Below the pieces are notes generated by a model. The model worked only from the letters and a program-made list of their open reading frames with translations, searched no databases and was not told the origin of the DNA. Of a DNA stretch of 64,000 nucleotides, positions 1-64,000 are shown in pieces. Source of the stretch: an uncultured Alphaproteobacteria bacterium (GTDB lineage Bacteria > Bacteroidota > Ignavibacteria > OLB7). Each line of letters begins with the position of its first letter. Position 1 is the first letter of the stretch. The stretch covers positions 323,475 to 387,474 of the forward strand of contig CAYVWR010000003.1 in NCBI GenBank assembly GCA_964455525.1, in the 5' to 3' direction. The translations under genes and the position numbers were made by a program.

Positions 1-1286
1 TTGACCTGAACGTTCACCGGCGTATCCTGCAACTCTCGGTTGGCTACTTCTTCCTCTGTATCCTCTCGGCTGCTGTCAATTTCGAGCGGGTGCACTTCGG
101 CCCCTTTCTCCTGTTCCTGTTCGGCATCATGGAGGGGCCGATCCTCTATCTGGCGATGAACAAGCTGATCGCCGATAAGAGAAAATTTGGGCATCAGGTT
201 GCCAAGTTCATCAATATGATGCTGATCATCCAGATTCTGGTGGTGGTCTTTATCAACTATCCGCTTCTGATCACCTCCGGCAATCCCGATGTGATGTCGG
301 GGACGTTCGGCAATAACTCTTATCAGTTCACCGCCCTGCTGATCGTGATAGGCGGGTTCCTGATCGGCAGGCAGTTTGCCAACCCCCGTTCGATGTGGTA
401 TGCCATCGGCGTGCAGTTTTTTGTCATCCTGACGTTTCTTCTGCTTCAATACCGTACCGCTGTCCCAGCCTTCTTCCTCTCCTATGGGGTGCTTATCACG
501 GTGCTCTATGGCGGACGTTTTATGAAGATGATGGTGATTGCGATTCCCATCGCCTTTGTCGTCTTTATCGGATTTCGCCAGATCAGCCGCTCCAGCCTCG
601 ATCTGAAGTACGATGACCTTATCACCTTGTCGCAGGATCTCTCGGTGGTCATGGAGTACGGCAAGTTCCAGTCGTATGTCAATACCATGGTGATGTTCGG
701 CGAGAACCCCGTGGCGATTCTCTTCGGCACCGGCCCTGGAACCTATGTCAGCCGCGCCAATTATACCTTTACCACGGAATTGCAGGTGCAGAGCAAGGGG
801 GTGGGGCCGATCATCAAAAAGATATTCGGCGATCGGGATTATTCCGCCGATGTTCATAACCGCTATATCCTCCCGCTGTATTCGATGGACGCATTGTTCG
901 GGAGCGTGCAGATCAACAATCCCAACTCCAGCCTCCTTGCGGTTCTGGCGGAGACGGGGCTGGTGGGACTCTTTCTGATGGGAGCGATCTATGCCACCGT
1001 GGTGATCGGCAGCCGCCGCTATCTGGGCTATGCCATCGCCCGGCGCGATCCGGTGCTGCTGCCGCTGGCCTCTGCCCTGTTCATCGGGGTGGTATATCTC
1101 TGCCTTATCTCTCCGCTCGACAATTACCTGGAAATCGCCCGCGTGACGCTCCCGATCTGGCTGCTGTTCTGGACGGTCAGCACGTTTGTACGGCAGCAAC
1201 GGATCGAGGAGGAACAGATGCAGTATCTGGCGATGCTCCAGCAACAGCAGGAGCAGCAGTATCAGCTTGCTTCGGCAAAGGAGTAG
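1..1286 (+). CDS. Wzy_C-domain O-antigen ligase/polymerase-like integral membrane protein. The reading frame is open back to base 3, so the true start is probably upstream of the window.
   Basis: Highly hydrophobic multi-TM translation. Motif HNRYILPLYS...LAVLAETGLVGLFL matches the Wzy_C signature HN..L....E.G..G. No stop between base 3 and the first ATG at 90. Confidence 0.5.
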   Translation, partial: DLNVHRRILQLSVGYFFLCILSAAVNFERVHFGPFLLFLFGIMEGPILYLAMNKLIADKRKFGHQVAKFINMMLIIQILVVVFINYPLLITSGNPDVMSGTFGNNSYQFTALLIVIGGFLIGRQFANPRSMWYAIGVQFFVILTFLLLQYRTAVPAFFLSYGVLITVLYGGRFMKMMVIAIPIAFVVFIGFRQISRSSLDLKYDDLITLSQDLSVVMEYGKFQSYVNTMVMFGENPVAILFGTGPGTYVSRANYTFTTELQVQSKGVGPIIKKIFGDRDYSADVHNRYILPLYSMDALFGSVQINNPNSSLLAVLAETGLVGLFLMGAIYATVVIGSRRYLGYAIARRDPVLLPLASALFIGVVYLCLISPLDNYLEIARVTLPIWLLFWTVSTFVRQQRIEEEQMQYLAMLQQQQEQQYQLASAKE

Positions 1287-1313
1287 GCCAGTGGCTTCCG
1301 TGGCGAACATCCC

Positions 1314-2453
1314 ATGGCGTTGATCCTCTATATCACAAATCTGCCGACACCGTACCGTCTGCCGCTCTATCGGATAATGGGGGCCATGGTGCGGAACAGG
1401 GGCCATGACCTGCATCTGTTTTTTCTCGGCTACTCCCGTAGCATCCGGGAGTGGAGGGTGCCGCCGGAGGATATGCACGGCATCCGCTTCTCATCGCAGG
1501 GCAAAGGGCATCCTGGCGTTGGCGCGCTTCGTGCCATACGAGAACTGCGTCCCTCGGCGGTTGTTCTCTCCTGGGCGATGGATCATGTTGCGCTGGCGCT
1601 TCTTCTGTACTGCCGCCTGCGACACATCCCCTGCTATGTGGTTTCCGGCGAGACCATGCTTTCGGCTGCGGGAAATCCCTGGCGGCTGCTCCGGCGGATG
1701 TTCCGTGAACCGTTCTTTCGGCTGGCATCAGGGTTTATCACCTATGGGGTGCGCTCCGCCGAGTACCTGCTTGATGCGGGGGTGCCGCCGGAGCGCGTTA
1801 CAACCGGGGTGAACGTTGCCGATATGGAGTATTTCAGGGCGCAGGTGGAGGAGCTTCGGCGCGATGGCCGGGCCGCTGCGCACCGCGATCGGTATCGGCA
1901 TCCCTCGGGCAGCCGCTTTGTCTGCCATCTGCTCTTTGTAGGGTATTTCCTGCCAAGCAAGGGCATCCTGGAGATGATACGGGCGTTGCGCCACCTTGGT
2001 CGCTCCGATATCGTGCTCCATATCGTCGGGTCAGGCGGGGAACAAGGGCGCATGCACGATGAGATCGCCGCCCTGGGGCTTGAGGAAAACGTGATAGTGC
2101 ATGGCTACCGCCAGCAGTCTGCCCTTCCGATCTACTATGCTTCTGCCGATGTGCTGGTCTTTCCCTCGCTCGAAGAGGTGTTCGGTCTGGTAATGGCCGA
2201 AGGGGCCGCTGCCGGTCTGCCGATCATCGCATCGCACTATGCAGGGGGAGTGCCGGAGGTGGTTGAAGATGGCCTCAACGGCATCGTGATAGATCCGCGC
2301 GATCTCCAGATGTTTGCTGCCGCGATCGCCCGTCTGGCCGATGACCCCGAGTTGCGCCATCGCATGGGGGAGGCCTCACGGCGTCGTGCGGAGGAGCGTC
2401 TGACGGTGGAGCGCAGCGCATTGCAATATCTGGTGGCAATGGGGCTGGCATAA
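1314..2453 (+). CDS. Glycosyltransferase, GT-B fold, family 4 (group 1).
   Basis: C-terminal E-x7-E type motif EVFGLVMAEGAAAGLPIIASHYAGGVPEVVEDGLNG. Size 379 aa. Confidence 0.7.
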   Translation: MALILYITNLPTPYRLPLYRIMGAMVRNRGHDLHLFFLGYSRSIREWRVPPEDMHGIRFSSQGKGHPGVGALRAIRELRPSAVVLSWAMDHVALALLLYCRLRHIPCYVVSGETMLSAAGNPWRLLRRMFREPFFRLASGFITYGVRSAEYLLDAGVPPERVTTGVNVADMEYFRAQVEELRRDGRAAAHRDRYRHPSGSRFVCHLLFVGYFLPSKGILEMIRALRHLGRSDIVLHIVGSGGEQGRMHDEIAALGLEENVIVHGYRQQSALPIYYASADVLVFPSLEEVFGLVMAEGAAAGLPIIASHYAGGVPEVVEDGLNGIVIDPRDLQMFAAAIARLADDPELRHRMGEASRRRAEERLTVERSALQYLVAMGLA

Positions 2454-2577
2454 ATCCCGCACGATCGCCGTGCCGCCGATGCCATGCAGAGCACAGGGGG
2501 ATTCCTGTGCTATCCTTCCGGCGACCTTCGGCTGCGATCTGCCGCAGCATTCCGGCGACCGAACCTTATCTACCGAT

Positions 2578-3747
2578 ATGTCCTCTACTGCTCCGCTGGT
2601 TCTGCATATCACAAACATCCCGACGCCGTACCGGCTGCCGTATTATCGTACGGTGAGCCGGAATCTGGAGGCGGGAGGGATCGGCTTTCATGTCTTCTTT
2701 CTGGGACAGGGGAAGCGCCCACGCGAGTGGAAGATCGGTCAGGACGACTTGCACGGATTCCCTTATACCCTTAACGGCGGCGGGTTATCGAATGCGTATC
2801 GGAATATCGTGGATGCCATCGGCACGATGCGGCCATCGGTGGTTGTGCTTGCCTGGGCAATGGACCCGCTGGCGCTCAGGATTCTGCTGTACTGCCGCAT
2901 CAGAAGGATTCCCTGTATCCTCTTTACCGGCGAGACGACCGGCACCGCCGCCGGACGCAGCTATGCCCCGATCCGTGCGCTCTCGCGCAAACCCTTCTTC
3001 TGGCTGGCCGATGGCTTTGTGACCTATGGCACGCGCTCAACCGAATATCTGGTGGAGAACGGCGTGGCCCCCGGGCGGATAAGCACAGGGCTTAATGTTG
3101 TCGATACCGGGAACTTCCGCAATAATGTCGAGGAGCTTCGGCGCAGCGGAGCCGCTGGCATCGAGCGGGACCGCTACCGGATGCCGGACGGCAGGCCGTT
3201 CCCTTATCACCTGCTGATGGTGAACTATATGATACCGGGCAAGGGGATCAGCTCGACGCTGCTCGCCCTGAAAAGCCTTGGTCGCACCGATGTTGCCCTG
3301 CATATCGTTGGGTCGGGACCTCGCGAGGATGCACATCGTGCCATGGTGCAATCCGAGGGGATGAACCAGTATGTGTTCTTCCATGGCTACAAGCAGACCT
3401 CGGAACTGTTCATCTTCTACGCTCTTGCCGATCTGTTCCTGTTCCCCTCCTCGATCGATGTCTTTGGCCTGGTGATGGCCGAGGCGGCGGCGGCCAGCCT
3501 TCCGGTGATCGCCTCGATGCATTCCGGTGGGACAGTGGATGTGATCGATCCCGGCGTGAACGGCCTTATCGTGGACCCCCGGGCCACTGCACAGTATGCC
3601 TCTGCCATCGCCCGGCTGCTCGATGACCCGGAGATGCGCCGGGCGATGGGTGCCGCCGGACGTGACCGTTCGCTCCACTTTTTGACACTTGAAGAGAGCG
3701 CTGAACGCTATCAGCGTGCTATCTTAAGGATCGTAGGTTGCACGTAG
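2578..3747 (+). CDS. Glycosyltransferase family 4, paralog of the preceding gene.
   Basis: N-terminus LVLHITNIPTPYRLPYY parallels LILYITNLPTPYRLPLY of the upstream gene. C-terminal motif DVFGLVMAEAAAASLPVIAS...VDVIDPGVNG. Start moved to the internal ATG at 2578. Confidence 0.7.
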   Translation: MSSTAPLVLHITNIPTPYRLPYYRTVSRNLEAGGIGFHVFFLGQGKRPREWKIGQDDLHGFPYTLNGGGLSNAYRNIVDAIGTMRPSVVVLAWAMDPLALRILLYCRIRRIPCILFTGETTGTAAGRSYAPIRALSRKPFFWLADGFVTYGTRSTEYLVENGVAPGRISTGLNVVDTGNFRNNVEELRRSGAAGIERDRYRMPDGRPFPYHLLMVNYMIPGKGISSTLLALKSLGRTDVALHIVGSGPREDAHRAMVQSEGMNQYVFFHGYKQTSELFIFYALADLFLFPSSIDVFGLVMAEAAAASLPVIASMHSGGTVDVIDPGVNGLIVDPRATAQYASAIARLLDDPEMRRAMGAAGRDRSLHFLTLEESAERYQRAILRIVGCT

Positions 3748-3845
3748 CCGGTTCAACCTGAGAGCTTCTGGAGCACCCCTCCGCCGGGCATTCCGCGCGG
3801 CGATCTCCGGGGCGCCTCCCTATGTTTCCAGTCAGGTTGTACCTC

Positions 3846-5021
3846 ATGAGCAATGCAGACGATTCAATACCGACGCCGAGGCCTCGCCTCCTCATCATCG
3901 GACCTCTCCCTCCTCCCTATATCGGGCCGGCCGTCGCTACCGAGCGGCTCGTCGCATCCCCGATCATGCATTCCATGTTCGATGTCGATCTGCTGAACAC
4001 CGGCGATCCTGGCGGGGAGGACGACATCGGCCAGCTTAGCCTGCATAACATACGGGAGGCTCTATCGCAGGCCATGCGGTATCTGGGACGCCTTATAAGA
4101 AAACGCCCTGATGTGATCTATGTGTCGATCGCACGCGGCTTCTGGGGCTTTCTCCGCGATGTCTGCTTTCTCCTTCCTGCAAAGCTGTTCGGCGTCCGTT
4201 CGGTGATCCATCTGCGCGCCGGCCGCTTCGATCTTATCCATGATGATGGTCTGCGCGGCCGCCTGCTTGCACGGGTCGGCCTGTGGTGCACAACGTATGC
4301 GGTGGTGCTTGGCGAGACCGTACGGGGCATCTTCGGCGATTTCATCGCGCAGGATCGGGTTGTGGTTGTGCCCAACGGCATCGATCTGGAAGCATGGCCC
4401 AGACCGGGCGATCGCGAGCAGTCCCACGATACAGGGGAGCAGCAGGGGCGCTTTCATCTCGTCTATCTTGCCAACCTGTTCTCCGACAAGGGGGCGCATA
4501 TCCTGTTGCAGGCACTGCCGCAGATTATCGCACGCTGCCCCGATGTGCTTGTATCGTTTGCAGGAGCATGGCTCAACGCGGAGTATCGCGAGCAGTGCCT
4601 GGGGCTGGTACAGACCAATGGATTGGAACACAATGTCCGGTTTGTAGGCGTGGTACGGGGGGAGGCAAAACGCGAGCTGCTCCTTTCGGCCGATGTCAGC
4701 GTTTTTGTGCCGATAAAGCCGGAAGGGCTGCCGTGGGTGGTGCTGGAGGCGATGGCCTGCTGCAAACCGGTGGTGGGAACACCACAGGGGACGATGAAGG
4801 AGGTGATCGTGGATGGGGAGACAGGATACCTTGTGCCGCCGGAGGATGTGGGGGCGCTTACCGAGACGCTGCTTCTGCTGGCTGCCGATCCAGAGCGTCG
4901 GCGGCGCATGGGCGCGTCTGCTAGAGCACGCGTTGAAACCGTGTATGCCGAGACCGAGTGCCATAAAAGGCTGGCCGCAACTGCGATGAGGGCGATTCAG
5001 GGCCCGGGCGCAGGGCGATAA
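3846..5021 (+). CDS. Glycosyltransferase family 4.
   Basis: Motif EGLPWVVLEAMACCKPVVGTPQGTMKEVIVDGETGYLV is a GT1 EX7E-like region. The start is ambiguous (3822 or 3846). Confidence 0.65.
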   Translation: MSNADDSIPTPRPRLLIIGPLPPPYIGPAVATERLVASPIMHSMFDVDLLNTGDPGGEDDIGQLSLHNIREALSQAMRYLGRLIRKRPDVIYVSIARGFWGFLRDVCFLLPAKLFGVRSVIHLRAGRFDLIHDDGLRGRLLARVGLWCTTYAVVLGETVRGIFGDFIAQDRVVVVPNGIDLEAWPRPGDREQSHDTGEQQGRFHLVYLANLFSDKGAHILLQALPQIIARCPDVLVSFAGAWLNAEYREQCLGLVQTNGLEHNVRFVGVVRGEAKRELLLSADVSVFVPIKPEGLPWVVLEAMACCKPVVGTPQGTMKEVIVDGETGYLVPPEDVGALTETLLLLAADPERRRRMGASARARVETVYAETECHKRLAATAMRAIQGPGAGR

Positions 5022-5121
5022 GGGGGGCGTACTCAGGCCGCCGGGACGTGTCGGCTCGTTGGCAGATCTCCCCGGACGGGCTCCTGTGCAGGGGCCTGGC
5101 TCTAACAACCAAGAATGACTT

Positions 5122-7073
<1,952 letters not shown>

Positions 7074-7077
<4 letters not shown>

Positions 7078-8243
7078 GCAAGAAAGGGATGGAAGGCAGG
7101 GAGAATATGGCCGACACGCAACTGTTCGAGCGGTCTCTGACAAGGTTGCGCCAGTGGATAGAGCGCCAGGATTTTGCCGGTATCGAACCGCATGATGCTC
7201 TTACCAGCCCGTTGATGCGGCATACGCTGCTCGGACGCAGCCGATTTCTCCGGCTGGCAGCGTTGCAGGGATTGCGGCGGCTGCCGGTGAATATCCGTCC
7301 GATGCTCGGCATCAGGCCGCAGATCAATGCTATCAGCATCGGCTGGGGGCTGAAGGCCTATGCGCTTATCAACGATGAGGGGGCGCGGAAGCGAATTGAT
7401 TGGGGACTTGAACGTCTTAGGGAATGCCAGATTGCTGGGTATAGCGGCGCCTGCTGGGGCTATTATTTCGGCTGGCAGACCCGTGCCGGAATGAAGCCCG
7501 CCAACCTGCCGATCATCGTCTCGACGGCGTTCATCGGATCGGGATTGCTGGATGTCTACGAGCGATACGACCGCCAGGAGTGTTTGCGCTGGGCACGAAG
7601 CGCATGCGATTTCATCCTCAAGGATCTGAACCGATCGCCGGGGGAGCGAGGGTTCTGTTTCAGCTACAGCCCAACCGACCACGAGCAGGTATTTAATGCC
7701 TCGATGCTCGGGGCACAGTTGCTGGCGCGTGTCGGCTCGATCACCGGCGAGCAGGAACTGCTCGATGCTGCGCGCCAGGCCGTGGAGTTCACGATCGACC
7801 ACCAGTCGCCCGATGGCTCATGGCGGTATGGTCTGGAGAAGCATTGGGCGTTCATCGATAATTTCCATACCGGATACGTGCTGGAATGTCTGCGCGATTA
7901 TATCCGGTATACCGGCGATACACGATTTCAGGATGCGCTGGCACATGGATGGGAGTTCTATCGCGATAATTTCTTTCAGGATGGCCGTATCCCGAAGTAT
8001 TATCACAACCGGCTTGAGCCTATCGACTCCCATGCCGCAGCGCAGGCAATCGTGACATTGCTTGATTTTAACGACCCTGAAACCGCTGCTTCGGTAGCAC
8101 GATGGAGCATCGAGCATATGCAGGCCGATGGCGGTTACTTTATCTATCAAATTCGCCGCCGGTATTCTAATCGCATTCCCTATCTTCGCTGGTCAAATGC
8201 CTGGATGCTCTATGCGCTTGCAAGGATGATAGTCAAAACGTAA
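7074..8243 (+). CDS. Hypothetical Trp-rich protein, possibly a polysaccharide-modifying enzyme. It overlaps the asnB stop by 4 bp (ATGA).
   Basis: ORF of 389 aa coupled to asnB by an ATGA overlap. No recognisable catalytic motif. Confidence 0.4.
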
Positions 8244-8447
8244 TTTCATCACCGGGAGTCCAAAACCCCAACCAGGTCCGAGTTTCTACAGGTCCAAATC
8301 TTCATTATCTGCGCATATACCCCCCCGCCCTTTACGAGACGGTGGCGTAGTCAGGCATTGTCGTTGCTGTAAAGAGCGCCGACACGGAGATGTGCCCCCC
8401 CTACATCTCGAATGAGCATGTCATAAACTGATATTGATAGGCTCGCT

Positions 8448-9503
8448 TTGCACATACGTCTCTGGATCGATCTCGATAATTCTCCTCATGTGCCCCTGTA
8501 CGCGCCCCTTATACGGTTTTTGCGTGAACGGGGGTGGCAGATTCGTATTACCGCTCGAGATTTTGCACAGACGCTTGACTTAGTGGAGCAGTTCGCGCTG
8601 GATGCTACGGCAGTTGGAGCGCACGCCGGTCGAAGCAAGCTGAAAAAGGTCGCCAACCTTCCGGTCCGTGCCCTGCAACTGGTGCAGACGGTTCGGTCGT
8701 TCAAGCCGCAGGTGGCCTTAAGCCACGGGTCGCGCACCCAGGCTATCGCATCGCGGATGCTCGGCATCCCGCAGGTTGTGATGTTCGATTACGAGTGGAC
8801 CGAGATGTCTATCCTGAGGCGCCTGGCGAGCTTCCTGCTCTGCCCGCGTGCCCTGACACCGGAACGGCTCTCCGAGGCGGGCATTCCGCTGGAGAAGGTG
8901 AGCTGGTACGATGGTTTCAAGGAGGATCTGTATCTGCCGGACTTTGTCCCCGACCCCGGATTTCGTGCCTCGATAGGGGTTGAACAGGGGAGGCGGCTGG
9001 TAACGATTCGTCCGCCGGGATTGATCGGCAACTATCACGATCCACGAAGCGAGGCGATCTGTCGTCGTGTAATAGCTGAGGCGGCAGGCGACCCGGAGAA
9101 TCATCTGGTGATTCTTCCAAAGACACATGTTGAGCGGCAGTTGGTTGATGCGTCGCTTCCGGAAAGGCCGCGTGCGGCCGTGACGATTCCGGAGCGTGCG
9201 CTTCCCGGGCTTCAACTGCTCTATAGTTCCGATATCGCCATCAGCGGCGGCGGAACGATGAACCGGGAATCGGCGTTGCTGGGAGTTCCAACCTACAGCA
9301 TCTTCACCGGCCGCCGCGCGGCCATCGATGAAGAGCTTGCCCGGCAGGGCCGCCTTACCTTCCTCAGCTCACCGGAGGATCTGACGATGATCCGCTGGTC
9401 GCGCCGGGACGCGCCGCACAAACTCTCGCGCCGAGCGGATGTGCTGCTACAGGTAACGGATATGATCGGGGCGTTTGCGCTGGGCGGCACGGTTCCGGCG
9501 TAA
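8448..9503 (+). CDS. DUF354-like protein (GT-B/epimerase-like fold) with a TTG start codon.
   Basis: N-terminus IRLWIDLDNSPHVPLY matches the DUF354 N-terminal consensus (..IWIDI.N.PHV). The codon at 8448 is TTG. Confidence 0.5.
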   Translation: MHIRLWIDLDNSPHVPLYAPLIRFLRERGWQIRITARDFAQTLDLVEQFALDATAVGAHAGRSKLKKVANLPVRALQLVQTVRSFKPQVALSHGSRTQAIASRMLGIPQVVMFDYEWTEMSILRRLASFLLCPRALTPERLSEAGIPLEKVSWYDGFKEDLYLPDFVPDPGFRASIGVEQGRRLVTIRPPGLIGNYHDPRSEAICRRVIAEAAGDPENHLVILPKTHVERQLVDASLPERPRAAVTIPERALPGLQLLYSSDIAISGGGTMNRESALLGVPTYSIFTGRRAAIDEELARQGRLTFLSSPEDLTMIRWSRRDAPHKLSRRADVLLQVTDMIGAFALGGTVPA

Positions 9504-9796
9504 CGGTGGAGGGGAGTGAGAAAACCCTTCGGGAATGGGGGACCATCCCTGAAGGGACGACGAGATCCGTGCGGTTGGCCCCATCTGGTGGGGGTGATAC
9601 GCATGGTTTGCTCGGGGATGTACAGAGCTACGGCTTGGTGCCCTCTGTCTGGTGTTGCGATCTGCTATCATTGTTTTCGATGGGATTATGCAGGCTTTTC
9701 GCCGAAAGCAATGAGATTTGATATCGACATCACCTGTACGGCTGGTTGAAGCCGAGCGTTGCAAACGTTCTTCATCTATATGTTGAGATCAAGGCT

Positions 9797-11230
9797 ATGC
9801 GTGTGATTCGATCGTTAGGACCTACTAAACTGGCTCTTGCCGCCCTTGATACTACCGTACTTGCCGCAGTGGCGGCGGCGATTCTGATCGTACGAAGCGA
9901 GTTCTCCCACTACACCATCGTATTGAACGAGGTGCTCTTTTTCTTTGCCTTCTCGCTTATTGCGGTGCTGGTGTTTCGCGAGTTCCATCTGTATCGGCAC
10001 AAGGTGTTCTCCACAAGCGCTCATCAGATGGTGGGGCTGGCAAAGGGCATGCTCTGGGTGGGCATCCTCCAGATGTTCGTGATCTTCCTGATAAAGGATA
10101 GCGCCGTCATCGATTATAGCCGCACCCATGTTGTGCTCTTTCTGATCGGCGGCTGGGGAATGCTCTCCCTTGTGCGCCTGCTCGCCTATAAGTTTGCCTC
10201 CCGGCGCTTCGCCTCGGCGCTCCCGGCATCCCGTAAGGTGCTTATCATCGGTGCCGGACGAGCCGGACAGAAGCTTGCTACCCGTATCCAGGATAGCCCC
10301 GAGCTTGGCCTTAGCATCGCATGTTTTGCCGATGATGATCCGGGGAAGATCGGGCGGCAGCTCTTCGGCCGTATGGTGGAAGGTCCGGTGCACAATGTGC
10401 CCGATCTGGTGCGGCGCCATGGCGTTCAGGAGATCCATATCGCCATGAACTCCGTGGAGTATAGCCGCCTGCTGGAGATCATCGAGATGAGCCGCAGCAC
10501 CGATCTGCCGGTGACCGTTACCGCCGATCACTTCCGTATCGTTCACGACAAGATCGATACAAGCGAATATACCTTCGTTGACTCGCTTACGCTCCGTCCC
10601 ACCCGTGGCGAGCACCGTCCGAGCCGTACGCTGAAGCTGTTGTTCGATGTGATCGGTGCCGGCGTTATCCTTCTGCTGCTTTCTCCGCTGCTTGCGGCGA
10701 TCGCTATCGCGGTGAAGCTCAGTTCCAAGGGGCCGATCTTCTTCAGCACCGAGGTGGTGGGAAAGAATGGACGGCTTTTCCGCTGGTATAAGTTTCGGAC
10801 GATGATCGTCAACAACAATCCCGATATCCACCGGAAATATGTGGAGCAGCTTATCAAGCAGAACTCCGCCACCAAGAAGCTGGATCGCGATCCGCGCATC
10901 ACGCGGGTGGGAGCAATCCTGCGCAAGTACAGCCTGGACGAGCTGCCGCAGCTCTTCAATGTGATTCGTGGCGAGATGTCGCTGATCGGCCCACGCCCAT
11001 GCCTCCAGTACGAGTACAATCAGTTCGACGACTGGCACCGCAGACGCTTTGCGGTTACCCCCGGCATGACCGGGCTGTGGCAGGTGTTTGGTCGCAACCG
11101 CAGCGATGTAAGCTTCAACGACTCTATCATTCTGGATCTGTACTACATACAGAACCATTCGATCTGGCTCGATATCAAGATTGCTTTCAAGACAATCCCA
11201 GTTGTTCTATTCGGACGCGGAGGAGCGTAA
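9797..11230 (+). CDS. Polyprenyl glycosylphosphotransferase (bacterial sugar transferase, WbaP/EpsB-like initiating enzyme).
   Basis: N-terminal TM helices. C-terminal domain LLLSPLLAAIAIAVKLSSKGPIFF...KFRTM...DELPQLFNVIRGEMSLIGPRP is the bacterial sugar transferase signature. Confidence 0.8.
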   Translation: MRVIRSLGPTKLALAALDTTVLAAVAAAILIVRSEFSHYTIVLNEVLFFFAFSLIAVLVFREFHLYRHKVFSTSAHQMVGLAKGMLWVGILQMFVIFLIKDSAVIDYSRTHVVLFLIGGWGMLSLVRLLAYKFASRRFASALPASRKVLIIGAGRAGQKLATRIQDSPELGLSIACFADDDPGKIGRQLFGRMVEGPVHNVPDLVRRHGVQEIHIAMNSVEYSRLLEIIEMSRSTDLPVTVTADHFRIVHDKIDTSEYTFVDSLTLRPTRGEHRPSRTLKLLFDVIGAGVILLLLSPLLAAIAIAVKLSSKGPIFFSTEVVGKNGRLFRWYKFRTMIVNNNPDIHRKYVEQLIKQNSATKKLDRDPRITRVGAILRKYSLDELPQLFNVIRGEMSLIGPRPCLQYEYNQFDDWHRRRFAVTPGMTGLWQVFGRNRSDVSFNDSIILDLYYIQNHSIWLDIKIAFKTIPVVLFGRGGA

Positions 11231-11233
11231 TCC

Positions 11234-12283
11234 TTGGTTACTATAGGAATCATCGGATGCGGTTATTGGGGGCCGAACCTTGTTCGCAACTTCAGCGGCA
11301 TCCCCGGCACACGTGTAAAGACGATCAGCGATCTGCGCATCGGGCGCCTCGATGGCATCGTGCAAAGTTATCCCGGCATCGCGATCACTACCGACTTTCA
11401 GGAGGTGCTCGATGACCCGGAGATCGACGCGGTGGTGGTGGCAACGCCGGTGGAAACCCATTTCACGATTGCCGAGGCGGCTCTGCGCGCCGGCAAGCAT
11501 GTTTTTGTGGAGAAGCCCCTTACCCGGAATGCTGCCGAGGCATGGGCGCTGGTAGAGCTGGCAAGGAGCAGCGGAAAGGTTCTGGTGGTAGGACATGTGT
11601 TCCAGTTTGCGCCGGGTGTGCGCCGTATCAAGCGCGAGATCGATGCCGGTATCCTGGGCAACGTCCATCATATCACCTCGACTCGTATCAATCTTGGCCC
11701 GCCCGATCCGAAGCTCGATGTGATCTGGGATCTTGGCCCGCACGATTGCTCCATCGTGCTTCATCTGCTCGGAGAAACGCCGAGCCAGGTGAGCGCACAG
11801 GGGATGAGCTACAAGCGCAATGGAGTGATCGACAATGCCCATATCGAGCTTGCGTTCCCAAGCGGCGCCACTGCCCATATCCATGTAAGCTGGCTCTCGG
11901 CGAACAAGATGCGGCTGATGCAGGTGTTCGGCCAGACCGGCTCGATCACCTACGACGAGATGCTGGCGCTGGATGGCAAGGTGAAGCGTTACGATAACGG
12001 CATCGACAACCGGCTGACCGTGGGGGACAAGGAGACGATCCAGCTTGGCTACTCCACTGGCGATATCCATGTGCTCCAGCTTGAACAACATGAGCCGCTC
12101 CGTATGGAGTGTGCCGAGTTTGTTCGTGCCGTGGGCGGCGGCCCGGTGCCGCCAAACGATGGGGTGATGGGCGCACGTGTGGTGGAGCTTCTGGAGAACG
12201 TCTCGCGCATCGCCTCGGATGGCCTCATCCAGAGAGCGCAGGTGGCCGAGATACAGGGCCAGGATGGTGCTGTATCCCTCTAG
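11234..12283 (+). CDS. Gfo/Idh/MocA-family NAD(P)-dependent sugar oxidoreductase.
   Basis: N-terminal Rossmann GIIGCGYWGPNLVRNF, then AVVVATPVETH and EKPL motifs. Confidence 0.8.
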   Translation: MVTIGIIGCGYWGPNLVRNFSGIPGTRVKTISDLRIGRLDGIVQSYPGIAITTDFQEVLDDPEIDAVVVATPVETHFTIAEAALRAGKHVFVEKPLTRNAAEAWALVELARSSGKVLVVGHVFQFAPGVRRIKREIDAGILGNVHHITSTRINLGPPDPKLDVIWDLGPHDCSIVLHLLGETPSQVSAQGMSYKRNGVIDNAHIELAFPSGATAHIHVSWLSANKMRLMQVFGQTGSITYDEMLALDGKVKRYDNGIDNRLTVGDKETIQLGYSTGDIHVLQLEQHEPLRMECAEFVRAVGGGPVPPNDGVMGARVVELLENVSRIASDGLIQRAQVAEIQGQDGAVSL

Positions 12284-12332
12284 CCGATGCGCTGCATTGG
12301 TTGGTTGATCAGGAGAACGTATCGATACGGAC

Positions 12333-12365
12333 GGGGCGCCGGTAGAGCCGGCGCCCCGATTTAAT
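12333..12365 (+). terminator. GC-rich hairpin (10-bp perfect stem, 5-nt loop) followed by a weak T tract, just downstream of the oxidoreductase gene.
   Basis: The stem arms at 12333-12342 and 12348-12357 are perfectly complementary around the loop TAGAG at 12343-12347. The hairpin is followed by GATTT. Confidence 0.35.
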
Positions 12366-12428
12366 GCCGAGCGCTGATAACCCAGGCATCATAGGACGGC
12401 GCTGGCAGGAATAGAGATATCCTTCATA

Positions 12429-13328
12429 TTGCGAGATATGGTCGAACGCTATCGCACGATGAAGCTGATCCGGGAGACGGAGGAACGTATCCTCGAGCTT
12501 TTCTCCCAGGGGAAGCTGTTCGGGACGACACATACCTGTATAGGGCAGGAAGCCGATGCTGTCGGCATTATCGCGCATCTCGGCGAGAAGGATATCGTCT
12601 TCTCGAACCACCGGTGCCACGGGCATTACATTGCCTATACCGGAGATGTCACCGGCCTGGTGGCAGAGCTTATGGGGAAGGAGAGCGGGGTCTGTGGCGG
12701 CATCAGCGGAAGCCAACATCTCTGCCGGGGAAATTTTCATTCAAATGGCATTCAAGGGGGCATCGTCCCGAATGCCGTCGGGATGGCCTATGCCGAGAAA
12801 CGGCTCGGCCGCGATAGCGTTACTGCCGTCTTCCTGGGCGATGGTACGCTCGGCGAGGGGGTCGTCTACGAGGCGATGAACCTTGCGAGCCTCTGGGCCG
12901 CTCCGGTACTCTTTGTGATCGAGAACAATTATTACGCGCAGAGCACGCCATCGCATCTTCAGATAGCCGGGGATATCACGGCCCGCCCCAGGGCGTTTGG
13001 CATCGAGACCGTGGAGCTTACCACAACCGATGTGGAGACGATCTACGAAGCTGCCGGTGAGCTTGTCGCGACCATACGCCGTGAGAGCCGCCCTGCCTGT
13101 CTGGTGATCAATACCTATCGGCTTGCGCCGCATAGCAAAGGGGATGATAACCGCGATCCTGCCGAGATCGAGGAGCGTAGAGCCTTCGATCCGCTTGCGG
13201 TAGCAGCGCTCCGGCTTGATCCGGCCCTTGTGGAATCCATTGCTGTGGAATGCCGTGCCGCTGTCGATGAAGCTGTGGAGCGCGCCTCGCTTAGCGGCGC
13301 TGAGAATCAATCGCTGGAGGTTGCCTAG
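12429..13328 (+). CDS. Thiamine-diphosphate-dependent 2-oxoacid dehydrogenase E1 component, alpha subunit.
   Basis: TPP motif FLGDGTLGEG...VLFVIENNYYAQST (GDG-x25-NN). N-terminal RETEERILELFSQGKL...GQEA. Confidence 0.8.
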   Translation: MRDMVERYRTMKLIRETEERILELFSQGKLFGTTHTCIGQEADAVGIIAHLGEKDIVFSNHRCHGHYIAYTGDVTGLVAELMGKESGVCGGISGSQHLCRGNFHSNGIQGGIVPNAVGMAYAEKRLGRDSVTAVFLGDGTLGEGVVYEAMNLASLWAAPVLFVIENNYYAQSTPSHLQIAGDITARPRAFGIETVELTTTDVETIYEAAGELVATIRRESRPACLVINTYRLAPHSKGDDNRDPAEIEERRAFDPLAVAALRLDPALVESIAVECRAAVDEAVERASLSGAENQSLEVA

Positions 13329-14378
13329 GTGAGCCAGATGGTAGTGGAACAAGCGAACGAGACGATCACGGTGGCCGGGGCCATCAACAAGGCCCTGCAC
13401 CGGCTCTTCGAGATCGACCCCAGAGTCTATCTCGTGGGGGAGGATCTGCTCGACCCGTATGGTGGTGCCTTCAAGCTCTCCAAGGGGCTTTCCTCCCGCT
13501 GGCCCGATCGTGTTCTCCCGACGCCGATCAGCGAAGGGGCCATCGCCGGAGTCTGCGGCGGCATGGCGCTGCGTGGCCTGCGGCCGATTGCCGAGATCAT
13601 GTTCGGCGATTTCATCACGCTCGCGTTCGATCAGATCGTCAACCATATCGCGAAGTTCCGGCCGATGTACAACGGGCAAGTGCGCTGCCCGGTTACAATC
13701 CGCACCCCGATGGGGGGAGGCCGCGGTTACGGCCCCACCCATAGCCAGTCGCTTGAAAAATTTCTTGTCGGCGTTCCCGGCATCACCGTGGTGGCGCTCA
13801 GCCATCTGCATGATATTCCCGCGTTTTATGAGGCGGCCGTGCTCGGCGGCGACGATCCGACGATCGTCATAGAGCATAAGCTGCTCTACGGCCAGCAGGC
13901 GGTTGATATAAGGGGCGGACGCATGCAGGAGTTTTCCGTTGCTGCCAGCACCGCCCCGTTTCCTACGATTGTCCTTTCGCTCAGCAACTTCAAGCGCGCC
14001 GATGTTACGGTGGTTACCTATGGTGGCAGCACACGCCTGGCGCTTGCCACTGCCAGAAGGATGCTGATCGAACATGAGATCTTTGTGGATGTGGTTGTGC
14101 TCGGGCAGCTTGCCCCGATGCGGACCGATGAGGTGGTGGAAGCCGTGCGCCGTTCGCGGAGGGCTGTGACATTGGAGGAGGGGACGCAACGTTTCGGCAT
14201 TGGTGCCGAGATCGCCAGCGTCCTTGCCGAGCGGCTGTGGGGCTTGCTCCTTGCGCCGGTCCGGCGGGTGGCCGCCGCCGATGCCATCATTCCCGCCGCC
14301 CGGAATCTGGAGGATCAGATGCTTCCGAACGCGGAGCGGCTGGAACGGGCTATCCTGCAATCCATGGAATCCGCATAA
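13329..14378 (+). CDS. 2-oxoacid dehydrogenase E1 component, beta subunit (transketolase-like).
   Basis: Follows directly after the E1 alpha stop. Shows transketolase C-terminal-like architecture and the AGAINKAL motif. Length 349 aa. Confidence 0.75.
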   Translation: MSQMVVEQANETITVAGAINKALHRLFEIDPRVYLVGEDLLDPYGGAFKLSKGLSSRWPDRVLPTPISEGAIAGVCGGMALRGLRPIAEIMFGDFITLAFDQIVNHIAKFRPMYNGQVRCPVTIRTPMGGGRGYGPTHSQSLEKFLVGVPGITVVALSHLHDIPAFYEAAVLGGDDPTIVIEHKLLYGQQAVDIRGGRMQEFSVAASTAPFPTIVLSLSNFKRADVTVVTYGGSTRLALATARRMLIEHEIFVDVVVLGQLAPMRTDEVVEAVRRSRRAVTLEEGTQRFGIGAEIASVLAERLWGLLLAPVRRVAAADAIIPAARNLEDQMLPNAERLERAILQSMESA

Positions 14379-14478
14379 CAACAACGTCTCCGCCACTCTC
14401 CGTTGCAAGAGCAGGGGGCCTTGGGCCTCCGGTGTCGATACACGGCGGGAGGCCCGGAGCATCTCTACCGAGCTATAC

Positions 14479-15588
14479 ATGATTGAGATCGTAATACCCC
14501 AGCTCGATGCCAACAGCGAAACGGCCAAGCTTGTGCGGTGGGAAGCCGAGGATGGCGCAGTGGTCGCCAGGGGGGAACAGCTTTGTACCGTGGAGACCAG
14601 CAAGGCGATCTACGAAGTGGAGGCCGAGGAGGCTGGTATCCTTGTGCAGACCTATGCGGAGGGGAGCACCGTCAACTTCAATGTGCCGATAGCCTATATC
14701 GCTGCCGATGCCGAGGAGGCCGGGCGGCTTCGTGCCAAGGGGGCCGCCGCCGATGCTCCGGCGGACAATGGTGGCGCCGAGATCAGCGCAACCAAGAAGG
14801 CGGCGGAGCTGGCTAGGAAACACCGGGTCGATCTGGCGCTTGTCCAGAGCGAGGGCATCGTTACCGAGGGGGATGTGCAGGCGTATCTGAAACAGAGCGG
14901 CAAGTTGGCACCGGAACGTCCGGTGCCTGGCGCGCTGCCATCGGCGGTGAAGCGGGTTGTGGTGATCGCCGCAGGTTATGGTGCCATGCAGGTGATCGAT
15001 ATCCTTCTCAACTACCCGGATGTACGGGTGGTTGGCTGCCTTGATGATGATGTGTCGATGCATGGCCGGGAGATCTATGGTGCGCCGGTCGTCGGGAATA
15101 TATCCGATATCGCCACGTTCTGGGATGATCGGTTCTTCGATTACGCCATCATCGCTATCTCTACGAATATCCGGCTCCGCAAGAAGTTCTACGACGAGTG
15201 CGCCCGTCTTGGTATACCGATGATGAATGCCATCGACCCGACGGTACGGATCAACCGTGGCGCGGTGATCGGTACCGGTAATGTGATCTGTAGCCAGTCC
15301 CATATCGGTGTCGCTGCGCAGATCGGCGATAACAACTTTATCAGCGCCCACAATAGCATCGATCATCATAACGTGTGGGGATCGCATATCACCACCGGGC
15401 CGAACTGTGCTACGTCGGGTGGTGTAAGCGTGGGCGATGAGGTGAAGTTCGGCACAGGCGTCTTTATCCAGCCGGGCGTTACGATCGGCCGTGAGTCGAT
15501 CATCGCTTCCGGCGCGATCATCATCCGGTCGGTGCCGGAACGCCATGCGGTAAAGGTGCGGCTTCAGACGGAGATCACGCCGCTGTAG
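14479..15588 (+). CDS. Fusion protein. A lipoyl domain and a peripheral-subunit-binding domain are joined to a left-handed beta-helix (hexapeptide) sugar N-acyltransferase of the NeuD/PglD type, in place of an E2 catalytic domain.
   Basis: Lipoyl-lysine context CTVETSKAIYEVEAEEAG. Binding domain ATKKAAELARKHRVDLALVQSEGIVTEGDV. Rossmann-like VVIAAGYGAMQ plus hexapeptide repeats IGDNNFISAHNSI...VGDEVKFGTGVFI. Confidence 0.65.
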   Translation: MIEIVIPQLDANSETAKLVRWEAEDGAVVARGEQLCTVETSKAIYEVEAEEAGILVQTYAEGSTVNFNVPIAYIAADAEEAGRLRAKGAAADAPADNGGAEISATKKAAELARKHRVDLALVQSEGIVTEGDVQAYLKQSGKLAPERPVPGALPSAVKRVVVIAAGYGAMQVIDILLNYPDVRVVGCLDDDVSMHGREIYGAPVVGNISDIATFWDDRFFDYAIIAISTNIRLRKKFYDECARLGIPMMNAIDPTVRINRGAVIGTGNVICSQSHIGVAAQIGDNNFISAHNSIDHHNVWGSHITTGPNCATSGGVSVGDEVKFGTGVFIQPGVTIGRESIIASGAIIIRSVPERHAVKVRLQTEITPL

Positions 15589-15808
15589 ATGATGATGTCG
15601 GCCGCGCGGGTGCCTGTACAACGGGTTCTCGGCGATGGCGCGAAGTGCCCGCAACAACAGAAGGCAGATATCTGGACTGGCGGCTGCGCCTGTGGCCGCT
15701 GCGGTTGCAGGCACCCTATACCGGCTCCGGGGGCGCTATCCTTGTTTCCGGGAACACGGTGCCCGGCGCCATCGGCCGGGGACTCTTCTCATTTTGAATC
15801 TCTTTTTC

Positions 15809-16927
15809 ATGGCATCGACTGTTCTGATAACCGGGGGCGCTGGTTTTATCGGTTCGCATACGGCGGACCGCCTTTTACGCCTTGGCCATCGTGTACGGGT
15901 GATCGACAACCTTCTGAAGCCCGTGCATCTGCGCGGCAAGCCCGGCTATCTCTCCCCGGAGATAGAGTTTGTAGAAGGTGATGTGCGCGATAAGGATGCG
16001 CTCCGTGCGGCAATGCAGGGAGTTGATGTGATCTATCACCTTGCGGCATATCAGGATTATCATCGCGATTTCTCCACGTTCTTTCATACCAACGCGGTCT
16101 CTACGTCGCTTATCTACGAGATCATCGTCCAGGAGAATCTGCCGATACAGAAAGTGATCGTGGCCTCCTCGCAGTTTGTGCAGGGGGAGGGATTGTATCA
16201 TGATGCCGATGGGAGGCTTGTGGCTCCTACGCTTCGGCCGCTGGAACAGCTTCAGCGCGGCGAATGGGAGTTCTCGGACCACCAGGGGCGTTCCATGCAG
16301 TGGGGATGGACGCCGGAGACCCATGCAAATCCGGCCAATGCCTATGCGATGAGCAAACATTCGCAGGAGATCCAGGCCATCCGCTTTGGCCGCCGCTATG
16401 ATATCCCATCGGTTGCGCTCCGCTATTCCATCGTGCAAGGCTCGCGGCAATCGTTTTATAATACCTACTCGGGCGCGGCACGTATCTTCTGCCTGCATTA
16501 TTACTTCGATAAGGCTCCGACGCTGTACGAAGATGGCAGGCAGCGGCGCGATTTTGTGAACATCCACGATGTTGTGGATGCCAATGTGCTGGTGATGAAC
16601 GATGCCCGTGCCGATTACGAGGTCTTCAATGTCGGGGGCGGGGTGCCTTACACCGTGCGAGACCTTGCCGCTATGGTGGCGCGTGCCTTTGGCAAGGAGC
16701 ATATCGAGCCAAAGATTCCCGGCAGCTTCCGGTTTGGTGATACGCGCAATGCCTGCTCCGATATCACAAAGCTGCGCTCGCTCGGCTGGGAGCCGAAGCG
16801 GACAATGGAGGATTCGGTGCGGGAATACATCGACTATCTCCAGGCGCAGGAGAATATCGACGATATCCTGGAATATGCCGAGGCGACGATGAAACAGGAA
16901 CATGTGGTGCAGCAGGCTGTGGCCTAG
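15809..16927 (+). CDS. NAD-dependent nucleotide-sugar epimerase/dehydratase.
   Basis: VLITGGAGFIGSH glycine-rich loop. YxxxK context AYAMSK. Confidence 0.8.
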   Translation: MASTVLITGGAGFIGSHTADRLLRLGHRVRVIDNLLKPVHLRGKPGYLSPEIEFVEGDVRDKDALRAAMQGVDVIYHLAAYQDYHRDFSTFFHTNAVSTSLIYEIIVQENLPIQKVIVASSQFVQGEGLYHDADGRLVAPTLRPLEQLQRGEWEFSDHQGRSMQWGWTPETHANPANAYAMSKHSQEIQAIRFGRRYDIPSVALRYSIVQGSRQSFYNTYSGAARIFCLHYYFDKAPTLYEDGRQRRDFVNIHDVVDANVLVMNDARADYEVFNVGGGVPYTVRDLAAMVARAFGKEHIEPKIPGSFRFGDTRNACSDITKLRSLGWEPKRTMEDSVREYIDYLQAQENIDDILEYAEATMKQEHVVQQAVA

Positions 16928-17029
16928 ATCGCTGCCGGGGCGTGGCACAGGTTCCGAACGCTGATGAGGGGAGCCAAGATCCAGGCAGCGTGCGTCCGCG
17001 TTGCTCCAGGCCTCCGGCGAACCTCTCCC

Positions 17030-18094
17030 ATGCAATCAACCAACAGATTGAGCGGTAGTGCCATGCAGCTTCGTCCGAATGATCGGCGGTGGCTCGATCT
17101 GATAGCGACGCACCCTTCTGCAACGATCTTTCATCATCCCGCGTGGATCGGGGTGCTGGAGCAGTGTTACGGGTTTGCTGCGACTGTGGTTGGCCTTGCC
17201 GGTGCCGATGGTCTGCTGGCAGGGGGAATTCCGGTGATGGAGGTGCATCGAGCGCTGCGTGGCCCCCGGCTTATCGCCCTTCCGTTCAGCGATCATTGCG
17301 CCCCGGTGCTCGCTGATGATGCGTTGATGCCGGAGCTTCTCGCCGCCTTGGCAGCATATAGACGGGAACGGCAGGCGAATCGTCTGGAGGTGCGGTGGCC
17401 GTTCGAGGAACAGGCCGGTGTTTATCGCGGCGAGAGCTTGTACCTCCACCAGACCAGGCTGTCGGCCGATCCCGGCGATCTGTTCGAGCGCTTTCATCGC
17501 ACCCGCGTACAGCAGCCGATTCGCGCAGCACGTCGGCATGGGGTGGTAGTACGCCGTGCCGAGAGCATCGAAGATCTCCGTACTTTCTACCGGATGCATC
17601 TGCGGACACGCGCAAGGCTTGGAACCCCTGTGCAGCCCTTTCGTTTTTTTCGGCTGCTCTGGGAACATCTTATCGCAACGGGAATGGGGCATATCCTTAT
17701 CGCCGAACGCGATGAACGGGCAATGGCCGCTGCGCTCTTTCTTGGCTGGAACGGTGTGCTCACCTACAAGTTCAGCGCCTCGCATCGTGCCGACTGGCCC
17801 TATGCTCCCAACCATGCGTTGCTCTGGGAGGCGATCCGCTGGGGCTGCGAACATGGTTTCCGATTGTTCGACTGGGGGCGTACCGAGTTGCATCATGAGG
17901 GGTTGCGCCAATTCAAGCGGGGGTGGGATGCCGGGGAGGTTCTTTCGGCGAGCACGATCCTTGCCGATGCTCCGGTATCCGTCGATGCAGGACGTTCTGT
18001 GATGGCCAGGACCATGATGGCCGGATTCATCAAACACTCTCCTGAGTGGGTGTGCAGGACCATCGGTGAGCTATTCTATGAACACTTCGCCTGA
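17030..18094 (+). CDS. FemAB-like/GNAT-fold acyltransferase of the kind associated with polysaccharide loci.
   Basis: Overall FemAB-like pattern (FHHPAWIGVLE...LFLGWNGVLTYKF...LFDWGRTE). Start codon uncertain (17030 or 17063). Confidence 0.5.
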   Translation: MQSTNRLSGSAMQLRPNDRRWLDLIATHPSATIFHHPAWIGVLEQCYGFAATVVGLAGADGLLAGGIPVMEVHRALRGPRLIALPFSDHCAPVLADDALMPELLAALAAYRRERQANRLEVRWPFEEQAGVYRGESLYLHQTRLSADPGDLFERFHRTRVQQPIRAARRHGVVVRRAESIEDLRTFYRMHLRTRARLGTPVQPFRFFRLLWEHLIATGMGHILIAERDERAMAAALFLGWNGVLTYKFSASHRADWPYAPNHALLWEAIRWGCEHGFRLFDWGRTELHHEGLRQFKRGWDAGEVLSASTILADAPVSVDAGRSVMARTMMAGFIKHSPEWVCRTIGELFYEHFA

Positions 18095-19370
18095 AGATAC
18101 GAGCGGTCCAAACGTTCTCCGGGATGCGGCTCTGAATGCTCCCTGGAACTTCTGGCGTCTGCTGCACCCCGATATCGGGATCGAGGAGTGGCGCGAGGCA
18201 TCCGCCTATGCCTTTCATCTGCTCGGCGATCTGCCCGTGGCGCTGGCCGGAGCTGATGATCCTGTGGAGATCGTCGATCGTATCCTTACCGAGCGTCAGT
18301 TCGGACCGGACCACTGGAGGCTCTCCCCGGCCAAGCATGCCTATTATGCCTTTGCTCGCCCGATCCTTCCCGCCCGGCTTCGTCCGGCTTTACGCCGGCT
18401 GCTTCTTGTGCCGCAGCAACGTACATCGCTCCTGCGATGGCCGATCGAAGATCGTTACGTCCGCTACCAGTTTGCCATGCTGCGCTATCTGCTGGAGCAG
18501 ACCGGCGAGCCTGCTATACCGTATCTGCGGCTCTGGCCCGGCAATCGGCGGTATGCGCTGGTCCTGACCCATGATATCGAGACCGCACGCGGGCAGGAGT
18601 TTGTGCTTGAGGTGGCGGCGCTGGAGGAGCGGTATGGGTTCCGCTCCGCATTCAATTTTGTGCCGGAGGATTATTCGATCAACGCCCGATTGATCGGCCA
18701 GCTTCGCGAGCGGGGATTCGAGATCGGCGTGCATGGCCTGCGGCATAACGGCCGGCTTTTTCTTTCGCGCCGCGATTTCAATCGCGATGTTCCTCGTATC
18801 AATGCTCATCTGAAGCGGTGGGATGCCGTTGGGTTCCGTGCTCCGTTCACCCATCGCAATCCGGCCTGGATGCAGGATCTGGACGTCGAGTACGACTCCA
18901 CGTTTTTCGATACCGATCCGTTCGAGACGATCAATGGCGGCACGATGAGCATCTGGCCCTTTATGATGGGGCATTTTGTGGAACTTCCCTTTACTCTGCC
19001 GCAGGATCATACGCTTCTGTCGATGGCCGGGGAACGCTCGCCCAGAGTGTGGCTGGAGAAGATCAATTTCATAGAACGGCATGGCGGGATGGCAATGATG
19101 ATAACCCATCCCGATTATCTGCTCGATCCAACGTTTTTTGCTGTGTACGAGGAGTTCCTCCGTACGATGAGCCAGCAGAGCGGATACTGGCATGCGCTGC
19201 CACGCGATGTTGCCCGCTGGTGGCGCTGCCGCCTGCAACTCTCCGGTTACGATCAGGAGTCCATGCTTGCCGCGCTTCCCGGCTCGGCGGTCGGCATGAT
19301 CCGCCGGGGCGATGAGGGGGCGGCTGTGATGCATGCCGATGGATCGCTTTTTGTTGGGGCGGCAGGATGA
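18066..19370 (+). CDS. Polysaccharide deacetylase (NodB-type/carbohydrate esterase 4-like).
   Basis: LVLTHDIET...FEIGVHGLRHN matches NodB motifs (TFDD-like Asp, His-His). Overlaps the upstream gene by 29 bp. Confidence 0.55.
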   Translation: MSYSMNTSPEDTSGPNVLRDAALNAPWNFWRLLHPDIGIEEWREASAYAFHLLGDLPVALAGADDPVEIVDRILTERQFGPDHWRLSPAKHAYYAFARPILPARLRPALRRLLLVPQQRTSLLRWPIEDRYVRYQFAMLRYLLEQTGEPAIPYLRLWPGNRRYALVLTHDIETARGQEFVLEVAALEERYGFRSAFNFVPEDYSINARLIGQLRERGFEIGVHGLRHNGRLFLSRRDFNRDVPRINAHLKRWDAVGFRAPFTHRNPAWMQDLDVEYDSTFFDTDPFETINGGTMSIWPFMMGHFVELPFTLPQDHTLLSMAGERSPRVWLEKINFIERHGGMAMMITHPDYLLDPTFFAVYEEFLRTMSQQSGYWHALPRDVARWWRCRLQLSGYDQESMLAALPGSAVGMIRRGDEGAAVMHADGSLFVGAAG

Positions 19371-19494
19371 GAGATGCGTGGCCCCGGTGATCTGCTGGAA
19401 CGGCGTTTCTGCCCTGAATCCTGCCGGTGTTACGCAGGGGGAGCCTTTGTGTGGCATGGTGGCGATCCGGGGACAGGGGCGGTCGAGAATGTTA

Positions 19495-20184
19495 TCAGCG
19501 TGTTGCTCGCTTCCTGCTGTCTGCAATGCTTCTCATGCCCATTGCCAGGTAATAGACAAAATGGCGGCGCTGGTGGAGCGCCCAGTCGATGGCGAACCCC
19601 TGCTCCGATGCCAGCTCGTGGTACACCCGGACCATCTCCGCGATGGGGACGTTTTCCGGGTGATCGGTGCGATAGAATCGGCTGCGCCGTGCGAGCTGCT
19701 CCGCGTTGAAAAGATACGGGAACCGATGGCGCGCACGCGGTGGGGCTGTGGGGATCACGTCGAGTATGAGAATGCCCCGGTCGGCGATCACCCGAAAGAT
19801 ATGAGGGAAAAGATCGAAGTGCTCGCAGTGGCCCCCATGCAACGACATCGGGTTGTCTACAACGACAAGGTCGTATCGTTTTGAAGCATTTTTTAGCTCC
19901 TCGTAGGAGTCGGTGATAGTGATCTTTGCTTCTGGCAGGTGCCGCCGCAGAGATGGTTCCAGCCGTGCATCAAGCTCCCAGATGTCGATATCGGCAACGT
20001 GCTGCGCATAGTCGCATGTATGAAAGGCGCCGGTGCCGCCAAAGACCTCAAGGGCGTGCAGATCGCTTAGCTCGATCCCCCGGCGTTGTAGCATACGGAG
20101 CAGGCGTTGCATAGGGCTGTGCCCGAGCGCGCTTCGAGCCGAGCGTAGCAGATTTCTGAGCGACATGGATGTGCCTGTCTCCAT
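19495..20184 (-). CDS. Probable class I SAM-dependent methyltransferase.
   Basis: LEVFGGTGAF glycine-rich motif I, followed by acidic residue DIDIWELD. Length 229 aa. Confidence 0.45.
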   Translation of the reverse strand: METGTSMSLRNLLRSARSALGHSPMQRLLRMLQRRGIELSDLHALEVFGGTGAFHTCDYAQHVADIDIWELDARLEPSLRRHLPEAKITITDSYEELKNASKRYDLVVVDNPMSLHGGHCEHFDLFPHIFRVIADRGILILDVIPTAPPRARHRFPYLFNAEQLARRSRFYRTDHPENVPIAEMVRVYHELASEQGFAIDWALHQRRHFVYYLAMGMRSIADSRKRATR

Positions 20185-20247
20185 CGGCTTCGGCTGACCA
20201 TTCAGTCGAGGCCGATATTATCATGAACAACACGTGCAGCAACTTTC

Positions 20248-20955
20248 GTGAAAGCTTTCCTTCTCGCCGCCGGGCTTGGAACACGTCTGCGCCCTATTAC
20301 CGAGACCGTTCCCAAATGCCTGGTGCCGGTGGATGGGCGTCCGCTCCTTTCGCATTGGATGGATCTGCTCCAGAAGCATGGCGTAGATGAGGTGCTGGTC
20401 AATTTGCATTTTCTTCCCGATCCCGTGCGCCGGTTTGCCGAGGATTATCGTGGCCCCGTTACGATCACGACCGTGATGGAGGATGAGTTGCTGGGCAGCG
20501 CCGGTACGCTTGATGCACACCGCGAATTTGTACGTGGCGAGGAGCAGTTCTATATCCTCTACGCAGATAATCTTACCACGGCCGATCTCGGGGCGATAGC
20601 CCGGTTCAACCGTGAACATCCGGCGCCCCTTACCGTCGGGTTGTTTCATGCCGAGAACCCGTCCGCATGCGGCATTGCGGAACTGGATGCCCATGGACGG
20701 ATCGTGGATTTTACCGAGAAGCCGTCGGAGCCGAAATCGGATCTGGCGGCTGCCGGAATATATGTCGGGCGCCAGGAGCTGTTCCAGTACATCCGGCCCG
20801 ATCGTAGGCCATATGATTTCGGCGGCCATGTTATGCCGTCGCTTGCAGGGAGAATGAACGGGATTATCGTGGAGGGATATCTCCGCGATATCGGCACGCT
20901 TGCCAGTCTGGAGCGTGCCGAGCGTGAATGGAGGGAATTACATCGCGTTGGGTAA
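20248..20955 (+). CDS. hddC: Sugar-phosphate nucleotidyltransferase (D-glycero-D-manno-heptose-1-phosphate guanylyltransferase-like).
   Basis: N-terminal AFLLAAGLGTRLRPITETVPKCLVPV nucleotidyltransferase signature. Adjacent to a GHMP kinase and a SIS isomerase. Confidence 0.7.
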   Translation: MKAFLLAAGLGTRLRPITETVPKCLVPVDGRPLLSHWMDLLQKHGVDEVLVNLHFLPDPVRRFAEDYRGPVTITTVMEDELLGSAGTLDAHREFVRGEEQFYILYADNLTTADLGAIARFNREHPAPLTVGLFHAENPSACGIAELDAHGRIVDFTEKPSEPKSDLAAAGIYVGRQELFQYIRPDRRPYDFGGHVMPSLAGRMNGIIVEGYLRDIGTLASLERAEREWRELHRVG

Positions 20956-20961
20956 CTATCA

Positions 20962-21951
20962 ATGATCATTACACAGACTCCGCTTCGTATCAGCATTGCC
21001 GGGGGCGGAACCGATCTCGCCGGGTATTATCAGAAGCAGGGAGGCTATGTCGTCTCCACGGCCATCGACAAGTTCCTCTATGTCATCGTCAAGGAGCGCT
21101 TCGACGACAAGATCTATGTTGATTATTCGCGCAAGGAGATCGTTGAATCGATCGATGATATACAGCACGAGCTGGTGCGCGAGGCCGCACGGATGACCGG
21201 TATGCCAAATGGCTTTGAAGTGAACATGATGGCCGATATTCCATCGGAGGGATCGGGCCTTGGCTCTTCATCAAGCCTGACCGTGGGGCTGTTGAACGCA
21301 TTCTACCAGTATCGTGGAGAGCAGGTGAGCACCGAGCGCCTGGCCCGTGAGGCCTGCGCGATCGAGATTGATATCCTTGGCAAGCCGATCGGCCGCCAGG
21401 ATCAGTATATTGCTGCCTATGGCGGACTCTGCGGATTCGAGTTCAACCCCGATGATTCGGTGACGGTGGAACGGATCGAGATCCCATCATCGGCAAAGCG
21501 CCGTCTCGGGAGCAATCTCCTGCTCTTCTTTACGAATATCGTCCGCCAGGCCAGCATGATCCTGAGCGATCAGAAGGCGAAGATCGGCGATACGATCGCG
21601 TTTCACGACGAGATCAAGAGCCTTGCGCGCGAGGTGCGCAGTACGGTGGAGGATGGCAATTTCGACGCGATCGGCGAGATTCTGCATCGTAACTGGGAAT
21701 TGAAGAAGCAGCTTGCCAACGGTGTAAGCACCGGCGAGATTGATGCGATGTACAAAAGCGCCCGTGCCGGTGGCGCGATCGGCGGGAAGATCGCCGGGGC
21801 CGGGGGGGGAGGCTTCCTTATGGTGTATTGCCGCAGGCCCGACCAAGATAATCTGCGCGAGGCGCTTTCGTCATATCGGGAGATGCCCTTTCTCCTTGAA
21901 CCGCATGGCAGCAGAGTGATTTTTAATCAGGAACGATATAACTGGAAATAG
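20962..21951 (+). CDS. hddA: GHMP-family sugar kinase (heptose 7-phosphate kinase-like).
   Basis: GHMP motif PSEGSGLGSSSSL. Length 329 aa. Confidence 0.7.
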   Translation: MIITQTPLRISIAGGGTDLAGYYQKQGGYVVSTAIDKFLYVIVKERFDDKIYVDYSRKEIVESIDDIQHELVREAARMTGMPNGFEVNMMADIPSEGSGLGSSSSLTVGLLNAFYQYRGEQVSTERLAREACAIEIDILGKPIGRQDQYIAAYGGLCGFEFNPDDSVTVERIEIPSSAKRRLGSNLLLFFTNIVRQASMILSDQKAKIGDTIAFHDEIKSLAREVRSTVEDGNFDAIGEILHRNWELKKQLANGVSTGEIDAMYKSARAGGAIGGKIAGAGGGGFLMVYCRRPDQDNLREALSSYREMPFLLEPHGSRVIFNQERYNWK

Positions 21952-21956
21952 GAGCT

Positions 21957-22550
21957 ATGAATTTTTCCGAGTACAAGCAGTACTTGCAGCGGGCGCTCGA
22001 TTCGGTGGATGAGCGCGAAGTTGAAAGCTTTATCGAGGTGCTGTACGCTGCCTATCAGCGCGATGCGATGATCTTTGTTATCGGCAATGGCGGCTCGGCT
22101 GCAAATGCCAGCCATCTTGCGCAGGATCTCGCAAAGGGAACCTGCGCCTCGATGCAGCAGGAACGGCGTATCCGCGCACTTTCCCTGACGGATAACTTCG
22201 CCTTCTTCTCCGCGCTTGGCAACGATGAGGGCTATGACCAGGTATTTGTGCAGCAGCTTCGCACATTCTGCCGCCCGGGCGATCTCCTCGTTTCGATCTC
22301 CGGTTCCGGCAACAGCCCGAACGTCCTTCGTGCGGTCGAGTACGCAAACGAACATGGCCTGAAGACGATCGGCGTGACAGGCTTCTCCGGCGGCAGCCTT
22401 GCCGGCATCGTAGAGCATCAGGTGCATGTTCCGCTGAACGATATGTGCACTGCCGAGAGCGTGCATTCCGTCATATTCCACTACGTGATTCTGGAACTTC
22501 AGAAACGCCTGGCGGCCGAACATGCAACAACGGCGGAGGCTGCCTCGTAG
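21957..22550 (+). CDS. gmhA: SIS-domain phosphoheptose isomerase.
   Basis: IGNGGSAANASHLAQDL and ISGSGNSPNV SIS motifs. Length 197 aa. Confidence 0.8.
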   Translation: MNFSEYKQYLQRALDSVDEREVESFIEVLYAAYQRDAMIFVIGNGGSAANASHLAQDLAKGTCASMQQERRIRALSLTDNFAFFSALGNDEGYDQVFVQQLRTFCRPGDLLVSISGSGNSPNVLRAVEYANEHGLKTIGVTGFSGGSLAGIVEHQVHVPLNDMCTAESVHSVIFHYVILELQKRLAAEHATTAEAAS

Positions 22551-22937
22551 CTCGTCGGAACGGGTCAAGCGCGATACAACGCCTTGGCGCGTTGTATCGC
22601 AGACAGCGTAAGCTGGTATGCGGCCGGGGAAACCCGGCCGTTGTTACTTTTGGGGAGCATCCGCGTGCTGGTGCGTCTTATACAGTGCGATAACTATACA
22701 CCTGCCCGAACATGAGATTCGGATAAGAGAGGTGGGATGCCCTGCGTTCGCAAAGAGGACGATGAGCCTGGTGCCGGAACGATATTCGGACTTTGAAAAT
22801 CCAATTCCAAGAGCTATGATGTACATCGGGAGCTTTCTACTTTTTGTGAAAAGATGGAAAGCTCTATGGTTTTATCCCTTTGGGAAATTTCCGATCATGG
22901 CCCTGAATCGAACTATCTATACTACTGAGGACATGCG

Positions 22938-23354
22938 ATGGTTGATCAATCAATCTGTATAACCGACTATGATCTGCGCCGTCTGAGTAAGCTTGTACTT
23001 GATGGACGCTACAGAGGTGGGCAGACAGGTGGTACGCTGCGGAAGCTTTGGACCGAACTTGGCCGGGCCGATGTTGTGCCGTCGAAGAACGTTCCGCCGG
23101 ATGTTATCACGATGAACTCCACCGTCCGTCTGCTCGATGTGGACCGGGGAACCACCAGCACGTTTACTCTGGTCTTTCCTGCGGCGGCAGACATTGCAAC
23201 CGGATGCATTTCCATCCTCTCGCCAATAGGAATGGCGATGCTGGGCTATAGGGTTGGCGATAGTTTTGAATGGGAAGTTCCTTCAGGGATCAGACGATTA
23301 CAGGTGGAATCGATCGTCTATCAGCCAGAGGCAGCGGGAGACTACCACTTGTAG
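22938..23354 (+). CDS. rnk: GreA/GreB C-terminal-domain regulator (regulator of nucleoside diphosphate kinase, Rnk-like).
   Basis: About 138 aa. Pattern DYDLRRL...LLDVDRG...SILSPIGMAMLGYRVGDSFEW is typical of Rnk/GreA C-terminal domain proteins. Confidence 0.65.
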   Translation: MVDQSICITDYDLRRLSKLVLDGRYRGGQTGGTLRKLWTELGRADVVPSKNVPPDVITMNSTVRLLDVDRGTTSTFTLVFPAAADIATGCISILSPIGMAMLGYRVGDSFEWEVPSGIRRLQVESIVYQPEAAGDYHL

Positions 23355-23595
23355 CCCTTCTGCATAATCGTAGTGAGCCTCTGCCGGGTGTTCGCGCGGA
23401 GGCCATCCTCCGCGCGCCGCCTGGCAAAGAGCGGGGGATGAACATCAAGCCGGAATGTGTGTGGTGCAGGATACGATCGGCAGATCGTGCGCCTGGTTCG
23501 GAATCTTCAATATCGCTCACGCCTCTTCTACAACCCCTCTCTTCCACCGTGCAGCCTGGCGGGTTTTCCAGGAACTACGCTCCAGGCCCTATCGC

Positions 23596-24621
23596 TTACC
23601 AACCCTTTCCAGCCTCTCCCGCGATCTTCGTTGCCGTCTGTAATACCTCCTGTACGCTGATCTCCCGCATGCAACGGAAATGCCCTTCCGGGCAACTGCT
23701 TCGCCCGATTGTTGTGCAGGGACGGCAGTACAGCCCCTGCCGCTCCACAATCGCCGAGCGTGTGCCATAGGGGATGAACCCGAATTCCTGTACCGTGCTT
23801 CCGAAGATCGTTACCACCGGACGTTTTCGCGCCGCAGCTACATGGGTTAGCGCCGAATCGTTTGCCACGATCAGATCGCATGTGTCCATGGTCGCCGCCG
23901 TCTCCAGAAGCGTTGTCCGCCCGGCCAGGTTTACGACATCTCCGGCAATTCCCTGTTCTACTGCTGTGCATAGATCCCGTTCCGATGGCGATCCCAGAAG
24001 CACGATCCGTGCGTTGTGTTCACCTGCCAGCATCGTTCCCAATGCGGCGAAATTTTCCGGGAGCCACCGTTTTGTTGCATGTCTTGCTCCAGGAGCCATT
24101 GCTACGGTGGGGCGCCCCTTCAGCGGGACCACTGGTGCATAGGCACCGCCGGTGAACAGGTCCAGCCCTTCGCCGTCGTTCCGCAGGCCATACGGTTCCC
24201 CCACCTGAAGATAGAGTTCCGGGATCGGCACAATAGGCCGAAGCCGGTTGACCTTCCGTTTCACCAGCAGCCACTTCCTGAACGTCGGCTTGTGGATCAC
24301 TGCCACCTCGCGCCCCAGCCCTGTGCGCACATAGCGGCTGCGGAGAGAGTTGTGCAGATCGAAGACGATATCATAATCGCCACTGTTCTCGGCGATCAAT
24401 CCCGATTTCAGCCGGGCCAGATCGCGCAGGCCCCATCCCTTCTCGATGGCGATCGCCCGGTCGAGATAGGGGGAATGCTCTACCAGCGGGAGAAATTCCC
24501 GTTTGCTGAGATAGTGAATCTCCGCCTCTGGAAAACGTTTCCGAAGCGCTCGCACAAAGAGCGAGGTGAGGATGATATCCCCGGCGGAACTGAAACGGAT
24601 GAGTAATATTTTCATGCGCAC
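23596..24621 (-). CDS. Family-9 glycosyltransferase (heptosyltransferase-like).
   Basis: N-terminal MKILLIRFSSAGDIILTSLFVRALRKRFPEAEIHYL matches the GT9 (RfaF/RfaC/RfaQ) N-terminal signature. Length 341 aa. Confidence 0.75.
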   Translation of the reverse strand: MRMKILLIRFSSAGDIILTSLFVRALRKRFPEAEIHYLSKREFLPLVEHSPYLDRAIAIEKGWGLRDLARLKSGLIAENSGDYDIVFDLHNSLRSRYVRTGLGREVAVIHKPTFRKWLLVKRKVNRLRPIVPIPELYLQVGEPYGLRNDGEGLDLFTGGAYAPVVPLKGRPTVAMAPGARHATKRWLPENFAALGTMLAGEHNARIVLLGSPSERDLCTAVEQGIAGDVVNLAGRTTLLETAATMDTCDLIVANDSALTHVAAARKRPVVTIFGSTVQEFGFIPYGTRSAIVERQGLYCRPCTTIGRSSCPEGHFRCMREISVQEVLQTATKIAGEAGKGW

Positions 24622-25153
24622 ACCGTAAACGTGGAATCTACACAGGTTTTAAGCATCCCAGATTGTGTCTGACAATTTGAATCGTCTAGCGACGAGATAC
24701 CTGTTGGGAACAGGTGTGCAATGCCGCCGAAACGGTGCCAATCGCTCTTCAGTGTACGGAAGAAGCTCCCACTGAGAGCAGTATCCCAGCAGGTGCTCCA
24801 ACGGTTTATGCTCCGGGTAACGGCATTGGCTGAACAGAACTCAGCAATGCCAATGGCCGTATACTGGGGCGATCGGGGGGCGTGACTGGCCGCGTGTGCT
24901 GCGAGTCGGTTGTGCGTACCCGTTGGCACAGTGTTCTTGTGCACGCGGAAAGCCAGCAACCATGACCTGCATCGACGTTCTGCTGGATGGTCTCGGCAAA
25001 TACCGCAGCGTTAGATGTACGATATGAAAAAAAGTTAACGTCGGGTTGCAAATGCATTGCATTGGCTCATCGCTCAGGGTATGTTCCCTCTGCGTGTACA
25101 ACCGCCAATGATCTCGCTGCTCATCCAGTATCGTTCTAAAGAAAGGTGCATGT

Positions 25154-27277
25154 ATGCTGCTGATAAGATTGCACGTTCGTGCAGGTGTATCGCTCCAGGT
25201 TCTGCTGCTGCTGCTTGCGGTGGCTTCTGCACTGCATGCAGGGGAGCATGATGGCAGGGATCGCTACGCTCTGGTGCTGCCGGATAGCACGGAGGTGGAC
25301 GCACCTGTGCAGACCAGCGAGTCACCGTTCAAACGTGGTCGATCGGGCCTGCGTGTGTATGTCTATGGAGACGATGGGCAACTGGTCTCGGATGCCGATG
25401 TCCAGGTCTTCTCGCTGATTGATGCGACGGTTCTTGCGGTCCCGTTCGACACACTGCATCGAGCGTATTCTCTGCGAGTGACCTGGGTGAAGGACTTCGA
25501 GTATGAAGAAGTGGATAGGGGAATCGCACCGCACCGCTACAAGAAGCTACGGATCAGCAAAGCAGGATATCAGCCTCAGGAGTATTACCTGAACGAGTGT
25601 TGTGATGCCGGTCTGGGCCGGGTCGATATCTATCTGGCACGACCAGGGGAACGCCTGTATTACGATGGGTGCCATGGCATACCGTTCACTCCGCATCGCG
25701 ACCTTGCCTATGTGGAGTTTATCTGGAGCGATGCGGGTCATCGGAGGCAGAACCAGAAGGTGTTGAAGGAACTAGGGTTGCAGGTGGTGCGGAACTACCC
25801 AGGTGTTGCGATCAAGGAGACTTCACCGAAGCAGAGAGGTCGGCGAAGCCGTGTTGGCAGCAATGGTGTGGTTGTGCGGAAGTCGGGTGGGGGTGTGTTT
25901 GATGCGGTGGGTGATACGGTTCTGGGCGCGTTGCGCGGTGATACTCTGGTGCGTACCGCAGGGATGGTGCGTGGCATGAGCGGTGATCGTGTTGATGCTT
26001 ACGACAACCGCTTGGTGCTGGTCTTTGGTACTCTTGAGGATGCGTTGCTGGAGAACGACTACGAGACGGTGACGAACCTTTTGTGGGGTATGGGTGCCAG
26101 CGATATAGTTGTACAGTTTGGTGATCGTCTTATCGCGGAGTTCGATGCAGGGATGGGAGAAGGCATCCTGGACATCGCCGATAGCCTTCGGCGAACGCGT
26201 TTGTTCGATGCGTTGCAGAACACGGATGTCGGCACGTTCTCTCACTTCTACCAACGGAGGATCTCAAGGCAGCCGAAGCCGTCCTCGCCCGGCGGGAAGC
26301 GCACGCGGGAGGCCAGCCGATCGGCCTCGCAGTTGCGTTCGTCCGGCACGATCGTCTCTGGCAGTGGTGAGGTGCTGCTGCCGGTGCGTGTGGTTGGTGA
26401 TTCCGGTGAGGTGGTCAACAATGTGATCGTGAGTGCATACCGGCACCTGGAATCAATACCGAGGACATCGTTGGCGGTTGGTTATGACTCATCGCGTTCG
26501 TTGTATCTGATTCCGTACAAGCCTACGAAGATGTCGTGGCTTGTGGCGTGGGCACCGGGTCGTGTACGTCAGGTTCGTCCCCTTTCGAGTTCTGTTCTCT
26601 CGGAAGTGATCGATGGGGTGCTGACCCTGCGGCTGTATAGCGTGCGCCTGGAATATTATTGGCTGGGGAGCTGGAAAGTTCTCTACGAGAGCCGTCCGGA
26701 CTGGATGAGCCTGAGATACAAGCCGGGCCGGTTGGCAGCGGTTGAACGGTTGGTGCAGAGTCTGGATCTGCGTGTCGTGGGAGATCTGGAGCTGGAAGAA
26801 TTGATAAGAGGCCCTATTGTATGGCCATGGGGACCTAATCCATTTCGTTATCGTGAAAACAACCTGGCACGGCTGCGTGAGGCAGAGATACTGATGGTTG
26901 CCAAACGCAACGGTGAGTTGTTCGATCGGTACGACAGTCGGGAGCTGGAAGGATTGCGTGGTGATACAAATGTCATCTTTGCGGGACCGACATCTGCATC
27001 GACGCATGTGTATGTTCATATGCATGATAACGATATTCGCCTACGCTTGTCTGAGAGGATGACATCACGGGATCTAGGCTACCTGGTCGCACCATATGGG
27101 TTGAGTCTTGAGTCGGGAGTGACGGAGGATGCCAAGGATCGTTACAGAGTGAGTCTTCCATTGGGGATGGGTGAAGGAGCCAGGGAGCTGATCGATCGGC
27201 TGATTCTAGTAAAAGGCATTGCAATCCCCAGCAGTGATAATTATCAATTTGAAAGTTGGCTTAAAGGGGAGGATTGA
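25154..27277 (+). CDS. Secreted 707-aa protein of unknown function, copy 1.
   Basis: Signal peptide MLLIRLHVRAGVSLQVLLLLLAVASALHA. Segments LRVYVYGDDGQLVSDADVQVFS and LLPVRVVGDSGEVVNNVIVSAY look like transthyretin/CarboxypepD_reg-like beta-sandwich modules. Confidence 0.6.
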   Translation: MLLIRLHVRAGVSLQVLLLLLAVASALHAGEHDGRDRYALVLPDSTEVDAPVQTSESPFKRGRSGLRVYVYGDDGQLVSDADVQVFSLIDATVLAVPFDTLHRAYSLRVTWVKDFEYEEVDRGIAPHRYKKLRISKAGYQPQEYYLNECCDAGLGRVDIYLARPGERLYYDGCHGIPFTPHRDLAYVEFIWSDAGHRRQNQKVLKELGLQVVRNYPGVAIKETSPKQRGRRSRVGSNGVVVRKSGGGVFDAVGDTVLGALRGDTLVRTAGMVRGMSGDRVDAYDNRLVLVFGTLEDALLENDYETVTNLLWGMGASDIVVQFGDRLIAEFDAGMGEGILDIADSLRRTRLFDALQNTDVGTFSHFYQRRISRQPKPSSPGGKRTREASRSASQLRSSGTIVSGSGEVLLPVRVVGDSGEVVNNVIVSAYRHLESIPRTSLAVGYDSSRSLYLIPYKPTKMSWLVAWAPGRVRQVRPLSSSVLSEVIDGVLTLRLYSVRLEYYWLGSWKVLYESRPDWMSLRYKPGRLAAVERLVQSLDLRVVGDLELEELIRGPIVWPWGPNPFRYRENNLARLREAEILMVAKRNGELFDRYDSRELEGLRGDTNVIFAGPTSASTHVYVHMHDNDIRLRLSERMTSRDLGYLVAPYGLSLESGVTEDAKDRYRVSLPLGMGEGARELIDRLILVKGIAIPSSDNYQFESWLKGED

Positions 27278-27438
27278 TCCCCAACGTGCCGATTCGTGCT
27301 TTGTGAAGATATCCCGTGGAAACGATGCGGGATGATATGTCTGGGCTGTGATTGTCCCAGCAAACTCTTGTTGCCCTCTGTCCTCTCGTGATAGTGCAGG
27401 GGAGCCAGTATATCAAGTACACCACAACAACAATTTCT

Positions 27439-27891
27439 ATGAAACGAAGCCAAGTGCGATCGCTGTTTATTCGTGTCTGTGATCCGATGGGAATGCTGAT
27501 AGGTGATGCCACTGTGTCGGTGCGGAGCAGTGATGGGGTTGTGGAGCGTGTTGCCTCGGGTGTGGATAGGATAGGGCATGGTGTGAAGAAGGAGTATAAT
27601 CATTATATCAAAGATATTGAGCCAGGAACATATATCCTGGAGATCAGCCGACCAGGGTCGATACTGGAGCGCTTGGTAGTTGATATGCCGGATACTGGTC
27701 GGTATCTGGAATGTATGCTCCACGCAAAGGATAGTGAGTATGGGTATCGGGCAGGCCGGAGCGCTGGATATTGCACGGGAGCACTGGAAGTAGCCGTGAT
27801 GCATGCTGGCAGAGTTGAAGATTGTGATCTGCGTGGTACTCGGGAAGTCGCTGAGAGTTTTGGGCTGCACCTGTCCGGGATATTTGAATAG
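27439..27891 (+). pseudogene. Truncated duplicate of the 5' end (~150 codons) of the giant S8 gene, created by the tandem duplication. It ends GIFE* where the intact gene continues GIFKNADG.
   Basis: Identical to 30310-30762 apart from junction bases. The reading frame runs into the repeat junction and stops at 27891. Confidence 0.6.
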
Positions 27892-30762
27892 GATATGAAA
27901 AAAAGTTAACGTCGAGTTGCAAATGCATTGCATTGGCTCATCGCTCAGGGTATGTTCCCTCTGCGTGTACAACCGCCAATGATCTCGCTGCTCATCCAGT
28001 ATCGTTCTAAAGAAAGGTGCATGTATGCTGCTGATAAGATTGCACGTTCGTGCAGGTGTATCGCTCCAGGTTCTGCTGCTGCTGCTTGCGGTGGCTTCTG
28101 CACTGCATGCAGGGGAGCATGATGGCAGGGATCGCTACGCTCTGGTGCTGCCGGATAGCACGGAGGTGGACGCACCTGTGCAGACCAGCGAGTCACCGTT
28201 CAAACGTGGTCGATCGGGCCTGCGTGTGTATGTCTATGGAGACGATGGGCAACTGGTCTCGGATGCCGATGTCCAGGTCTTCTCGCTGATTGATGCGACG
28301 GTTCTTGCGGTCCCGTTCGACACACTGCATCGAGCGTATTCTCTGCGAGTGACCTGGGTGAAGGACTTCGAGTATGAAGAAGTGGATAGGGGAATCGCAC
28401 CGCACCGCTACAAGAAGCTACGGATCAGCAAAGCAGGATATCAGCCTCAGGAGTATTACCTGAACGAGTGTTGTGATGCCGGTCTGGGCCGGGTCGATAT
28501 CTATCTGGCACGACCAGGGGAACGCCTGTATTACGATGGGTGCCATGGCATACCGTTCACTCCGCATCGCGACCTTGCCTATGTGGAGTTTATCTGGAGC
28601 GATGCGGGTCATCGGAGGCAGAACCAGAAGGTGTTGAAGGAACTAGGGTTGCAGGTGGTGCGGAACTACCCAGGTGTTGCGATCAAGGAGACTTCACCGA
28701 AGCAGAGAGGTCGGCGAAGCCGTGTTGGCAGCAATGGTGTGGTTGTGCGGAAGTCGGGTGGGGGTGTGTTTGATGCGGTGGGTGATACGGTTCTGGGCGC
28801 GTTGCGCGGTGATACTCTGGTGCGTACCGCAGGGATGGTGCGTGGCATGAGCGGTGATCGTGTTGATGCTTACGACAACCGCTTGGTGCTGGTCTTTGGT
28901 ACTCTTGAGGATGCGTTGCTGGAGAACGACTACGAGACGGTGACGAACCTTTTGTGGGGTATGGGTGCCAGCGATATAGTTGTACAGTTTGGTGATCGTC
29001 TTATCGCGGAGTTCGATGCAGGGATGGGAGAAGGCATCCTGGACATCGCCGATAGCCTTCGGCGAACGCGTTTGTTCGATGCGTTGCAGAACACGGATGT
29101 CGGCACGTTCTCTCACTTCTACCAACGGAGGATCTCAAGGCAGCCGAAGCCGTCCTCGCCCGGCGGGAAGCGCACGCGGGAGGCCAGCCGATCGGCCTCG
29201 CAGTTGCGTTCGTCCGGCACGATCGTCTCTGGCAGTGGTGAGGTGCTGCTGCCGGTGCGTGTGGTTGGTGATTCCGGTGAGGTGGTCAACAATGTGATCG
29301 TGAGTGCATACCGGCACCTGGAATCAATACCGAGGACATCGTTGGCGGTTGGTTATGACTCATCGCGTTCGTTGTATCTGATTCCGTACAAGCCTACGAA
29401 GATGTCGTGGCTTGTGGCGTGGGCACCGGGTCGTGTACGTCAGGTTCGTCCCCTTTCGAGTTCTGTTCTCTCGGAAGTGATCGATGGGGTGCTGACCCTG
29501 CGGCTGTATAGCGTGCGCCTGGAATATTATTGGCTGGGGAGCTGGAAAGTTCTCTACGAGAGCCGTCCGGACTGGATGAGCCTGAGATACAAGCCGGGCC
29601 GGTTGGCAGCGGTTGAACGGTTGGTGCAGAGTCTGGATCTGCGTGTCGTGGGAGATCTGGAGCTGGAAGAATTGATAAGAGGCCCTATTGTATGGCCATG
29701 GGGACCTAATCCATTTCGTTATCGTGAAAACAACCTGGCACGGCTGCGTGAGGCAGAGATACTGATGGTTGCCAAACGCAACGGTGAGTTGTTCGATCGG
29801 TACGACAGTCGGGAGCTGGAAGGATTGCGTGGTGATACAAATGTCATCTTTGCGGGACCGACATCTGCATCGACGCATGTGTATGTTCATATGCATGATA
29901 ACGATATTCGCCTACGCTTGTCTGAGAGGATGACATCACGGGATCTAGGCTACCTGGTCGCACCATATGGGTTGAGTCTTGAGTCGGGAGTGACGGAGGA
30001 TGCCAAGGATCGTTACAGAGTGAGTCTTCCATTGGGGATGGGTGAAGGAGCCAGGGAGCTGATCGATCGGCTGATTCTAGTAAAAGGCATTGCAATCCCC
30101 AGCAGTGATAATTATCAATTTGAAAGTTGGCTTAAAGGGGAGGATTGATCCCCAACGTGCCGATTCGTGCTTTGTGAAGATATCCCGTGGAAACGATGCG
30201 GGATGATATGTCTGGGCTGTGATTGTCCCAGCAAACTCTTGTTGCCCTCTGTCCTCTCGTGATAGTGCAGGGGAGCCAGTATATCAAGTACACCACAACA
30301 ACAATTTCTATGAAACGAAGCCAAGTGCGATCGCTGTTTATTCGTGTCTGTGATCCGATGGGAATGCTGATAGGTGATGCCACTGTGTCGGTGCGGAGCA
30401 GTGATGGGGTTGTGGAGCGTGTTGCCTCGGGTGTGGATAGGATAGGGCATGGTGTGAAGAAGGAGTATAATCATTATATCAAAGATATTGAGCCAGGAAC
30501 ATATATCCTGGAGATCAGCCGACCAGGGTCGATACTGGAGCGCTTGGTAGTTGATATGCCGGATACTGGTCGGTATCTGGAATGTATGCTCCACGCAAAG
30601 GATAGTGAGTATGGGTATCGGGCAGGCCGGAGCGCTGGATATTGCACGGGAGCACTGGAAGTAGCCGTGATGCATGCTGGCAGAGTTGAAGATTGTGATC
30701 TGCGTGGTACTCGGGAAGTCGCTGAGAGTTTTGGGCTGCATCTGTCCGGGATATTCAAAAAT
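27892..30762 (+). repeat. Tandem direct repeat, copy 2 (2,871 bp). This is the ancestral copy and continues into the intact giant gene.
   Basis: Near-identical to 25021-27891. One substitution was noticed: G at 25045 versus A at 27916. Identity decays only in the last ~10 bp at the junction. Confidence 0.9.
28025..30148 (+). CDS. Secreted 707-aa protein of unknown function, copy 2 (identical to copy 1).
   Basis: Identical translation to 25154-27277. Confidence 0.6.
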   Translation: MLLIRLHVRAGVSLQVLLLLLAVASALHAGEHDGRDRYALVLPDSTEVDAPVQTSESPFKRGRSGLRVYVYGDDGQLVSDADVQVFSLIDATVLAVPFDTLHRAYSLRVTWVKDFEYEEVDRGIAPHRYKKLRISKAGYQPQEYYLNECCDAGLGRVDIYLARPGERLYYDGCHGIPFTPHRDLAYVEFIWSDAGHRRQNQKVLKELGLQVVRNYPGVAIKETSPKQRGRRSRVGSNGVVVRKSGGGVFDAVGDTVLGALRGDTLVRTAGMVRGMSGDRVDAYDNRLVLVFGTLEDALLENDYETVTNLLWGMGASDIVVQFGDRLIAEFDAGMGEGILDIADSLRRTRLFDALQNTDVGTFSHFYQRRISRQPKPSSPGGKRTREASRSASQLRSSGTIVSGSGEVLLPVRVVGDSGEVVNNVIVSAYRHLESIPRTSLAVGYDSSRSLYLIPYKPTKMSWLVAWAPGRVRQVRPLSSSVLSEVIDGVLTLRLYSVRLEYYWLGSWKVLYESRPDWMSLRYKPGRLAAVERLVQSLDLRVVGDLELEELIRGPIVWPWGPNPFRYRENNLARLREAEILMVAKRNGELFDRYDSRELEGLRGDTNVIFAGPTSASTHVYVHMHDNDIRLRLSERMTSRDLGYLVAPYGLSLESGVTEDAKDRYRVSLPLGMGEGARELIDRLILVKGIAIPSSDNYQFESWLKGED

Positions 30763-33700
30763 GCTGATGGGGTAACACAGGTGTTTTCGCCTGGTGCCGA
30801 TGGCTGCAATGAGAATGAGAGGGATATCCTGAAGAAGTGTAGTGATGCACTTCACACTGCGGGGATCTATAGCCACATAGGTATCGTTCTTGAGAGGAAT
30901 GAAGGGGCCATACATGTAGCAACGGGCATCATTCTTGCCAAATGCCTGCCTGGGATCGATGTTCAGTATGTACGAGATACGATCGAACGTGCCAGCCTGG
31001 AAATAGTGTATGAACATTCACCTGTAAGCCGCCTCTTTGAGATTGCGGTCAACGATGTTGCTGGAAAGAACATAGTGGATTCATGCAGAACATTGATGGA
31101 ATCCGGAGTGTTTGAATCCGCTGATCCCATGGCAACCGTAACCGCTGAACTGTTAAGCGGGAGTCAGGTGATCCCCAGTGATTTTCTCTTTCCTCTTCAG
31201 TGGCATCTCGCAACAGCAAATGTGCCGGAAGCATGGGCCATCCTACAAAGTCATGGTAGACCATCCACCGAGGTGAACGATCTGACGTATGGAAGCGCCG
31301 ATGTGGTTATCGCTATTGTCGATACCGGCGTTGATTCATCGAAGTATGAAGATGAACCTGATGGAGAAGGCGCTCCCAACCATACGGACTTTATAGGGAA
31401 TGTGCGCGGCGGTCTGCTTGCCCCTCTTATCGGATCGAAAAAAGTTTACAAGATCTATGATATGCGGACATTCAAACGTACGGATAACCATGGCAATCGC
31501 GATCCGAATATTCGTGGTGGGATGTACCCTGATAATTACAAGGTAACCTTGTCGCATGGGGTTTCATGTGCAGCCATTGCCACTGCCATGGCAAATGGCA
31601 GGGGAAGCGTGGGTGTTGCACCCAATGCGCGCCTCATTAGCATTCGTACCGCTCAGCAAGGGACGAATCTGAATCAAATTAACAGGAATACATGGTCATG
31701 GCTTGTGGGGCTGGACCCAGGATGGACCACCAATGGACCTGTGTATGATCCGTATGATATTCTTCCGGCGCAGTTTGGCACGCCCGGTAATCCAGGGCCG
31801 GGCGCGGATATCATCTCTAATAGTATGAGATTTAAGTACTTGGCGGAGAACTTTGATGCCGATATGCGAAACATTAGCGATGTGTGCTGGTACGGGCGGC
31901 AGCGAAGAGGTGCTATCTTCGTATTAGGGGCGGGCAATGATGATAGTAGCATTATGGATAGGCAGATGTTCGGATATCATCGTCGCATCATTGTTGTTGC
32001 AGCTTCTACTCTGGATTCCAAAGGGGTGGAGATCCGTGCTCCATATAGCAGCTATGGTGACAATTCCAGAGAGGTATATCCGCCTAAGGATAATTCTGGA
32101 AATAATGAAGGCTCTGAAGTCGAAAAGAAAAAAGAGATCCCTGACAGAAAACCCGACTGGCTCTATGTAGATGTTTCTGCTCCATCTGCTAACTATCCGG
32201 AATGCGACAATAATCCTCTGTATGCTGAGCTTACAATAAATGAAGATGGATCTGTTGGGCCTCCGGATGATACCTATAAGGTTTTTGGCCCTCGGCCCCA
32301 TATGGTCAATCGCCCACCATACAACCGTGCGATTGTCACAGCCGGTATGTTCGAGGATACGCGGGACTTTCTGCTTGGAGGCACTCTCTATCCACCAACG
32401 GATGAGAGTGCCAGAGTAAGCCAGCTCACACGCAGTAATCTGCCCGGAGATCATATCCGGGAAACCACACTGTGGGAGGCTGTGGATGCCCCTGTATCGA
32501 ACGCTACCCGTGTAAAGGTTGTCAAGGTGGCAAATGTGCCAGGGATTACCTATGCTCCCCACGATGCGGTCGTGATAGGAAAGGTCGGTTATAATGAAAA
32601 TGGAGTCGATGAAACCGCCATCAATGAGGTTGAGTCCTCCGTTGTGGTCGGTGTCACCGAATACCCCGATTATACGGAACTGGAACTGGATGGTTATCTG
32701 TGGAATGCACACGCTGCGGGCGCACCGGTATATACGGGGAAACGGAGCTATGTGGATCATTTCAGCGGGACATCGATGTCCACGCCCCTGGTTGCCGGCA
32801 CGGCTGCCCTTATACTCTCGGCAAATCCATACCTCACCAACATCGAGGTTCGCGAGATATTGCGATCGACGGCTGTAAAGATCGATATGCATGGAGGTAT
32901 GTGGCTTAGTACTCAGTTCAGAAGCCAGAGAGATAAAACAATCTTATCTCGTGATCGGGTTGCTCCTGCAATAGGTGTGCAGCCTCCTATCTTCAAGCCT
33001 ATCACGTCATCGTTAGGCATTGCAATCGACGCTGTCGCCGATAGTGGAAAATTCTCCAGGATCACTATTGCGGAAAATCAAAGCCGTGCGGGTTTCAGTG
33101 TTGGCCAGGCCGTTCTGATAGGCGCAGAGACATTGCTTGTTCGGGCCGCGACATTGCCGCCGAACCCGATCCAGCCTGTGACGATCACGGTCGAGAGTAC
33201 CGACGGATTCCACCCTGGCCAGATTATCCGGATTGGTGATGCGGATACCACATATTTTGCCGGGTTTCCAGTGAGACGGAATGATGGCAGTGACGATAGC
33301 ATGGATCAGAGTACGGAGGAGCCGGAGGCACGTGGCAGGATTATCGGGCTTGACCGTAAGAAGATCCTTGTAGGAAATACCAGAACCTATCAGGCAGGCC
33401 AGGCTATCCTGATAGGTGGGGTACGGTATGTTATAGAATTTGTCCAGGGAACATTCAAGTTGCTGCTGACAACGGAGTATGCGGGCGAAAACCACTGGCC
33501 CCATGTTCCCCGTATGGAGGTGGTCCCGGCCGATGTGCTTGAGGGCACCGTCGAAGAAATCGTGAGCGATACGCAGATGACCGTGATCTATACGGGGCCG
33601 GGGAAAAGCTTCACCACGACTCCCAAGCCTCTTGTCCGTGTTAAGGGAACCGAGTCCTCGGTGATTATGGATCTTCCCGGCGACGATGCCAGGGCGGTTA

Positions 33701-36700
33701 TCGTGCAGCGCCTCGGGAATGTGCATACTGAGGCTGACAAGAAGATGGTGCTCGGCGGCAGGACGCCATACTATAGCCGCCACCTGGGGTTTGGCAGGGT
33801 GGATGCCGCCGCCGCCGTGAGCGCTGCATTCAGTTATAGCCACAACGACAGGGATCTGATGGTACGTAAGTATATGGGGGATAATGGCACTACACGGCCC
33901 GATATGGCATATGAGGCTCTGAAGCTCAGCCCTGATATCTGGCTGAGCAACAGTGGTGATTCCGTTCTGCCCGCCGACGATGCCTATGGAACGCCTGCGC
34001 CCCACCAGACCTTTGCGTCCAATCAGCCCAGATGGATCTATGTACGGGTGAAAAATCGTGGCACGAAGCCAAGCCTGGAAGCATCGGTGCGATTTTATGT
34101 GGCAGTCAGGGACCGTGCGGAGATTCTGAAGTTCACGATGGATGATTTCCAGCAATCAAGGATCGATGGGGTGCCGTTTACGGTGTCAAGTGGCAATATC
34201 GGCACTCAGTATGTGGAAGAAGCATACCTCTTCCCCTTTGATGCTACCGATATGAGCGGTATACCCCATAACAGGACAATGGTGGTACGGACAAATAAAT
34301 GGGAGCTTGCCAATCTGCCGCTCGATGCCGTATTGTCGGGGCGCAAACGGATTTTTGTGCTTGCCGAGATCACCCCCCATGATGGGCGCGTCAAAGGGGC
34401 TGACAATAACTATATCGACACCATCTACAACAAGGAGAACTTTCTCGATATCCGTAATGATAACAACGTCGCGTTTCGTGAGGTGATCTTTGCCGATGTT
34501 CAGGTCAAGGGGCAGCCCGATGGCGAGCCTCTGCAAAAGCAGTACCCGGCGCCGAGATCCGGCAGGAAAAAATCTCAACTGTTCAGGATTGATCTGCTCG
34601 ACCGGGTTGGGGCATTTGTTGCTGAAAATGTCGTCGTGGAGGTGACCGGAGTTTGTGCGGGCCTATCTTCGGCGGTGGAGTTTTATCATACATCCGGCAC
34701 CGGCTGGCGAACCAGCGATCCTGGAGCCGACTGGATCTCCTTTGATGGTCCGCCCATGACGACGCACCCCGCCACCACCACCCCATCCAATCCTGTCAGC
34801 ATACCCGAAGCCGCGGTGGGGGACCTGTACGAAATGTTCTTTACCGGCACGTTTGCCGTTGATACTACATGGCAGTCCATCTCCATCATCGCTGTGATTC
34901 ATGATGACGAAGGAAGGGAGCTTGGGCGTAGCGGATGGGCCGCACAGATCGTGGAGGAGCCTGTCAGGTATGATGTTCTCGCTGATGCCGCCGTTGCCCG
35001 CCCTGCTCTCTCCGCCTTTGCAGATATGAGCCTACTGGACGAGCAGATAAGTGAATCGATGGCCTACGGCCCGCAGTCGTCCCTGGTGTTTCGTAGTACC
35101 AATAGCTTCACCTCGCAGGCCGATAGTGTGCCGGCCTATGCCGCCGCCGATGGTGTTGCGATGATACAGCGGATGGTCGATCCGGAGACCGGGCTGGTCG
35201 ATGAGCAGCGTGTGAACCTGATTATTGCGCCGCGTGGCGGGTCTGGCGTTGCTATTCAGCCTGTCCAGTATTTTGTCTATCGTGGTCTCAGGATCGGCGA
35301 TTTCCTGGGAGGGCCTGCAACCGGGAACGGCGGGGTCGATTATATCCAGGTGCGCTCCGGTCCAGCCGATGAGAACGACACCAGCGTCTCGGCTTTTATC
35401 AGGGAGATCTACAGAGGCATGGAGATGCGCCGTCAGGAGATGGTCGCCGCCGGAATTCCTTCGGGTGATATCCCGGATATCGAAAACGATCCGTTGTCGA
35501 GCAGCATTCTGGGATGGGAGGCGAGCGCCAGCCTGGAAAGCACGAACGATCTCCCCCTGGATGATTTTTTCAATCGATTCGATGAACTGCGCCAGCTTCC
35601 GCTGGTGCGCAGGGGAATGCATCTCGGCGATTTTCATGCCGGGGAGGAGGCAGAGTTCGGCATCGATATCGCGCTGCAAGGGGACTATGCGGTCCCGCTG
35701 ACGTTTGCGTATGCGCGCAGAGCCTACCATGAGATCAATCTGCTGGAGGATGAGCCTGCCTCGGAGTGGGAGGAACGGCGGCGGCGCGAGGATGCGCGCA
35801 ATTTTATCGATGCGGCGGCCTACTATGGCATGCACGGCTCGATCGGCGTCTACGATCATCAGGGGAGGTTGCGGCGGGGGGAGGAACTCTACAACGATCT
35901 GCTCCTTCCCTTCCTCAACAGAAACCGGGTCTATATCGATATCCGGAACGAGGCAGGATACTCGATGAACTATTCCGGCAATTATATGATGGATGGGGCA
36001 CAGGTGAAGGTGGGATCGGACCTTGCCTTGATGTACGCTGATATCTATGCCACCGATGGCTGGCCGATCGGCATGATAGAGCGCTCGCATAGCGAGATTC
36101 TCTCGGGAGAAGATGGCATCTTCTATCTCTCGCTCGCTGTTGCGGATAATACGCTTCCGCTCCTGTATGTAGAGCAGGGTATAGTGCAGGGCCAGCTCCA
36201 CCAGGGCTTTGTGCCGGGGAGTTGGCTGCTGGCCCAGGGGACGGAATGGACCTTCCCGGTCGGATTTCGGCTTCCGCAGGTAGAAGAAGGCGGGCAGATG
36301 CGCGATCTGGCCGGTATGATCCGGCTCCGCTATCTGCGCCAGATTCCTGCGGTGCCGGGGCTTGCAGTGGGGAACGTAGTGGCGGCGGAGCACTATACCG
36401 ATAATATCTTCGGTCCGGTGGATGCCGGTGTTGCCTGGGATGCCGCTCCGGGAAATTCGCCGATGAATCATCTGCAACAGACCCGATGGGACCGGCTTCA
36501 CGAAAGGCGATATGCGGATGGTCGGCAGACCGGCCATGGTATCTCCTTTGGCGCGCTTATGGAACGTGGCATCGCGGTGCGGAGCGGGCAGGTGCTCTTC
36601 TACAACGTCGCCGTCGATTTCTACAGCATAAGCGGAGGGGTGGTGCCAAAGGGGAGAGGGGCGGGAGTGGGCTTCGGCCCGCAGCAGAATTTCCTGGAGG

Positions 36701-38274
36701 CATCCTCGATCTTCAATGGTTATAATGTGGAGACGAGCGAGATAGCCCAGCCTGTGGCCGCGACGCTGTATAGGCTGGTTCCACAGGACGATAACGTTGT
36801 GCGCGAAGGGGTGATGATGCTTGGTATTACCGCCAGTGAACGGGCGCTGCTCGCCGATGCTGCCGCTGTTGTGCTGAGCCGCTATCACGAGCGGAATCTG
36901 GTGCTTGAAGAACGCCAGATCGTGGGCGCCGAGGCCTCCGTCTACAGTCTGAAGGTCCGTGGCCTCCACAAGGACACCCATCAGAGCTATGATGCGGAGC
37001 CGACCTCGGAGATTCATGTTTACTCCAGAGATGGTCTCTTTTTTGTCTCGGCGGAATTCACCATGCCGGATTTCCTTCCCGACATCTATCTGCCAAACGC
37101 GGAGGAACTGCGTGCGGCCACGCCGGAGCCGACAGCGATCCTGGAGAACCATCCGGTGATGGCGATGTTGATCGCTGGCTTTGAACATGCGTTGTCGTCG
37201 ATTCCTGATAACGATATGGCCAGGGAATCGCTGAAAGCGGCGATCGATATTTACGGAGAAGATCTCTGGGCCGAGGCGACCGCGTTTACTCTCGATGGAG
37301 GTGCTGACGACCGGATACTCTACTGGGCCAGGCTGAGGATGGCTGCGGTGTTGAAAGGGCATCCCCGTCTGCTGAAGAACTCGCAGGAGCAGGCCGAGGT
37401 GGTGCGCTATTTCGAGGAGACGACCCGCGGGTTCGCTCAGGCCACATTTGCCAATGCCACCACAGGGGCCATGAAGATTCTGCTGGTCGGCTTCGATCCC
37501 TACGCGCTTGGCGGTGCTGGCGTAACCAACAGCAATTCCGGGGGGATGGTGGCTCTCGGAATGCACGGCAAGAGCATAACAGAGGGAGATGCCACAGGGC
37601 ATATCAACAGCGTTATCCTCCCGATTCGCTATCGCGATTTCGATGATGGGATGGTAGAGCGCCTGTTTAGCCCCTTCCTGTATGGAAATACCACGGTGGA
37701 TATGATCGTGGCCGTGAATATGAATGGAGGCCACGGCATGTTCAGTCTGGCGCGATTTGCCGCACGCGCCAGAACCGGAGGATTCCCGGATAATGCCGAT
37801 CGGAAATCGGTCGGGGCAATTGGAGCAGGAACCGGCTGGAATGAATTCTACCAGACGAGCCTGCCAGTGCAGGAGATGATGCAGGGGGAGATCGGGCGTA
37901 CGCCGCAACAGATATTCTTTTATGACCAGTCGTACCGGTTGATCGATCCCACTGGCGTCCCGCTAGAGCATGGGCGTGCGGGAATCGATGCAGGGGCGAT
38001 CAACAGCGATCTGAACGAATCGCTGCCGCTTGGGGGAACCGCTGTGGCGGGGTCGGCCGGAAGCTATCTGCCGAACGAGTTTTTCTACCGGCTTGCGCGG
38101 TTGCGTGCGCAGCCTCCGGGAACGGAGCCTTCGCCGAATGTACGCCTGGGATATCTCGGCATTCCAAGCGTAAACGTCTCGGCGGTTACCGGTGGAGTGC
38201 TCTCCCGAAGCCAGATCATGAACGAGCTGGAAGAGGCATTGAAACGGGCGCTGGCCGGGCTGGGCGAAGGTTAG
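30310..38274 (+). CDS. Giant protein (~2,655 aa) carrying a peptidase S8 (subtilase) catalytic domain split by large insertions, followed by ~1,500 aa of unknown sequence.
   Basis: Catalytic Asp in VIAIVDTGVDSS, His in SHGVSCAAIATAMANG, Asn in VLGAGNDD and Ser in GTSMSTPLVAGTAALILSANPYL. CARDB-like segment NQPRWIYVRVKNRGTKPSLEASVRFYV. Start taken at the internal ATG (MKRSQVRS). Confidence 0.7.
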   Translation: MKRSQVRSLFIRVCDPMGMLIGDATVSVRSSDGVVERVASGVDRIGHGVKKEYNHYIKDIEPGTYILEISRPGSILERLVVDMPDTGRYLECMLHAKDSEYGYRAGRSAGYCTGALEVAVMHAGRVEDCDLRGTREVAESFGLHLSGIFKNADGVTQVFSPGADGCNENERDILKKCSDALHTAGIYSHIGIVLERNEGAIHVATGIILAKCLPGIDVQYVRDTIERASLEIVYEHSPVSRLFEIAVNDVAGKNIVDSCRTLMESGVFESADPMATVTAELLSGSQVIPSDFLFPLQWHLATANVPEAWAILQSHGRPSTEVNDLTYGSADVVIAIVDTGVDSSKYEDEPDGEGAPNHTDFIGNVRGGLLAPLIGSKKVYKIYDMRTFKRTDNHGNRDPNIRGGMYPDNYKVTLSHGVSCAAIATAMANGRGSVGVAPNARLISIRTAQQGTNLNQINRNTWSWLVGLDPGWTTNGPVYDPYDILPAQFGTPGNPGPGADIISNSMRFKYLAENFDADMRNISDVCWYGRQRRGAIFVLGAGNDDSSIMDRQMFGYHRRIIVVAASTLDSKGVEIRAPYSSYGDNSREVYPPKDNSGNNEGSEVEKKKEIPDRKPDWLYVDVSAPSANYPECDNNPLYAELTINEDGSVGPPDDTYKVFGPRPHMVNRPPYNRAIVTAGMFEDTRDFLLGGTLYPPTDESARVSQLTRSNLPGDHIRETTLWEAVDAPVSNATRVKVVKVANVPGITYAPHDAVVIGKVGYNENGVDETAINEVESSVVVGVTEYPDYTELELDGYLWNAHAAGAPVYTGKRSYVDHFSGTSMSTPLVAGTAALILSANPYLTNIEVREILRSTAVKIDMHGGMWLSTQFRSQRDKTILSRDRVAPAIGVQPPIFKPITSSLGIAIDAVADSGKFSRITIAENQSRAGFSVGQAVLIGAETLLVRAATLPPNPIQPVTITVESTDGFHPGQIIRIGDADTTYFAGFPVRRNDGSDDSMDQSTEEPEARGRIIGLDRKKILVGNTRTYQAGQAILIGGVRYVIEFVQGTFKLLLTTEYAGENHWPHVPRMEVVPADVLEGTVEEIVSDTQMTVIYTGPGKSFTTTPKPLVRVKGTESSVIMDLPGDDARAVIVQRLGNVHTEADKKMVLGGRTPYYSRHLGFGRVDAAAAVSAAFSYSHNDRDLMVRKYMGDNGTTRPDMAYEALKLSPDIWLSNSGDSVLPADDAYGTPAPHQTFASNQPRWIYVRVKNRGTKPSLEASVRFYVAVRDRAEILKFTMDDFQQSRIDGVPFTVSSGNIGTQYVEEAYLFPFDATDMSGIPHNRTMVVRTNKWELANLPLDAVLSGRKRIFVLAEITPHDGRVKGADNNYIDTIYNKENFLDIRNDNNVAFREVIFADVQVKGQPDGEPLQKQYPAPRSGRKKSQLFRIDLLDRVGAFVAENVVVEVTGVCAGLSSAVEFYHTSGTGWRTSDPGADWISFDGPPMTTHPATTTPSNPVSIPEAAVGDLYEMFFTGTFAVDTTWQSISIIAVIHDDEGRELGRSGWAAQIVEEPVRYDVLADAAVARPALSAFADMSLLDEQISESMAYGPQSSLVFRSTNSFTSQADSVPAYAAADGVAMIQRMVDPETGLVDEQRVNLIIAPRGGSGVAIQPVQYFVYRGLRIGDFLGGPATGNGGVDYIQVRSGPADENDTSVSAFIREIYRGMEMRRQEMVAAGIPSGDIPDIENDPLSSSILGWEASASLESTNDLPLDDFFNRFDELRQLPLVRRGMHLGDFHAGEEAEFGIDIALQGDYAVPLTFAYARRAYHEINLLEDEPASEWEERRRREDARNFIDAAAYYGMHGSIGVYDHQGRLRRGEELYNDLLLPFLNRNRVYIDIRNEAGYSMNYSGNYMMDGAQVKVGSDLALMYADIYATDGWPIGMIERSHSEILSGEDGIFYLSLAVADNTLPLLYVEQGIVQGQLHQGFVPGSWLLAQGTEWTFPVGFRLPQVEEGGQMRDLAGMIRLRYLRQIPAVPGLAVGNVVAAEHYTDNIFGPVDAGVAWDAAPGNSPMNHLQQTRWDRLHERRYADGRQTGHGISFGALMERGIAVRSGQVLFYNVAVDFYSISGGVVPKGRGAGVGFGPQQNFLEASSIFNGYNVETSEIAQPVAATLYRLVPQDDNVVREGVMMLGITASERALLADAAAVVLSRYHERNLVLEERQIVGAEASVYSLKVRGLHKDTHQSYDAEPTSEIHVYSRDGLFFVSAEFTMPDFLPDIYLPNAEELRAATPEPTAILENHPVMAMLIAGFEHALSSIPDNDMARESLKAAIDIYGEDLWAEATAFTLDGGADDRILYWARLRMAAVLKGHPRLLKNSQEQAEVVRYFEETTRGFAQATFANATTGAMKILLVGFDPYALGGAGVTNSNSGGMVALGMHGKSITEGDATGHINSVILPIRYRDFDDGMVERLFSPFLYGNTTVDMIVAVNMNGGHGMFSLARFAARARTGGFPDNADRKSVGAIGAGTGWNEFYQTSLPVQEMMQGEIGRTPQQIFFYDQSYRLIDPTGVPLEHGRAGIDAGAINSDLNESLPLGGTAVAGSAGSYLPNEFFYRLARLRAQPPGTEPSPNVRLGYLGIPSVNVSAVTGGVLSRSQIMNELEEALKRALAGLGEG

Positions 38275-38473
38275 GCGCCGGAATACCACTGCCGGGAGCG
38301 GCCGGGCGGAATACACCCGGTCGCTCCCGGCTTCGGATGGTCTATCGGTTATGCAGTCCGGCAGAGCATTCCCTGCGGCCATATCTACCAGAGCACTTCG
38401 ATTTTTGTCACCATCCCGCATCTATCCATCACGAATTTTTCACGTGGTCACCGCCACATTCTATGAAGATGTT

Positions 38474-41400
38474 ATGAGCAGTATTAACTCTTATTATCCG
38501 CCGCTATCTGCGCTTGCCGATATAAGCATAATTCCCCCTCAGCTTGATTTTATCGGGCATGCATTGAATTCCCTGCTCGATAGAATCTATTTCCGCGATC
38601 TGCAACATTCAACAAGCAGGGGCGGAGGAAGAGAATTCTATAGCCTTACGCTTCTGACTTATAGAAAGATCGGCATCGAAATTCCAGGAACCGGCATCGG
38701 CCTATATCTCAATCCTCCCGATCCTCCCGGCAGTGCCGGAGGAACCCTGTTCGGCACCGGCATTCCACTTACGCTGGAGTACGAATGGGGCATTGCCGAT
38801 CTGGTTCGTGGTTTCGACCTGGAGACGTTCAAGCCGGACCCGAAAACGCTGTTTGGCCTTATTGCCCGGACGATGAAGCTTGATACATCCACGCTTGCCG
38901 GGCAGGCGATCGCAGCATTTGCCGGCGGATCTCTGGAGTCCTTTATCGGCGATATAAATACGTGGCTCGGCAATGAAAACATCGAGCAGATTCTCTCCCC
39001 TGATGCCGGATTGAGCGATCCGGAAAAGATCGCCAACGTGATAGGGCAGATCGAGGATAATGCCGGAGTGCCGCTGCCGGAAGCTCTGTGGAATGTCTAC
39101 CTGAGTTCGACAGGAGATGCCGGCAACTCTGCCCCTGTCGATCAGTTGTTTCGGCCATTGCTCGGCGGAAAGTCGATGCTGGAGTACATCGGCGATCTGC
39201 TAGCCCCGAAGATCAATGCGTCGCTGCGTCTGAAAACACGCCTGGAATTTCCGCGAACAATTCTTAAGCCTCTTATCATCGAGCAGGGGCAACCGCATCG
39301 TGTCGATGAAAACCCCGAAGCCCGATCGACCCTCGACTTTGCCGAGGGGACCTTGTGTTTCAATACATCGAAGGGAATCGGTTTCGATGCCATGCTGGAT
39401 GCCACGCTGGTTCCGTCTCAGATCGGCGATACCGGGCTGACTCTCTCGTTCACCCAGGCCCGGCTGGACCTCAGTACCACGGCCAGCATACCGGAATCGG
39501 TGGCCGATGGCCGCGGCGAGGATTTTGTCGGCGTTTATATCCGGGATGCCGAGATCGGGCTTCCCGCATTCTGGCGGACAAAGCCAGATGACGAGCGGCC
39601 GCAGGATCTGAACCATCGCGCCAGGATCATCGGGCGAAATATTCTTATCGGCACCGGCGGGCTTTCCGGTTCCTTCAGCCTGCTGACAACCGATGATGAG
39701 CCGTTGCTGGAGACCCGCTTCGGCGCCACCGAGGGGGAACCCGGAAGCAGCGGATTCGGGATTGCACTCGATCGCTTCGATATTTCGTTTCATCAGGGAG
39801 CGATCGTCGGCTCGGATATTCATGGCACTCTGCGCCTGCCGGTCGGTGATGGAGATATCGCGCTCGGCGTCACCATCGCTGTGCATAATGGTGGCTTCAC
39901 CATCGCAGTGCAGCCCGATCCGCCGGTCAGCTTCGGGATGGATAATGTTTTTTCGCTGACAATAACAAAAATTGGGGTGGGAAGTCTCGGTTCCCGCTAC
40001 TACCTGGAGGCTGCCGGATCTCTGGAGATTCTCGCCGATCTGCCCGGCGTTGGAAGGATCTTCAAGCAGCCGATCGAAATCGGCACGGTGATCATCTGGT
40101 CCAATGGCGAGATCGATTTCCAGGGGGGAAGCTTCGTCCTGAATGAGGCGGTCAGGTTGGTCGCCGGCCCGGTCGATTTTTCGGTGACCGCAATCCATAT
40201 CGGAAGCGAGGAAGGCTACCATGCGGGGCACCGGAGACACTACAGATATTTCGGGTTCGATGGTGGGGTGAAAACCGGCATTGGCGGAGTGGATGCCCGT
40301 GGCGATGGCATCAAGCTCTATTATACTTCCGACAACACCCGTACGGGGCTGCCCGGGCATATCTATCTCCGTCTGGAATCAATCAAGGTAAGCCTGACGA
40401 TACCCGGCGATGCAACCGAGGAGAACGTTGCATTGATCTTGAAGGGATGGCTCTCGATGAAAAATCGTGCATCCGGCGAATCCGGCGGGGCCATCCCCGA
40501 ATACGCTGGCGGGGTAACCTTCTCGCTGCCGAAGCTTGGAACGGGTGGAGGAGCCAATCTGAAAATGATCCCGTCGATCGGTGCCTTCCTCGTCGATGCC
40601 AATCTGGAGTTTCCTTCGCCGATCCTTCTGGGGAGTACCGGTCTTGGCATCTACGGGTTGAACGGAATTTTCGGCAATAAATATATTCTTCGGAAAGGGG
40701 AGAACGAGCGCTGGTGGGAGTTCTACAGAAAGCCCGATCCTGGCGTTAACGTGCAGAAGTTCAGCCGGGCCGATGGGTTTGCAATAGGCGCGGGGGTTTC
40801 CATGGCTACGGCTGGTGACTCCGGCGAAGCATTCTCGAGCAAGCTGATGTTTATTCTTTCGATACCCGGAATGCTTGCGTTCGAGGGACGTGCTTCCATT
40901 CTGAGCACAAGGCTCGGGCTGAGCGGCGATGAGGACCCCCCGTTCTTTGCGGTCCTGTCGTTGAGCGAAATCGGGGTGGAAGCGGCCTTTGGCATCAATT
41001 ACCAACGCCCTCGCAATTCCGGCGATATTTTCAGCCTGAATGCCATTATGGAGCTTGGCTTTTTCTATGGGCGCTCCTCGGCATGGCACGTAAATATCGG
41101 CCGCGACGCGCCCGACACCATGCGCATCGGTGCATCCATGCTGAAGGTTCTCCACGGCAAAGGCTATCTGATGCTCGGATCAGGGGGCATCAAGGTGGGG
41201 CAGAGCGTGGAGTTCAAATTTGAACAGGATTGCGCGGTGGCAAGGGTGGGGCTGTATGCGGCGCTCGAAGTTGGCGGTCGTGCGAGCTTCCGTCCGCTTC
41301 AGATTGGCGGTTGGGGGCATGTAGGAGGCTACGCCGAGTTGAAGATATTCGGCTTTGGATTCCGTCTGAATGTGGATGCGTTTCTTATGGTGGAGGCACC

Positions 41401-44400
41401 ACGGCCGTTTGCCATCGCCGGAAGCCTCTCGCTGGGCGTTTCCCCACCCTGGCCATTTCCGGATGTGAACCTCAGTGTAGGGATCGGCTGGACGTTCAAC
41501 AACGAACGGAATATCGACGAAATAGGGTTTATCGGAGAACAGGAGTATTCCGGCAGCGATGCCATCGAAGCCTATGTGCAGCAGCGGGTTCATCCGGTGA
41601 AGGCAATACATATGATATCGGGAGAACCATTTCTCCTGAATTATGTGAATCATCATTATCCGGAACGGACCCGGCTCCCCTCCTTGCTGGAGGAAGCGCC
41701 GGAGATCCCCCCGCCGGACAGCGGATGGATAGGATCGTTCGACCGTTTTACGCTGCCACTGGACAGTTTCATCGATATAGAATTCAGCAAGGGGGTCGAT
41801 CCTGCCAGCATACGGAGGCTGGGGCCGATCCAGACCGGGAGAATCTGTGAAGAGCTGGTGCCGCCGCAAAAGGGGAGGGAGCAACAGGTGCGGCATCGTT
41901 ATGTCGTGGACTCCGTGTCGTTACACTACTGGTCGGCTTCGGCACATTCCTGGCAGGATTACACCATGGCCCAGGCGAACACGCCGCTGATCGACCTGCT
42001 GGTGGAGCAGGGGGCTGGCCGCAGCGAGGCGATAGCTTTGCTGGAGAGCCATCTGTACGATGGGTTCTGGCAGCTCAGCAATGCCAACTCCTATACCAGG
42101 CTCCGTATACTGGCCCGTTCCCCGCTTCAGCAGAATCCATCGGTGGAGCTTACCGAGCTTGGGTTCCCGGAGCGTGTGCTGGTCTGCCCTCCCCCGGAAC
42201 GTCCACTGCAATGTCTTGATTGGAACGATGTCCCTGTGGATACGGTGTATGATGCAGCGGAGAAGATATCGGATCGGAGGCTTCAGTACCGTATCTCTGG
42301 CTCTGCGGCAACGGTAAAGGCTGCCAGGAATCCTTTCGGGATGCCACACTCGCTGGTGCTGCCGGGGGGTGAGCAGATCGAGATACTATTCCCACAGCCG
42401 GTAACGAAGGTATCGATGAAGCTTACCGCACTGAGCGAACAGGTTGCCATCTCCTATTACCTGGGGTATCGGTATAACCCGGAGCCGGTCCGGCGTGCGC
42501 CTAACGGGAGCCGCATCGAGCGGTGGGAGATTTCCACGGCTGGCGGAGGAATGAATGATACTGCGGATGATCTCTGGGATAAGCTCCGCGCGATTCCAAG
42601 CTTCATTCGGGCCTTCTGTAGCGGACCCCTTCGACCAGATTCTGTAGCGGTAGCCGCCCTTGGCAGCATCATGGATCAGAAGTTCAGGACGACAAACGCA
42701 TATCTCCGGCGCCGGATGGGGCTGGAACCGGCCCAGAGTGCTGCCGGTTTCTGCGAACGCCTGAAAGAGATGCTGGAAACAGTTATCGTATCGATTTCCG
42801 GCAACACCCCCGCACCACGGTATCTACAGCCCAACCTGGAATATTTCTACAGGGATGCACGGCATTATGCAGGGAAGTATATCCAGGCCTTTATCGATGC
42901 TGGGGAGATGGTTCCCGAACCTCCCGCCGAACATAATGAGCTGTATGAGAAGTGGATGGATCTGCTTGCATGCGCCGGGAAACTAAGCCAGCATCGGGAC
43001 ATGTTGCCGAAGCATGCCCGGCCATTTATCCCAGGGATGATCGATCCCGCCGTTGCCTCCCTCTACATCGCTGCCCGCTCATCTGCCGGCCAGTGGGGCG
43101 TGGAGCTGAATCAGCCCACGGATATTACCGACCCTGTACACCGTGCCCGCTATGTTGCGGAGTTTTTTGCACGTGAAAGTCTCGACGTTGCTGTGAGTTC
43201 CAGGCTTGCGACGCTCTCCCTCTCGTTCGAGCGATTATTCGATGCTCTGGAATCGGCGCTGAAGAAGGTGCGGGCCATGCTGAAGTTCTCCAGAGAGGAT
43301 ATCTGCGGGGGGGCTGCCGGGAGTATCGTGGCCTACGGTGTCCCGGAAGCCAGCTATTCCGGATGCGGCGGCGCCAGTGGTTTTGCCGATATCATCACGA
43401 CGATCTGTATGGCCGGTGCTCCAGCCGAATCTCCGGCCCTCGATCGTATCTCCGCCCTGATCGATGAAGGCGTTTCCACTGTAGTTGCTATCGAGAATTA
43501 TTTCGGATGGCCTGATTCCACTACCGGGACCGATCTATGCTCCAAACTGCGCCGTACTCTGCGTGCGATTTCAGTGGCCTGTTCGGGGCTTGGTGCGCTT
43601 CCGGCTTCCCTGCGGTCCCGTGTGAGGAAGTTGTATGGAACCCTGCTGGTCCATCTCGGCGAATACCGGAAGGATACCAGAGGATTTGATCCGGCAGGGC
43701 CGGATGAGGCGATCATCACATGTATCGGACGGTGGTACGGCGCTCTGGCCTGTCTGTGCAGTTTATGCAATGATTTCGATGCACTACATGCTCAGGATGA
43801 AAGGCCGTACTTCATCAGCACCGTCGATCCCGAGCTTGATAGCTTGTACAACGCCATAGCAGGCGAGCTTGCGAGCGGGGACACCATCATCACCGGCAGC
43901 GGAGTTTCCAATGATCTCTGCGAACAGCTTTCGGTCATCGCGGTCTTTCTGAACGCCCTGGCCATGCGATGCGAGGATCCGATGCTCACGACAAGTGATA
44001 TGCTCGGCTGGCTCTCGGGGGAGGCAAAGACCGACTTTGCATCTGCGCACGCAGCTCTTACCGGACCGGGAGGGGCACTTGAGGAGTTCTCCACGATTTT
44101 CTGCGAGGGCACGGGAAATGGCAACTCCATGTCGTGGCTGCCGATGCTTGGGACTTTGGAGTGCCTCTATAGGCTCATCAGCAGAAGCGCATATCTGCCG
44201 CAGGATATTCTTGGCCGGATCAACGCTGATTTCAGCAACAACTCCAGCAACGATCTGAGCGACCCGCTTTATACCATTATGAAGAAGGTCTATCAGCCTG
44301 GTGTTGGTGATCCGGCCGATCCGCTGGTGCCATCGGCTCTGCCACCGGCCGAACAGAACCTTTATAAGCTGGATTATATCCTTCCCCGCCTTTATCTGAA

Positions 44401-47017
44401 GTCGCTTCAAGGAGAAGCCGTCAACGATCCGAATCATCCAGAATATCAGGAGATCGAGGCGATCGTTGCTGCGCTTGCCGATGAGATGGCCGATCTGAAC
44501 GATGCTCTGCTTGCTCTTCCGGAAGGAACACGGATTGATATCTGCCAGGTAGGACGCGGAGAAGGGCCGGAACGCGAGCGATCCTTGCTTGATATCTATC
44601 GCAGGCTCTGCGATGATCTCTCGCTGCCGTTGCAGGGAGCGCATGCAGGTGTGGCCACGGTGATCCGCAATGCCGGACCGGTCCTCGATGAGCTGGCCCT
44701 GGTGCTCGGCAGCGATCCTATACGGGATGCATGGCCCGATAGCGCCTTCTGCTCCGTAGTGCGTGAGGTCGTTCTTACGCTCGTTACGGCATATTCCTTT
44801 GCTGAGCATCTGTCGCCGGCTCTGCAAACAAAGCTGTACGATCTCTCGCGGGATCTGCTAGCGGCTGATACCTCTGTCTCTTCTCCCATGCTGAATCCCG
44901 GTTGCGAGCAGATCAGTGGTGAGTGGCTTTCCATGCTCCACTGTCTACGGGTGGCCTGCGTGTATCTGCCTCATCTTCCTGCCGGAATCAGAGAAGGGCT
45001 TGAGGATGACACGCTGCAGGATGCGATGGGCACACAGATCCGGAGGTTATACCGGAAGGTGCTTCTCTGGGGAGATCAGTTCGCTATGGCTACCGGCCCC
45101 GGACGTAGCACCACGGACCGATGCCGGAAGGTGCAGCTTATCACCAATTATCTGACGGGGGCGATCATCGATTTCGATCCCCGGAATGCCGACAATCGTA
45201 TCGGTCTCTTCGATGCCCACCAGACGCTTGTTACGGCGCTGGAGGATGCAGTGCTGGTGGATGCTTTGAACCGGCTCTGCCCGATTCCGGGGGATGGACC
45301 GTATGATCCATTGAAAAAACGGGAGCGAAAAAGCCGGGTGGAGCTTCTACGAGAAGTACGCTATGGTTTCAGCGGGGAGCCAAGCCCGATCGACCGTATC
45401 GTAATAGCACCGGCTGTGGGGTGCGATCCAAACGATCCTATCGACTGGAGTGCGGTTGTCGCTGAAATACACCAGATCCTGGGCGATGCCGCTGCCAGCC
45501 AGGAAGAGAAGGATGCGCTGGCAGCTTTTGTGCCCGATATGCAGGAGCTTTCATCGGAGCCGTGCAAGACCCTGATCCACCAGATCTGCTGGCAGACGCA
45601 GGCCGATCATGACTATAACAACGATCTGCCAGACGAGGAGATCGTCAGAGAGACCACAAACGATATCATCATCGGGCTGCGCGATCTGAACCAGCCCATC
45701 TGGCGCCCCAATACGATCTATGCAATACAGATCGCGACATCAGAATATGTCGATAACCATGCGATCCCATATCGCCGATTTCTAACGTACGGGTTCAAAA
45801 CCGCAGGCCCGATCGGGCATTTTCATGAGACAGGTAATGAAGTTCCGCCTCTGTACAACCAGAGTTATCAGGAGCTTCTTCAGGCGGAGAGGGAGGACGA
45901 ATTCAAGTATGCGGACCTGAAGCTCTACCTCGATTATCCCCGTTGTTATCCCAATGCCGATGGAAATATCATCGGTGCAAAACCACTGTATTATGCCAGC
46001 GCCACGCTTTCACTGTTTTATCTGAAAGATTACGTTGCGGCGATGTACGGCCGGTGGGATACGTACGGAGATCTGCCTGAGGTGCGCTCAGGACTTCAGG
46101 TGGTTGTATATGACCAGGGCATGCAGAAGGATAAGATTACCGGAGAGGCCGGAAAAATTACTGTCGATCCCGTCTGGAAGCCCGATCTGAACCCGCCAGT
46201 GGAAAAGGAATTCGAGGTGTTCAGATATATCATGAATGCCGACCCGCAGAGCAATTGCCTGGAGTTCGAGCTTTTTGCCGAGGATGCTCTGCCGAAAGCC
46301 AAACAAACTACGGTGCCGGTTGGCGTCGCATTGGAACCGCAACGGCTCTATACAGCGATGTTCAACGCCGTTCTGGAGGAGGGTGTAGGGCGAACCTATA
46401 GCCGTCCGGTACATAAATATGTATTCCAGACCTCTCGTTACCCGAACTTCGAGCAGCATATCAGGAGTTGTATTCTGAGTGTTGAAGGGGAAGCCGAGAG
46501 AACGGCCATTGTCCGGATCAAGGTGCCATCGCAGAAATCCGTGTTGCTTTCCCAGGTGCTCCTGGATGATTCTTCCGTGGAGGTGCGGGAGTTGAACAGA
46601 GAGTATGGTGATCCGCTCGAAAGGGTCATCGAAGGTGCGCTTGGGTTGAAAAATCTTCCTCCGGCTCTAACCAACGAGTTCATCATTATCAATGAGGAGG
46701 GGGGAGGGATCATCGGGGTTCTGGTCAGAAGCCCTGAACCGCTCAATGATCCGAAGCTTCCGATCGAGCAGCTCGGCCTGGGGCTTCAGACCGAAGGGTT
46801 CGGCTCTGCTCCCGTACTGGTTTTTTCAAAGGATGTGACCAGGGCATTCGTGACTGGCTTTATGAGCGGGGCGGATGTGGGGGTCGCACCGGGAATTCTA
46901 ACGTTCGTCTTTACGTACAGGCTCTTTAACGGTACGGAGTTCGCCCAGGTGGAGGCACCGCAGAATGGGCCGGCAACAAGTGTAACCATCACATTCGATA
47001 CACAGAGCATTCCCTGA
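38474..47017 (+). CDS. Giant protein (~2,848 aa) of unknown function. The C-terminal half carries Cys/Trp repeats of the type C-x2-W-x2-L-L-x-C-L-x3-C.
   Basis: Uninterrupted ORF. Example motifs: ITCIGRWYGALACLCSLC, SMSWLPMLGTLECLYRLI and ISGEWLSMLHCLRVACVYL. Start taken at MSSINSYY. Confidence 0.65.
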   Translation: MSSINSYYPPLSALADISIIPPQLDFIGHALNSLLDRIYFRDLQHSTSRGGGREFYSLTLLTYRKIGIEIPGTGIGLYLNPPDPPGSAGGTLFGTGIPLTLEYEWGIADLVRGFDLETFKPDPKTLFGLIARTMKLDTSTLAGQAIAAFAGGSLESFIGDINTWLGNENIEQILSPDAGLSDPEKIANVIGQIEDNAGVPLPEALWNVYLSSTGDAGNSAPVDQLFRPLLGGKSMLEYIGDLLAPKINASLRLKTRLEFPRTILKPLIIEQGQPHRVDENPEARSTLDFAEGTLCFNTSKGIGFDAMLDATLVPSQIGDTGLTLSFTQARLDLSTTASIPESVADGRGEDFVGVYIRDAEIGLPAFWRTKPDDERPQDLNHRARIIGRNILIGTGGLSGSFSLLTTDDEPLLETRFGATEGEPGSSGFGIALDRFDISFHQGAIVGSDIHGTLRLPVGDGDIALGVTIAVHNGGFTIAVQPDPPVSFGMDNVFSLTITKIGVGSLGSRYYLEAAGSLEILADLPGVGRIFKQPIEIGTVIIWSNGEIDFQGGSFVLNEAVRLVAGPVDFSVTAIHIGSEEGYHAGHRRHYRYFGFDGGVKTGIGGVDARGDGIKLYYTSDNTRTGLPGHIYLRLESIKVSLTIPGDATEENVALILKGWLSMKNRASGESGGAIPEYAGGVTFSLPKLGTGGGANLKMIPSIGAFLVDANLEFPSPILLGSTGLGIYGLNGIFGNKYILRKGENERWWEFYRKPDPGVNVQKFSRADGFAIGAGVSMATAGDSGEAFSSKLMFILSIPGMLAFEGRASILSTRLGLSGDEDPPFFAVLSLSEIGVEAAFGINYQRPRNSGDIFSLNAIMELGFFYGRSSAWHVNIGRDAPDTMRIGASMLKVLHGKGYLMLGSGGIKVGQSVEFKFEQDCAVARVGLYAALEVGGRASFRPLQIGGWGHVGGYAELKIFGFGFRLNVDAFLMVEAPRPFAIAGSLSLGVSPPWPFPDVNLSVGIGWTFNNERNIDEIGFIGEQEYSGSDAIEAYVQQRVHPVKAIHMISGEPFLLNYVNHHYPERTRLPSLLEEAPEIPPPDSGWIGSFDRFTLPLDSFIDIEFSKGVDPASIRRLGPIQTGRICEELVPPQKGREQQVRHRYVVDSVSLHYWSASAHSWQDYTMAQANTPLIDLLVEQGAGRSEAIALLESHLYDGFWQLSNANSYTRLRILARSPLQQNPSVELTELGFPERVLVCPPPERPLQCLDWNDVPVDTVYDAAEKISDRRLQYRISGSAATVKAARNPFGMPHSLVLPGGEQIEILFPQPVTKVSMKLTALSEQVAISYYLGYRYNPEPVRRAPNGSRIERWEISTAGGGMNDTADDLWDKLRAIPSFIRAFCSGPLRPDSVAVAALGSIMDQKFRTTNAYLRRRMGLEPAQSAAGFCERLKEMLETVIVSISGNTPAPRYLQPNLEYFYRDARHYAGKYIQAFIDAGEMVPEPPAEHNELYEKWMDLLACAGKLSQHRDMLPKHARPFIPGMIDPAVASLYIAARSSAGQWGVELNQPTDITDPVHRARYVAEFFARESLDVAVSSRLATLSLSFERLFDALESALKKVRAMLKFSREDICGGAAGSIVAYGVPEASYSGCGGASGFADIITTICMAGAPAESPALDRISALIDEGVSTVVAIENYFGWPDSTTGTDLCSKLRRTLRAISVACSGLGALPASLRSRVRKLYGTLLVHLGEYRKDTRGFDPAGPDEAIITCIGRWYGALACLCSLCNDFDALHAQDERPYFISTVDPELDSLYNAIAGELASGDTIITGSGVSNDLCEQLSVIAVFLNALAMRCEDPMLTTSDMLGWLSGEAKTDFASAHAALTGPGGALEEFSTIFCEGTGNGNSMSWLPMLGTLECLYRLISRSAYLPQDILGRINADFSNNSSNDLSDPLYTIMKKVYQPGVGDPADPLVPSALPPAEQNLYKLDYILPRLYLKSLQGEAVNDPNHPEYQEIEAIVAALADEMADLNDALLALPEGTRIDICQVGRGEGPERERSLLDIYRRLCDDLSLPLQGAHAGVATVIRNAGPVLDELALVLGSDPIRDAWPDSAFCSVVREVVLTLVTAYSFAEHLSPALQTKLYDLSRDLLAADTSVSSPMLNPGCEQISGEWLSMLHCLRVACVYLPHLPAGIREGLEDDTLQDAMGTQIRRLYRKVLLWGDQFAMATGPGRSTTDRCRKVQLITNYLTGAIIDFDPRNADNRIGLFDAHQTLVTALEDAVLVDALNRLCPIPGDGPYDPLKKRERKSRVELLREVRYGFSGEPSPIDRIVIAPAVGCDPNDPIDWSAVVAEIHQILGDAAASQEEKDALAAFVPDMQELSSEPCKTLIHQICWQTQADHDYNNDLPDEEIVRETTNDIIIGLRDLNQPIWRPNTIYAIQIATSEYVDNHAIPYRRFLTYGFKTAGPIGHFHETGNEVPPLYNQSYQELLQAEREDEFKYADLKLYLDYPRCYPNADGNIIGAKPLYYASATLSLFYLKDYVAAMYGRWDTYGDLPEVRSGLQVVVYDQGMQKDKITGEAGKITVDPVWKPDLNPPVEKEFEVFRYIMNADPQSNCLEFELFAEDALPKAKQTTVPVGVALEPQRLYTAMFNAVLEEGVGRTYSRPVHKYVFQTSRYPNFEQHIRSCILSVEGEAERTAIVRIKVPSQKSVLLSQVLLDDSSVEVRELNREYGDPLERVIEGALGLKNLPPALTNEFIIINEEGGGIIGVLVRSPEPLNDPKLPIEQLGLGLQTEGFGSAPVLVFSKDVTRAFVTGFMSGADVGVAPGILTFVFTYRLFNGTEFAQVEAPQNGPATSVTITFDTQSIP

Positions 47018-47152
47018 CCGGGCATAGATGTTATGGAGCGGTGGTATCCCATATGCCACCGCTCTGCACGCCCGTGCTTTACAGGTGCTCCAACGTGGAT
47101 AAGGCCGCTATCGGCCAAGTAAGAGCTATCACTTCATATTATCATTCTTATT

Positions 47153-50100
47153 ATGTCGCAACAACAATCGATAGTGTTATCGTTCAGCAATATTGAATAT
47201 CAAGGCGGATTTGTCGGAAATAACTTCACCATCACTATACAGGTGGCTGCTGCGCGAAGTGGTGGCGGATCTCTGGGAACCGAATCGACACTCATCTCGT
47301 TGCCGATCACACAAGACACAAACCTGGACCATTACAGGATCGCAATGGCGGTGCCGTATCAACCGGCCGTAACCACCATATTTACTGTAGATATTAGCAT
47401 AACCGGCACCGGATCAGGTGCCAGTTCGAGCGGAAGCGCACAATCATCGATTCCGCTTTCGGCTGGCATATCCAGCCGTAGCGATGTCATTGCCGTTCCG
47501 GTTGCCAGAACCGGTGGGGGGCCTGGACCCGGTCCCGGCGGAAATGCAATCCTCAAGCTTTCCTTCGACACGATCGTTCGGGATGCGCCAGTCTGTTACC
47601 GGATGGATTGGCTGTGCCAGACCCGGAACACCATCCCTGTTGTTATGGGCTGGCTTTGCCAGGGAACCGGTTTCACCGTATCCCCCGATGGTCCTGCATT
47701 CTCTGGCCTGCAATCGGTGATCGAACTGGATGCCCTTCTCAAGAAACATATGCCCGGTCTGAACTGGCTCAACAGCCAGCTTTCCCTGGGATACTCTCCT
47801 ACAGGCCCGGATATGATGGGCCAGGCCGATTACGCCACCAGTATAACGCTTGCTGCAGCCCCCCAGGCCATGAGCCTGTCTTTGAGCCAGGCTCATGGCC
47901 TGAGCGGATTTTATCAGGATTTTACCACAAAGATAGGGAATTATGCTGGGGAGGTCTATCACCGGCTTCCCCAGCCTGAGCCGACTCTCTGTGCAGCGTG
48001 GCAAACCCTGCTGAACTGCTTTTGCAGGTTTTGCACTACTATGTCCGACTATCCAAGCCAGGATGTTGATCTCTGGACAAATCAGGCTGCCGGGGTGGTG
48101 CACGATGCCTATCAGGAGTTCGTACTCATCGCTGCCGCCGAGGGGATGGCGTATGCCATAAACCCGAATATCACCGATATCTGCGGAAAACTTGCTGAGC
48201 TTGTCGGGTTCTGGGCCTGGTGGTGCAGGAATTGCCCACGTCTCCAGATCACCTGGGGAAGTACCGTTCAGCCATATTATGATAGCCTTTATTCCATTGC
48301 TTCTCAAATGAGCTTCTGGGATGAGGCGGATCAGTTCGATTTCTGCGAGCCTCTGGCAAAGGGTCTTTGCGAGCGCTGGTTTGCCGGACTTGGATGTATC
48401 GAGCGCTTATGCGATCGGATGGACTATCTGCCGGGAACTGTCCTTACCACTCTCGAAAATTCATTCGGTGCGATACTCTACGCCGCGCTCTACGGGGTGG
48501 AATATAATCAGACCTCCTCTCAGGGAACCAGCTTCTGTTTTCAGATCGAGCGTCTGAAGCTCTATCTGGGATTGGTCTGTAGCAGCGGATCTATCCTTGG
48601 TGATGATCGTAGAGAAGAACTGGAAACTCTGATCGGCCAGCTCGAAGATGCCTACGGCAGCTTTCCCTACAGGAATCTCTGTGCCGAGGTGGACTGCGCG
48701 GAGTGGAGCCGCATTCTCTCCTGTCTGAATAGGATCTGCCAGAGAAAATCGGAGCTTTCGTTGAACGATGCCATCTGGCTGAGCGATCATTTCGCGGAGA
48801 TCGTTGATGATCTCTATTATGCGGTGGAGTCGCTGATGACACCGGCAACTCCTCCCTCTTCCGGAGGGAACGGGCTGGAGCTGATGTGCTGGAAGCTGGA
48901 TCGTATCGGTGGGTATGTCGAGGCCATCTGTTGCAGCGGGGAACCGTTCGATCCGGTCCTGAACGCACGTCTTTCCATGTTTCAGAGCGCGTTTGCAGAT
49001 TTGAATCTGCATGCTCCCGGAATCTGCGCCGATTGCGACCGCTGGCTTCCGATGCTGGAGTGCCTTGGCGCGATATGCGACAACAAGGGGATGGTGCCAC
49101 CGGATCTCGCCGAAAGCATCGCGGAGCTTTTCAGCCCCCCGATCCATGCCATCTATACATGGCTGCCGGATGATGGGAGCAACGAGGTGGCGCCGCCGCT
49201 GGAACCGCTCGGGCTTGATCCTCTCTGCTGGCGCTTGCAGAAAGTGCTGGCATGGTTCAACGATCTCTGCGCTGGTACCGAGGTGATGGATCCGGTGCTT
49301 CGGCAGAATCTGGAGGCTGCTCATTTCACTCTCACGGTTGCATTCGACGCGCTTGGGGAGGTAGAGAAGTGGCGGAATATCTGTGACCAGACCTCTGCGG
49401 TTTCGGGAGAATTGTGCGCTCGCTGGGTTCCGCTGCTCGCCTGTTTGCATGCTGCATGTGGCAATGCTCTTCTTCCATCGGCCATGCGGGATGCCATCCT
49501 GGCGGAGTTCGGGGAAATAATCGATCTGCTGGATTGGCTGCTTGGCACCCCGGATGGGTATTACGAGCCTCCGATTGAGATATCGATGAGCGATTTCTGC
49601 ATGAAGCTGGCTCGGGTACAACAGAAGATACATCAGATTTGTTCCAATCAGATCGCGGTCCATCCGATACTTCTGCTACGTCTGGAACATGAGCTTGAAC
49701 ATGCGCTGCCTGCCTTCAACACGCTTCTGGCTGCATATCCCAGTATCTGTGCAGGGGAGGAATTCTGTCACGACTGGATGCGTATCCTGGAATGCCTGTC
49801 GCGGTTGTGCGGCCAGCAGAATCTCCTCGGCGGGGATCTGATAGCACGGCTGATAACAAATTTCGGCAAGATCATCCATGACGCCTATCGCCGCGTCATG
49901 GGGCAGGAGCCGGAGGTGATCCCTGGTTATACCATCGAGATCCTCTGCTCCGATGCAAGTGCTCTGCTTGAGTGGTTTGTAGACTATTGCGGATGCGGAG
50001 TTGGGATAACAGCCGGGCTGAGAGATGATCTGAGCGTCTATCTCGCCCAGCTTCAACTTGCCTATGATGGCCTTCATCCCTGCAAGAGCGATTGTGCCAC

Positions 50101-53100
50101 TACCTCGGTCGATCTGACAACCGGAACGCAGCCGGGCGGATATAAGGTGGACTGGATCATCACCGATACCAGCCTTGCCATATCTCTTCCCCGCCCTGCT
50201 ATCGATATCGATGGCCCATCGGCGCCATACCAGGGTTCGGCGTGGGTTTTTGCTGTTGGCGATGATGTTCAGGTGCCGGATGGTATGACGATTCTGGATC
50301 GGTACTTCTGCCTGCGGGACGCTGCGGATATCACGGTAGATCTCCTCTTCCAGGCCAGTGATCCGGTGTTGATCTGGATCAATGACCAGCTCCTGGTCGA
50401 TCTTCTCGACGAAGGTTCGATTGTCAGGCAGACGGTTCATCTCGCCGCCGGCCGACATCGGGTAAGGGTGAAGGTGGTGCATGCGGTGCCGGGATATCAT
50501 AAGGGGTTTAATGCCCAGGGAAGTATTACCACCTCGTTGCCTGCTCTGGTCAGGGATGAGTGCTGCGATGCGATGGGAGCCTCCGTGCCCGGCACACTGC
50601 TGAAAAAACTCTGCTGCGATTCCTGGATCGACTGTGGCAGGCTCTATGAATTTTCGGCCCTTGCCAGGATTCTCTGTGGTGCCAGCCGCGAGCCGAACGA
50701 CCCGTTCTTCGATCTCCCTTCGATAGGGGTGGCCAATACGCTGATGGTGGATTTTGAAGCGACGACGCTACAGGATCTGCTCGTGCTTCTGGAGATCAAT
50801 GGCAATCCGCCGCTTGGGATCGAGCCGGTCGGCACCGGCTTCTGCGATCGTCTGAGGTTCATTCTGCAGAATCTGATTTTTGCCTATTCCAATCCTGCGC
50901 TGCTGACACCGTTGCTGCGGTACAGGATCGAATGTTTTTACACCAGGTTGCTCGATGGCATTGCGGCTGATGCCGAATTGTTGATCGACCCACCGGCCGA
51001 CTGCTCTCCCTGCGAGGATATCTGTCTCAGATGGCTCGATCTGCTGCGCTGCCTGTGCGCCCTCTGCGCCGATGAAGAATCGGTGGCTATCGGGTTATTT
51101 GAAACACTGGTATGCGGAGCCAATGGTCTCTATAATTATCTCTATCCCGGCGGCTCTGCCGTGCCGGTTCCGGTATATCCTGTGCCATATCCGCCCGAGG
51201 CGCCCGTTACCTGCTGTGATATAGTGCGGAGAACCTATACGTTCTTTGCCCTCCTCTGCCTGGAGTGCGGGAGCGTTCCGGCGGATATGGCCGCTGAGTT
51301 GGAACTTCGCTACGCTGATTTTCATGCCCAACTCCAGGTGCTCCGTGCCACATCACAGGGAACTGCTCCCGATCTCTGCTATGACCGTTGCGGCTACTGG
51401 CAGCCGAAGCTTGAATGCCTGATGAATCTCTGCCTGCGGGTTCCCGATCTGCCGAGCGATGTGCGCGATGCCTTTGGCGATCTGCTCAGCAGGCATGTGA
51501 GGCCGCTGTTCGATCTGCTGCGTGGAGAGGCTTCCTTCGATAATCCATTTGAGCCTCATGTCATAGGCGATACCTGCTGGCAACTGTTCCAGATATGCCG
51601 GATGATGCATCTGCATTGCTCGCCGCTGAATCTATGGTCGCGCGATCTGATGCAGGAGATTGATGGGTTTCGGCATGCGTTCGATGCCGACTATGCCGTC
51701 GTTATGTCATTGCTCGGAACAAAGGATATCCCCGCATGTTATTTCAGAGACCGATCGTGCGAAGTTCTGCAGGCGATCCCGGATTTCTATCGTCTCTTCT
51801 GTTCCGATGTGCCCGATCTACAGCATATGCCTGTCAGGCAGCTCGACACCTTGACGGCCGGGCATGGGCTGGAAATACGGATGCTACAGTATCATACGGG
51901 CGCGCCGAACACGGCTTATCAAACAGCCGGAGGCTTCTGCCAGCGATTCGGTTCGTTTCTGGGGATTCTTGCGGCGGCATTCGGACACTATGGGCAATTG
52001 GCTCCGGCGTACAGGCTTGCTGCCGACCTGCTCTACACTGCCGTGGATATCCTCGCTGCCGAGTACCGCATGCTGGTACCGGAACGAGTCGTCCCGGCTT
52101 CTACGGCGATGAGCCGGTATCGCGATACATGGCTGGATCTGCTCGGCTGCCTCTGTGCGATATGCGGATATGTGAAAGGGCTGAGCGATCAGGAGAAAGA
52201 GACACAGGAGAATCAGGAAATCCTTTCCTATTTCGATCCTGTGTCGGCTCTGATGATGGCCGTCGATGAGCTGTATGATGGTATCGTGCCGCTGGCAGCT
52301 CAGCATGATCTGCCACTCCCTTCCGGGATCTGTGTTGCAGGGGATGGCTGCACGCGTGTCGGGGGGGCCATGAGCTTTTTCTCCATGCTCGGCCTTTCCT
52401 CGGCAGATGTGCCAGCCGACCTTGTGGCTCTGCTGAAAAGCATTCTGAAGGATCTTAGAGAAGAGATCGCGCCACTTCGGGGGTATCTTGCCAGCATCGG
52501 ACGTGATCTCTGCCGCCAGGAGAATCCCGACTTTGTCGCAGTGCAGTCGTCGCATCTGTACATCCAGGCGGCGGGGTCCACCGGCGCCGATGGCAGCTCC
52601 CCCGGAATTCATCTTCGTTGGAGTCTGCTGGGAGAAGATCTTGGGGAGCGTCATCTTCCAAAGGGAAATCTGGCATCTCCCGGTTCCGAATATTATGGGG
52701 CGAATGGCTATAACAAGGCCGGTGATTTTGTGCGAATCTACCGGACCCCATATAAGCAGAAGTTTGCGGCCATCATCGATCTCAATGAAACGATGCCGGT
52801 GGCGGTCATTCCGGGGAATGCCTATACGCCGTGGCGGCTGGACTATCATGATATCCTCACCGATCCTCTCTTTCCCGATTCCGGGACGACGGTAGGGCTG
52901 CTTCTGTTGGACCCATACGCCGGGTCGATCGAGATACCCGAGCCGGGGTCGCCCGATTTTACGGAGTATGTGCAGGATATCTTTGCAACGTATAACGGCG
53001 CATTTGAACTTGATACGCCGCTCAAGCTGATATTTGGTTTTGAAGTCATACCACCACATTCTGCTACAGGAATATCGACACAGTTCGAGGCCATCTCCCA

Positions 53101-56100
53101 CATCGGTGATCCGAGCCTCCATTCTACTGATATTCTTACCTGCCGGAAGACGATCGCCGAAGGGGATAAACCGCATAAGATCTACAGCGAGCATATCCGA
53201 TCGGTGCGCTTCAAGCCTGTCAACTATAAGCCGGTACAATTGATCGTCGAAACATATCACGATTATCATACGGCAATCAAACGCCGATTCCTCTGGGAGC
53301 ATATCGGTGATTTTGGGCTTTCCACCGATACCGGCGAGGTATTTCGCCGTCTGGAGGATGCGCCGAGATATGTGGTGCACAACCGCTGGCCGAAATATTC
53401 TTCATCGGACAGCAGTTCCAATGAAGCTACGCCGCAGAAGGTGAATGTCGATACGTACAAGGACCGATGGAGTCCGAATCGTGAGTTCTTGCCGAACGGC
53501 GATCCCAATCCCGGTTATGATCCGGCGCGTCCGGATTATCTGCGCGATCCGCAGCAGTCGCTTCGCTGGGCCATCGAAACGTATCTCGATGAAAGCCGGG
53601 ATCCGGCAAAACTTGAGGCCTGGATCGATCAGCCATCGCTTGGAGATGGCGATCAGAGCTATATCAGCATCAGCCTTCTTGCCATGCTCCGATTCGCGGC
53701 CCAGGATTATCATGTTGCCCGCATGCTTGGGCTGGGCCATATCGATTGGGAGGTTCCGATGCAGCAGGATTCATCGGAACAACAATATGTCTATCTGGCG
53801 GAGTATATAACGCTGCCGAACAGCACCATGCCAAATTCTATGATACACCGGTCGCTGTCGCTCCCCACGGGGCGCTCCGATCATCGCCTCCCGGTAACGC
53901 CGGAGATTCTGAACCTGGAGCCAGGTCTGGCATCCGATCTTACCGATGAGCAGGGATATACACGGTTCGGTGACAGCCGTTTTATCAAGGTCAACCGCAA
54001 GGATCTGATGTTCGATCTTCCGGCCGTAACCGAATTTTTTGCAGGGACGGAGGAGTTCAGCCGTGGTGATAATACTCGTCCGGTATTCTATGGGGTGAAA
54101 TTCAGCGTCAAGGACCCTGCCGATCCTACCGTATGGATGATTGATCCGAGCAATGACGCCGGAGAAAATCCGCCCATCGGATACAGGCCATACAAGGACC
54201 CGGCCGGCGAGCCGGAAATCATACCAGTTCCCGATACAGGGAATCCTCTCTTTATCCACAGAATAGAGCGGCGTGAAGAACACACCGGAGTTCATCGCTA
54301 CGGCATGTATGGCATCAACTGGTTTTCGCGTGCCTCTGCTGTCAGCGAAAGCACCAATACGGTCGAGAATACATTTCCTGTCAGGAATACTCTGCTCCCT
54401 CCATTAAATCTGACGGCGCAGTATATCCAGAAGGAGCAGGCACTGATGTTCACCTCGGCAGCCGAGCAGAACCCGGTAAACGGCCTTCTCGGAAAATCCA
54501 GGGTTACGTTCGACTGGAATCATATCCATACTATCGCCTATCAGGAGGCGGAGTATGTGGATTTCTATTTCCGGAATACCGCACCGGAGATGATTAAAGG
54601 AAGGGTGAAGTATGTGGAATCCGCGCTCGATGGAGCCACTGCCAGAGTGACTCTTGAAGCATACCAGGAGTCACAGGGAACGATCATCGATCCAAACGAT
54701 CCCGATAAGCCGGTTTTCCAGAATCCAGATCGTTTTGTCGGTGGTATGTTCGTTACAGATCAACGGAAATATATCGTCGCGGATATCATCCTGGTTCTCT
54801 CCGGGCCTGCTGCGCCGGTTGCCGTCTTCGAGCTGCAAGGTGTTATGGAGGCTACGCCGGATGGGCCTCCAGGTGCAATGCTTCCGGTGCTTCCGGTTGC
54901 CGGGACGATTGTGGTGATTCAGGAAAATGCTTCCGCTTCCTCCCGGTGGACCGCTCTTCCGGAGAACCGGATCAAGCTGGCGAGGTTCAATATTGCTCCA
55001 TATGCCTCGGGCACTTCTGGTTCGCCGACAGCGCTCTATAGCGAGAGCATCCGGGAGAATGACAGGTATGTACGGTATGCGATGGGAGGGCTGGCCGACC
55101 CTGCTGTATCGGTGCAGCGGGATAGCACTCCCGGTATGCTGGAGAATATCTTTACCCTCACATTTTCCAGCGCAGTGCTGTATCCATACAGTGCCCAGTT
55201 CCCTGAGTACTCCAATGTCGATTTCTATAAGGGGACTGCGCGTGTTCATCTGCCGGATGAAGGCGTACGGCAGGTGGAGGTCCTCAAGATCCATTCATAC
55301 GATCCTCTGGTTCTGTATGTATACGATCCAGAAGGAGAAATTGCTCCACAGAACGGAAGTGTCATCAGGTCTGTCAATTTCCATCCATCCTACAGGGTCT
55401 ATCTCGATCTGGGGGCGGATGGCATAACGACTGATGATATTGAGCCGCAGGGGGGAGCGCAGACCAGGACGACATTGCTTGCAGCACGTTCGGTGGATAC
55501 CACCACCTGCGCCGGGGCGATCTTCAGGTCGCCGCTGGCTACCGCCCCGCATAGCGCACGTTTGATGATCGAGGCAAAGACGCCGAACGACCCGGTTGGG
55601 CCGGAGTTTGCCACGCGCCCCGATTATTACGGCAAATCGACCTATACGTTTGACACCCGTATCGCTCTGCGGCCGGTGATGGAGCCATACGGCATGATGT
55701 TCTATCGGTGCGATGAACAGGCAGTTCTGGCAGCGTTATATACAAGTGCCACCATCGCGGAGATAGGTGCCGCCCTGGCTGGCAGGGAGGGGGAGGCATC
55801 GTACGCCGACCGGTGGAGGGGGCTTGTGAATGGAACCCTTGTCGGGGGAGCATTCGAGATATTCGATGGCTACGGATTCCCGCTTCCTGATAATCCGGAT
55901 ACCTTTATCCCTACTCCCGCAAATCCGTCAACCCTGCGCTACCCCTTTCTCTCTGGAACGCCAACCGCAGAGGACATCCGGGATGTGATCGATACTGTGT
56001 TCCTTCCGCTGACGGAATATCCCGTTATCGTGGGTCTGGTCGGGATTGATGATACCCTTCGGACATCGAGCAAGAAGCCGGTGATACGGAAGGATGACCC

Positions 56101-57007
56101 GATGTTCGATCCATATCCGATGATACGGGTAGGCGATCCCGGCGATGGGAGAACCGTTCGTTTCACCGATTTTACGCTCGATGGAGCATCGAACAACATC
56201 TACTTCTATTATACACGGGAGATGTCAAATGAGATGGTTTTTGGCGAGCGGAGTACGATCGTAGGTCCTGTACGGCTGATCAACTCGATGCCGCCTGCTG
56301 CTCCGGCCATCACAAGGATTGCAGGCCAGTCGCCGAACCCATTGCTTGATCTGCAAGCGCAGGTTTCCTTCGAGATCGTGCCATACCCGCCGGGTGAGAG
56401 GATCGAGAAGCTGGGGGTCTACCGTGCTCTCTCCGAAGTGGATACGCGCAGTCTGGCGCTGATGCGCCATGTCGGCGATATGGACATTCCGCCAGTCGGC
56501 ACCATCCAGCAGCGATATACGGTGGTGGATCGCTTCCAAAACGAGGCTATTCCCTTCGGGCGGCTGCTCTATTATCGCATTGTGGCGTACAGACGTATTC
56601 TCAACGAAGAAGGGAATGTGGAGCATGTGATGTCCCTTCCCTCGGACGTGATAATGACAAACATCGTCGACACTGTAAGCCCGGTGGCACCGGCCATTAT
56701 CGTCTCCGATCCTCTGCCGGTTACCGGGGATGCCATCAGCGGTCTGGTTCTGGCATGGTCCCCTACTACATATCAGGGAACCTATGCTCTGTACATGATG
56801 ACTTCCGGTGGCAACTGGATGAAACTGAAGGACTATGCTCCTGATGACGAGCTGGCATATGACTGGGCAGAGGAGAACCCGGACAATGCAACGCTACCGG
56901 CATTTCGTAACGGCAGCAGGGTCTATCACCGGTTCAAGGTGATGGTGAAAAATTCCTCCGGTCTGGTGAATCTGGAGGATACGGTAAAGCTTGTCCATGC
57001 GCCATAG
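47153..57007 (+). CDS. Giant protein (3,284 aa) of unknown function. The N-terminal ~1,700 aa is built from at least 8 copies of a ~130-aa Cys/Trp helical repeat, and the C-terminus has FN3/Ig-like beta modules.
   Basis: Repeated motifs: CAAWQTLLNCFCRFC, CAEWSRILSCLNRIC, CDRWLPMLECLGAIC, CARWVPLLACLHAAC, CHDWMRILECLSRLC, CLRWLDLLRCLCALC, CGYWQPKLECLMNLC and YRDTWLDLLGCLCAIC. FN3-like tyrosine corner LLYYRIVAYRRILNEEG near the C-terminus. Confidence 0.65.
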   Translation: MSQQQSIVLSFSNIEYQGGFVGNNFTITIQVAAARSGGGSLGTESTLISLPITQDTNLDHYRIAMAVPYQPAVTTIFTVDISITGTGSGASSSGSAQSSIPLSAGISSRSDVIAVPVARTGGGPGPGPGGNAILKLSFDTIVRDAPVCYRMDWLCQTRNTIPVVMGWLCQGTGFTVSPDGPAFSGLQSVIELDALLKKHMPGLNWLNSQLSLGYSPTGPDMMGQADYATSITLAAAPQAMSLSLSQAHGLSGFYQDFTTKIGNYAGEVYHRLPQPEPTLCAAWQTLLNCFCRFCTTMSDYPSQDVDLWTNQAAGVVHDAYQEFVLIAAAEGMAYAINPNITDICGKLAELVGFWAWWCRNCPRLQITWGSTVQPYYDSLYSIASQMSFWDEADQFDFCEPLAKGLCERWFAGLGCIERLCDRMDYLPGTVLTTLENSFGAILYAALYGVEYNQTSSQGTSFCFQIERLKLYLGLVCSSGSILGDDRREELETLIGQLEDAYGSFPYRNLCAEVDCAEWSRILSCLNRICQRKSELSLNDAIWLSDHFAEIVDDLYYAVESLMTPATPPSSGGNGLELMCWKLDRIGGYVEAICCSGEPFDPVLNARLSMFQSAFADLNLHAPGICADCDRWLPMLECLGAICDNKGMVPPDLAESIAELFSPPIHAIYTWLPDDGSNEVAPPLEPLGLDPLCWRLQKVLAWFNDLCAGTEVMDPVLRQNLEAAHFTLTVAFDALGEVEKWRNICDQTSAVSGELCARWVPLLACLHAACGNALLPSAMRDAILAEFGEIIDLLDWLLGTPDGYYEPPIEISMSDFCMKLARVQQKIHQICSNQIAVHPILLLRLEHELEHALPAFNTLLAAYPSICAGEEFCHDWMRILECLSRLCGQQNLLGGDLIARLITNFGKIIHDAYRRVMGQEPEVIPGYTIEILCSDASALLEWFVDYCGCGVGITAGLRDDLSVYLAQLQLAYDGLHPCKSDCATTSVDLTTGTQPGGYKVDWIITDTSLAISLPRPAIDIDGPSAPYQGSAWVFAVGDDVQVPDGMTILDRYFCLRDAADITVDLLFQASDPVLIWINDQLLVDLLDEGSIVRQTVHLAAGRHRVRVKVVHAVPGYHKGFNAQGSITTSLPALVRDECCDAMGASVPGTLLKKLCCDSWIDCGRLYEFSALARILCGASREPNDPFFDLPSIGVANTLMVDFEATTLQDLLVLLEINGNPPLGIEPVGTGFCDRLRFILQNLIFAYSNPALLTPLLRYRIECFYTRLLDGIAADAELLIDPPADCSPCEDICLRWLDLLRCLCALCADEESVAIGLFETLVCGANGLYNYLYPGGSAVPVPVYPVPYPPEAPVTCCDIVRRTYTFFALLCLECGSVPADMAAELELRYADFHAQLQVLRATSQGTAPDLCYDRCGYWQPKLECLMNLCLRVPDLPSDVRDAFGDLLSRHVRPLFDLLRGEASFDNPFEPHVIGDTCWQLFQICRMMHLHCSPLNLWSRDLMQEIDGFRHAFDADYAVVMSLLGTKDIPACYFRDRSCEVLQAIPDFYRLFCSDVPDLQHMPVRQLDTLTAGHGLEIRMLQYHTGAPNTAYQTAGGFCQRFGSFLGILAAAFGHYGQLAPAYRLAADLLYTAVDILAAEYRMLVPERVVPASTAMSRYRDTWLDLLGCLCAICGYVKGLSDQEKETQENQEILSYFDPVSALMMAVDELYDGIVPLAAQHDLPLPSGICVAGDGCTRVGGAMSFFSMLGLSSADVPADLVALLKSILKDLREEIAPLRGYLASIGRDLCRQENPDFVAVQSSHLYIQAAGSTGADGSSPGIHLRWSLLGEDLGERHLPKGNLASPGSEYYGANGYNKAGDFVRIYRTPYKQKFAAIIDLNETMPVAVIPGNAYTPWRLDYHDILTDPLFPDSGTTVGLLLLDPYAGSIEIPEPGSPDFTEYVQDIFATYNGAFELDTPLKLIFGFEVIPPHSATGISTQFEAISHIGDPSLHSTDILTCRKTIAEGDKPHKIYSEHIRSVRFKPVNYKPVQLIVETYHDYHTAIKRRFLWEHIGDFGLSTDTGEVFRRLEDAPRYVVHNRWPKYSSSDSSSNEATPQKVNVDTYKDRWSPNREFLPNGDPNPGYDPARPDYLRDPQQSLRWAIETYLDESRDPAKLEAWIDQPSLGDGDQSYISISLLAMLRFAAQDYHVARMLGLGHIDWEVPMQQDSSEQQYVYLAEYITLPNSTMPNSMIHRSLSLPTGRSDHRLPVTPEILNLEPGLASDLTDEQGYTRFGDSRFIKVNRKDLMFDLPAVTEFFAGTEEFSRGDNTRPVFYGVKFSVKDPADPTVWMIDPSNDAGENPPIGYRPYKDPAGEPEIIPVPDTGNPLFIHRIERREEHTGVHRYGMYGINWFSRASAVSESTNTVENTFPVRNTLLPPLNLTAQYIQKEQALMFTSAAEQNPVNGLLGKSRVTFDWNHIHTIAYQEAEYVDFYFRNTAPEMIKGRVKYVESALDGATARVTLEAYQESQGTIIDPNDPDKPVFQNPDRFVGGMFVTDQRKYIVADIILVLSGPAAPVAVFELQGVMEATPDGPPGAMLPVLPVAGTIVVIQENASASSRWTALPENRIKLARFNIAPYASGTSGSPTALYSESIRENDRYVRYAMGGLADPAVSVQRDSTPGMLENIFTLTFSSAVLYPYSAQFPEYSNVDFYKGTARVHLPDEGVRQVEVLKIHSYDPLVLYVYDPEGEIAPQNGSVIRSVNFHPSYRVYLDLGADGITTDDIEPQGGAQTRTTLLAARSVDTTTCAGAIFRSPLATAPHSARLMIEAKTPNDPVGPEFATRPDYYGKSTYTFDTRIALRPVMEPYGMMFYRCDEQAVLAALYTSATIAEIGAALAGREGEASYADRWRGLVNGTLVGGAFEIFDGYGFPLPDNPDTFIPTPANPSTLRYPFLSGTPTAEDIRDVIDTVFLPLTEYPVIVGLVGIDDTLRTSSKKPVIRKDDPMFDPYPMIRVGDPGDGRTVRFTDFTLDGASNNIYFYYTREMSNEMVFGERSTIVGPVRLINSMPPAAPAITRIAGQSPNPLLDLQAQVSFEIVPYPPGERIEKLGVYRALSEVDTRSLALMRHVGDMDIPPVGTIQQRYTVVDRFQNEAIPFGRLLYYRIVAYRRILNEEGNVEHVMSLPSDVIMTNIVDTVSPVAPAIIVSDPLPVTGDAISGLVLAWSPTTYQGTYALYMMTSGGNWMKLKDYAPDDELAYDWAEENPDNATLPAFRNGSRVYHRFKVMVKNSSGLVNLEDTVKLVHAP

Positions 57008-57331
57008 AGTAGCTCTCCGCATCAGGCACCCGCATGCTCGGTTGGTTCCCGATGTCGATATCAGAACCGCTTCGATCCATCCAATGGCCGGGGCGGTTCT
57101 TCATTGTATCGGCGTTCGCCCGGCTGTAGCTCTGCTCTTCATGGCTACAGCCCTTCGGTTCATGCGGGCAGATTCAACGGTTCAACAATGTTTTCATAGC
57201 TTGAGGGCTGGTGGCTTCTTGAAGAGACCGATGTACGGACTACTGTGCATGAGGGCACTTCCGGCAGACTGGTGCCGGCCGCGGCACATCGTTTCCCTGG
57301 CAATATTCAAACCCTAATCGTCGATACAACA

Positions 57332-58864
57332 ATGAGTGGTACTACCTCCCAAGCCCGGACGCTCGGTGAATTGAAAGCCTCGGGGTATAAGATCCTTCCG
57401 GTCAAGGATGAGATGCGGAAGAATATCATCCGCAAGCTTCGGAACCGGGAGACGCTGTTCCCCGGCATCGTGGGGTTCGACGAGACCGTGATTCCACAGC
57501 TTGTCAATGCCATCCTCGCCCGGCATGATATCATCCTGCTCGGGTTGCGCGGCCAGGCCAAGACACGTATTGCCAGGTTGCTGCCAAATCTTCTGGATGA
57601 GTATATCCCGATCGTGGCCGGCTCCGATATCAACGATAATCCATATATGCCCGTGAGCCGCTATGCTGCCGAGATCATCCGCGATCGGGGCGATGATACC
57701 CCGATCGAGTGGATTCATCGTTCGGAGCGCTACGGCGAGAAGCTTGCGACGCCCGATGTAACCATTGCCGACCTGATCGGCGATATCGACCCTATCAAGG
57801 CGGCCAACCAGCGTCTTACCTACTCGCACGAGGGGGCGATCCACTTCGGCATCGTGCCGCGTACGAACAGGGGCATCATTGTTATCAACGAGCTTCCCGA
57901 TCTTCAGCCTCGTATCCAGGTGGGCCTGTTCAATATCATGCAGGAAAAGGATATCCAGATCCGAGGGTTCAACGTGCGCATGCCGCTCGATATCGCCATC
58001 ATCTTTACGGCAAACCCGGAGGATTATACCAACCGAGGTTCCATTATCACACCGCTCAAGGATCGTATCGATTCGCAGATCCTGACGCACTACCCGCGCA
58101 CGCTGGAGGATGGGATGCTTATCACCCGCCAGGAGGCCTGGCAGGTACGCGAGGCCGATGGAACGCTGGTGATGCCGAAGTATATGGAGGAGATCGTCGA
58201 GATGGTGGCGGTGCAGGCGCGGCAGTCCGAGTTTGTCGATCAGCAGTCCGGCGTATCAGCACGTATGACCATTGCGACGATGGAGTCGCTTATCTCGAAT
58301 GCTGAACGCCGTGCCATCATCAATGGCGATGATGCGGTGGTGCCAAGGATCATTGATATGCAGCAGGCCCTGCCGGGAATTACCGGCAAGGTGGAGCTGG
58401 TGTTCGAGGGAGAGCAGGAGGGGACCGCCAAGGTGGCCCGGCTTCTTGTGAACAAGGCCGTGCGCGAGGTCTTTGCGCTGTATTTCCCGAACCCGCTTGA
58501 GCGTCCTCGCCGTTCCGGTGAGAAGGGAGCCGCACCTCCGGCCGATCCCTATGCCACGATATTGAAGTGGTTCGGAGAGGGCAATACGATCGATCTGGAT
58601 GATATGATGGCGTTCGATGCCTACTATCGTGAGCTGGAGCGGGTTCCTGGGCTACGCGATCTCACGGTTCAGTATCTCGGCATCTCCCCATCGAATCCGT
58701 ATGAGCTTGCCACGGGGATGGAGTTTGTGCTCGATGGATTGCATCAAAGCTCGAAGATCGCAAAGGAAGAGTTTGTCACACATACAAGCTACAAGGATAT
58801 GCTCGGCGCGATCTTCACATCGAAACGTGGCCGCCCGGACGATGAGGAGGAGAACGAGTTCTGA
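57332..58864 (+). CDS. BchI/ChlI (Mg-chelatase I subunit)-like AAA+ ATPase with non-canonical Walker A and Walker B motifs and an extra ~200-aa acidic C-terminal domain.
   Basis: Alignable by eye to BchI: FPGIVGFDETVIPQLVNAIL (against F.AIVGQEE.K.ALLL), GLRGQAKTRIARLLPNLL (against GDRGTGKST.IRALA.LLP), NRGIIVINELPDL (against NRGILYVDEVNLL), and arginine-finger region FTANPEDYTNRGSIITPLKDRI (against GNPEEGELRPQLLDRF). Confidence 0.7.
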   Translation: MSGTTSQARTLGELKASGYKILPVKDEMRKNIIRKLRNRETLFPGIVGFDETVIPQLVNAILARHDIILLGLRGQAKTRIARLLPNLLDEYIPIVAGSDINDNPYMPVSRYAAEIIRDRGDDTPIEWIHRSERYGEKLATPDVTIADLIGDIDPIKAANQRLTYSHEGAIHFGIVPRTNRGIIVINELPDLQPRIQVGLFNIMQEKDIQIRGFNVRMPLDIAIIFTANPEDYTNRGSIITPLKDRIDSQILTHYPRTLEDGMLITRQEAWQVREADGTLVMPKYMEEIVEMVAVQARQSEFVDQQSGVSARMTIATMESLISNAERRAIINGDDAVVPRIIDMQQALPGITGKVELVFEGEQEGTAKVARLLVNKAVREVFALYFPNPLERPRRSGEKGAAPPADPYATILKWFGEGNTIDLDDMMAFDAYYRELERVPGLRDLTVQYLGISPSNPYELATGMEFVLDGLHQSSKIAKEEFVTHTSYKDMLGAIFTSKRGRPDDEEENEF

Positions 58865-58979
58865 GGCATGGAGCTGAGGTATGAGCCATGCCTGCGGCGC
58901 GGCGATGTTTCCGCCCCGGCATGCATCCCCTTACCCCTGCCGGGCGGTTTATGCCGGATGTCCGGTTCAAACATAAAAA

Positions 58980-59033
58980 CGCCCGTCGCTCATGGCATCC
59001 ATGCCGTGTGAGCGACGGGCGTTCGTATTCTTG
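58980..59033. terminator. Bidirectional rho-independent terminator lying between the convergent AAA+ gene and argD.
   Basis: Perfect 13-bp stem CGCCCGTCGCTCA...TGAGCGACGGGCG around a 16-nt loop. On the minus strand it is followed by TTTTTATGTTT, and on the plus strand by TTCGTATTCTT. Confidence 0.7.
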
Positions 59034-59085
59034 TATCGTGCCCTGAATCTCGTGCCCTGATACGGTTGTGATGGCCGGTAAGAGA

Positions 59086-60273
59086 TCAGGCTGCGCCTAT
59101 TCTTGCCTCCAGAAAACACTCCCGCAACGCACCTTCCAGCTCCATGATATGCTCCTCCTGGAAGATCAGCGGCGGCACCAGGCGTATCACCGTCTCATCG
59201 GTTGCGTTGACTATCACATGGCGACGGAGCATTGCATCGACGAACGGCGCCGAGGATATGGCCAGCTCAACGCCAACCATGCCGCCGCTTCCGCGAACGT
59301 CGGCGATAAGATCGGGAAACTCGTTCTGAAGCCCCCGCATTCGCGCCAGCAGCAGCTCGCCCGAACGGCGTGCGTTCTCCATTGCCCCATCGTTCAGCTC
59401 ATCCAGCACGGCGCTTCCGGCAGCGCAGGCTATCGCGTTGCCGCCGAAGGTGGTGCCATGTTGTCCGCTTCCCCAGACCGTTGCGAGCTGTTCGGTTGCA
59501 AGGATCACGCCGAGCGGAAGGCCGCCGCCGATCCCCTTTGCCATCGTGACCAGATCCGGCCGGACATTATAGCGTGTGAACGAGAAGAAGTCGCCGGTGC
59601 GGCCGCCGCCCCCCTGGATCTCGTCGGCGATAATCAGGAACCCATAGCGGTCGCGCAGTTCCAGAATCGCCTCGACAAACGCCGGATCGGCCCAGCGAAC
59701 GCCCCCTTCGCCCTGAAGAAACTCCAGGACGACGGCGCAGGTCTGCTCTGCAACACCTGCACGAAGCGCCTCGATATCGTTGAACGGAAGCACCACCGTA
59801 TCCGGCAGGAACGGTCCCATGCCATCTTTATAGCGGGGTTTGTCCATAATCGAGAGAACGCCATAGGTGCGGCCATGAAATCCGCCGGTGAAGCCGACGA
59901 TCTGGCGTTTTCCCCGTTCGTTGCCATAGGCGCGGGCAAGCTTCATCGCACCTTCGTTTGCCTCGGTGCCGCTGTTCGAGAGAAATGCACGCTGGTAGCC
60001 GCTTGCCGCCGACAGGCGCTCCACAAACTCGATCTGCGCATCCTGATAGAAGTAGTTCGACAGGTGCATATAGCGGGCAAGCTGTCGGCTGACTGCCTCG
60101 ATCACGCGTGGATGCGAGTGACCGAGCGAGTTGACGGCGATGCCGCCGAGGAAGTCCAGATATCTGGTGCCATCGGTGGCATACACGTACATACCTTCAG
60201 CGCGATCGACCTCGATGGGAAGGCGCTTGTAGGTTTGCAGAAAATGGGCATGCTCGCGCGCGATCAGGGACAT
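59086..60273 (-). CDS. argD: Acetylornithine aminotransferase (class III PLP-dependent aminotransferase).
   Basis: MSLIAREHAHFLQTYKRLPIEVDRAEGMYVYATDGTRYLDFLGGIAVNSLGHSHP...LSNSGTEANEGAMKLAR is an ArgD/class-III aminotransferase signature. Length 395 aa. Confidence 0.85.
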   Translation of the reverse strand: MSLIAREHAHFLQTYKRLPIEVDRAEGMYVYATDGTRYLDFLGGIAVNSLGHSHPRVIEAVSRQLARYMHLSNYFYQDAQIEFVERLSAASGYQRAFLSNSGTEANEGAMKLARAYGNERGKRQIVGFTGGFHGRTYGVLSIMDKPRYKDGMGPFLPDTVVLPFNDIEALRAGVAEQTCAVVLEFLQGEGGVRWADPAFVEAILELRDRYGFLIIADEIQGGGGRTGDFFSFTRYNVRPDLVTMAKGIGGGLPLGVILATEQLATVWGSGQHGTTFGGNAIACAAGSAVLDELNDGAMENARRSGELLLARMRGLQNEFPDLIADVRGSGGMVGVELAISSAPFVDAMLRRHVIVNATDETVIRLVPPLIFQEEHIMELEGALRECFLEARIGAA

Positions 60274-60436
60274 GGGCGGATACGGTTATAAAAGAATGAA
60301 TGATATGGAAGACAAGCGGCCGTGGCTGGCACATGCCCGCCAGGTTCCGGTGTTGCTTCCTCCCCCGAACGACAAACCCCTAACCTCGGGATGTGCGAGG
60401 GTAGGGGCCTGTAAAAACTGCATCAGGAAGAGCCAA

Positions 60437-60532
60437 CTACCGGTTCTTCTTCTTATGACGATTCTTGCGGAGTCTCTTCTTCCGCTTGTGCGTGGCCATC
60501 TTATGGCGCTTCCGCTTCTTGCCACAGGGCAT
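60437..60532 (-). CDS. Unannotated 31-aa, extremely basic small protein (MPCGKKRKRHKMATHKRKKRLRKNRHKKKNR), ribosomal bS22/THX-like.
   Basis: ATG at 60530-60532 (minus strand) to TAG at 60437-60439. About 65% Lys/Arg/His. Pattern KKRKRHKMATHKRKKRL resembles bS22 (KKRRKRMSKKKHRKLL). It is below the 60-aa cutoff of the ORF track. Confidence 0.45.
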   Translation of the reverse strand: MPCGKKRKRHKMATHKRKKRLRKNRHKKKNR

Positions 60533-60668
60533 TTGCCGGCTCCTTTGAGATGTATGGTACCTGTTTACTACGGATTAGATTCAAGAGCTTCAAATATAAG
60601 AAAAAGCGGCCATGTAATCGCAACCGCTCAATTGATTTGATAGCGGTGCGGCGGCGGCCATTGTGGCG

Positions 60669-61616
60669 CTACCGTGCAGCGGCGCCTGTGCTATCGCCCA
60701 GTGCGCCGGTTTGCACGCCGTGCAGGATCTCCGATGCAAACTGTCCCGGACGGGAGTTGGGGTCGAGCTGGACGGTGCGCTGGAGCCAGTAGAGCGTGCT
60801 GTCGCGATCCCGTTTGGCGATATACATCATCGCAAGGTTGTACACGGCGTTCTGGAACGTGGGATCGATCTTCAACACCTCGTGAAGCTTGGTGATGCCG
60901 CTATCCAGACCGGCGGTGCTCGCTATGGAGAACGCCATATCGGTGCGTGCGGACAGGTTCTCCGGGTGCGCCCGGACGTAGTCCTGATAGAGCGGGATAG
61001 CCTCGGCGTGCCGGTCCACATCATAATAGAGGTTCGCCAGCTTCAGCTTCGCTGCCAGATCGGCCGGGTTTGCTGCCGCCTGCTTCTCTGCCTCGGCGAT
61101 CTGCTGTTGTTGCTGAGGGGTAAGCTGGGGGGCGTTGGTTGGAGGATGCCCATGCGGCATTGCTCCGTTGGCCCCTCCCGCCTGGGACGGCGGCATCGGC
61201 GGGCCGGTCTTCTCCTCCGGGGTCGATGCCAGAAGAGCTATCCCGCCAATCACCACGGCCACCACGGTTGTCAAGAGGTAATCCCGTGCCGCCGATGATG
61301 GTATCGGTCGGCGTGCCATGGCCGATGGCAGAGGGGGCGACGTAGGTGCTGCCGTGGCCACAGGGCTGCCACAGATGATGCATTCAGATCGACCCGGCTT
61401 GTTTTCCGCGCCGCAATCGGCACAGATGATCGTTTCAGACCGATCGGTTTGTTCCTTTGAGGTAGGGGCCGGGGTGGGGCGCCGTTCGGCCGTGGTCTCG
61501 GTCTGCTGTGTGGGGAGCGCATCGCTGCGACCATCAAGCAGCCGTTCGCCGCAGGTCTGGCAGAGTGCCGCCTGATCCTGAACGTTGCTCCCACAGCTCG
61601 GGCAATGTCTACTCAT
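60669..61616 (-). CDS. Membrane-anchored protein with two N-terminal zinc-ribbon motifs and C-terminal TPR repeats.
   Basis: CPSCG...CQTCG and CADCG...CIICG motifs. TM segment LLTTVVAVVIGGIALLA. TPR-like KLANLYYDVDRHAEAIPLYQDYVRAHPEN and AVYNLAMMYIAKRD. Confidence 0.55.
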   Translation of the reverse strand: MSRHCPSCGSNVQDQAALCQTCGERLLDGRSDALPTQQTETTAERRPTPAPTSKEQTDRSETIICADCGAENKPGRSECIICGSPVATAAPTSPPLPSAMARRPIPSSAARDYLLTTVVAVVIGGIALLASTPEEKTGPPMPPSQAGGANGAMPHGHPPTNAPQLTPQQQQQIAEAEKQAAANPADLAAKLKLANLYYDVDRHAEAIPLYQDYVRAHPENLSARTDMAFSIASTAGLDSGITKLHEVLKIDPTFQNAVYNLAMMYIAKRDRDSTLYWLQRTVQLDPNSRPGQFASEILHGVQTGALGDSTGAAAR

Positions 61617-61923
61617 CGTTCTTCTGTTCCTTTGCCGAGGATTTGATTGCCCTGTCCACAAGATCTCTCAGTTCCCGCGAGACCTTGAAATGAGGGACAA
61701 ATTGACCGTCGAGATCGACGACTTCCCCGGTACGGGGATTGCGGCCGATCCGGGGGGCACGTTCTTTGATACGAAACGTCCCGAAGCCTCTGATCTCCAC
61801 ATGTTCTTCGTGGCAGAGCGCTTCGGCAACGGTTTTCAGGAAACCGTCGATCACAGCCTCGGTTTCCAGTTTTGTAAGCCCTGTTCCGTCCGCTACACGG
61901 TCTATGATATCCGATTTTGTCAT
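61609..61923 (-). CDS. HU/IHF-family nucleoid-associated DNA-binding protein.
   Basis: MTKSDIIDRVADGTGLTKLETEAVIDGFLKTV...VEIRGFGTFRIKERAPRIGRNPRTGEVVDL is the classic HU/IHF arm signature (GFGxF...R.GRNP.TGE). Confidence 0.8.
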   Translation of the reverse strand: MTKSDIIDRVADGTGLTKLETEAVIDGFLKTVAEALCHEEHVEIRGFGTFRIKERAPRIGRNPRTGEVVDLDGQFVPHFKVSRELRDLVDRAIKSSAKEQKNDE

Positions 61924-62077
61924 AACGCGTAAGATGCAAAACGCATCGCGATATGCAATCGGGTTTGGGGTGGACTGGAGCATTGCAATACATTGTTCCA
62001 AATCGAGAAGCGCGGAATTTTTCTCTATCTTTCGCCGCTCATATCGCATCGTTCATGAATTAACAGCAGAGGAGATC

Positions 62078-62950
62078 ATGCGTTCCTTTCATCTGGCATT
62101 GCCGTTTCTTGCCGCCGGGCTTCTTTCGATCGTCGGCTGTGATAACAACTCCGCTGATGACCACACCACGACCGATACGGCGGCTGCCAATGCGCCGAAA
62201 GAGGTCAGAATCGTCAAGGGAGAGCATGGCCCTGCATTTCCCGATGCAAAGCTTACCGTGATATCTCCGGCTGCCGATGCGGTTATCACTGCCGATAGCG
62301 TTCTTGTTCATGTATCGCTGGCGGGTGTCGATCTTGCCACGCCTACGGCCGGAGAGCAGTCGAAGGGGATCAACTACTCCAAGGACGGGCAGCATATCCA
62401 TGTCATCATCGACGATAAGCCGTATATGGCGATGTACAAGCAGGATAGCTTCTCGGTTGGCGCGCTCGCCGAAGGGGCGCATACACTGCGTGCCTTCCCA
62501 AGCCGCTCCTGGCATGAGAGCATCAAGGTGCCGGGTGCGTTTGTCTCGCATACCTTCTATGTGAAAAAGAAGACCGGCACCCCTGTGCTCCAGGCCGGGC
62601 AGCCGCTGCTTACCTACAGCCGTCCCAAGGGCGATTATTCCGGCGCCGATGCCGAGCGTGTTCTGCTCGATTTTTATGTGACGAACGCAGAGCTTGGTGC
62701 CGACAAGTACAAGGTGGTGGCCTCGGTTGACGGGCAGGTAAAGGATACGCTGGTGGAGTGGATACCGTATTATATCGAGGGGCTTTCCGATGGCGATCAT
62801 ACGGTTCATCTTCAGCTTATCGGGCCGGACAATCAGCCGGTCCCAGGGACGTTCAATGCCGCCGAGCAGAAGATCCGGGTCAACCCGTCCAGCACTGCCG
62901 CCGCTGCTCCAGCCGCTGCCGATACCGGCATGGCGACCATGAATCACTAG
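62078..62950 (+). CDS. Lipoprotein of unknown function.
   Basis: Signal peptide with lipobox MRSFHLALPFLAAGLLSIVGC. Length 290 aa. Confidence 0.5.
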   Translation: MRSFHLALPFLAAGLLSIVGCDNNSADDHTTTDTAAANAPKEVRIVKGEHGPAFPDAKLTVISPAADAVITADSVLVHVSLAGVDLATPTAGEQSKGINYSKDGQHIHVIIDDKPYMAMYKQDSFSVGALAEGAHTLRAFPSRSWHESIKVPGAFVSHTFYVKKKTGTPVLQAGQPLLTYSRPKGDYSGADAERVLLDFYVTNAELGADKYKVVASVDGQVKDTLVEWIPYYIEGLSDGDHTVHLQLIGPDNQPVPGTFNAAEQKIRVNPSSTAAAAPAAADTGMATMNH

Positions 62951-63056
62951 CGTGGCAGCACGGTGATGGCGTGAATGTGCCATAGGCGAACAACGTTCTG
63001 GCGCGGAGGGTACCAGGTGGGGTCTCCGCGCATTCATTCCAACTCCGCGAGAGACG

Positions 63057-63734
63057 ATGCACGATCTTATTCTCAAGGCCTCGCATACCACGCTTCCGGT
63101 GGGGAAGCTGCTCTGTCTCGGCAAGAACTATGAAAAGCATGCAAAGGAGATGGGAGCGGATGTGCCGGCCGATCCCGTGGTGTTCATGAAGCCGAGCACC
63201 GCCCTTCTTCGGAGCGGCGGCACCGTGCGTATCCCGGCGGTCTCGCGTGATATGCATCATGAAGTGGAGCTTGTCGTGGTGATCGGCCATGCCGCCCGCG
63301 ATGTCTGCGAAGAGGAGGCGATGAGCCATGTGCTCGGTTATGCCATCGGGCTTGATATGACCCTGCGCGATCTTCAGACCATCGCAAAGAAGCGGGGGGA
63401 ACCGTGGACGATCGCCAAGGGGTTCGATACCTCCGCGCCGATCAGCGATGTGGTGCTCAAGGATCAGATCCCTGACCCCCACGCGCTGTGGCTGAGGTTG
63501 AGCGTAAACGGCGAGACCCGCCAGCATGGTTCTACTGCGGATATGATTCTGAAGATCCCGTATCTGATCAGTTATCTCTCGCGCATATTTACGCTTGAGC
63601 GTGGAGACTGCATCTTCACCGGCACGCCGGAAGGTGTTGCTCAGGTTGTTGCCGGCGATCGCCTGCATGCGGAGATCGAGGGAATCGTCGGGCTGGATGT
63701 TGTGATCGGGGATCGGGCTGCCACAGAGGTATAG
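63057..63734 (+). CDS. Fumarylacetoacetate hydrolase (FAH)-family protein (2-keto-4-pentenoate hydratase/oxaloacetate decarboxylase-like).
   Basis: GKNYEKHAKEMG...PVVFMKPSTAL...HHEVELVVVIG...GYAIGLDMTLRD...WTIAKGFDT..PIS are FAH-fold motifs. Length 225 aa. Confidence 0.75.
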   Translation: MHDLILKASHTTLPVGKLLCLGKNYEKHAKEMGADVPADPVVFMKPSTALLRSGGTVRIPAVSRDMHHEVELVVVIGHAARDVCEEEAMSHVLGYAIGLDMTLRDLQTIAKKRGEPWTIAKGFDTSAPISDVVLKDQIPDPHALWLRLSVNGETRQHGSTADMILKIPYLISYLSRIFTLERGDCIFTGTPEGVAQVVAGDRLHAEIEGIVGLDVVIGDRAATEV

Positions 63735-63767
63735 GTGGGCATGATCGTGGGCCGCACTTCCGGTTGC

Positions 63768-64000
63768 CTACCGCACAAAAATCTCTTCCGGATCGCCACC
63801 GCCACGCGGGCATCGGTAGGTGCGTATCCGCCGTTCTGCGGTCAGGATGTCAGGCTTGTCTGCGATCTGTATATACACATCACCCATGCGTGCCCGTCGC
63901 GCCAATGCCTGCCCAAGCTGGAGCATCACGCGCGGTTCTGGATAGGGGGTGGCGTTCATCTCATCGACTGCCCAGAACAGCGGGTTGAATCCGCCATCGG
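63768..64000 (-). CDS. 3' part of a minus-strand ORF of unknown function that continues beyond the window end.
   Basis: Frame open to base 64000 (DGGFNPLFWAVDEMNATPYPEP...). No recognisable motif. Confidence 0.25.
   Translation of the reverse strand, partial: DGGFNPLFWAVDEMNATPYPEPRVMLQLGQALARRARMGDVYIQIADKPDILTAERRIRTYRCPRGGGDPEEIFVR

Follow-up and report, generated by a model that had tools for sequence, protein, structure and literature searches.

A conserved E1 pair and lipoyl-acyltransferase fusion that probably acylates surface-polysaccharide amino sugars directly from a 2-oxoacid

The 64-kb window analysed here, meaning the whole stretch of DNA under study, carries on its forward strand two E1 genes followed by a gene for an E2-like scaffold, an arrangement foreseen in the original prediction and confirmed by the Pfam domains and catalytic motifs of the E1 proteins. 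E1 alpha, a ThDP-binding protein of 299 aa (12429-13328, or from 12438 in the public gene call), matches PF00676 (E=2e-51) and among PDB entries is closest to human PDH E1 alpha (4e-36). A GDG...N ThDP motif begins at residue 137, and His34 and His235 are the equivalents of human E1 alpha His63 and His263; motif and histidines are kept across 57 family members. E1 beta, 349 aa (13329-14378), matches Transket_pyr (5e-29) and Transketolase_C (5e-21), with Pyrobaculum E1 beta (1ik6, 1e-50) as its top PDB match, and its PISE and THSQ motifs, equivalent to beta Glu59 and beta His128, are kept family-wide, as are the E1 residues for ThDP activation and lipoyl reduction generally. PDB and NCBIfam searches place the window E1 nearer to PDH than to BCKDH, with scores that fall below the model cut-offs for both E1 alpha (TIGR03182 PDH_E1_alph_y, 227 bits, cut-off 393.85) and E1 beta (PRK09212, 211.6 bits, cut-off 321). 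Among Bacteroidota relatives, both subunits are joined in one protein.

The third gene encodes a fusion protein of 369 aa (14479-15588) composed of a lipoyl domain, a peripheral-subunit-binding domain (PSBD), a PglD_N Rossmann-like domain and a left-handed beta-helix acyltransferase. The mechanical ORF opens at TTG 14200; this start was rejected, as homologue alignments and the public gene call give ATG 14479 (MIEIVIP...). Public data hold a protein 100% identical to the fusion (P0001), and its AlphaFold model has a mean pLDDT of 92. The lipoyl domain (residues 1-75; 14479-14703) is recognised by PF00364 (Biotin_lipoyl, residues 6-74, E=1.5e-10), and its PDB matches are E3BP and E2 lipoyl domains (1zy8_K, 6.8e-10). 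The expected lipoyl-lysine is the K of ETSKA, Lys42 (codon 14602-14604), invariant in the 47-sequence alignment A1. NF011457, the model for AcoC of the acetoin system, matches the lipoyl part only.

The predicted PSBD (residues 104-140; 14788-14898) was also upheld, through a family profile: Pfam was negative on the single fusion sequence, and a profile built on residues 100-146 of 33 family members matches solved PSBDs (1w4i, E=8.8e-10; 2eq8_C, 6e-6). AlphaFold models two helices here, 106-114 and 130-140, at pLDDT 88-93, and PF02817 recognises an archaeal-labelled homologue (2.9e-13). The loop is three residues shorter than the canonical one. Since most bacterial members, the window fusion included, have this short loop without the canonical GRI arginine, recruitment of E3 by the fusion is uncertain.

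Where a 2-oxoacid dehydrogenase would have its E2 catalytic domain, the fusion has a NeuD/PglD-type hexapeptide acyltransferase, as had been proposed. Its PglD_N-type domain (residues 158-240; 14950-15198; PF17836, residues 160-240, E=5.6e-6) corresponds in alignments to the N-terminal domain of PerB and of VioB, and in solved relatives is the nucleotide-sugar binding domain; residue roles in the VioB N-domain were taken from PMC9271549. The beta-helix domain (residues 245-355; 15211-15543; Hexapep, E=7e-9) contains the catalytic His296 (codon 15364-15366), the aligned counterpart of PerB His141 and VioB His135; all 106 family members compared have it. TIGR03570 (NeuD/PglB/VioB) matches residues 160-358 at E=7e-39, its 133 bits falling below the 160.8 cut-off. 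By Foldseek the closest folds are PerB (4eaa, TM 0.92, rmsd 1.9 A), PglB-ATD, VioB, WeeI and PglD, all amino-sugar N-acetyltransferases. On both points at which the original prediction lay open to refutation it held: the lipoyl lysine is present, and no canonical E2 acyltransferase domain was found, Pfam giving no 2-oxoacid_dh match in the fusion and a tblastn search with the catalytic domain of E. coli AceF giving none in the window or in 71 relative loci.

Comparison with the acetyl-CoA-dependent Class I sugar N-acetyltransferases (PerB, VioB, PglD, PglB-ATD and WeeI) shows a shared two-domain fold, catalytic histidine, Ser-Gly oxyanion region and nucleotide-sugar-site glycines. Unlike these enzymes, the fusion has an N-terminal lipoyl domain and PSBD, and its predicted donor is an acyl-lipoyl arm. 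It differs at four of the 16 residues reported to be invariant in Class I (Asn128 to Ser, Gly182 to Ala, Gly199 and Pro201); 103 of 106 members lack the C-terminal Gly199/Pro201 turn, and in the same number VioB Arg170, which neutralises a CoA phosphate, is replaced by Glu or Gln. Stand-alone relatives without E1 neighbours share these donor-site differences from CoA-dependent enzymes, so they do not prove that the fusion has lost the use of CoA. The known Class I substrates are 4-amino-4,6-dideoxy sugars. Solved relatives acylate 4-amino sugars, whereas the gene context described below suggests a 3-amino sugar, an observation that runs against the reading we favour.

That context is a polysaccharide locus, whose genes named here all lie on the forward strand. 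Directly upstream of the trio, where the original prediction had noted a sugar oxidoreductase, is a WbpB-like Gfo/Idh/MocA gene (11234-12283; PF01408, E=3.7e-26), whose best model is UDP-GlcNAc 3-dehydrogenase (NF040723, E=4e-45; 154.6 bits, below the cut-off of 450). An initiating polyprenyl-phosphate glycosylphosphotransferase (9746-11230; TIGR03025, 381 bits, above the 295.55 cut-off) and a WbpS-like AsnB-type amidotransferase (5122-7077; TIGR03108 eps_aminotran_1, E=9e-155; 517 bits, below the 817 cut-off) are also encoded, WbpS belonging to the TIGR03108-type family (PMC7468200). Downstream lies an extended SDR epimerase/dehydratase of 372 aa in the public gene call (15809-16927; PF01370, E=2.4e-38; mechanical ORF from 15635), which directly follows the fusion throughout the window clade (L005-L009, L049); in L010 this position is held by an SDR that matches it weakly (26% identity). 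Next come a VimA-like FemAB/PEP-CTERM family acyl/aminoacyl transferase (16964-18094; public gene call from 17063; TIGR03019, E=5e-31; 108 bits, below the 260 cut-off; family assignment from PMC7468200) and a possible VimE-like polysaccharide deacetylase (18066-19370) with a weak, below-cut-off PF01522 match (E=4e-4) and no NCBIfam match; in every locus of the window clade this gene neighbours the VimA-like one. With its WbpB-, WbpS-, VimA- and VimE-like genes around the module, the cluster resembles the published Wbp/Vim scheme of Porphyromonas and Tannerella (PMC7468200) and the Wbp pathway (WbpA/B/E/D, WlbA-C). Unlike the latter, the window lacks WbpA and WbpE: its 64 kb contain no UDP-GlcNAc 6-dehydrogenase, wecB or DegT aminotransferase, and tblastn with lipA, lipB and lpd queries found no match in it.

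A search for the same fusion elsewhere, as the original prediction had suggested, recovered 66 genome loci over many bacterial phyla and two loci labelled archaeal, and of the 150 top-scoring clusters (50% identity) nearly all consist of full-length fusions. E1 alpha and E1 beta stand directly upstream of the fusion in 57 of the 60 loci with enough flank, making the three genes a nearly obligatory trio. Across loci, identity to the window proteins is closely correlated between the fusion and E1 beta (r=0.95) or E1 alpha (r=0.88). At least one Wbp/Vim-type gene occurs in 30 of 40 loci of at least 15 kb, a homologue of the window Gfo/Idh/MocA gene in 21 of 68 module loci, and a DegT gene near the module in 29-31 of the 68. 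The WbpB-like 3-dehydrogenases and DegT aminotransferases found beside the trio in many loci point to an amino-sugar acceptor. We found no literature on the E1 alpha/E1 beta/lipoyl-acyltransferase module, which is conserved but unstudied.

Two groups of relatives are especially informative. The archaeal-labelled loci L062 and L048 have the order wecB-lipA-lpd-lipB-E1a-E1b-fusion-DegT-GFO-GT2, in which the GFO is UDP-GlcNAc-3-dehydrogenase-like, the fusion carries a canonical E3_binding domain, and lipA, lpd, lipB and E1 beta all exceed their NCBIfam cut-offs. The presence of lipA, lipB and lpd within the trio operon of one lineage implies that the arm is lipoylated and redox-cycled. Locus L067, from Chryseobacterium cheonjiense, encodes a WbpA-like protein, L-2-hydroxyglutarate oxidase, DegT, a fused E1 alpha-beta, the fusion and a WbpB-like protein, in that order. 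No other beta-helix acetyltransferase was found among the 17 ORFs scanned of the 18 of at least 120 aa in its 21 kb; ORFs of this length are absent from its first 26 bases and its last 1.2 kb. Wbp-like sets thus surround the module in Chryseobacterium and archaeal-labelled relatives (WbpA/WbpB/WbpE or WbpB/WbpE/2-epimerase), and in the Chryseobacterium loci, with WbpA, WbpB and WbpE equivalents, the module is the sole candidate for the WbpD step of the Wbp pathway. L067 also encodes a PP-loop protein, a glutamine amidotransferase and a HisF-family (His_biosynth) protein, which we take to be akin to WbpG/HisH/HisF, the proteins responsible for acetamidino groups; an acetyl group would then be implied.

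We propose, as a rather likely reading of these sequences, that the trio is a 2-oxoacid-dehydrogenase-type mini-complex that acylates a sugar instead of CoA, taking the place of WbpD in a pathway of Wbp or Wbp/Vim-like type. An E1 alpha2beta2 heterotetramer would dock on the PSBD of the fusion, decarboxylate a 2-oxoacid on ThDP and reductively acylate lipoyl-Lys42; pyruvate is the default guess for the 2-oxoacid, since the E1 is PDH-like. The acyl-dihydrolipoyl arm would swing into the donor groove of the fusion's own PglD/PerB-type beta-helix domain, presumably a trimer, where His296 would act as general base in acyl transfer to the amine of a nucleotide-linked amino sugar. Dihydrolipoyl dehydrogenase (E3), in the source organism presumably the housekeeping enzyme, would re-oxidise the arm. 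The module would thereby supply the N-acetyltransferase step in the making of 2,3-diamino uronic acids, which would be built into an exopolysaccharide or linking glycan; WbpD/WlbB, a stand-alone acetyl-CoA-dependent beta-helix enzyme without PglD_N, performs that step by itself. From the domain architecture we infer direct lipoyl-to-sugar transfer that bypasses CoA; docking of E1 on the PSBD is likewise inferred, as are the acceptor and the acyl group at the window locus. The earlier reading, from 2-oxoacid decarboxylation to transfer, is supported: all its elements that could be checked held, and comparative genomics backs it strongly. The module probably acylates surface-polysaccharide amino sugars straight from a 2-oxoacid. 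Against this count the genes that the window lacks (DegT, UDP-GlcNAc 6-dehydrogenase, wecB, lipA, lipB and lpd), the below-cut-off match to TIGR03570 and the uncertain recruitment of E3. Acetyl-CoA, moreover, could supply an acetyl group, and there is no obvious gain from spending E1, lipoate and E3 on it.

Like the heterotetrameric-E1 PDH and BCKDH complexes, the module has a ThDP-dependent E1 alpha/beta with catalytic Glu and His, a lipoyl lysine at a turn, a PSBD between lipoyl and catalytic parts and, in one lineage, E3, lipA and lipB in its operon; its catalytic part, too, is expected to form trimers whose active sites lie between the subunits. In contrast to those complexes, it has no CAT-fold E2 domain (PF00198), a single lipoyl domain and, in most members, a shortened PSBD loop; a 24-mer or 60-mer core is not expected, and the predicted acceptor is a sugar. 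Acetoin dehydrogenase, AcoA/AcoB/AcoC, likewise combines E1 alpha/beta with a lipoyl protein whose C-terminal part is non-canonical, and AcoC is thus a precedent for exchange of the E2 catalytic module. The C-terminal part of AcoC has an alpha/beta-hydrolase fold and yields acetyl-CoA. Unlike the fusion, AcoC has no sugar-binding domain, and its context is catabolic and not one of polysaccharide synthesis.

It is possible, if somewhat doubtful, that the same mechanism uses a 2-oxoacid other than pyruvate, such as 2-oxobutyrate, hydroxypyruvate, glyoxylate or 2-oxoglutarate, in which case the module would install an acyl group that has no CoA thioester in the cell. Plain acetylation would hardly warrant the cost of a dedicated E1, to which L062 adds lipA, lipB and lpd; the window E1 subunits fall far short of the PDH equivalog cut-offs (227 vs 394 and 212 vs 321 bits); and 2-oxoglutarate is produced and consumed by WbpB/WbpE, while the 2-hydroxyglutarate oxidase of L067 adjoins the module. 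Against this, the E1 is nearer to PDH than to BCKDH, the E1 beta of L062 exceeds the PDH E1 beta subfamily cut-off, and the acetamidino-like gene set of L067 would imply acetyl.

N-acylation at the window locus is suggested by analogy, both to relatives and to the Wbp/Vim pathway, and a hydroxyl acceptor, with NeuD-like O-acylation of a sugar or growing polysaccharide via the lipoyl arm, seems unlikely. The top NCBIfam model, NeuD/PglB/VioB, does include sialic acid O-acetyltransferases, and an aminotransferase is absent from the window and from the retrieved flanks of its closest relatives (L005-L008, L049), but the closest solved structures are all N-acetyltransferases, DegT adjoins the module in many other clades, and the product of the window WbpB-like dehydrogenase would require transamination. 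A remote DegT is plausible, since the Wbp/Vim genes of P. gingivalis are scattered over separate loci, the other wbp genes lying elsewhere in the genome than wbpS. The latter is PGN_1234 (PMC7468200).

That the beta-helix domain serves as a surrogate E2, handing the lipoyl-borne acyl group on to CoA to create a local acyl-CoA pool for this or another transferase, we regard as quite improbable. CoA is bound in the donor groove of solved relatives (PMC9271549), the arginine corresponding to VioB Arg189 occurs in the window protein (Arg350) and in 42 of 106 members, and AcoC shows that a non-canonical E2 has precedent. However, the nucleotide-sugar domain is retained, every member compared keeps the histidine that takes the proton from the sugar amine, the residue equivalent to VioB Arg170 is almost always replaced, cells already make acetyl-CoA, and among the ORFs scanned in L067 no second acyltransferase for the WbpD step was found.

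Most improbable is that the E1 pair is an AviB1/AviB2-type carboligase that gives a keto sugar a two-carbon branch taken from pyruvate, beside an ordinary acetyl-CoA-dependent acetyltransferase with a vestigial or regulatory lipoyl domain: the trio is flanked by a keto-sugar-forming oxidoreductase and an SDR, but lipoyl domain and PSBD accompany E1 in 57 of 60 loci, the E1 histidines for lipoyl reduction are kept, lipA, lipB and lpd share the operon in L062 and L048, and a vestigial domain would not be expected to keep its lysine invariant at identities as low as 26%. To our knowledge the AviB1/AviB2 and Pau11/Pau12 pairs have no lipoyl partner, whereas the lipoyl-PSBD carrier of the module is obligatory. 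Like the module they are PDH-E1-like pairs within sugar-tailoring clusters; described in PMC4753412 as E1-like pairs only, they are proposed there to use pyruvate as a two-carbon donor for C-4 acetyl branches, forming a C-C bond on a keto sugar, whereas the partner of the module E1 is an acyl (N/O) transferase.

The E1 pair and the fusion protein of the window are encoded by plus-strand genes whose parts are individually familiar. As the original prediction held, an E1 alpha gene (12429-13328, 299 aa; PF00676, E=2e-51) is followed by an E1 beta gene (13329-14378, 349 aa) with Transket_pyr (PF02779) and Transketolase_C (PF02780) domains, and by a gene in which a lipoyl domain and a peripheral-subunit-binding domain (PSBD) are joined to a NeuD/PglD-type acyltransferase; the Gfo/Idh/MocA oxidoreductase gene that it placed beside them lies directly upstream (11234-12283). 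The mechanical reading frame of the fusion gene begins at TTG 14200, and the real start of the 369-aa protein is ATG 14479 (MIEIVIP...), as in the public gene call and in every homologue, giving a gene that ends at 15588. A spurious 620-aa antisense reading frame over E1 alpha/beta was set aside for the Pfam-supported plus-strand genes.

Within the fusion, Biotin_lipoyl (PF00364, E=1.5e-10) covers residues 6-74, PglD_N (PF17836, E=5.6e-6) residues 160-240 and Hexapep (PF00132, E=7e-9) the C-terminal part, and the NeuD/PglB/VioB model TIGR03570 spans residues 160-358 (E=7e-39) with a score of 133.4 bits, below its 160.8 cut-off. The predicted lipoyl-lysine in the motif ETSKA is present, as Lys42. 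Biotinylation of this residue was rejected on the motif itself, which is unlike the biotinyl-carrier motif MKM, and on the best matches, which are lipoyl domains of E2/E3BP; the accompanying E1 and PSBD, and lipA/lipB in relatives, also disfavor it. The PSBD is real despite a negative Pfam search with the single sequence, in which linker residues 86-154 stayed blank even at E values up to 10. Combining residues 100-146 of 33 family members into a profile recovered solved PSBDs (1w4i, E=8.8e-10; 2eq8_C, 6e-6). AlphaFold models the region as two helices with pLDDT near 90, and PF02817 matches the homologue from locus L062 at E=2.9e-13; the loop is 3 residues shorter than in solved PSBDs. In the AlphaFold model of the whole protein (mean pLDDT 92), the C-terminal two-thirds superposes on the perosamine N-acetyltransferase PerB (Foldseek, TM 0.92, rmsd 1.9 Å). 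The next closest folds are PglB-ATD, VioB, WeeI and PglD, all amino-sugar N-acetyltransferases, and His296 aligns with the catalytic bases PerB His141, VioB His135 and PglD His125. A canonical 2-oxoacid dehydrogenase acyltransferase was sought and not found: Pfam detects no CAT-fold E2 catalytic domain (PF00198) in the fusion, and the catalytic domain of E. coli AceF has no tblastn match in either the window or 71 fetched loci.

The lipoyl/beta-helix fusion is a family and no accident. About 110 clusters at 90% identity share its architecture in a word-indexed search, named by their source only as 'biotin/lipoyl-containing protein' or generic acetyltransferase; the NCBI name for the fusion itself is only the former. 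When 1.84 billion representatives were searched exhaustively with an HMM, 861 proteins reached E of 1e-30 or better; the best 150 matches all have E<1e-74, and approximately 130 of these are full-length fusions. The search for the same fusion elsewhere that had been proposed with the original prediction, carried out on a single genome for each species, found homologues at 66 loci in Kapaibacteriota (84% identity to the window protein; probably the lineage of the window itself), Bacteroidota, Verrucomicrobiota, Planctomycetota, Acidobacteriota, Chloroflexota, Actinomycetota, Bdellovibrionota and Proteobacteria, and in two MAGs that bear archaeal labels. An alignment of 47 sequences (A1), with identities as low as 26%, has Lys42 without exception, and all 106 of 106 full-length members have His296. 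The E1 alpha/E1 beta/fusion trio is obligatory: where at least 2.2 kb of upstream sequence is available (n=60), the E1 pair lies immediately 5′ of the fusion in 57 loci, and the exceptions, one without upstream E1 (L009), one with an E1 beta fragment only (L025) and one with E1 3.5 kb off (L057), are all short MAG contigs. Identity of the fusion to the window protein correlates across loci with that of E1 beta (r=0.95) and E1 alpha (r=0.88), and the closest stand-alone beta-helix relatives (50% identity) have no E1 neighbors. Of 68 non-redundant loci, 29-31 have DegT in the flanking sequence fetched; among the 40 loci that are 15 kb or longer, 30 contain one or more Wbp/Vim-type genes.

Both E1 subunits and the fusion look functional. 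The closest match of E1 alpha is human PDH E1 alpha (4e-36), with BCKDH further off (1e-24), and E1 beta is similar to E1 beta subunits from Pyrobaculum and elsewhere. The GDG...N ThDP motif, at E1 alpha residue 137, is conserved in 57 family members, and across 57-60 members it is kept together with the alpha His pair (GTtH, tYRl..HSK), the beta TPiSE Glu and the beta GPTHSQ His; the His pair corresponds to His63 and His263 of human E1p. Bacteroidota members (Chryseobacterium, Saprospiraceae; loci L057-L060 and L063-L067) encode E1 alpha and E1 beta as one protein of ~645 aa, as at L067 8077-10008, where E1_dh, Transket_pyr and Transketolase_C lie in one polypeptide; such an alpha-beta fusion is unusual among heterotetrameric E1 enzymes.

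Cofactor genes accompany the module in two contigs, L062 (labeled Methanosarcinales) and L048 (labeled Nanoarchaeia). Because these share an 11-gene operon at 82-95% amino-acid identity under different archaeal labels, at least one label is doubtful, probably through a binning error. The gene order is GT2, wecB, lipA, lpd, lipB, E1 alpha, E1 beta, fusion, DegT, a UDP-GlcNAc-3-dehydrogenase-like gene and GT2, and in L062 the assignments exceed their model cut-offs for lipA (TIGR00510, 352 bits vs 310), lpd (TIGR01350, 416.6 vs 408.8), lipB (TIGR00214, 115 vs 84) and E1 beta (PRK09212, 369 vs 321). Judged by gene content, this operon is the strongest evidence that Lys42 would be lipoylated, that the arm would be cycled by a dihydrolipoyl dehydrogenase (E3), and that the module would work where a 3-amino sugar is made.

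Cultured carriers make the module directly testable; they are Chryseobacterium cheonjiense, C. profundimaris, Acanthopleuribacter pedis, Halochromatium salexigens and Devosia alba. The C. cheonjiense isolate locus (L067; strain RJ-7-14, NZ_JABBGF010000001.1, with the E1 gene and the fusion near 287.7-290.8 kb) runs Wza, Wzc, UDP-GlcNAc 6-dehydrogenase, L-2-hydroxyglutarate oxidase, DegT, fused E1 alpha-beta, fusion, Gfo/Idh/MocA and flippase. It reads as a putative WbpA/WbpB/WbpE pathway in which the module would fill the WbpD step, and no second beta-helix acetyltransferase was present among the 17 of 18 ORFs of at least 120 aa scanned in this 21-kb locus, whose first 26 bases and final 1.2 kb are free of ORFs that long. 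Its L-2-hydroxyglutarate oxidase (5724-6914; NF008726, 547 bits vs a 299 cut-off) lies between the WbpA-like and DegT genes. In work by Larkin and Imperiali in 2009, WbpB is reported to recycle NAD+ by reducing 2-oxoglutarate to 2-hydroxyglutarate. The oxidase would be a sensible accessory to that step, and its position agrees with a recycling of the 2-hydroxyglutarate that a WbpB-type dehydrogenase produces. Other settings occur as well. In a Mycobacterium sp. MAG (L003/L029; OZ257262.1, a 4.36-Mb genome) the module locus opens with FdtA, a 3,4-ketoisomerase (1-369), and also encodes a methyltransferase, Wzy and an Acyl_transf_3 protein; in this setting the module may belong to a pathway for a dTDP-3-amino-3,6-dideoxyhexose instead of a Wbp-type route. 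In Devosia alba (L004; JBDUUI010000003.1, 8134-11888 and 11885-21104) a CmcI-like methyltransferase gene follows the trio, which adjoins a block of unannotated large ORFs bearing traces of a phage tail (weak PhageMin_Tail, faint CBM_5_12) and has Peptidase_M15 on its upstream side; the module may be carried on, or beside, a prophage.

The domain architecture, conserved residues, synteny and co-operonic cofactor genes point to a mechanism in which E1 would dock onto the PSBD of the fusion, decarboxylate a 2-oxoacid and reductively acylate lipoyl-Lys42. The beta-helix domain, presumably a trimer, would then receive the acyl arm in its donor groove. There His296 would activate the amine of a sugar acceptor, the acyl group would pass directly to the sugar without CoA, and E3 would re-oxidize the arm. 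The net reaction would convert a 2-oxoacid, NAD+ and an NDP-amino sugar to CO2, NADH and an NDP-N-acyl sugar. Such CoA-free transfer is, in our estimation, the most likely mechanism, and we hold it to be rather probable. To our knowledge, all characterized lipoyl-dependent complexes, the textbook cases of substrate channeling, pass the acyl group to CoA; in the glycine cleavage system and in sulfur oxidation the lipoyl arm is used differently. Slightly less firmly, we lean toward the module being the first 2-oxoacid-dehydrogenase-type complex with an end product other than acyl-CoA, its arm feeding a glycan-tailoring acyltransferase. If this is true, lipoate biochemistry reaches into glycan tailoring and many phyla use lipoate as a cofactor to build cell-surface glycans; an unannotated gene trio in exopolysaccharide, O-antigen and Wbp/Vim-type loci would be accounted for, and glycoengineering would gain a CoA-independent acylation tool.

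It is possible, if distinctly less probable, that the same mechanism operates with a 2-oxoacid other than pyruvate, a reading that overlaps our main model. A dedicated E1-lipoate system is costly, which favors a special substrate, and the module may install non-acetyl acyl groups for which no CoA-thioester pool exists. However, E1 is PDH-like, and the C. cheonjiense locus contains genes for a PP-loop protein, a glutamine amidotransferase and a HisF-family protein, a set we take to be WbpG/HisH/HisF, the maker of acetamidino groups.

The setting of the module in the window bears on the acceptor. Genes from 90 to 19370 are all co-directional, with no convincing intergenic terminator between these positions. 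From 5′ to 3′ they encode three GT4 glycosyltransferases, an AsnB-type amidotransferase (best model TIGR03108, 517 bits, below its cut-off), an unknown protein, DUF354 and an initiating phosphoglycosyl transferase. The WbpB-like oxidoreductase and the trio come next, followed by an extended SDR, a TIGR03019 FemAB/PEP-CTERM-family protein and a weak polysaccharide-deacetylase-like protein. The same gene block is kept in the clade of the window (loci L005-L008 and L049), and in every locus of that clade the DUF354 protein (8448-9503; PF04007, E=2e-30) is encoded immediately 5′ of the phosphoglycosyl transferase. The window carries the WbpB-like gene only, without a WbpE-type aminotransferase; both are found near the module in L062, L048, L063, L065, L067, L053, L022 and other loci. 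The 64-kb window contains no DegT, UDP-GlcNAc 6-dehydrogenase or lipoylation gene, and tblastn with E. coli Lpd found no E3 in it. In P. gingivalis, the other wbp genes reside in loci apart from wbpS, and because the wbp/vim genes of that organism are scattered over separate loci, the absence of DegT and the rest from the window is indecisive. The gene set of the window matches the published Wbp/Vim scheme, in which WbpS (PGN_1234 in P. gingivalis) is a TIGR03108 amidotransferase, VimA a TIGR03019-family transferase that adds Ser or Gly, and VimE a CE4 deacetylase (PMC7468200). For this locus, from which DegT is missing, N-acylation is a prediction. That the acceptor here is instead a hydroxyl, with NeuD-like O-acylation, has to be set beside that missing gene and beside fold neighbors that N-acetylate amino sugars, and we consider it unlikely.

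The donor site was compared in 106 family members with the acetyl-CoA contacts of VioB (PMC9271549). The equivalent of VioB Arg170 is Glu or Gln in 103/106, invariant Gly182 is Ala in 92/106 and Asn128 is Ser in 99/106; the Gly199/Pro201 turn is missing in 103/106 and a G-x-P-A/G-K/R motif is found in 3/106, the alignment at the extreme C-terminus being uncertain. These differences were not counted for CoA bypass because stand-alone relatives without E1 neighbors share them, and PerB also lacks an Arg170 equivalent. The module shares E1 alpha, E1 beta, the lipoyl domain and the PSBD with the 2-oxoacid dehydrogenase complexes. That its beta-helix domain acts as a surrogate E2 and makes acyl-CoA we regard as improbable. 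The fusion falls outside the E2 family because PF00198 is absent, and it plausibly works like an E2 with a sugar as acceptor.

Direct transfer to a sugar amine, the mechanism we favor, would join known parts in a new way. The fusion shares PglD_N followed by a beta-helix, and the catalytic His, with the NeuD/PglB/VioB Class I N-acetyltransferases, but is only a partial fit because it scores below the TIGR03570 cut-off and four class-invariant residues are changed. WbpD/WlbB lacks the N-terminal Rossmann-like domain that PglD_N represents here, and WlbB (3mqg) aligns over the helix only, with a TM to target of ~0.46-0.50, far below PerB; the fusion belongs to a different subfamily and is at most a functional analogue. 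AcoC combines a lipoyl domain with an alpha/beta-hydrolase fold, whereas the C-terminal part of the fusion is a beta-helix, and the AcoC model NF011457 matches residues 3-112 only. An alternative casts the E1 pair as a C-branching enzyme of the AviB1/AviB2 type (PMC4753412) with a vestigial lipoyl domain. AviB1/AviB2-type pairs are not known to have a lipoyl carrier, and the alternative is very improbable given the invariant Lys42, the PSBD, the lipA/lipB/lpd operon and a lipoyl-PSBD fusion directly 3′ of E1 in 57 of 60 loci. No NCBIfam model specific for the fusion was among its matches, and the literature searched contained no published account of a lipoyl domain joined to a hexapeptide/NeuD/PglD-type transferase. 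The parts belong to known families; the wiring is new.

Two further features of the window lie downstream of the polysaccharide locus. Positions 25018-30759 hold a head-to-tail tandem duplication with a unit of 2871 bp, 2825 nt of which are exactly identical, and each copy contains an identical 707-aa ORF (25154-27277 and 28025-30148) whose N-terminus is hydrophobic and resembles a signal peptide; neither copy has a Pfam match, and NCBIfam was also blank on the first. The duplication is either a very recent event or an assembly artefact. Three consecutive giant plus-strand ORFs of 2683, 2888 and 3284 aa occupy 30223-57007; the first 1000 residues of the latter two gave no Pfam match, and the 2683-aa ORF encodes a subtilase (Peptidase_S8) domain.

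Follow-up and report, generated by a model that had tools for sequence, protein, structure and literature searches.

The locus in front of a giant protease gene, in the 64-kb stretch of DNA analysed here (the window), which derives from an uncultivated Bacteroidota bacterium related to Ca. Kapaibacterium, raises the question of whether two near-identical head-to-tail copies of one unit are real and, if so, how and how recently they arose. The arrangement is probably a young and genuine 2.87-kb tandem segmental duplication, produced by a template switch as the newest of recurrent rounds.

A base-by-base comparison at an offset of 2871 and a repeat search of the 64-kb window agreed on a head-to-tail repeat with a period of 2871, as the first-pass annotation of this DNA had claimed, and this repeat is the sole long one within the window. 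The copies are 2864 nt each and carry 2 mismatches in 2864 nt, which is far past chance expectation. They lie adjacent to one another, head to tail, with a single novel junction at 27885-27891, which is the arrangement of a tandem duplication. Copy 1 comprises 133 nt 5' of a 707-aa gene, the gene itself, a 161-nt spacer and 149 codons of the giant gene. The copies had been described as identical except for one substitution at 25045/27916; this G/A change exists but lies one base to the left, and a second difference at 27870 and 30741 had been overlooked, the copies being otherwise identical as described. The second difference is synonymous, in a His codon (CAC vs CAT). Both differences fall within 24 nt of a unit edge, for which P = 2.8e-4 if two differences are placed uniformly; the two are therefore tied to the junction or to the edges. 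The difference at the junction, earlier put at about 10 bases, amounts to 7 nt, or to 13 nt when counted against a clean GATAT crossover.

Table 1. Features of the duplicated unit, its junction and the neighbouring genes (window coordinates)
Feature	Position	Strand	Remarks
Copy 1 of unit	25021-27884	+	2864 nt; ends with the giant gene's first 149 codons
Junction filler TGAATAG	27885-27891	+	7 nt between copies
Copy 2 of unit	27892-30755	+	In-frame continuation into the remainder of the giant gene
Right breakpoint region GGGATATTCAAAAATG	30748-30762	+	Candidate template for the inverted filler
Substitution 1	25044 G vs 27915 A	+	24 nt inside the unit's left edge
Substitution 2	27870 C vs 30741 T	+	15 nt inside the unit's right edge
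707-aa gene, copy 1	25154-27277	+	Predicted secreted; two tandem ~310-aa modules
707-aa gene, copy 2	28025-30148	+	DNA identical to copy 1
Truncated 5' copy of giant gene	27439-27891	+	150 aa from ATG 27439; ends LSGIFE (stop)
Intact giant gene	30310-38274	+	2654 aa from ATG 30310

The gene content of the unit was largely as first described. The gene for the 707-aa signal-peptide protein is indeed doubled, the two ORFs being identical in DNA, and both copies are preceded by the same 133-nt upstream region. Each ~310-aa module of the protein combines a beta-sandwich with an alpha/beta part, and the N-terminal half of each module was compared, by fold or profile, with the CarboxypepD_reg / transthyretin-like beta-sandwich. 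A 150-codon 5' fragment of the S8 giant has been left behind, as had been noted, and the giant itself is intact. The TAG stop of this truncated ORF is supplied by the junction filler; if begun at TTG 27352, the ORF comprises the 179 aa ending in GIFE that had been reported. The right breakpoint sits after codon 149 of the giant. Of the giant's N-terminal module, the truncated copy keeps the beta-sandwich in full and the alpha/beta subdomain in part.

By predicted domain match the giant is a Peptidase S8 (subtilase), with a score of 102.5 bits against PF00082 (Pfam cut-off 21.8); the Peptidase_S8 match lies at aa ~330-585, numbered from ATG 30310, and a Peptidase_C15-like region lies close to the C-terminus. 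The PADLOC models returned a weak subtilase match on this giant (giant 1) and no more. No Pfam hits were obtained for the 707-aa protein and the 179-aa truncated ORF, which are the unit's only coding sequences, and no Rfam hits in 22000-32000. Neither sigma-70-type promoters on the + (coding) strand nor intrinsic terminators on either strand were predicted, and the Bacteroidetes-type TAnnTTTG motif was absent from the + strand upstream regions.

The first-pass annotation had attributed the duplication to a clean microhomology or slippage event, an origin with which the structure of the junction does not agree. The sequence at 30749-30762 matches the unit start at 25021-25034 imperfectly, at 11 of 14 positions, and 11/14 matches such as GATATGAAAAAAAG/GATATTCAAAAATG arise in ~6% of site pairs drawn at random. 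Each parental site contains GATAT, and the junction, which retains both GATAT copies and 7-8 extra nt, is not the hybrid that such a crossover gives; TTTGAATAG at the junction occurs once in the window and is novel sequence. Simple slippage between the GATAT..AAAAA microhomologies is thus insufficient, given that both copies of GATAT were kept and that 13 extra nt are present. An origin mediated by homologous recombination (R-D-R-D-R) was also rejected: the longest identical stretch shared by the flanks and the unit ends is 8-10 nt, against a recombination-type flanking repeat of at least 35 bp and at least 92% identity. Transposition by an IS or transposon was rejected with no inverted repeats in the window and no transposase Pfam match in the unit.

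The 13 extra junction nucleotides can be accounted for by a series of template switches at the right breakpoint. Within the filler, TGAATA is the reverse complement of TATTCA at 30752-30757, at the right breakpoint. The junction core TTGAATA is in turn the reverse complement of TATTCAA, which straddles this breakpoint, and each of these two heptamers has only 2 occurrences in 64 kb. An inverted match of 6-7 nt near a breakpoint has a chance expectation of roughly 2-10%, and the template-switch reading of the filler was made post hoc. The event would have started with an illegitimate, RecA-independent, replication-type template switch connecting 30755, 149 codons into the S8/C15 giant, to 25021, 133 nt upstream of the 707-aa gene. 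Past GGGATATT, the new strand would have taken 6 nt (TGAATA) from the opposite strand at the breakpoint; GGATAT would next have been copied again, and the left site would then have been entered via the GATAT microhomology. On the simplest reading, the point differences that lie 15 and 24 nt away from the junction would be errors of the same low-fidelity synthesis; under this model 27870 C and 27915 A would be the derived alleles.

The lac amplification of Escherichia coli (Slack et al. 2006, PMC1428787) offers a parallel in that both systems consist of few-kb head-to-tail copies with one novel junction, and both have short homology near the breakpoints without long flanking homology. For both, the proposed origin is a nascent strand switching template during replication. 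The lac junctions are mostly simple microhomologies (PMC1428787), whereas the junction described here has a 13-nt complex insert that includes a 6-7-nt piece in inverted orientation, with two substitutions close by. The present case differs further in coming from a metagenome-derived genome, with no known selection. Duplications formed by homologous recombination between IS, rRNA or REP repeats likewise yield a direct tandem repeat; unlike these, the present unit has no flanking repeat, and no transposase or IS lies in or beside it. Serial template switches of the FoSTeS/MMBIR type, described mainly in eukaryotes, leave templated insertions and point mutations near breakpoints. Similarly, the filler here matches breakpoint-adjacent sequence in inverted orientation, a microhomology of a few bases is re-used, and the substitutions cluster within tens of nucleotides of the junction; unlike in those cases, the reading is drawn here from one junction. 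The event is of an ordinary kind, a routine structural variant, and bacteria possess well-studied mechanisms for such variants.

Contigs from Logan, which are built at k=31 with all 31-mers kept distinct within an accession (PMC12424806), provided read-level support for the edges of the repeat. Contigs from SRR16797981, SRR16797999 and SRR16797988 showed 100% identity to the left flank and all ended at 25074, which is SNP 25044 + 30, i.e. the edge SNP plus k-1. One contig of SRR16798008 (L001) covers exactly 25045-27869, from the base after the first SNP to the base before the second. These contig ends at 25074, 25045 and 27869 therefore mark forks in the raw reads at both repeat edges. The Logan runs and the assembly probably go back to one data set; as such, the runs exclude an assembler-specific invention and leave population heterogeneity possible. 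A junction contig would be expected at ~106 nt, under Logan's reporting limit of 150 bp (PMC12424806), and none was recovered; GGGATATTTGAATAGGATATGAAAAAAAG is the sequence diagnostic for reads carrying the junction. Exact-protein look-ups found none on record for the 707-aa protein, the 150-aa fragment, giant 1 (2654 aa) and giant 2 (2888 aa), and therefore no contig was obtained across the junction or the right boundary. The possibility of an assembly artefact, raised in the first pass, is largely excluded by the novel junction, the context-linked edge SNPs and the breaks in four runs, and a duplication invented by the assembler is unlikely. Artefacts of the class of duplicated contig ends or mis-joined overlaps were rejected in view of the unique 7-nt filler, the junction-linked alleles and the Logan forks at the edges.

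A related concern is the cleanness of the interior: since no difference lies farther than 24 nt from an edge, collapse by the assembler may account for part of it. Accordingly, the duplication might be real but not clean, with copies that differ internally (e.g. at 25259-25603) and a collapsed repeat edge that was traversed twice; the duplication may then be older and the copies diverging paralogues. This account is unlikely, although it is the strongest of the competitors. The surviving differences lie exactly where a de Bruijn assembler can phase to unique flanks. Between L001 and the window, 27 aligned positions disagree, and these cluster in 25259-25603, within the 5' third of the 707-aa gene; L006, a flank contig of the same run, is 100% identical to the window. 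The window's exact 707-aa protein was absent from all Logan runs and an intact 707-aa gene was obtained from one run only, consistent with bubbles inside the unit. Against this, L001 is a single unbroken contig of 2828 nt, and exact look-ups of the two C-terminal fragments of the 707-aa gene that internal forks would be expected to give found none on record. The 2266 nt of L001 beyond the patch contain only 3 differences, so that an ordinary strain variant explains L001 equally well, and in a HiFi or long-read assembly the copies would have stayed separate. No donor cassette for the variant patch was found within the window. Gene conversion within an older duplication could also have homogenised the interior by concerted evolution while the outermost ~25 nt were left free to diverge. 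The confinement of the differences to the edges accords with this improbable history and, if the L001 strain shares the duplication and the edge SNPs but has another interior allele, the duplication would predate the strain split, each strain having homogenised its own copies; such an argument presumes two copies in that strain, however, and full homogenisation of 2825 nt with zero residual tract boundaries would be needed, whereas mutagenic synthesis at the junction yields the same pattern in one event.

Copy number and prevalence were considered in the same light. Bacterial tandem duplications are typically unstable and carried by part of a population, an instability that lends some weight to an artefact or minority structure, in which the dominant genome is single-copy and the junction of a subpopulation, an excised circle or a chimeric read was threaded into the consensus. 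The duplicated and single-copy alleles would differ only in junction k-mers, and the graph topology gives no proportion. Yet the recurrence of forks at one identical base across four separate runs argues against chimeric reads, and, to persist through the error removal of two different assemblers, the junction path needed sufficient coverage. Moreover, the alleles linked to the junction, 27870 C and 27915 A, are not those linked to the flanks. The molecule with the junction thus represents a distinct lineage that has replicated, and no artefact of the library; we regard this account as the least probable of all. There is, finally, a small chance of a higher-order amplification of at least 3 copies under dosage selection, represented in the assembly as two. 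Copies after the first would share one junction, the loop in the graph hides the number of traversals, and amplification often follows an initial duplication via inter-copy recombination (Slack et al. 2006, PMC1428787); on the other side, no selective agent is known.

The setting of the young tandem duplication preferred here bears on its plausibility. The 707-aa protein is built from a rare module, present twice, which likewise makes up the N-terminus of the giants. In two other loci the module family is present upstream of a homologous S8 giant, as 3 tandem genes in L090 and 2 genes in L094, the giants being 34% and 28% identical (E 0 and 6e-86). The arrays of L090/L091, L094 and L095 share with the window the module family, its position and its orientation upstream of the homologous giant, but contain 2-3 divergent tandem copies that are old (~20-30% identity); unlike these, the window copies are identical, and the junction and the truncated by-product are still visible. 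Such recurrent module arrays upstream of giants make the duplication biologically plausible, and we infer that the event is young and the latest round of a recurrent process at loci of this kind, in which partial duplications of the giant gene's 5' end would make free-standing module genes. Scans of genome contigs and metagenome contigs revealed neither relatives of the 707-aa protein nor a single-copy sister strain. The giant's first 800 aa, used as query in a word-indexed search, returned no matches, the giant itself included.

More tentatively, and with less than even confidence, the duplication may represent evolution of the giant system caught in the act, with selection for dosage or for diversity acting on the number and sequence of the modules. 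Free-standing secreted modules, paralogues of the giant's pre-protease N-terminus, would then stem from partial duplications that take in the 5' end of the giant gene. The modules number 2, 3 or 4 per locus and have a hypervariable loop at aa ~115-127. One possibility is that they serve the giant protease as propeptide-like partners or as inhibitors, an idea suggested because of their position and ferredoxin-like appearance only; even at a relaxed threshold, the modules had no Pfam match to Inhibitor_I9.

For annotators, the second 707-aa gene and the 150-aa ORF are to be read as products of one recent event, and the copy identity and copy number as values deposited in the assembly, not as measured quantities. 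The locus provides a natural example, outside model organisms and in an uncultivated lineage, of a well-preserved non-homologous junction that was apparently template-switched, with substitutions nearby. The gene cluster in which it lies, comprising free-standing module genes, the S8/C15 giant, further giants of 2,900-3,300 aa and an AAA+ ATPase in that order, is conserved and essentially unstudied, and its front end appears to grow repeatedly by duplication.

The 2864-nt segment described here is a real tandem duplication, non-homologous and of a known kind, and was probably formed recently. When the window was compared with itself base by base at an offset of 2871 nt, two near-identical head-to-tail copies of this unit were observed, with only two mismatches between them. 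A repeat search of 22-34 kb and of the whole window recovered this repeat and no further long one, whether direct or inverted. The first-pass annotation had claimed a single substitution; that substitution exists, one base away from the position assigned to it, and the second (27870 versus 30741) had been overlooked. The proposed doubling of the gene for the 707-aa protein, with a 150-codon 5′ fragment of the S8 giant gene left over, was borne out. The two 707-aa ORFs are identical at the DNA level, and giant gene codons 1-149 (ATG 30310) recur from ATG 27439. The truncated giant copy terminates ...LSGIFE, with its TAG stop derived from the filler between the copies.

Features of the duplicated locus, its neighbourhood and related contigs (window coordinates unless stated; a slash marks a breakpoint)
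Feature	Coordinates	Size	Sequence or content
Copy 1	25021-27884	2864 nt	
Copy 2	27892-30755	2864 nt	
Copy-specific substitution 1	25044 vs 27915		G vs A
Copy-specific substitution 2	27870 vs 30741		C vs T, synonymous His codon
Inter-copy filler	27885-27891		TGAATAG
Parental right site			...CTGTCCGGGATATT / CAAAAATGCTG
Parental left site			...GATGTAC / GATATGAAAAAAAGTT
Junction as found			...CTGTCCGGGATATT-TGAATAG-GATATGAAAAAAAGTT
707-aa ORFs	25154-27277; 28025-30148	707 aa	
Motif TTGCAAATGCATTGCATTGG	25046-25065; 27917-27936		8-nt palindrome AATGCATT
Variant patch	25259-25603 (= 28130-28474); L001 215-560	345 nt	part of 707-aa gene
Left-flank Logan contig SRR16797981	stops 25074	6081 nt	100% identical to window
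Left-flank Logan contig SRR16797999	stops 25074	5439 nt	100% identical to window
Left-flank Logan contig SRR16797988	stops 25074	1828 nt	100% identical to window
Polysaccharide biosynthesis cluster	90-24621		GT4 glycosyltransferases, AsnB-type amidotransferase, priming phosphoglycosyl transferase; heptose pathway (GmhA-like SIS, GHMP kinase, nucleotidyltransferase) plus heptosyltransferase
Giant 1	30310-38274	2654 aa	Peptidase_S8 and Peptidase_C15-like region
Giant 2		2888 aa	no Pfam, PADLOC or other family match
Giant 3		3284 aa	no Pfam, PADLOC or other family match
AAA+ ATPase (AAA_5/MoxR-like)		539 aa	after the three giants
IS3-family transposase	L094 4191-5326		rve, HTH_21; between module genes and S8 giant

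Support from reads was provided by Logan contigs. With clustering at 90%, the sole database relative of the 707-aa protein was a 708-aa protein encoded on a 2828-nt contig (L001) from run SRR16798008. This contig aligns to 25045-27869 and equally to 27916-30740; it starts one base after the first copy-specific SNP and stops one base before the second. Further contigs, obtained via exact look-up of two left-flank genes, share an end 30 nt beyond the SNP at 25044. Logan assemblies are built from 31-mers, each represented once per accession, and contigs are broken at branches (PMC12424806). Flank contigs ending k-1 past a context-linked SNP, together with a SNP-bounded repeat contig, are the expected outcome of forks at both repeat edges; had one copy alone been present, the flank contigs would have continued uninterrupted past 25074. 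At least four read sets therefore contain, to the left of 25045, a second sequence context, and one of them also has a right-hand fork. The expected junction contig of ~106 nt falls below the Logan reporting limit of 150 bp and hence was itself unseen. The artefact option raised in the first-pass annotation can largely be set aside: these runs are probably the data behind the window's genome assembly, and their k=31 forks exclude an assembler-specific invention but are still compatible with population heterogeneity.

Each substitution sits no more than 24 nt from an edge of the unit (P = 2.8e-4 for uniform placement). Of three explanations that fit, error-prone synthesis while the junction formed is tentatively ranked highest, all changes being confined to the 46 nt surrounding the junction (27870-27915). 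Ranked below this is assembler collapse of the interior, with one repeat edge walked twice, so that only differences phasable from the flanks remain. Consistent with collapse, 27 aligned positions separate L001 from the window unit, 24 of which fall in 25259-25603; the flank contig of the same run (L006) is 100% identical to the window, and the complete 707-aa gene was recovered from no Logan run other than SRR16798008; look-ups built to reveal internal forks, however, gave no matches. Gene conversion that homogenises the interior, with the outermost bases beyond its reach, is placed last.

The differences in L001 are almost confined to the variant patch, the remaining unit and flanks being 99.9-100% identical. 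The patch contains a recoded 31-nt stretch (FEY-EEVDRGIAPH to FEYPSEFETGEASH), and three indels fall in the recoded loop at aa ~115-127, which is of low confidence in the structure model and an indel region across homologues. It may represent a strain variant of a predicted hypervariable surface loop, a recombined stretch or a genuine inter-copy difference masked by the assemblies. No donor cassette for the patch was found within the window.

A crossover at the shared GATAT predicts GGGATATGAAAAAAAG, whereas the actual junction is 13 nt longer and retains both GATAT copies. The microhomology previously noted at the unit ends is present as a 14-nt similarity (11/14); the junction does not have the sequence expected of a simple GATAT crossover. 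Matches of 11/14 quality were obtained for 6.3% of random site pairs in the window with the same spacing and search space, and the similarity is suggestive at best as a homology signal. No flanking homology fit for RecA-type recombination was found, and this origin was rejected: exact matches reach 8-10 nt at most, whereas the criterion applied to bacterial duplications is 35 bp or longer with 92% or higher identity (bioRxiv 10.64898/2026.05.22.727201). Neither a transposase nor an inverted repeat was detected by Pfam scan and repeat search of the window. Read on the opposite strand, TTGAATA (27884-27890) becomes TATTCAA, the sequence that spans the right breakpoint (30752-30758), and each of the two 7-mers occurs only twice within 64 kb; the GGATAT after TTGAATA matches 30749-30754. 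In a template-switch series, synthesis would reach 30755, 6 nt would be copied off the opposite strand, GGATAT would be briefly re-copied and, via GATAT, a switch would be made into 25021. Such a series would leave zero untemplated bases and account for G at 27891 versus the native left-flank C at 25020. This reading is post hoc, and the inverted match would arise by chance in roughly 2-10% of cases.

The window derives from a Bacteroidota lineage near Ca. Kapaibacterium; the flanking FAA-hydrolase has 78-79% identity to Kapaibacterium MAG proteins, and its neighbour is syntenic there (55-75%). The polysaccharide biosynthesis cluster, which is large and has nearly all its genes on the + strand, lies directly upstream of the unit. 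Downstream, three consecutive giant ORFs and the AAA+ ATPase span 30310-58864. When the first 800 aa of giant 1 were run against 5.8 billion proteins in a word-indexed search, there were no matches, even to giant 1 itself. The 707-aa protein of the same NCBI contig does occur in the protein database; in the source record, giant 1 may lack annotation or carry a pseudogene flag.

The N-terminus of the 707-aa protein resembles a signal peptide; the protein contains no Pfam domain and is nearly an orphan: exhaustive HMMER analysis of 1.84 billion representatives matched the protein itself and two ~340-aa proteins (28-29% identity). Within it, a ~310-340-aa module has been doubled in tandem by an ancient internal duplication, and the two halves now share 22% identity (E 1e-5). 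Motif TTGCAAATGCATTGCATTGG lies ~90-110 nt 5′ of each 707-aa start, beginning two bases past the copy-specific G/A substitution, and is a candidate operator or promoter element. Upstream of the 707-aa genes, neither a sigma-70 nor a Bacteroidetes-type promoter consensus was detected.

Single-module relatives of 319-350 aa are known from other genomes. At the locus of the first remote homologue (L090/L091, Logan SRR218216xx), three consecutive module genes (350/345/319 aa) lie immediately upstream of a 2550-aa S8/PA0049_N/C15 giant, which shares 34% identity with that of the window across 1579 aa; another giant follows. That of the second (L094, NCBI MAG GCA_039917695.1) carries two module genes and an S8 giant with a length of 2069 aa or more (28% identity, E 6e-86). 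The IS3-type transposase between them is a second rearrangement type at the same position. The module profile also hits the giants at their N-termini: in the window (hmmsearch E 1.7e-7; hhalign probability 86%, aa 189-280), in L090 (3e-18) and, for two giants, in a further locus (L095, JGI Ga0206101_1000006), where it matches free-standing ORFs as well and where homologous giants likewise have the module genes upstream. Thus, the free-standing module genes are paralogues of the giants' pre-protease region. Their number varies by lineage (2, 3 and, in the window, 2 x 2). One breakpoint of the present duplication lies inside the giant's N-terminal module and left behind a free 150-codon fragment; duplication of this type could have generated free-standing module genes, and we infer that the locus has grown by the same route before.

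The junction is unusually informative, while the duplication itself is of moderate to low interest. The modules, giants and ATPase look like a conserved, uncharacterised system, and this conserved giant-gene cluster is a more unusual object than the duplication.

What the first reader, a model, noticed from the sequence alone, without database searches (positions are those of the whole stretch)
30310..57007. Three consecutive co-directional giant ORFs (2,655 + 2,848 + 3,284 aa, ~26.7 kb) with no recognisable global homology
The ORFs are separated by only 199-bp and 135-bp spacers. Each spacer contains a strong GC hairpin: 38292-38330 (9-bp stem, 21-nt loop) and 47037-47065. The 47037-47065 hairpin is followed by an AT-rich putative promoter at 47105-47150. 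Apart from a subtilase module in the first ORF and repetitive Cys/Trp and FN3-like segments, I cannot place these proteins in any family. Giant-gene islands of this kind are frequently surface or adhesion structures or toxin-delivery structures. Here they are preceded by an amplified secreted protein and followed by a divergent AAA+ ATPase, which suggests a functional unit rather than three random large genes.
Basis: partly seen in the sequence, partly recalled or inferred. Interest (0 to 1): 0.85.

Follow-up and report, generated by a model that had tools for sequence, protein, structure and literature searches.

The report
Giant version of uncharacterised three-protein module
The three giant genes are real and form one unit: an enlarged version of a three-gene module found in at least 197 bacterial species, matching no characterised system, and most likely an exported, surface-binding, protease-carrying complex.

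Summary
Three intact co-directional ORFs (2654, 2847 and 3284 aa) are separated by 199-nt and 135-nt spacers, each with a strong GC hairpin. An independent assembly reproduces ORF C and 2155 aa of B.

They are not orphans. Each contains the core of a conserved gene 1, gene 2, gene 3 module (A-core, B, C-core):
- It was found in 197 species genomes, mostly Bacteroidota. 62 of 75 complete loci keep all three in the same order.
- The window holds a "giant" subtype, apparently restricted to Kapabacteria-like genomes. A carries an intact S8 subtilase. B and C carry Cys-rich helical repeats.
- B and C match no Pfam, NCBIfam, PADLOC, PHROGs or PDB entry, and no paper mentions the family.
- AlphaFold models show a ~760-residue up-and-down beta sheet in B and chains of FN3-like sandwiches in C.

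The downstream AAA+ ATPase is not conserved with the trio. The duplicated upstream secreted protein is only weakly linked. The proposed promoter is unsupported.

Best reading (confidence about 0.4): a complex exported without Sec signals that binds a surface and carries hydrolases. It is analogous to, but not homologous with, Tc toxin complexes or phage host-recognition modules. Function remains untested.

The parts
30310..38274 (+). ORF A (2654 aa), gene 1 of the module, giant S8-fused subtype
   Evidence: ORF. Domains. The C-terminal 1085 aa (A-core) match 1284 cluster representatives; part of these match only its C15-like half. All 18 sampled giant relatives carry Peptidase_S8.
31300..32883 (+). 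Peptidase_S8 (subtilase) domain of A, aa 331-858. Triad D338, H416, S822 and oxyanion N543 are intact. An insertion of more than 200 aa lies before the Ser.
   Evidence: Pfam E = 3.2e-29. PDB subtilisin matches. Motifs DTG, HG, GAGN and GTS read from the sequence.
35017..36999 (+). A-core1 (aa 1570-2230), the conserved signature of gene 1
   Evidence: Matches the 696-1124-aa gene-1 proteins of L005, L006 and L008. Found upstream of B in 63 of 75 loci.
37471..38271 (+). Pyroglutamyl-peptidase (C15)-fold domain of A, degenerate here. The catalytic Glu, Cys and His positions hold Ala, Pro and Gly.
   Evidence: Pfam Peptidase_C15, 28.5-31 bits against a cut-off of 22.7. Weak alignment to 1aug. The family profile hits PDB pyrrolidone-carboxylate peptidases at E = 1.6e-10.
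38292..38330 (+). GC-rich hairpin directly after the stop of A
   Evidence: -50.3 kcal/mol, z = -5.97. Hairpins occupy the same position in L004, L009 and L093.
38474..47017 (+). ORF B (2847 aa), gene 2
   Evidence: 62 homologs. 197 species genomes encode a relative of its N-module.
38474..42493 (+). B N-module (aa 1-1340). It has an alpha/beta part and a helical part (to about aa 245), then a ~760-residue all-beta up-and-down sheet (aa 246-1009) related to DUF6603.
42494..45463 (+). Insertion in B (aa ~1341-2330) absent from the ~2000-aa homologs. It contains 5 Cys-rich helical repeats shared with C.
   Evidence: BLAST coverage. Repeat HMM.
45464..47014 (+). B C-module (aa ~2331-2847), conserved in the whole B family
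47036..47064 (+). GC-rich hairpin (9-bp perfect stem) after the stop of B
47153..57007 (+). ORF C (3284 aa), gene 3
   Evidence: The identical protein is on an independent Logan contig. Ortholog P0002 is 36% identical.
47153..52522 (+). N-terminal extension of C (aa 1-1790). It holds 9 copies of a ~100-aa Cys-rich helical repeat (six conserved Cys) plus other repeated segments. 81 of the 84 Cys of C lie here.
52541..57004 (+). C-core (aa 1797-3284), the conserved signature of gene 3. It is a chain of beta-sandwich (FN3-like) and mixed domains.
57056..57110 (+). Stem-loop after the stop of C, terminator-like
   Evidence: -25.8 kcal/mol. Part of it is listed as terminator-like.
25018..30759 (+). 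Tandem duplication (2 x 2871 bp, 2825 bp identical). It carries the 707-aa secreted protein gene twice (25154-27277, 28025-30148), plus a copy of the first ~150 codons of A (ORF 27352-27891).
   Evidence: Weak relation of the 707-aa protein to the small secreted protein upstream of gene 1 in L009 and L010.
57332..58864 (+). AAA+ ATPase (MoxR/Mg-chelatase-like, weak matches). It is a neighbour and not part of the conserved module.
   Evidence: Pfam AAA_5, E = 1.9e-6. No relative in 80 related loci. Absent after the trio in L004.

Best explanation
SHOWN:
- The three ORFs are gene 1, gene 2 and gene 3 of a conserved, co-transcribed-looking module (A-core, B, C-core).
- The module occurs across Bacteroidota, Acidobacteriota, Gemmatimonadota, Planctomycetota, Chlorobiota/Kapabacteria and a few Proteobacteria.
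- The window holds the 'giant' subtype. A has gained an N-terminal extension with an intact S8 subtilase. B has gained a ~1000-aa insertion and C a ~1800-aa N-terminal extension. Both additions are built from a Cys-rich helical repeat.

INFERRED (about 0.4):
- The three proteins assemble into one large complex that acts outside the cytoplasm.
- It leaves the cell without Sec signals, by lysis, vesicles or an unknown route.
- B provides a very large beta-sheet scaffold or pore-like element. It has a variable insertion site that in other species holds lectin-like or carbohydrate-binding modules.
- C provides a long chain of FN3-like modules for reach and binding.
- A brings the enzymatic activity: the S8 protease here, and a Ser-His-acid variant of the C15 fold in most other members.
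- The complex therefore works like a binding-plus-delivery (toxin, predation or adhesion) device. It is analogous to Tc/ABC toxin complexes or phage host-recognition modules, without being homologous to them.
- Each giant gene ends in a strong stem-loop, which probably acts as a terminator or 3'-end stabiliser.
For: Module conservation:
- Order A-core1, then B, then C-core in 62 of 75 complete loci. The B-to-C spacing is mostly -4 to +60 nt.
- 197 species genomes encode a relative of the B N-module.
- Giant trios recur in L004 and L093; L009 and L010 hold A, B and the start of C.

Extracytoplasmic action:
- The B insertion site carries Laminin_G_3, 3-keto-disaccharide-hydrolase-like and lectin domains in homologs. 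One C homolog carries PF02018.
- The cores are very Cys-poor: 3 Cys outside aa 148-1787 of C. The repeats have six conserved Cys each, a pattern typical of disulfide-bonded extracellular modules.
- Strings of FN3-like sandwiches.

Non-Sec export:
- The family N-terminus consensus of A-core, B and C-core has no signal peptide.
- No hydrophobic helices.

Enzymatic subunit:
- Intact S8 triad.
- In the C15-fold domain, Ser occupies the nucleophile position in 85 of 106 family representatives, and the acid and His are kept.
- Other loci place a PETase-like hydrolase next to the module, and a distant DUF6603 relative of B sits next to a phospholipase D-like gene.

Release and phage-like context in some loci:
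- Five different peptidoglycan-hydrolase families occur among co-directional neighbours.
- Tail-protein-like and tail-fibre-like neighbours in Pedobacter.

Hairpins after each giant gene are also present in the orthologous loci.
Against: - No experiment and no characterised homolog. Location and assembly are inferred.
- No export system is identified.
- Peptidoglycan hydrolases were seen in only about 7 of ~75 loci.
- The window's own neighbours are LPS/polysaccharide genes and housekeeping genes, not lysis or phage genes.
- The six Cys per repeat could bind metal in the cytoplasm instead of forming disulfides.
- The models have moderate confidence (pTM 0.42 and 0.58), and their coordinates could not be inspected. 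Whether the B sheet closes into a barrel is unknown.
- The C15-like domain of the window's A lacks all three catalytic residues.
Confidence: 0.4

Rival explanations
1. It is a structure of the producer's own cell envelope, such as an adhesin, a fibril or an S-layer-like assembly. B would form a giant outer-membrane beta-barrel anchor. C would form an extended FN3 stalk. A would be a surface protease.
For: - C-core is a chain of FN3-like domains.
- The trio lies next to an LPS/polysaccharide cluster in the window.
- Lectin-like inserts occur in homologs.
Against: - None of the three families has a signal peptide, lipobox or T9SS C-terminal domain, which outer-membrane barrels and Bacteroidota surface proteins need.
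- Flanking genes differ between species.
Confidence: 0.2
2. It is an intracellular conflict or anti-phage defence system. B and C would be giant sensors or scaffolds. The proteases on A would be the effector that is released or activated on infection.
For: - There are no signal peptides.
- The S8 domain gives a weak PADLOC 'subtilase' hit.
- Hydrolytic partners vary: S8, C15-fold and a PETase-like hydrolase, plus phospholipase D next to a distant DUF6603 relative.
- Some loci sit among transposases, toxin-antitoxin genes, a ThsB-TIR gene, a methylase and an integrase.
- Distribution is patchy.
Against: - B and C have no PADLOC hit.
- No NTPase, nuclease, TIR or other known sensor or effector domain lies in 8785 aa.
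- Carbohydrate-binding inserts, Cys-poor cores with Cys-paired repeats and tail-fibre-like neighbours point outside the cell.
- The AAA+ ATPase next door is not conserved.
Confidence: 0.15
3. It is a domesticated or prophage-borne phage tail or host-recognition module, such as a tailocin-like or tail-fibre complex.
For: - In Pedobacter L016 the operon begins with an endolysin. It also contains a protein matching a phage tail-protein PHROG (E = 4e-24) and ends with a tail-fibre-like protein (E = 2.5e-38).
- One IMG/VR provirus contig carries the module.
- BFVD matches of C-core are minor tail, J-like and baseplate proteins.
Against: - B and C-core have no match in 50,697 phage genomes.
- Only one contig among 2.9 million viral contigs carries them.
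- The BFVD TM-scores are 0.06-0.10, which means generic FN3 strings.
- A-core, B and C have no PHROG hit.
- No capsid, terminase, sheath or tube genes lie in the window.
Confidence: 0.12
4. They are three unrelated large genes, or an assembly or annotation artefact.
For: The region lies next to a perfect 2871-bp tandem duplication that could be an assembly problem.
Against: - An independent assembly gives the identical ORF C and part of B.
- Orthologs of all three occur in the same order in many genomes.
Confidence: 0.02

Closest known systems
Tc (ABC) toxin complexes (TcA/TcB/TcC) of Photorhabdus, Yersinia and relatives
   Same: - Three adjacent genes for very large proteins without signal peptides.
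- One subunit carries variable receptor-binding inserts.
- An enzymatic component is present.
- Some related loci lie next to phage-type lysis enzymes, as in lysis-dependent Tc release (established knowledge).
   Different: - No sequence or fold relation. There are no VRP1, TcA, SpvB, TcdB or RHS Pfam hits.
- B is an up-and-down beta sheet, not an alpha-helical pore plus shell.
- The enzyme is not encapsulated in an RHS cage as far as can be seen.
DUF6603 (PF20248) proteins
   Same: - The beta-sheet region of B (aa ~246-1006) is homologous to them.
- Relatives of B score above the Pfam cut-off (P0064 at 48.6 bits, P0060 at 29.4 bits).
- B matches a PGAP-annotated DUF6603 protein at E = 1e-37.
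   Different: - DUF6603 is only a label for a domain of unknown function. No paper mentions it.
- The window's B does not itself reach the Pfam threshold.
- B has N-terminal and C-terminal modules and partner genes that the Mycetohabitans DUF6603 protein lacks.
Phage host-recognition proteins (tail fibres, J-like tip proteins, minor tail proteins)
   Same: - Signal-peptide-less chains of FN3-like beta-sandwiches.
- Tail-fibre-like and endolysin genes are neighbours in some loci.
   Different: - No homolog in phage genomes.
- TM-scores are 0.10 or lower.
- No other virion genes lie in the window.
Subtilases (Peptidase_S8) and pyroglutamyl peptidase I (Peptidase_C15)
   Same: - A contains an S8 domain with the complete D-H-S triad.
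- A contains a C15-fold domain.
   Different: - Both are small parts of a 2654-aa protein.
- The S8 domain has an insert of more than 200 aa.
- The C15-fold domain lacks Glu, Cys and His here. In the family it uses Ser instead of Cys.
Giant outer-membrane barrels (TonB-dependent receptors, LptD, SprA)
   Different: - No signal peptide.
- Low Z for the size.
- No plug or POTRA domains.

Membership tests
Conserved A-core / B / C-core three-gene module (uncharacterised; defined here) | Homologs of all three proteins occur in the order gene 1, gene 2, gene 3 on one strand | tested here: met
   BLAST and phmmer of window pieces against loci L004-L008 and L009-L088. 62 of 75 complete loci have all three.
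DUF6603 (PF20248) | Pfam model match above the gathering score (27 bits) | tested here: inconclusive
   The window's B has no Pfam hit at E <= 0.01. Its homologs P0064 (48.6 bits) and P0060 (29.4 bits) pass. B aligns to an annotated DUF6603 protein at E = 1e-37. Homology is therefore transitive, not direct to the model.
Tc / ABC toxin complex | TcA-type subunit (VRP1, TcA pore and TcB-binding domains) | tested here: not met
Tc / ABC toxin complex; RHS polymorphic toxins | RHS/YD-repeat cocoon (TcB/TcC) with a C-terminal toxin | tested here: not met
Peptidase_S8 (subtilase) | Asp-His-Ser triad with oxyanion Asn, in subtilisin order | tested here: met
   D338 (DTG), H416 (HG), N543 (GAGN) and S822 (GTS). 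Pfam E = 3.2e-29.
Peptidase_C15 (pyroglutamyl peptidase I) | Catalytic Glu81-Cys144-His168 (B. amyloliquefaciens numbering) | tested here: not met
   The alignment to 1aug gives Ala, Pro and Gly at the three positions (weak alignment). In the family, Ser replaces Cys in 85 of 106 representatives. The fold-level match is met at 28.5-31 bits against a cut-off of 22.7.
Extracellular contractile injection systems / phage tail-like particles | Sheath, tube, baseplate (gp25, gp27, gp6) genes and a cognate AAA+ ATPase in the cluster | tested here: not met
   Pfam of window neighbours shows polysaccharide and housekeeping genes only. A-core, B and C have no PHROG hit. The AAA+ ATPase is not conserved with the trio.
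MoxR-vWA (VMAP) conflict systems | MoxR AAA+ plus a vWA protein plus a VMAP protein as a conserved set | tested here: not met
   The ATPase gives weak AAA_5 and Mg_chelatase hits only. There is no vWA gene; the next gene is a convergent aminotransferase. The ATPase is absent from 80 related loci.
T9SS cargo / Sec-dependent surface proteins of Bacteroidota | N-terminal signal peptide and a C-terminal sorting domain (Por_Secre_tail) | tested here: not met
   No Por_Secre_tail hit. The N-termini and family consensus lack a hydrophobic signal. No dedicated signal-peptide predictor was available.
Known anti-phage defence systems (PADLOC-DB 2.0) | A match of the components to a defence-system model set | tested here: not met
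   Only a weak 'subtilase' hit for A (E = 1.6e-5) and nothing for B or C.

The most novel reading that the evidence does not exclude
The A-B-C module is a previously unrecognised class of bacterial multi-protein machine that spans several phyla. It would be a three-component extracellular binding and enzyme-delivery complex, exported without Sec signals. It would be built on a single-chain giant beta-sheet or barrel scaffold with no relation to Tc toxins, RHS proteins, contractile injection systems or any secretion-system cargo. The window would hold its largest known form, about 8800 aa in total.
Probability: 0.3. Interest if true: 0.85.

Novelty: categorically new. Interest (0 to 1): 0.65.

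Why it matters
A module of three very large proteins is present in at least 197 species genomes. The minimal form totals roughly 4500-5000 aa and the form here about 8800 aa. Carriers include easily cultured soil and freshwater Bacteroidota such as Pedobacter, Mucilaginibacter, Chryseobacterium and Ferruginibacter. The module has no functional annotation, no literature and no structural relative.

If it is an export, toxin or predation device, it would add a new kind of machinery to bacterial cell-cell or cell-surface interaction. It would also add a new giant beta-sheet fold. Because cultured carriers exist, the question can be tested directly by deletion, fractionation and cryo-EM.

The giant subtype shows how the module grows. 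It gains a protease fused to gene 1, and repeat arrays inserted at one defined site in gene 2 and at the N-terminus of gene 3.

Tried and rejected
- Pfam, NCBIfam, PADLOC and PHROGs on B and C: no hits.
- PDB sequence searches with single sequences and with family profiles: nothing for B or C. Nothing for the Cys-rich repeat or the ATPase.
- The first whole-length search with C found only 2 proteins, because the repeat region filled the candidate list. Repeating it with the C-core alone found 429+.
- tblastn against phage genomes: no match for B or C-core. Against plasmids: no match for C-core. Only the C15-like part of A matched there, as stand-alone 'pyroglutamyl peptidase' genes.
- Walking along the single IMG/VR contig to see whether it is a true prophage failed, because the stored chunk did not extend.
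- Look-ups of P0001 and P0005 were not on record.
- The first structure job was too large.
- Literature searches for DUF6603, PF20248, PF27118, PA0049 and giant genes gave nothing relevant.
- Rejected: Tc/RHS toxin, eCIS, MoxR-vWA system, T9SS cargo and known defence systems (see membership tests).
- Rejected: the ATPase as part of the unit.
- Rejected: a sigma-70-type or Bacteroidota-type promoter in the B-C spacer.
Full report
OBSERVATION

The window contains three consecutive + strand ORFs: 30223-38274, 38351-47017 and 47153-57007. The spacers are 199 nt and 135 nt.

ATG 38474 is the correct start of B, because the family N-terminus consensus (MxxxxFYPPLS) begins there. The ortholog P0002 aligns with C from residue 1. 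An independent Logan assembly of run SRR16798011 carries a gene whose product is identical to C, plus 2155 aa of B. The ORFs are therefore not artefacts.

Both spacer hairpins are real. The fold of 38275-38350 is -50.3 kcal/mol with z = -5.97. The second hairpin has a perfect 9-bp stem at 47036-47064. Neither is followed by a T-run. The proposed promoter at 47105-47150 matches neither a sigma-70-type pattern nor the Bacteroidota TAnnTTTG motif.

ANATOMY OF ORF A

- Its N-terminal ~330 aa resemble those of its ortholog in L009, which has a paralog encoded just upstream as a small secreted protein.
- A Peptidase_S8 domain follows (E = 3e-29). It is split by an insertion of more than 200 aa. D338, H416, N543 and S822 are intact.
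- An unassigned middle part follows.
- The C-terminal 1085 aa form the 'A-core'. Its last part is a pyroglutamyl-peptidase (C15) fold.
- In the window the three C15 catalytic positions hold Ala, Pro and Gly (weak alignment).
- Across the family the Cys is replaced by Ser in 85 of 106 representatives, with the acid and His kept.
- The Ser is lost more often in S8-fused giants (15 of 42) than in the others (6 of 64).

ANATOMY OF ORF B

- It consists of an N-module (aa 1-1340), a ~1000-aa insertion and a C-module (aa ~2331-2847).

ANATOMY OF ORF C

- It consists of a 1790-aa N-terminal extension and a 1490-aa 'C-core'.
- The B insertion and the C extension share a ~100-aa repeat with six conserved Cys. 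From its sequence it looks helical (my reading of the alignment; no structure was predicted for it). There are 5 copies in B and 9 in C.
- 81 of the 84 Cys of C lie in the extension.

None of the three proteins has a signal peptide or a hydrophobic helix.

HOMOLOGS AND SYNTENY

B and C have no match in Pfam, NCBIfam, PADLOC or PHROGs. They have none in the PDB by sequence or by family profile. They do, however, have many uncharacterised relatives.

- B has 7 full-length homologs (35-41% identity; one is named Kapabacteria) and about 55 proteins of ~2000 aa that lack the insertion.
- The C-core has more than 429 relatives of 1450-2400 aa. Of the 120 listed, 119 have no precomputed Pfam domain.
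- The A-core has 1284 cluster representatives. Many are 2400-2900-aa giants, and some match only the C15-like half. All 18 sampled giants carry Peptidase_S8.
- A scan of one genome per species found relatives of the B N-module in 197 genomes. Most are Bacteroidota, including cultured Pedobacter, Mucilaginibacter, Chryseobacterium and Ferruginibacter. Others are Acidobacteriota, Planctomycetota, Chlorobiota/Kapabacteria and a few Proteobacteria; Longimicrobium (Gemmatimonadota) appears.
- In 75 loci with a complete B, 72 have a C relative directly downstream, 63 have A-core1 upstream and 62 have all three.
- The B-to-C spacing is mostly -4 to +60 nt, which is operon-like.
- The complete giant trio recurs in MAG SZAS-92 (L004) and in a second organism of the same sample (L093). 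L009 (Kapaibacterium) and L010 hold A, B and the start of C.

The trio is therefore one conserved unit. The window holds its enlarged form.

WHAT IS NOT PART OF THE UNIT

The AAA+ ATPase (57332-58864) gives weak AAA_5, Sigma54 and Mg-chelatase hits. It has no relative in any of the 80 loci. It is absent after the orthologous trio in L004, where cyclase and dehydrogenase genes follow. In the window it is followed by a convergent aminotransferase.

The upstream 707-aa secreted protein is present twice. This is because a 2871-bp unit (25018-27888 and 27889-30759) is tandemly duplicated with 2825 identical bases. The unit includes the first ~150 codons of A.

That protein is only weakly similar (E about 1e-7) to the ~290-aa secreted protein that precedes the S8-type gene 1 in L009 and L010. 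The L009 protein is in turn a paralog of the N-terminus of the giant A of L009 and L010. A link is possible but weak. Further upstream lie LPS and polysaccharide genes.

STRUCTURE

This beta region is the part related to DUF6603. Homologs pass the Pfam cut-off. B also matches a PGAP-annotated DUF6603 protein on Mycetohabitans megaplasmids. That gene sits next to a phospholipase D-like gene, between IS and toxin-antitoxin genes.

CONTEXT IN OTHER SPECIES

Between the N- and C-modules of B, other species carry ConA-like lectin, Laminin_G_3 or 3-keto-disaccharide-hydrolase-like domains. One C relative carries PF02018.

In Pedobacter L016 the co-directional operon starts with an N-acetylmuramidase. 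It contains a protein matching a phage tail-protein PHROG (E = 4e-24). It ends with a tail-fibre-like protein (E = 2.5e-38). Chryseobacterium has a VanY/M15 peptidase upstream.

Among 135 small co-directional neighbours, five different peptidoglycan-hydrolase families appear, but in only about 7 loci. Transposases, an integrase and two ThsB-TIR genes also appear.

The module is absent from 50,697 phage genomes. It is present on only one of 2.9 million viral contigs.

Strong hairpins directly after the stop codons of the giant genes recur in L004, L009 and L093, with unrelated sequences.

MECHANISM

Shown: the module is conserved, its genes keep their order and they are spaced like an operon. 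A carries the hydrolase domains. The beta-sheet and FN3 architecture, the lack of signal peptides, and the variable lectin-like or repeat insertions at fixed sites are also shown.

Inferred, at about 0.4 confidence: the three proteins form one complex that acts outside the cytoplasm.
- The insertions are carbohydrate-binding modules.
- The cores are Cys-poor, while the repeats have paired Cys.
- C is a long chain of FN3-like modules.

In this reading, B is the scaffold or pore-like element, C is the reach-and-bind element, and A is the enzyme. Export would be by lysis, vesicles or an unknown route. This is functionally like Tc toxin complexes or phage host-recognition modules.

Rivals are listed with confidences:
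- a structure of the producer's own envelope (0.2);
- an intracellular defence or conflict system (0.15);
- a domesticated phage tail module (0.12);
- an artefact (0.02).

COMPARISON AND NOVELTY

Every membership test for a known system failed: Tc/RHS, eCIS, MoxR-vWA, T9SS cargo and PADLOC systems. The only exceptions are the S8 domain (met) and the domain label DUF6603 (transitive homology). No paper mentions DUF6603, PF20248 or PF27118.

The sequences exist in databases as hypothetical proteins. As far as these tools show, the module as a system is undescribed. I therefore rate it as categorically new in kind, with the function unproven, and give it an interest of 0.65.

LIMITS

- No structure was predicted for A.
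- Model coordinates could not be inspected.
- afdb50 was unavailable.
- Signal-peptide absence rests on reading N-termini and a hydropathy scan, not on a dedicated predictor.

Noticed in passing
window 25018-30759: Perfect tandem duplication: 2 x 2871 bp, with 2825 bp identical. It contains the 707-aa secreted-protein gene and a copy of the first ~150 codons of ORF A (fragment ORF 27352-27891). It is either a very recent duplication or an assembly artefact.
   Followed up: partly
window 9746-24621: LPS and surface-polysaccharide gene cluster. It includes a sugar transferase, an epimerase, an acetyltransferase and a deacetylase. It also includes NTP-transferase, GHMP kinase and SIS (heptose pathway) genes, and a GT9 heptosyltransferase on the minus strand at 23596-24621.
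   Followed up: partly
window 37471-38271, and the A-family representatives P0185-P0334: The C15 (pyroglutamyl peptidase) fold domain of gene 1 has Ser instead of the catalytic Cys in 85 of 106 family representatives. The acid and His are kept, which suggests a serine-hydrolase variant of the fold. The Ser is lost more often when an S8 protease is fused (15 of 42 against 6 of 64). The window copy lacks all three residues.
   Followed up: partly
window 47978-52444 (C) and 42926-45187 (B): A ~100-aa repeat with six conserved Cys and an invariant Trp, helical-looking from its sequence. It has no PDB or Pfam relative. It was found only in the Kapabacteria-like giant subfamily. Whether the Cys form disulfides or bind metal is unknown.
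   Followed up: partly
L004 1273-1419 and 9853-10000; L009 9845-9991; L093 9497-10000 and 18629-18802; window 57056-57110: Each giant gene in the orthologous loci is also followed directly by a strong GC-rich stem-loop (-31 to -44 kcal/mol for the best 60-nt window in the A-B and B-C spacers; -25.8 after C in the window). The position is conserved and the sequence is not. Short-type loci instead have tightly packed genes.
   Followed up: partly
L043 (Pedobacter sp. R-06) 2680-6797: Three tandem copies of a gene pair (182 aa and 216 aa) lie upstream of the B gene, reminiscent of arrays of immunity or adaptor genes.
   Followed up: no
L089 (Mycetohabitans endofungorum megaplasmid) 14185-27206: A 2496-aa DUF6603 protein is preceded by a 1322-aa hypothetical protein and a phospholipase D-like protein. 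The set is flanked by IS elements and toxin-antitoxin genes, in a fungal endosymbiont. Only the beta-sheet region is shared with B.
   Followed up: partly
L004/L010 and L008/L012 (MAG SZAS-92); L093 (sample SRR16798011): One genome carries both a giant trio and a short trio. The sample that yielded the window also holds a second, 35%-identical giant trio from another organism.
   Followed up: partly
plasmid hits H33-H40: The C15-like half of the A-core occurs as stand-alone genes on plasmids of Streptomyces, Kitasatospora, Enterobacter, Tenacibaculum and others. Two of the eight hits are annotated 'pyroglutamyl peptidase'; the rest are hypothetical or unannotated. It is therefore an independently mobile domain family.
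   Followed up: no

Follow-up and report, generated by a model that had tools for sequence, protein, structure and literature searches.

The window, i.e. the entire stretch of 64,000 nucleotides analysed here, contains three giant genes in a row; these and the parts of G1 described below lie on the plus strand. G1 (30310..38274) encodes 2,654 amino acids from an ATG at 30310 according to the ORF list and its translation. The deposited NCBI protein P0001, whose residue numbering is used here, is 100% identical and starts 16 codons later, at 30358. The N-terminal consensus of the family (IxVxDxxGxxLxxAxV) has its counterpart in G1 ahead of the NCBI start, which favours the ATG at 30310. G2 (38351..47017; 2,888 amino acids, true start possibly near 38474) and G3 (47153..57007; 3,284 amino acids, 2.6% Cys) follow. 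They are weakly similar to each other and have no recognisable domains; searches of Pfam, NCBIfam, PADLOC, PHROG and the PDB returned no match for G2 and no family match for G3. An AAA+ gene is located behind G3, and the genes upstream of the cassette are concerned with polysaccharide synthesis. A G2 homologue lies directly downstream of the G1 homologue in 54 of the 61 loci with enough flanking sequence, and in at least 11 loci the G2 homologue is in turn followed by G3 homologues. The three giant genes, with G1 in first place, form a conserved cassette which has no known function.

Relatives of G1 were collected by searching with its central region (34999..35997), the most conserved part of the family with a mean column identity of 42% (alignment A3; motifs FGP...FRxTSxF, VKYFxYRGL, FIDPAAYYGMH and YxDIRNE). 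This yielded 143 loci in 185,579 species genomes. The proteins comprise 2,000-3,255 amino acids and occur in Bacteroidota, Acidobacteriota, Kapaibacteria and other phyla. PF27118 (PA0049_N) is among the precomputed whole-protein Pfam matches of P0001 and relatives. In G1, the N-terminal region (30310..31152) had no Pfam match. It was predicted as a beta-sandwich (residues ~1-95) followed by two alpha/beta units (AlphaFold model 1, pLDDT mostly 75-90). The second unit (residues ~184-263), directly upstream of the catalytic domain, has a predicted beta-alpha-beta-beta-alpha-beta order, which is the topology of the subtilisin propeptide; hhalign aligned it in register with the BPN' propeptide, and significance was not reached. 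At the C-terminus (37471..38271) Pfam PF01470 identified a pyroglutamyl-peptidase-like (C15) domain (E=1.8e-6, 28.5 bits vs a cut-off of 22.7), while scores against the NCBIfam pyroglutamyl-peptidase equivalogs were far below cut-off. The motifs GFDPF, RFA and NE.FYR are collinear with pyroglutamyl peptidase I, yet the Glu-Cys-His triad of that enzyme is replaced by Ala, Pro and Tyr/Gly in G1 and by Glu/Asp-Ser-His in most relatives. As all three positions are replaced, loss of catalysis does occur within G1. The protein has neither a signal peptide nor a membrane or hydrophobic segment and looks cytoplasmic.

Between these regions, residues 266-1175 (31153..33882) are a genuine S8A-type subtilase catalytic domain by sequence comparison. 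Pfam Peptidase_S8 (PF00082) matched with E=3.2e-29 and 102.6 bits (cut-off 21.8 bits), some 60 solved subtilases were matched by phmmer, and Foldseek matched the predicted fold to subtilisins. The best sequence match of a profile of 21 G1 relatives, run against the PDB, was mirolase, the KLIKK protease of Tannerella forsythia (8ehe_A, E=1.8e-31). Since this match consists of three collinear stretches, it fixes the positions of the inserts. The first-pass annotation had listed the triad motifs and an Asn motif in canonical order in one protein, and all of them are indeed in a single frame of the ORF 30310-38274: VIAIVDTGVD with Asp322 (31306..31335; codon 31321-31323), SHGVSCAAIA with His400 (31552..31581; codon 31555-31557), GAGNDD with Asn527 (31927..31944; codon 31936-31938) and GTSMSTPLVAG with Ser806 (32767..32799; codon 32773-32775). 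All 57 full-length representatives, at ~25-40% identity, have the same Asp, His and Ser and an unchanged G-T-S-x-x-x-P. The Asn is present in 51 of them, the other six having E, D or Q. The segment HLGFGRVDAAAAV (33781..33819) had been proposed as a displaced post-Ser segment. This is borne out by the profile alignment, in which it pairs with AGFDNTYGYGLVDAHAAV (also written YGYGLVDAHAAV) of mirolase and YSHRYGFGKIDAH (YGFGKIDAH) of kexin. It constitutes the C-terminal S8 segment, the hairpin and helix that close the subtilisin fold, and its G-x-G-R is invariant across the family. Counted against catalytic competence is the substrate-binding strand, NSMRF in G1 vs SLGG in subtilisin. From the residue invariance and the predicted fold, the domain is probably catalytically competent.

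The domain spans ~910 residues compared to ~275 in subtilisin BPN' because insertions, ~70% of its length, split the five core segments. They occupy three surface loops: one follows the Asp strand, the second separates the oxyanion Asn from the Ser helix, and the third lies behind the last two helices, ahead of the final hairpin. The idea that large insertions spread the catalytic residues of a real subtilase was correct, and the profile alignment mapped the insert boundaries. The S8 match is far above chance. The spacings needed revision. Asp and His are 78 residues apart instead of ~100 and His and Ser 406 instead of ~360, whereas the 336 residues from Ser to HLGFGRVDA agree with the ~330 claimed. 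Alignments with subtilisin E/NAT by phmmer are interrupted at the Asp-His site (between residues 40 and 39 of the chain); the extra sequence (31348..31494) exceeds subtilisin E by ~45-50 residues and has a family-conserved strand, KVYxxxDF. The His-Asn segment contains a family-specific loop of ~35 residues (31705..31809; GLDPGW...FGTPGNPGPGA, family consensus GLxPxW...FPxxFG...GPGA), which is unstructured in AlphaFold model 2 (residues 185-219). The two large insertions are supported by the alignment of the family profile to mirolase, by a module HMM and by model 2. The one between Asn and Ser (32068..32727) adds ~210 residues, with 42 mirolase residues facing 143 family-profile positions. 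Besides one complete beta-rich module, it has the canonical VDVSAPS strand and a Lys/Glu-rich stretch predicted with low confidence. The post-Ser insertion (32893..33762; ~290 residues) stands in place of ~5 mirolase residues (profile positions 450-717 lie between residues 328 and 334 of the mirolase chain) and contains residues invariant in 21 relatives at ~30% identity.

The small module, which matches no described family, has the core motif GFxxGQxIxIG within the longer pattern ...tItVxsTxGFxxGQxIxIG...E..vI....l.L..pL...H..G..V. An HMM seeded from the pre-Ser modules only detected copies at all three sites, with 181 matches in 57 proteins in a first pass and 232 after iteration. In G1 the complete pre-Ser module (nt 32413-32751, residues ~686-798) ends just before the Ser motif (E=2.7e-13, after iteration 1.1e-25). 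After Ser, the HMM matched three copies of the N-terminal half (nt 33016-33147, 33166-33246 and 33361-33444) and one of the C-terminal half (nt 33649-33777), with E=1e-4, 9e-7, 9e-3 and 1.5e-9. The two internal repeats noticed earlier (nt 33097-33141 and 33391-33435) thus underestimated the number: at least three motif copies follow Ser and a complete module precedes it. G1 has 0, 1 and 3 copies at the Asp-His, Asn-Ser and post-Ser sites; in relatives the ranges are 0-3, 1-4 and 1-4. Because module copy number varies (0-4 per site), insert lengths differ 4- to 7-fold between relatives at these three hot spots. Among the 57 representatives Asp-His spans 42-257 (193-257 in several), Asn-Ser 100-518 and Ser-GRxDA 65-452 residues, while His-Asn is nearly constant at 109-157. 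This family has repeatedly duplicated or lost the module. The stretched layout, which had been treated as peculiar to one protein, is a trait of a widespread, unstudied family of giant proteins. Insertions in S8 loops are already known; the multi-site layout with variable copy number is new.

Structure prediction, proposed earlier as a check, reassembled a subtilisin core. AlphaFold model 2 reached a pTM of 0.80, and Foldseek gave TM-scores of 0.71-0.73 normalised on subtilisins of 269-275 residues (BPN' 0.72-0.73). In the model Asp, His and Ser are at the expected ends or starts of strands and helices, in blocks with pLDDT 77-95: Asp322 at the end of strand 52-57 (block pLDDT 89), His400 at the start of helix 135-144, and Ser806 at the start of helix 540-557 (pLDDT ~95). 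This and the fold superposition suggest that the catalytic triad would assemble. The HLGFGRVDAAAAV region is predicted as strands 865-875 and helix 885-894 (pLDDT 84-94). The pre-Ser module is beta-rich (residues 430-535, pLDDT 75-94), as is the post-Ser insert, with pLDDT 60-94 in parts and <50 in others. About one quarter of the model has a pLDDT <50, mostly within inserts. The modules appear to decorate the surface of a core which is still predicted to fold as a subtilisin.

With mirolase and the S8A subtilisins BPN', Carlsberg and savinase the G1 domain shares the Asp-His-(Asn)-Ser order, the motifs and the alpha/beta core. Those enzymes, however, are secreted and have ~275-350 residues, whereas the ~910-residue domain of G1 is in the N-terminal third of a 2,654-residue protein without a signal peptide. 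In PA-domain subtilases, a whole folded domain, to which control of substrate access or of dimerisation is attributed, is inserted between His/oxyanion Asn and Ser. In plant SBT3/cucumisin, streptococcal C5a peptidase, lactocepin and the pyrolysin group its site is that of the G1 pre-Ser module. Yet the G1 module is smaller, repeated and present in two other loops, and the inserts match no Pfam family, the PA domain (PF02225) included, up to E=10. Kexin and furin (S8B) have a beta-rich P-domain behind the catalytic domain, and Foldseek alignments to furin/Kex2 cover ~900 query columns. The TM-scores are only 0.45-0.50, G1 has DTG as its Asp motif where S8B has DDG, and the beta-rich material of G1 is part of the catalytic domain itself, ahead of its final hairpin and helix.

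We consider it likely that G1 has a competent S8A domain, its core split by variable module inserts, as the N-terminal enzymatic part of the giant protein which heads the cassette. The role of G1 within the cassette we purely infer. Going by predicted topology, the enzyme would first process itself at the propeptide-like unit just upstream. The mature subtilase would then cleave itself, its G2 and G3 partners or another substrate. Processing of the giant polypeptides in cis had also been proposed in the first-pass annotation; the propeptide-like topology is the one observation in its favour. By analogy with the PA domain and the Asp-His insert of tripeptidyl peptidase II, the modules would serve as binding or gating surfaces.

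An S8 fold retained solely as a scaffold to display beta-rich modules, without catalysis, as the first-pass annotation had contemplated, would suit the large proportion of inserts, the C15-like domain devoid of all three catalytic positions and the replaced oxyanion Asn in six relatives. However, invariance of the triad and of G-T-S-x-x-x-P at such low identity is unexpected without selection on catalysis, and the AlphaFold model reassembles a core matching active subtilisins; we regard this as very unlikely. Also very unlikely is a self-compartmentalising cytosolic exopeptidase resembling tripeptidyl peptidase II, a giant cytosolic S8A subtilase in which ~200 residues inserted between Asp and His are used in assembly. 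Here, inserts would drive oligomerisation into a very large peptide-trimming particle, and the C15-like domain would help in trimming. The long Asp-His spacings of some relatives, the missing signal peptide and a second N-terminal-exopeptidase-like domain in the same chain, with Glu/Asp-Ser-His in most relatives, are consistent with this. On the other hand, Pfam and NCBIfam revealed no domains specific for tripeptidyl peptidase II, homology is absent outside the S8 core, the Asp-His spacing of G1 is short with its large inserts before and after Ser, and its C15-like domain is degenerate.

The subtilase may also be an effector or activator in a conflict system, either for anti-phage defence or as an inter-bacterial toxin, and not mature its own complex; the giant proteins would then sense an invader or reach a target, and the protease would degrade targets or activate partners. 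A patchy spread over distant phyla, a cassette GC3 of 0.47-0.65 compared to 0.70 in neighbouring housekeeping genes, modular and quickly varying surface repeats and a SymE toxin gene ~8.5 kb upstream of the G1 homologue in one related locus point in this direction. So do the AAA+ gene, as ATPase and S8 pairs occur in defence, e.g. in the known system IetAS, and weak fold matches between the model and tail-fibre and baseplate proteins of cyanophages. Yet the only PADLOC match was a weak, generic subtilase one for G1 (E=1.6e-5), with none to G2, G3 or the ATPase, the window has no defence-island context with its polysaccharide genes upstream, and the viral fold matches have TM-scores of 0.05-0.2. 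We consider this rather unlikely. Finally, chance motifs, or spacings created by an assembly or frameshift artefact joining unrelated pieces, were considered. Just upstream, a perfect tandem duplication of 2.87 kb extends 447 nt into G1; accordingly, the region was recently rearranged or is imperfectly assembled. But the duplication stops at nt 30756, before the S8 domain, the reading frame of 2,654 codons is uninterrupted, E-values are 1e-29 to 1e-31, and an exact copy of G3 is on an independent assembly of the region (Logan contig of run SRR16798011). Dozens of genomes and metagenomes independent of each other have the same conserved collinear architecture, which effectively refutes this reading. 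The preferred reading remains that of a competent, module-decorated subtilase.

As to base composition, the insertion region had been described as AT-rich. AT-richness was confirmed, though without being confined to the insertions. Over the first 2.5 kb (start codon to about codon 800), which take in the N-terminal domains together with the core segments of Asp, His and Asn, G+C is 0.46-0.53 (GC3 0.42-0.53). The post-Ser insertion has a G+C of 0.54 (GC3 0.58) compared to 0.58 (GC3 0.66) in the rest of G1.

The subtilase catalytic residues are encoded in the 5' part of G1, a giant gene (30310-38274, + strand) whose whole S8 region lies in a single + strand ORF of the window (30223-38274). From ATG 30310 the gene product has 2,654 amino acids. 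The deposited protein P0001, whose residue numbering is used throughout, starts 16 codons 3' of this ATG, at 30358 (MGML...). ATG 30310 is the likelier start because the N-terminal consensus of the family (IxVxDxxGxxLxxAxV) aligns with the upstream-encoded SLFIRVCDPMGMLIGDATV. S8 peptidases carry the catalytic residues in the order Asp-His-Ser within D-[ST]-G, H-G-[ST] and G-T-S-x-x-x-P, with the oxyanion Asn between His and Ser. In the translation all strings quoted in the first-pass annotation were recovered, in frame and in canonical order. The Asp is Asp322 (codon 31321-31323, DTG) and the His is His400 (31555-31557), in an HGV motif with Val at the third position versus Ser/Thr in the family motif. 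Asn527 (31936-31938, GAGNDD) and Ser806 (32773-32775, GTSMSTP) follow. The C-terminal S8 segment, HLGFGRVDAAAAV, is displaced far 3' of the Ser and begins at residue 1142 (33781-33819). The motifs had been described as spread apart by large insertions, at distances of about 100, 360 and 330 residues; these were approximately right, the exact values being 78 (Asp-His), 406 (His-Ser) and 336 (Ser to HLGF). In subtilisin BPN' (D32, H64, S221) the corresponding distances are 32, 157 and about 45 residues. Three antisense ORFs of 300-380 codons (minus strand; 30115-31017, 31924-32892 and 33013-34155) matched no family, and we regard them as a by-product of G+C content.

Membership in the S8 family was clear from several searches. 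Pfam PF00082 (Peptidase_S8) matched G1 in two stretches with 102.6 bits (cut-off 21.8, E=3.2e-29), and phmmer with G1 matched 64 solved subtilases. A profile of 21 relatives retrieved mirolase (8ehe_A) at E=1.8e-31 and 96 solved subtilases at E < 1e-8. Thus, the motifs are a real family match, and chance matches or an artefact are ruled out as explanations of their spread. The mirolase alignment consists of three collinear stretches, in which profile positions 7-261, 404-449 and 718-735 pair with mirolase residues 4-241, 283-328 and 334-351, respectively. The Asn-Ser insertion spans 143 profile positions versus 42 residues in mirolase; the post-Ser insertion, about 290 residues in G1, replaces about 5 mirolase residues. 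The last stretch pairs 'adYslalGyGRvDAaeAV' with 'AGFDNTYGYGLVDAHAAV'. Therefore, the distant HLGFGRVDA is the genuine hairpin and helix that close the fold at its C-terminus.

We then turned to predicted structures. A first AlphaFold model of residues 1-1190 used 41 relatives, mostly devoid of the post-Ser insert; the N-terminal region and the core through the Ser helices were obtained at pLDDT 70-95 and residues 846-1190 were unmodelled. A second model covered residues 266-1190 and used 20 trimmed relatives which share the post-Ser insert (pTM 0.80, mean pLDDT 67.8). Here Asp322 ends a strand (model residues 52-57), His400 begins a helix (135-144) and Ser806 begins a helix (540-557) with pLDDT of about 95; the GFGRVDA hairpin and the final helix had pLDDT 84-94. 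Beta-rich structure was confidently predicted for a segment preceding the Ser (430-535) and for portions of the post-Ser insert, and a Lys/Glu-rich stretch past the Asn segment and several linkers were below pLDDT 50. In Foldseek searches of the PDB, normalisation on subtilisins of 269-275 residues gave TM-scores of 0.71-0.73; for mirolase, AprV2 and similar enzymes the scores were 0.62-0.66. The predicted core thus appears subtilisin-like, with the triad residues placed on the expected strand and helices. From the fold superposition we infer the triad geometry in G1.

The N-terminal region of about 265 residues was predicted in the first model as a beta-sandwich and two alpha/beta units. The second unit, residues 184-263 approximately, directly precedes the catalytic domain and has the predicted order beta-alpha-beta-beta-alpha-beta, an arrangement also seen in subtilisin propeptides. 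Hhalign aligned this unit in register with the BPN' propeptide, but not significantly (E=0.027, probability 1.8%). A Pfam search for Inhibitor_I9 membership of the N-terminal region gave no match, and a hydrophobic segment or signal peptide was not found in G1.

Is the stretched layout peculiar to G1? An exhaustive HMMER search with the S8 region in 1.84 billion cluster representatives yielded 3,958 matches, 46 of them at E < 1e-30. Nearly all of the best matches had 2,000-3,255 residues, with the S8 domain beginning near residue 270-330. We aligned 57 representatives, each of at least 2,000 residues, with E-INS-i. The His-Asn spacing was nearly constant (109-157), and the other spacings ranged from 42 to 257 (Asp-His), 100 to 518 (Asn-Ser) and 65 to 452 residues (Ser-GRxDA). 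A post-Ser insertion of 300-390 residues is common to 22 of the 57 proteins, that of G1 included. Judged from this alignment, the stretched S8 layout is a trait of the family. The oxyanion Asn is present in 51 of the 57 and is replaced by E, D or Q in the others; Asp, His and Ser are unchanged in every one. This invariance disfavours the alternative raised in the first-pass annotation, i.e. that the domain is a decorated but inactive scaffold.

What occupies the variable loops? An HMM seeded solely with about 80 residues 5' of the Ser motif found 181 copies of a small module in the 57 proteins in the first pass and 232 after three iterations. Copies are present at all three variable sites: 0-3 between Asp and His, 1-4 between Asn and Ser and 1-4 after the Ser. 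The consensus is '...atTItVAstAGFAvGQAIlIGdpg..E..vIa.....gntLTL..PL.naH.aGt.V'. The two strings noted earlier as an internal repeat, SVGQAVLIGAETLLV and QAGQAILIGGVRYVI, are both true copies of this module, yet they are not the full set. In G1 a complete module precedes the Ser (residues 686-798 approximately; E=2.7e-13 in the first pass, 1e-25 after iteration), and the post-Ser insert holds three N-terminal half-modules (residues 887-930, 937-963 and 1002-1029) and one C-terminal half-module (1098-1140). Pfam searches at E up to 10 gave no family for the 230-residue Asn-Ser and 290-residue post-Ser inserts, the PA domain (PF02225) included, and nothing meaningful for the N-terminal region and the remainder of G1. 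Positions in the post-Ser insert are invariant across 21 relatives at about 30% identity, and because of this we consider the inserts to be under selection. An origin as inteins or mobile elements was rejected: Hint and endonuclease matches were absent and the inserts are in-frame, conserved and repeated in relatives. A BFVD search with a model of 31153-33927 returned viral subtilases and, at low TM-score (0.05-0.2), long tail-fibre, baseplate-wedge and baseplate-J-like proteins of cyanophages. The phage signals, too weak for interpretation, presumably arise via the tandem beta-rich modules.

The AT-richness ascribed to the insertion region is real, but it is not confined to the insertions: the N-terminal domains and the core segments with Asp, His and Asn are AT-rich as well. 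G+C is 0.46-0.53 and GC3 0.42-0.53 between the start codon and codon 790 or so. GC3 is 0.62 in the short Ser-helix segment (codons 791-845); G+C and GC3 are 0.54 and 0.58 in the post-Ser insert, and 0.58 and 0.66 in the remainder of the gene. Across 30358-38271 this amounts to a within-gene step of GC3 from about 0.47-0.49 in the first 900 codons or so to 0.62-0.70 afterwards. The 5' third of G1 could have a separate history, e.g. through recombination involving a relative of lower G+C.

Few proteases have been studied as thoroughly as the subtilases; single insertions such as the PA domain or that of tripeptidyl peptidase II are textbook knowledge, and insertions which spread the triad are as such already known. 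In plant and streptococcal subtilases the PA domain occupies the loop of the pre-Ser module and gates substrates, and in tripeptidyl peptidase II an Asp-His insertion serves assembly. By analogy, these enzymes may be the closest functional counterparts of G1, although PA-domain subtilases carry PF02225 between His and Ser, which the G1 inserts lack. Kexin/furin-type S8B enzymes have a D-D-G motif and a C-terminal P-domain, whereas G1 has DTG and a TM-score to furin and Kex2 of only 0.45-0.50. The type VII secretion mycosin (TIGR03921; 52.1 bits versus a cut-off of 278.75) and dentilisin PrtP (NF033595; 32.3 versus 300) were rejected. One module at three loops in variable copy number, in an unannotated family of giants and a conserved three-gene cassette, was undescribed in the libraries and literature searched. 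Taken together, the best-supported reading of alignment and model is that G1 encodes a probably catalytically competent S8A subtilase, the loops of which bear a new, copy-number-variable beta-rich module. A single small module has spread into three loops of one catalytic domain, and its copy number differs from relative to relative with the triad constant. The family is a natural experiment in the tolerance of an enzyme fold to loop grafting, and it might provide a template when subtilisins are engineered to carry binding surfaces.

3' of the S8 domain, G1 has conserved regions that had no Pfam match in our search. Precomputed Pfam hits list PF27118 (PA0049_N), an uncharacterised family, for P0001; a literature search on this architecture and on PA0049 returned nothing relevant. 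The C-terminal domain (37471-38271) matched PF01470 with 28.5 bits (cut-off 22.7). Pyroglutamyl peptidase I (C15) has a Glu-Cys-His triad, whereas in the G1 domain these positions are Ala, Pro and Tyr/Gly; in most of 25 relatives they are Glu/Asp, Ser and His, possibly a C15 triad with serine as nucleophile. By these residues the C15-like domain looks inactive in the G1 protein, perhaps not in the family. Architectural variants were observed (P0015, P0016, P0021, P0029, P0120, P0152 and locus L040, 9944-12145). Some giants end in ...VPxDQSxGxIDS...RNPEIGxIYL... instead of the C15-like C-terminus, P0152 has PF27118 and C15 and is devoid of the S8 domain, and at L040, in a Flavobacterium genome, a protein of 733 aa carries the central domain and an ORF of 1,175 aa comes next.

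G1 is followed on the same strand by two further giant genes, G2 (38351-47017; 2,888 residues) and G3 (47153-57007; 3,284 residues). Neither had a match in Pfam, NCBIfam, PADLOC, PHROGs or PDB sequences. Residues 1406-2222 of G2 are weakly similar to residues 152-886 and 1115-1690 of G3 (about 21-23% identity, repeated regions). The G3 protein is Cys-rich (2.6%), with Cys-rich stretches, repetitive by eye, within its first 700 residues or so. Scanning a single genome for each species, we identified 143 related loci in Bacteroidota (Flavobacterium, Mesonia, Kaistella, Chryseobacterium, Taibaiella and others), Acidobacteriota, Kapaibacteria/Ignavibacteria, Planctomycetes and Alphaproteobacteria. 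A G2 homologue was directly downstream in 54 of the 61 loci having enough flank, and a G3 homologue followed it in at least 11. The S8-bearing giants are a subset of a wider group; in more distant loci the central domain is in shorter proteins and S8 was undetected. Directly 3' of G3 and on the same strand is an AAA+ (AAA_5-like) gene (57245-58864) with weak AAA_5, sigma-54-activator and Mg-chelatase matches; it could belong to the cassette.

The C15-like domain aside, S8 is the only recognisable enzyme domain in this conserved cassette, which encodes three proteins 2,600-3,300 residues long and is otherwise unannotated. Therefore, the protease is the most practical experimental entry point, and it could open a piece of widespread bacterial 'dark matter'. 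The S8 domain lies in the N-terminal part of a giant soluble protein, which would work together with two other giant proteins. Its substrates may be its own propeptide-like unit, the protein itself, G2 and G3 or a foreign target. Possibly the cassette is part of a conflict system. Its patchy distribution, the diversifying repeats, the neighbouring ATPase and a GC3 of the three giant genes (0.61-0.65) lower than that of nearby housekeeping genes (0.70) would be compatible with such a role. PADLOC 2.0, however, was negative for defence-system membership: the sole match in the cassette was a generic 'subtilase' (E=1.6e-5, about 50 residues), with nothing for G2 or G3 and a value of 0.007 for the ATPase. 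Tentatively, and with considerable doubt, one may view G1, G2 and G3 as an undescribed three-component giant soluble system of Bacteroidota, Acidobacteriota, Kapaibacteria and other phyla. The modules in three loops of the pro-subtilase would then form a diversifiable recognition surface, and the system would serve to mature the complex or, within a new conflict (defence/toxin) system, for killing or sensing.

Upstream of G1 the window contains a perfect, 100% identical tandem duplication of 2,871 bp (25016-27885 and 27887-30756), either a very recent event or an assembly artefact. Each copy comprises a 707-aa gene (25154-27277; 28025-30148) and, past the intergenic region that is also included, the initial 447 nt of G1; the truncated G1 5' end at 27439-27885 lies in a 179-codon ORF (27352-27891). 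The 707-aa proteins have a signal-peptide-like N-terminus, then the N-terminal region known from the G1 family (about 265 residues) twice in tandem, and no protease domain. Hhalign matched residues 60-355 (probability 97%, E=3e-11) and 404-694 (probability 86%, E=5e-6) to this region. On this similarity the 707-aa proteins could be free propeptide-like partners; tblastn with this protein matched only one of the 80 related loci, weakly (L002). At the other end, a 407-codon + strand ORF (59068-60291) is probably spurious, as on L081, an independent contig of the same region, the gene called there lies on the opposite strand and encodes a class-III aminotransferase of 395 aa. Positions 1-24621 hold a polysaccharide/LPS biosynthesis cluster unrelated to the S8 finding, with three GT4 glycosyltransferases, asparagine synthase, a Bac_transf sugar transferase, E1 dehydrogenase subunits, an epimerase, a nucleotidyl transferase, a GHMP kinase and a heptosyltransferase.
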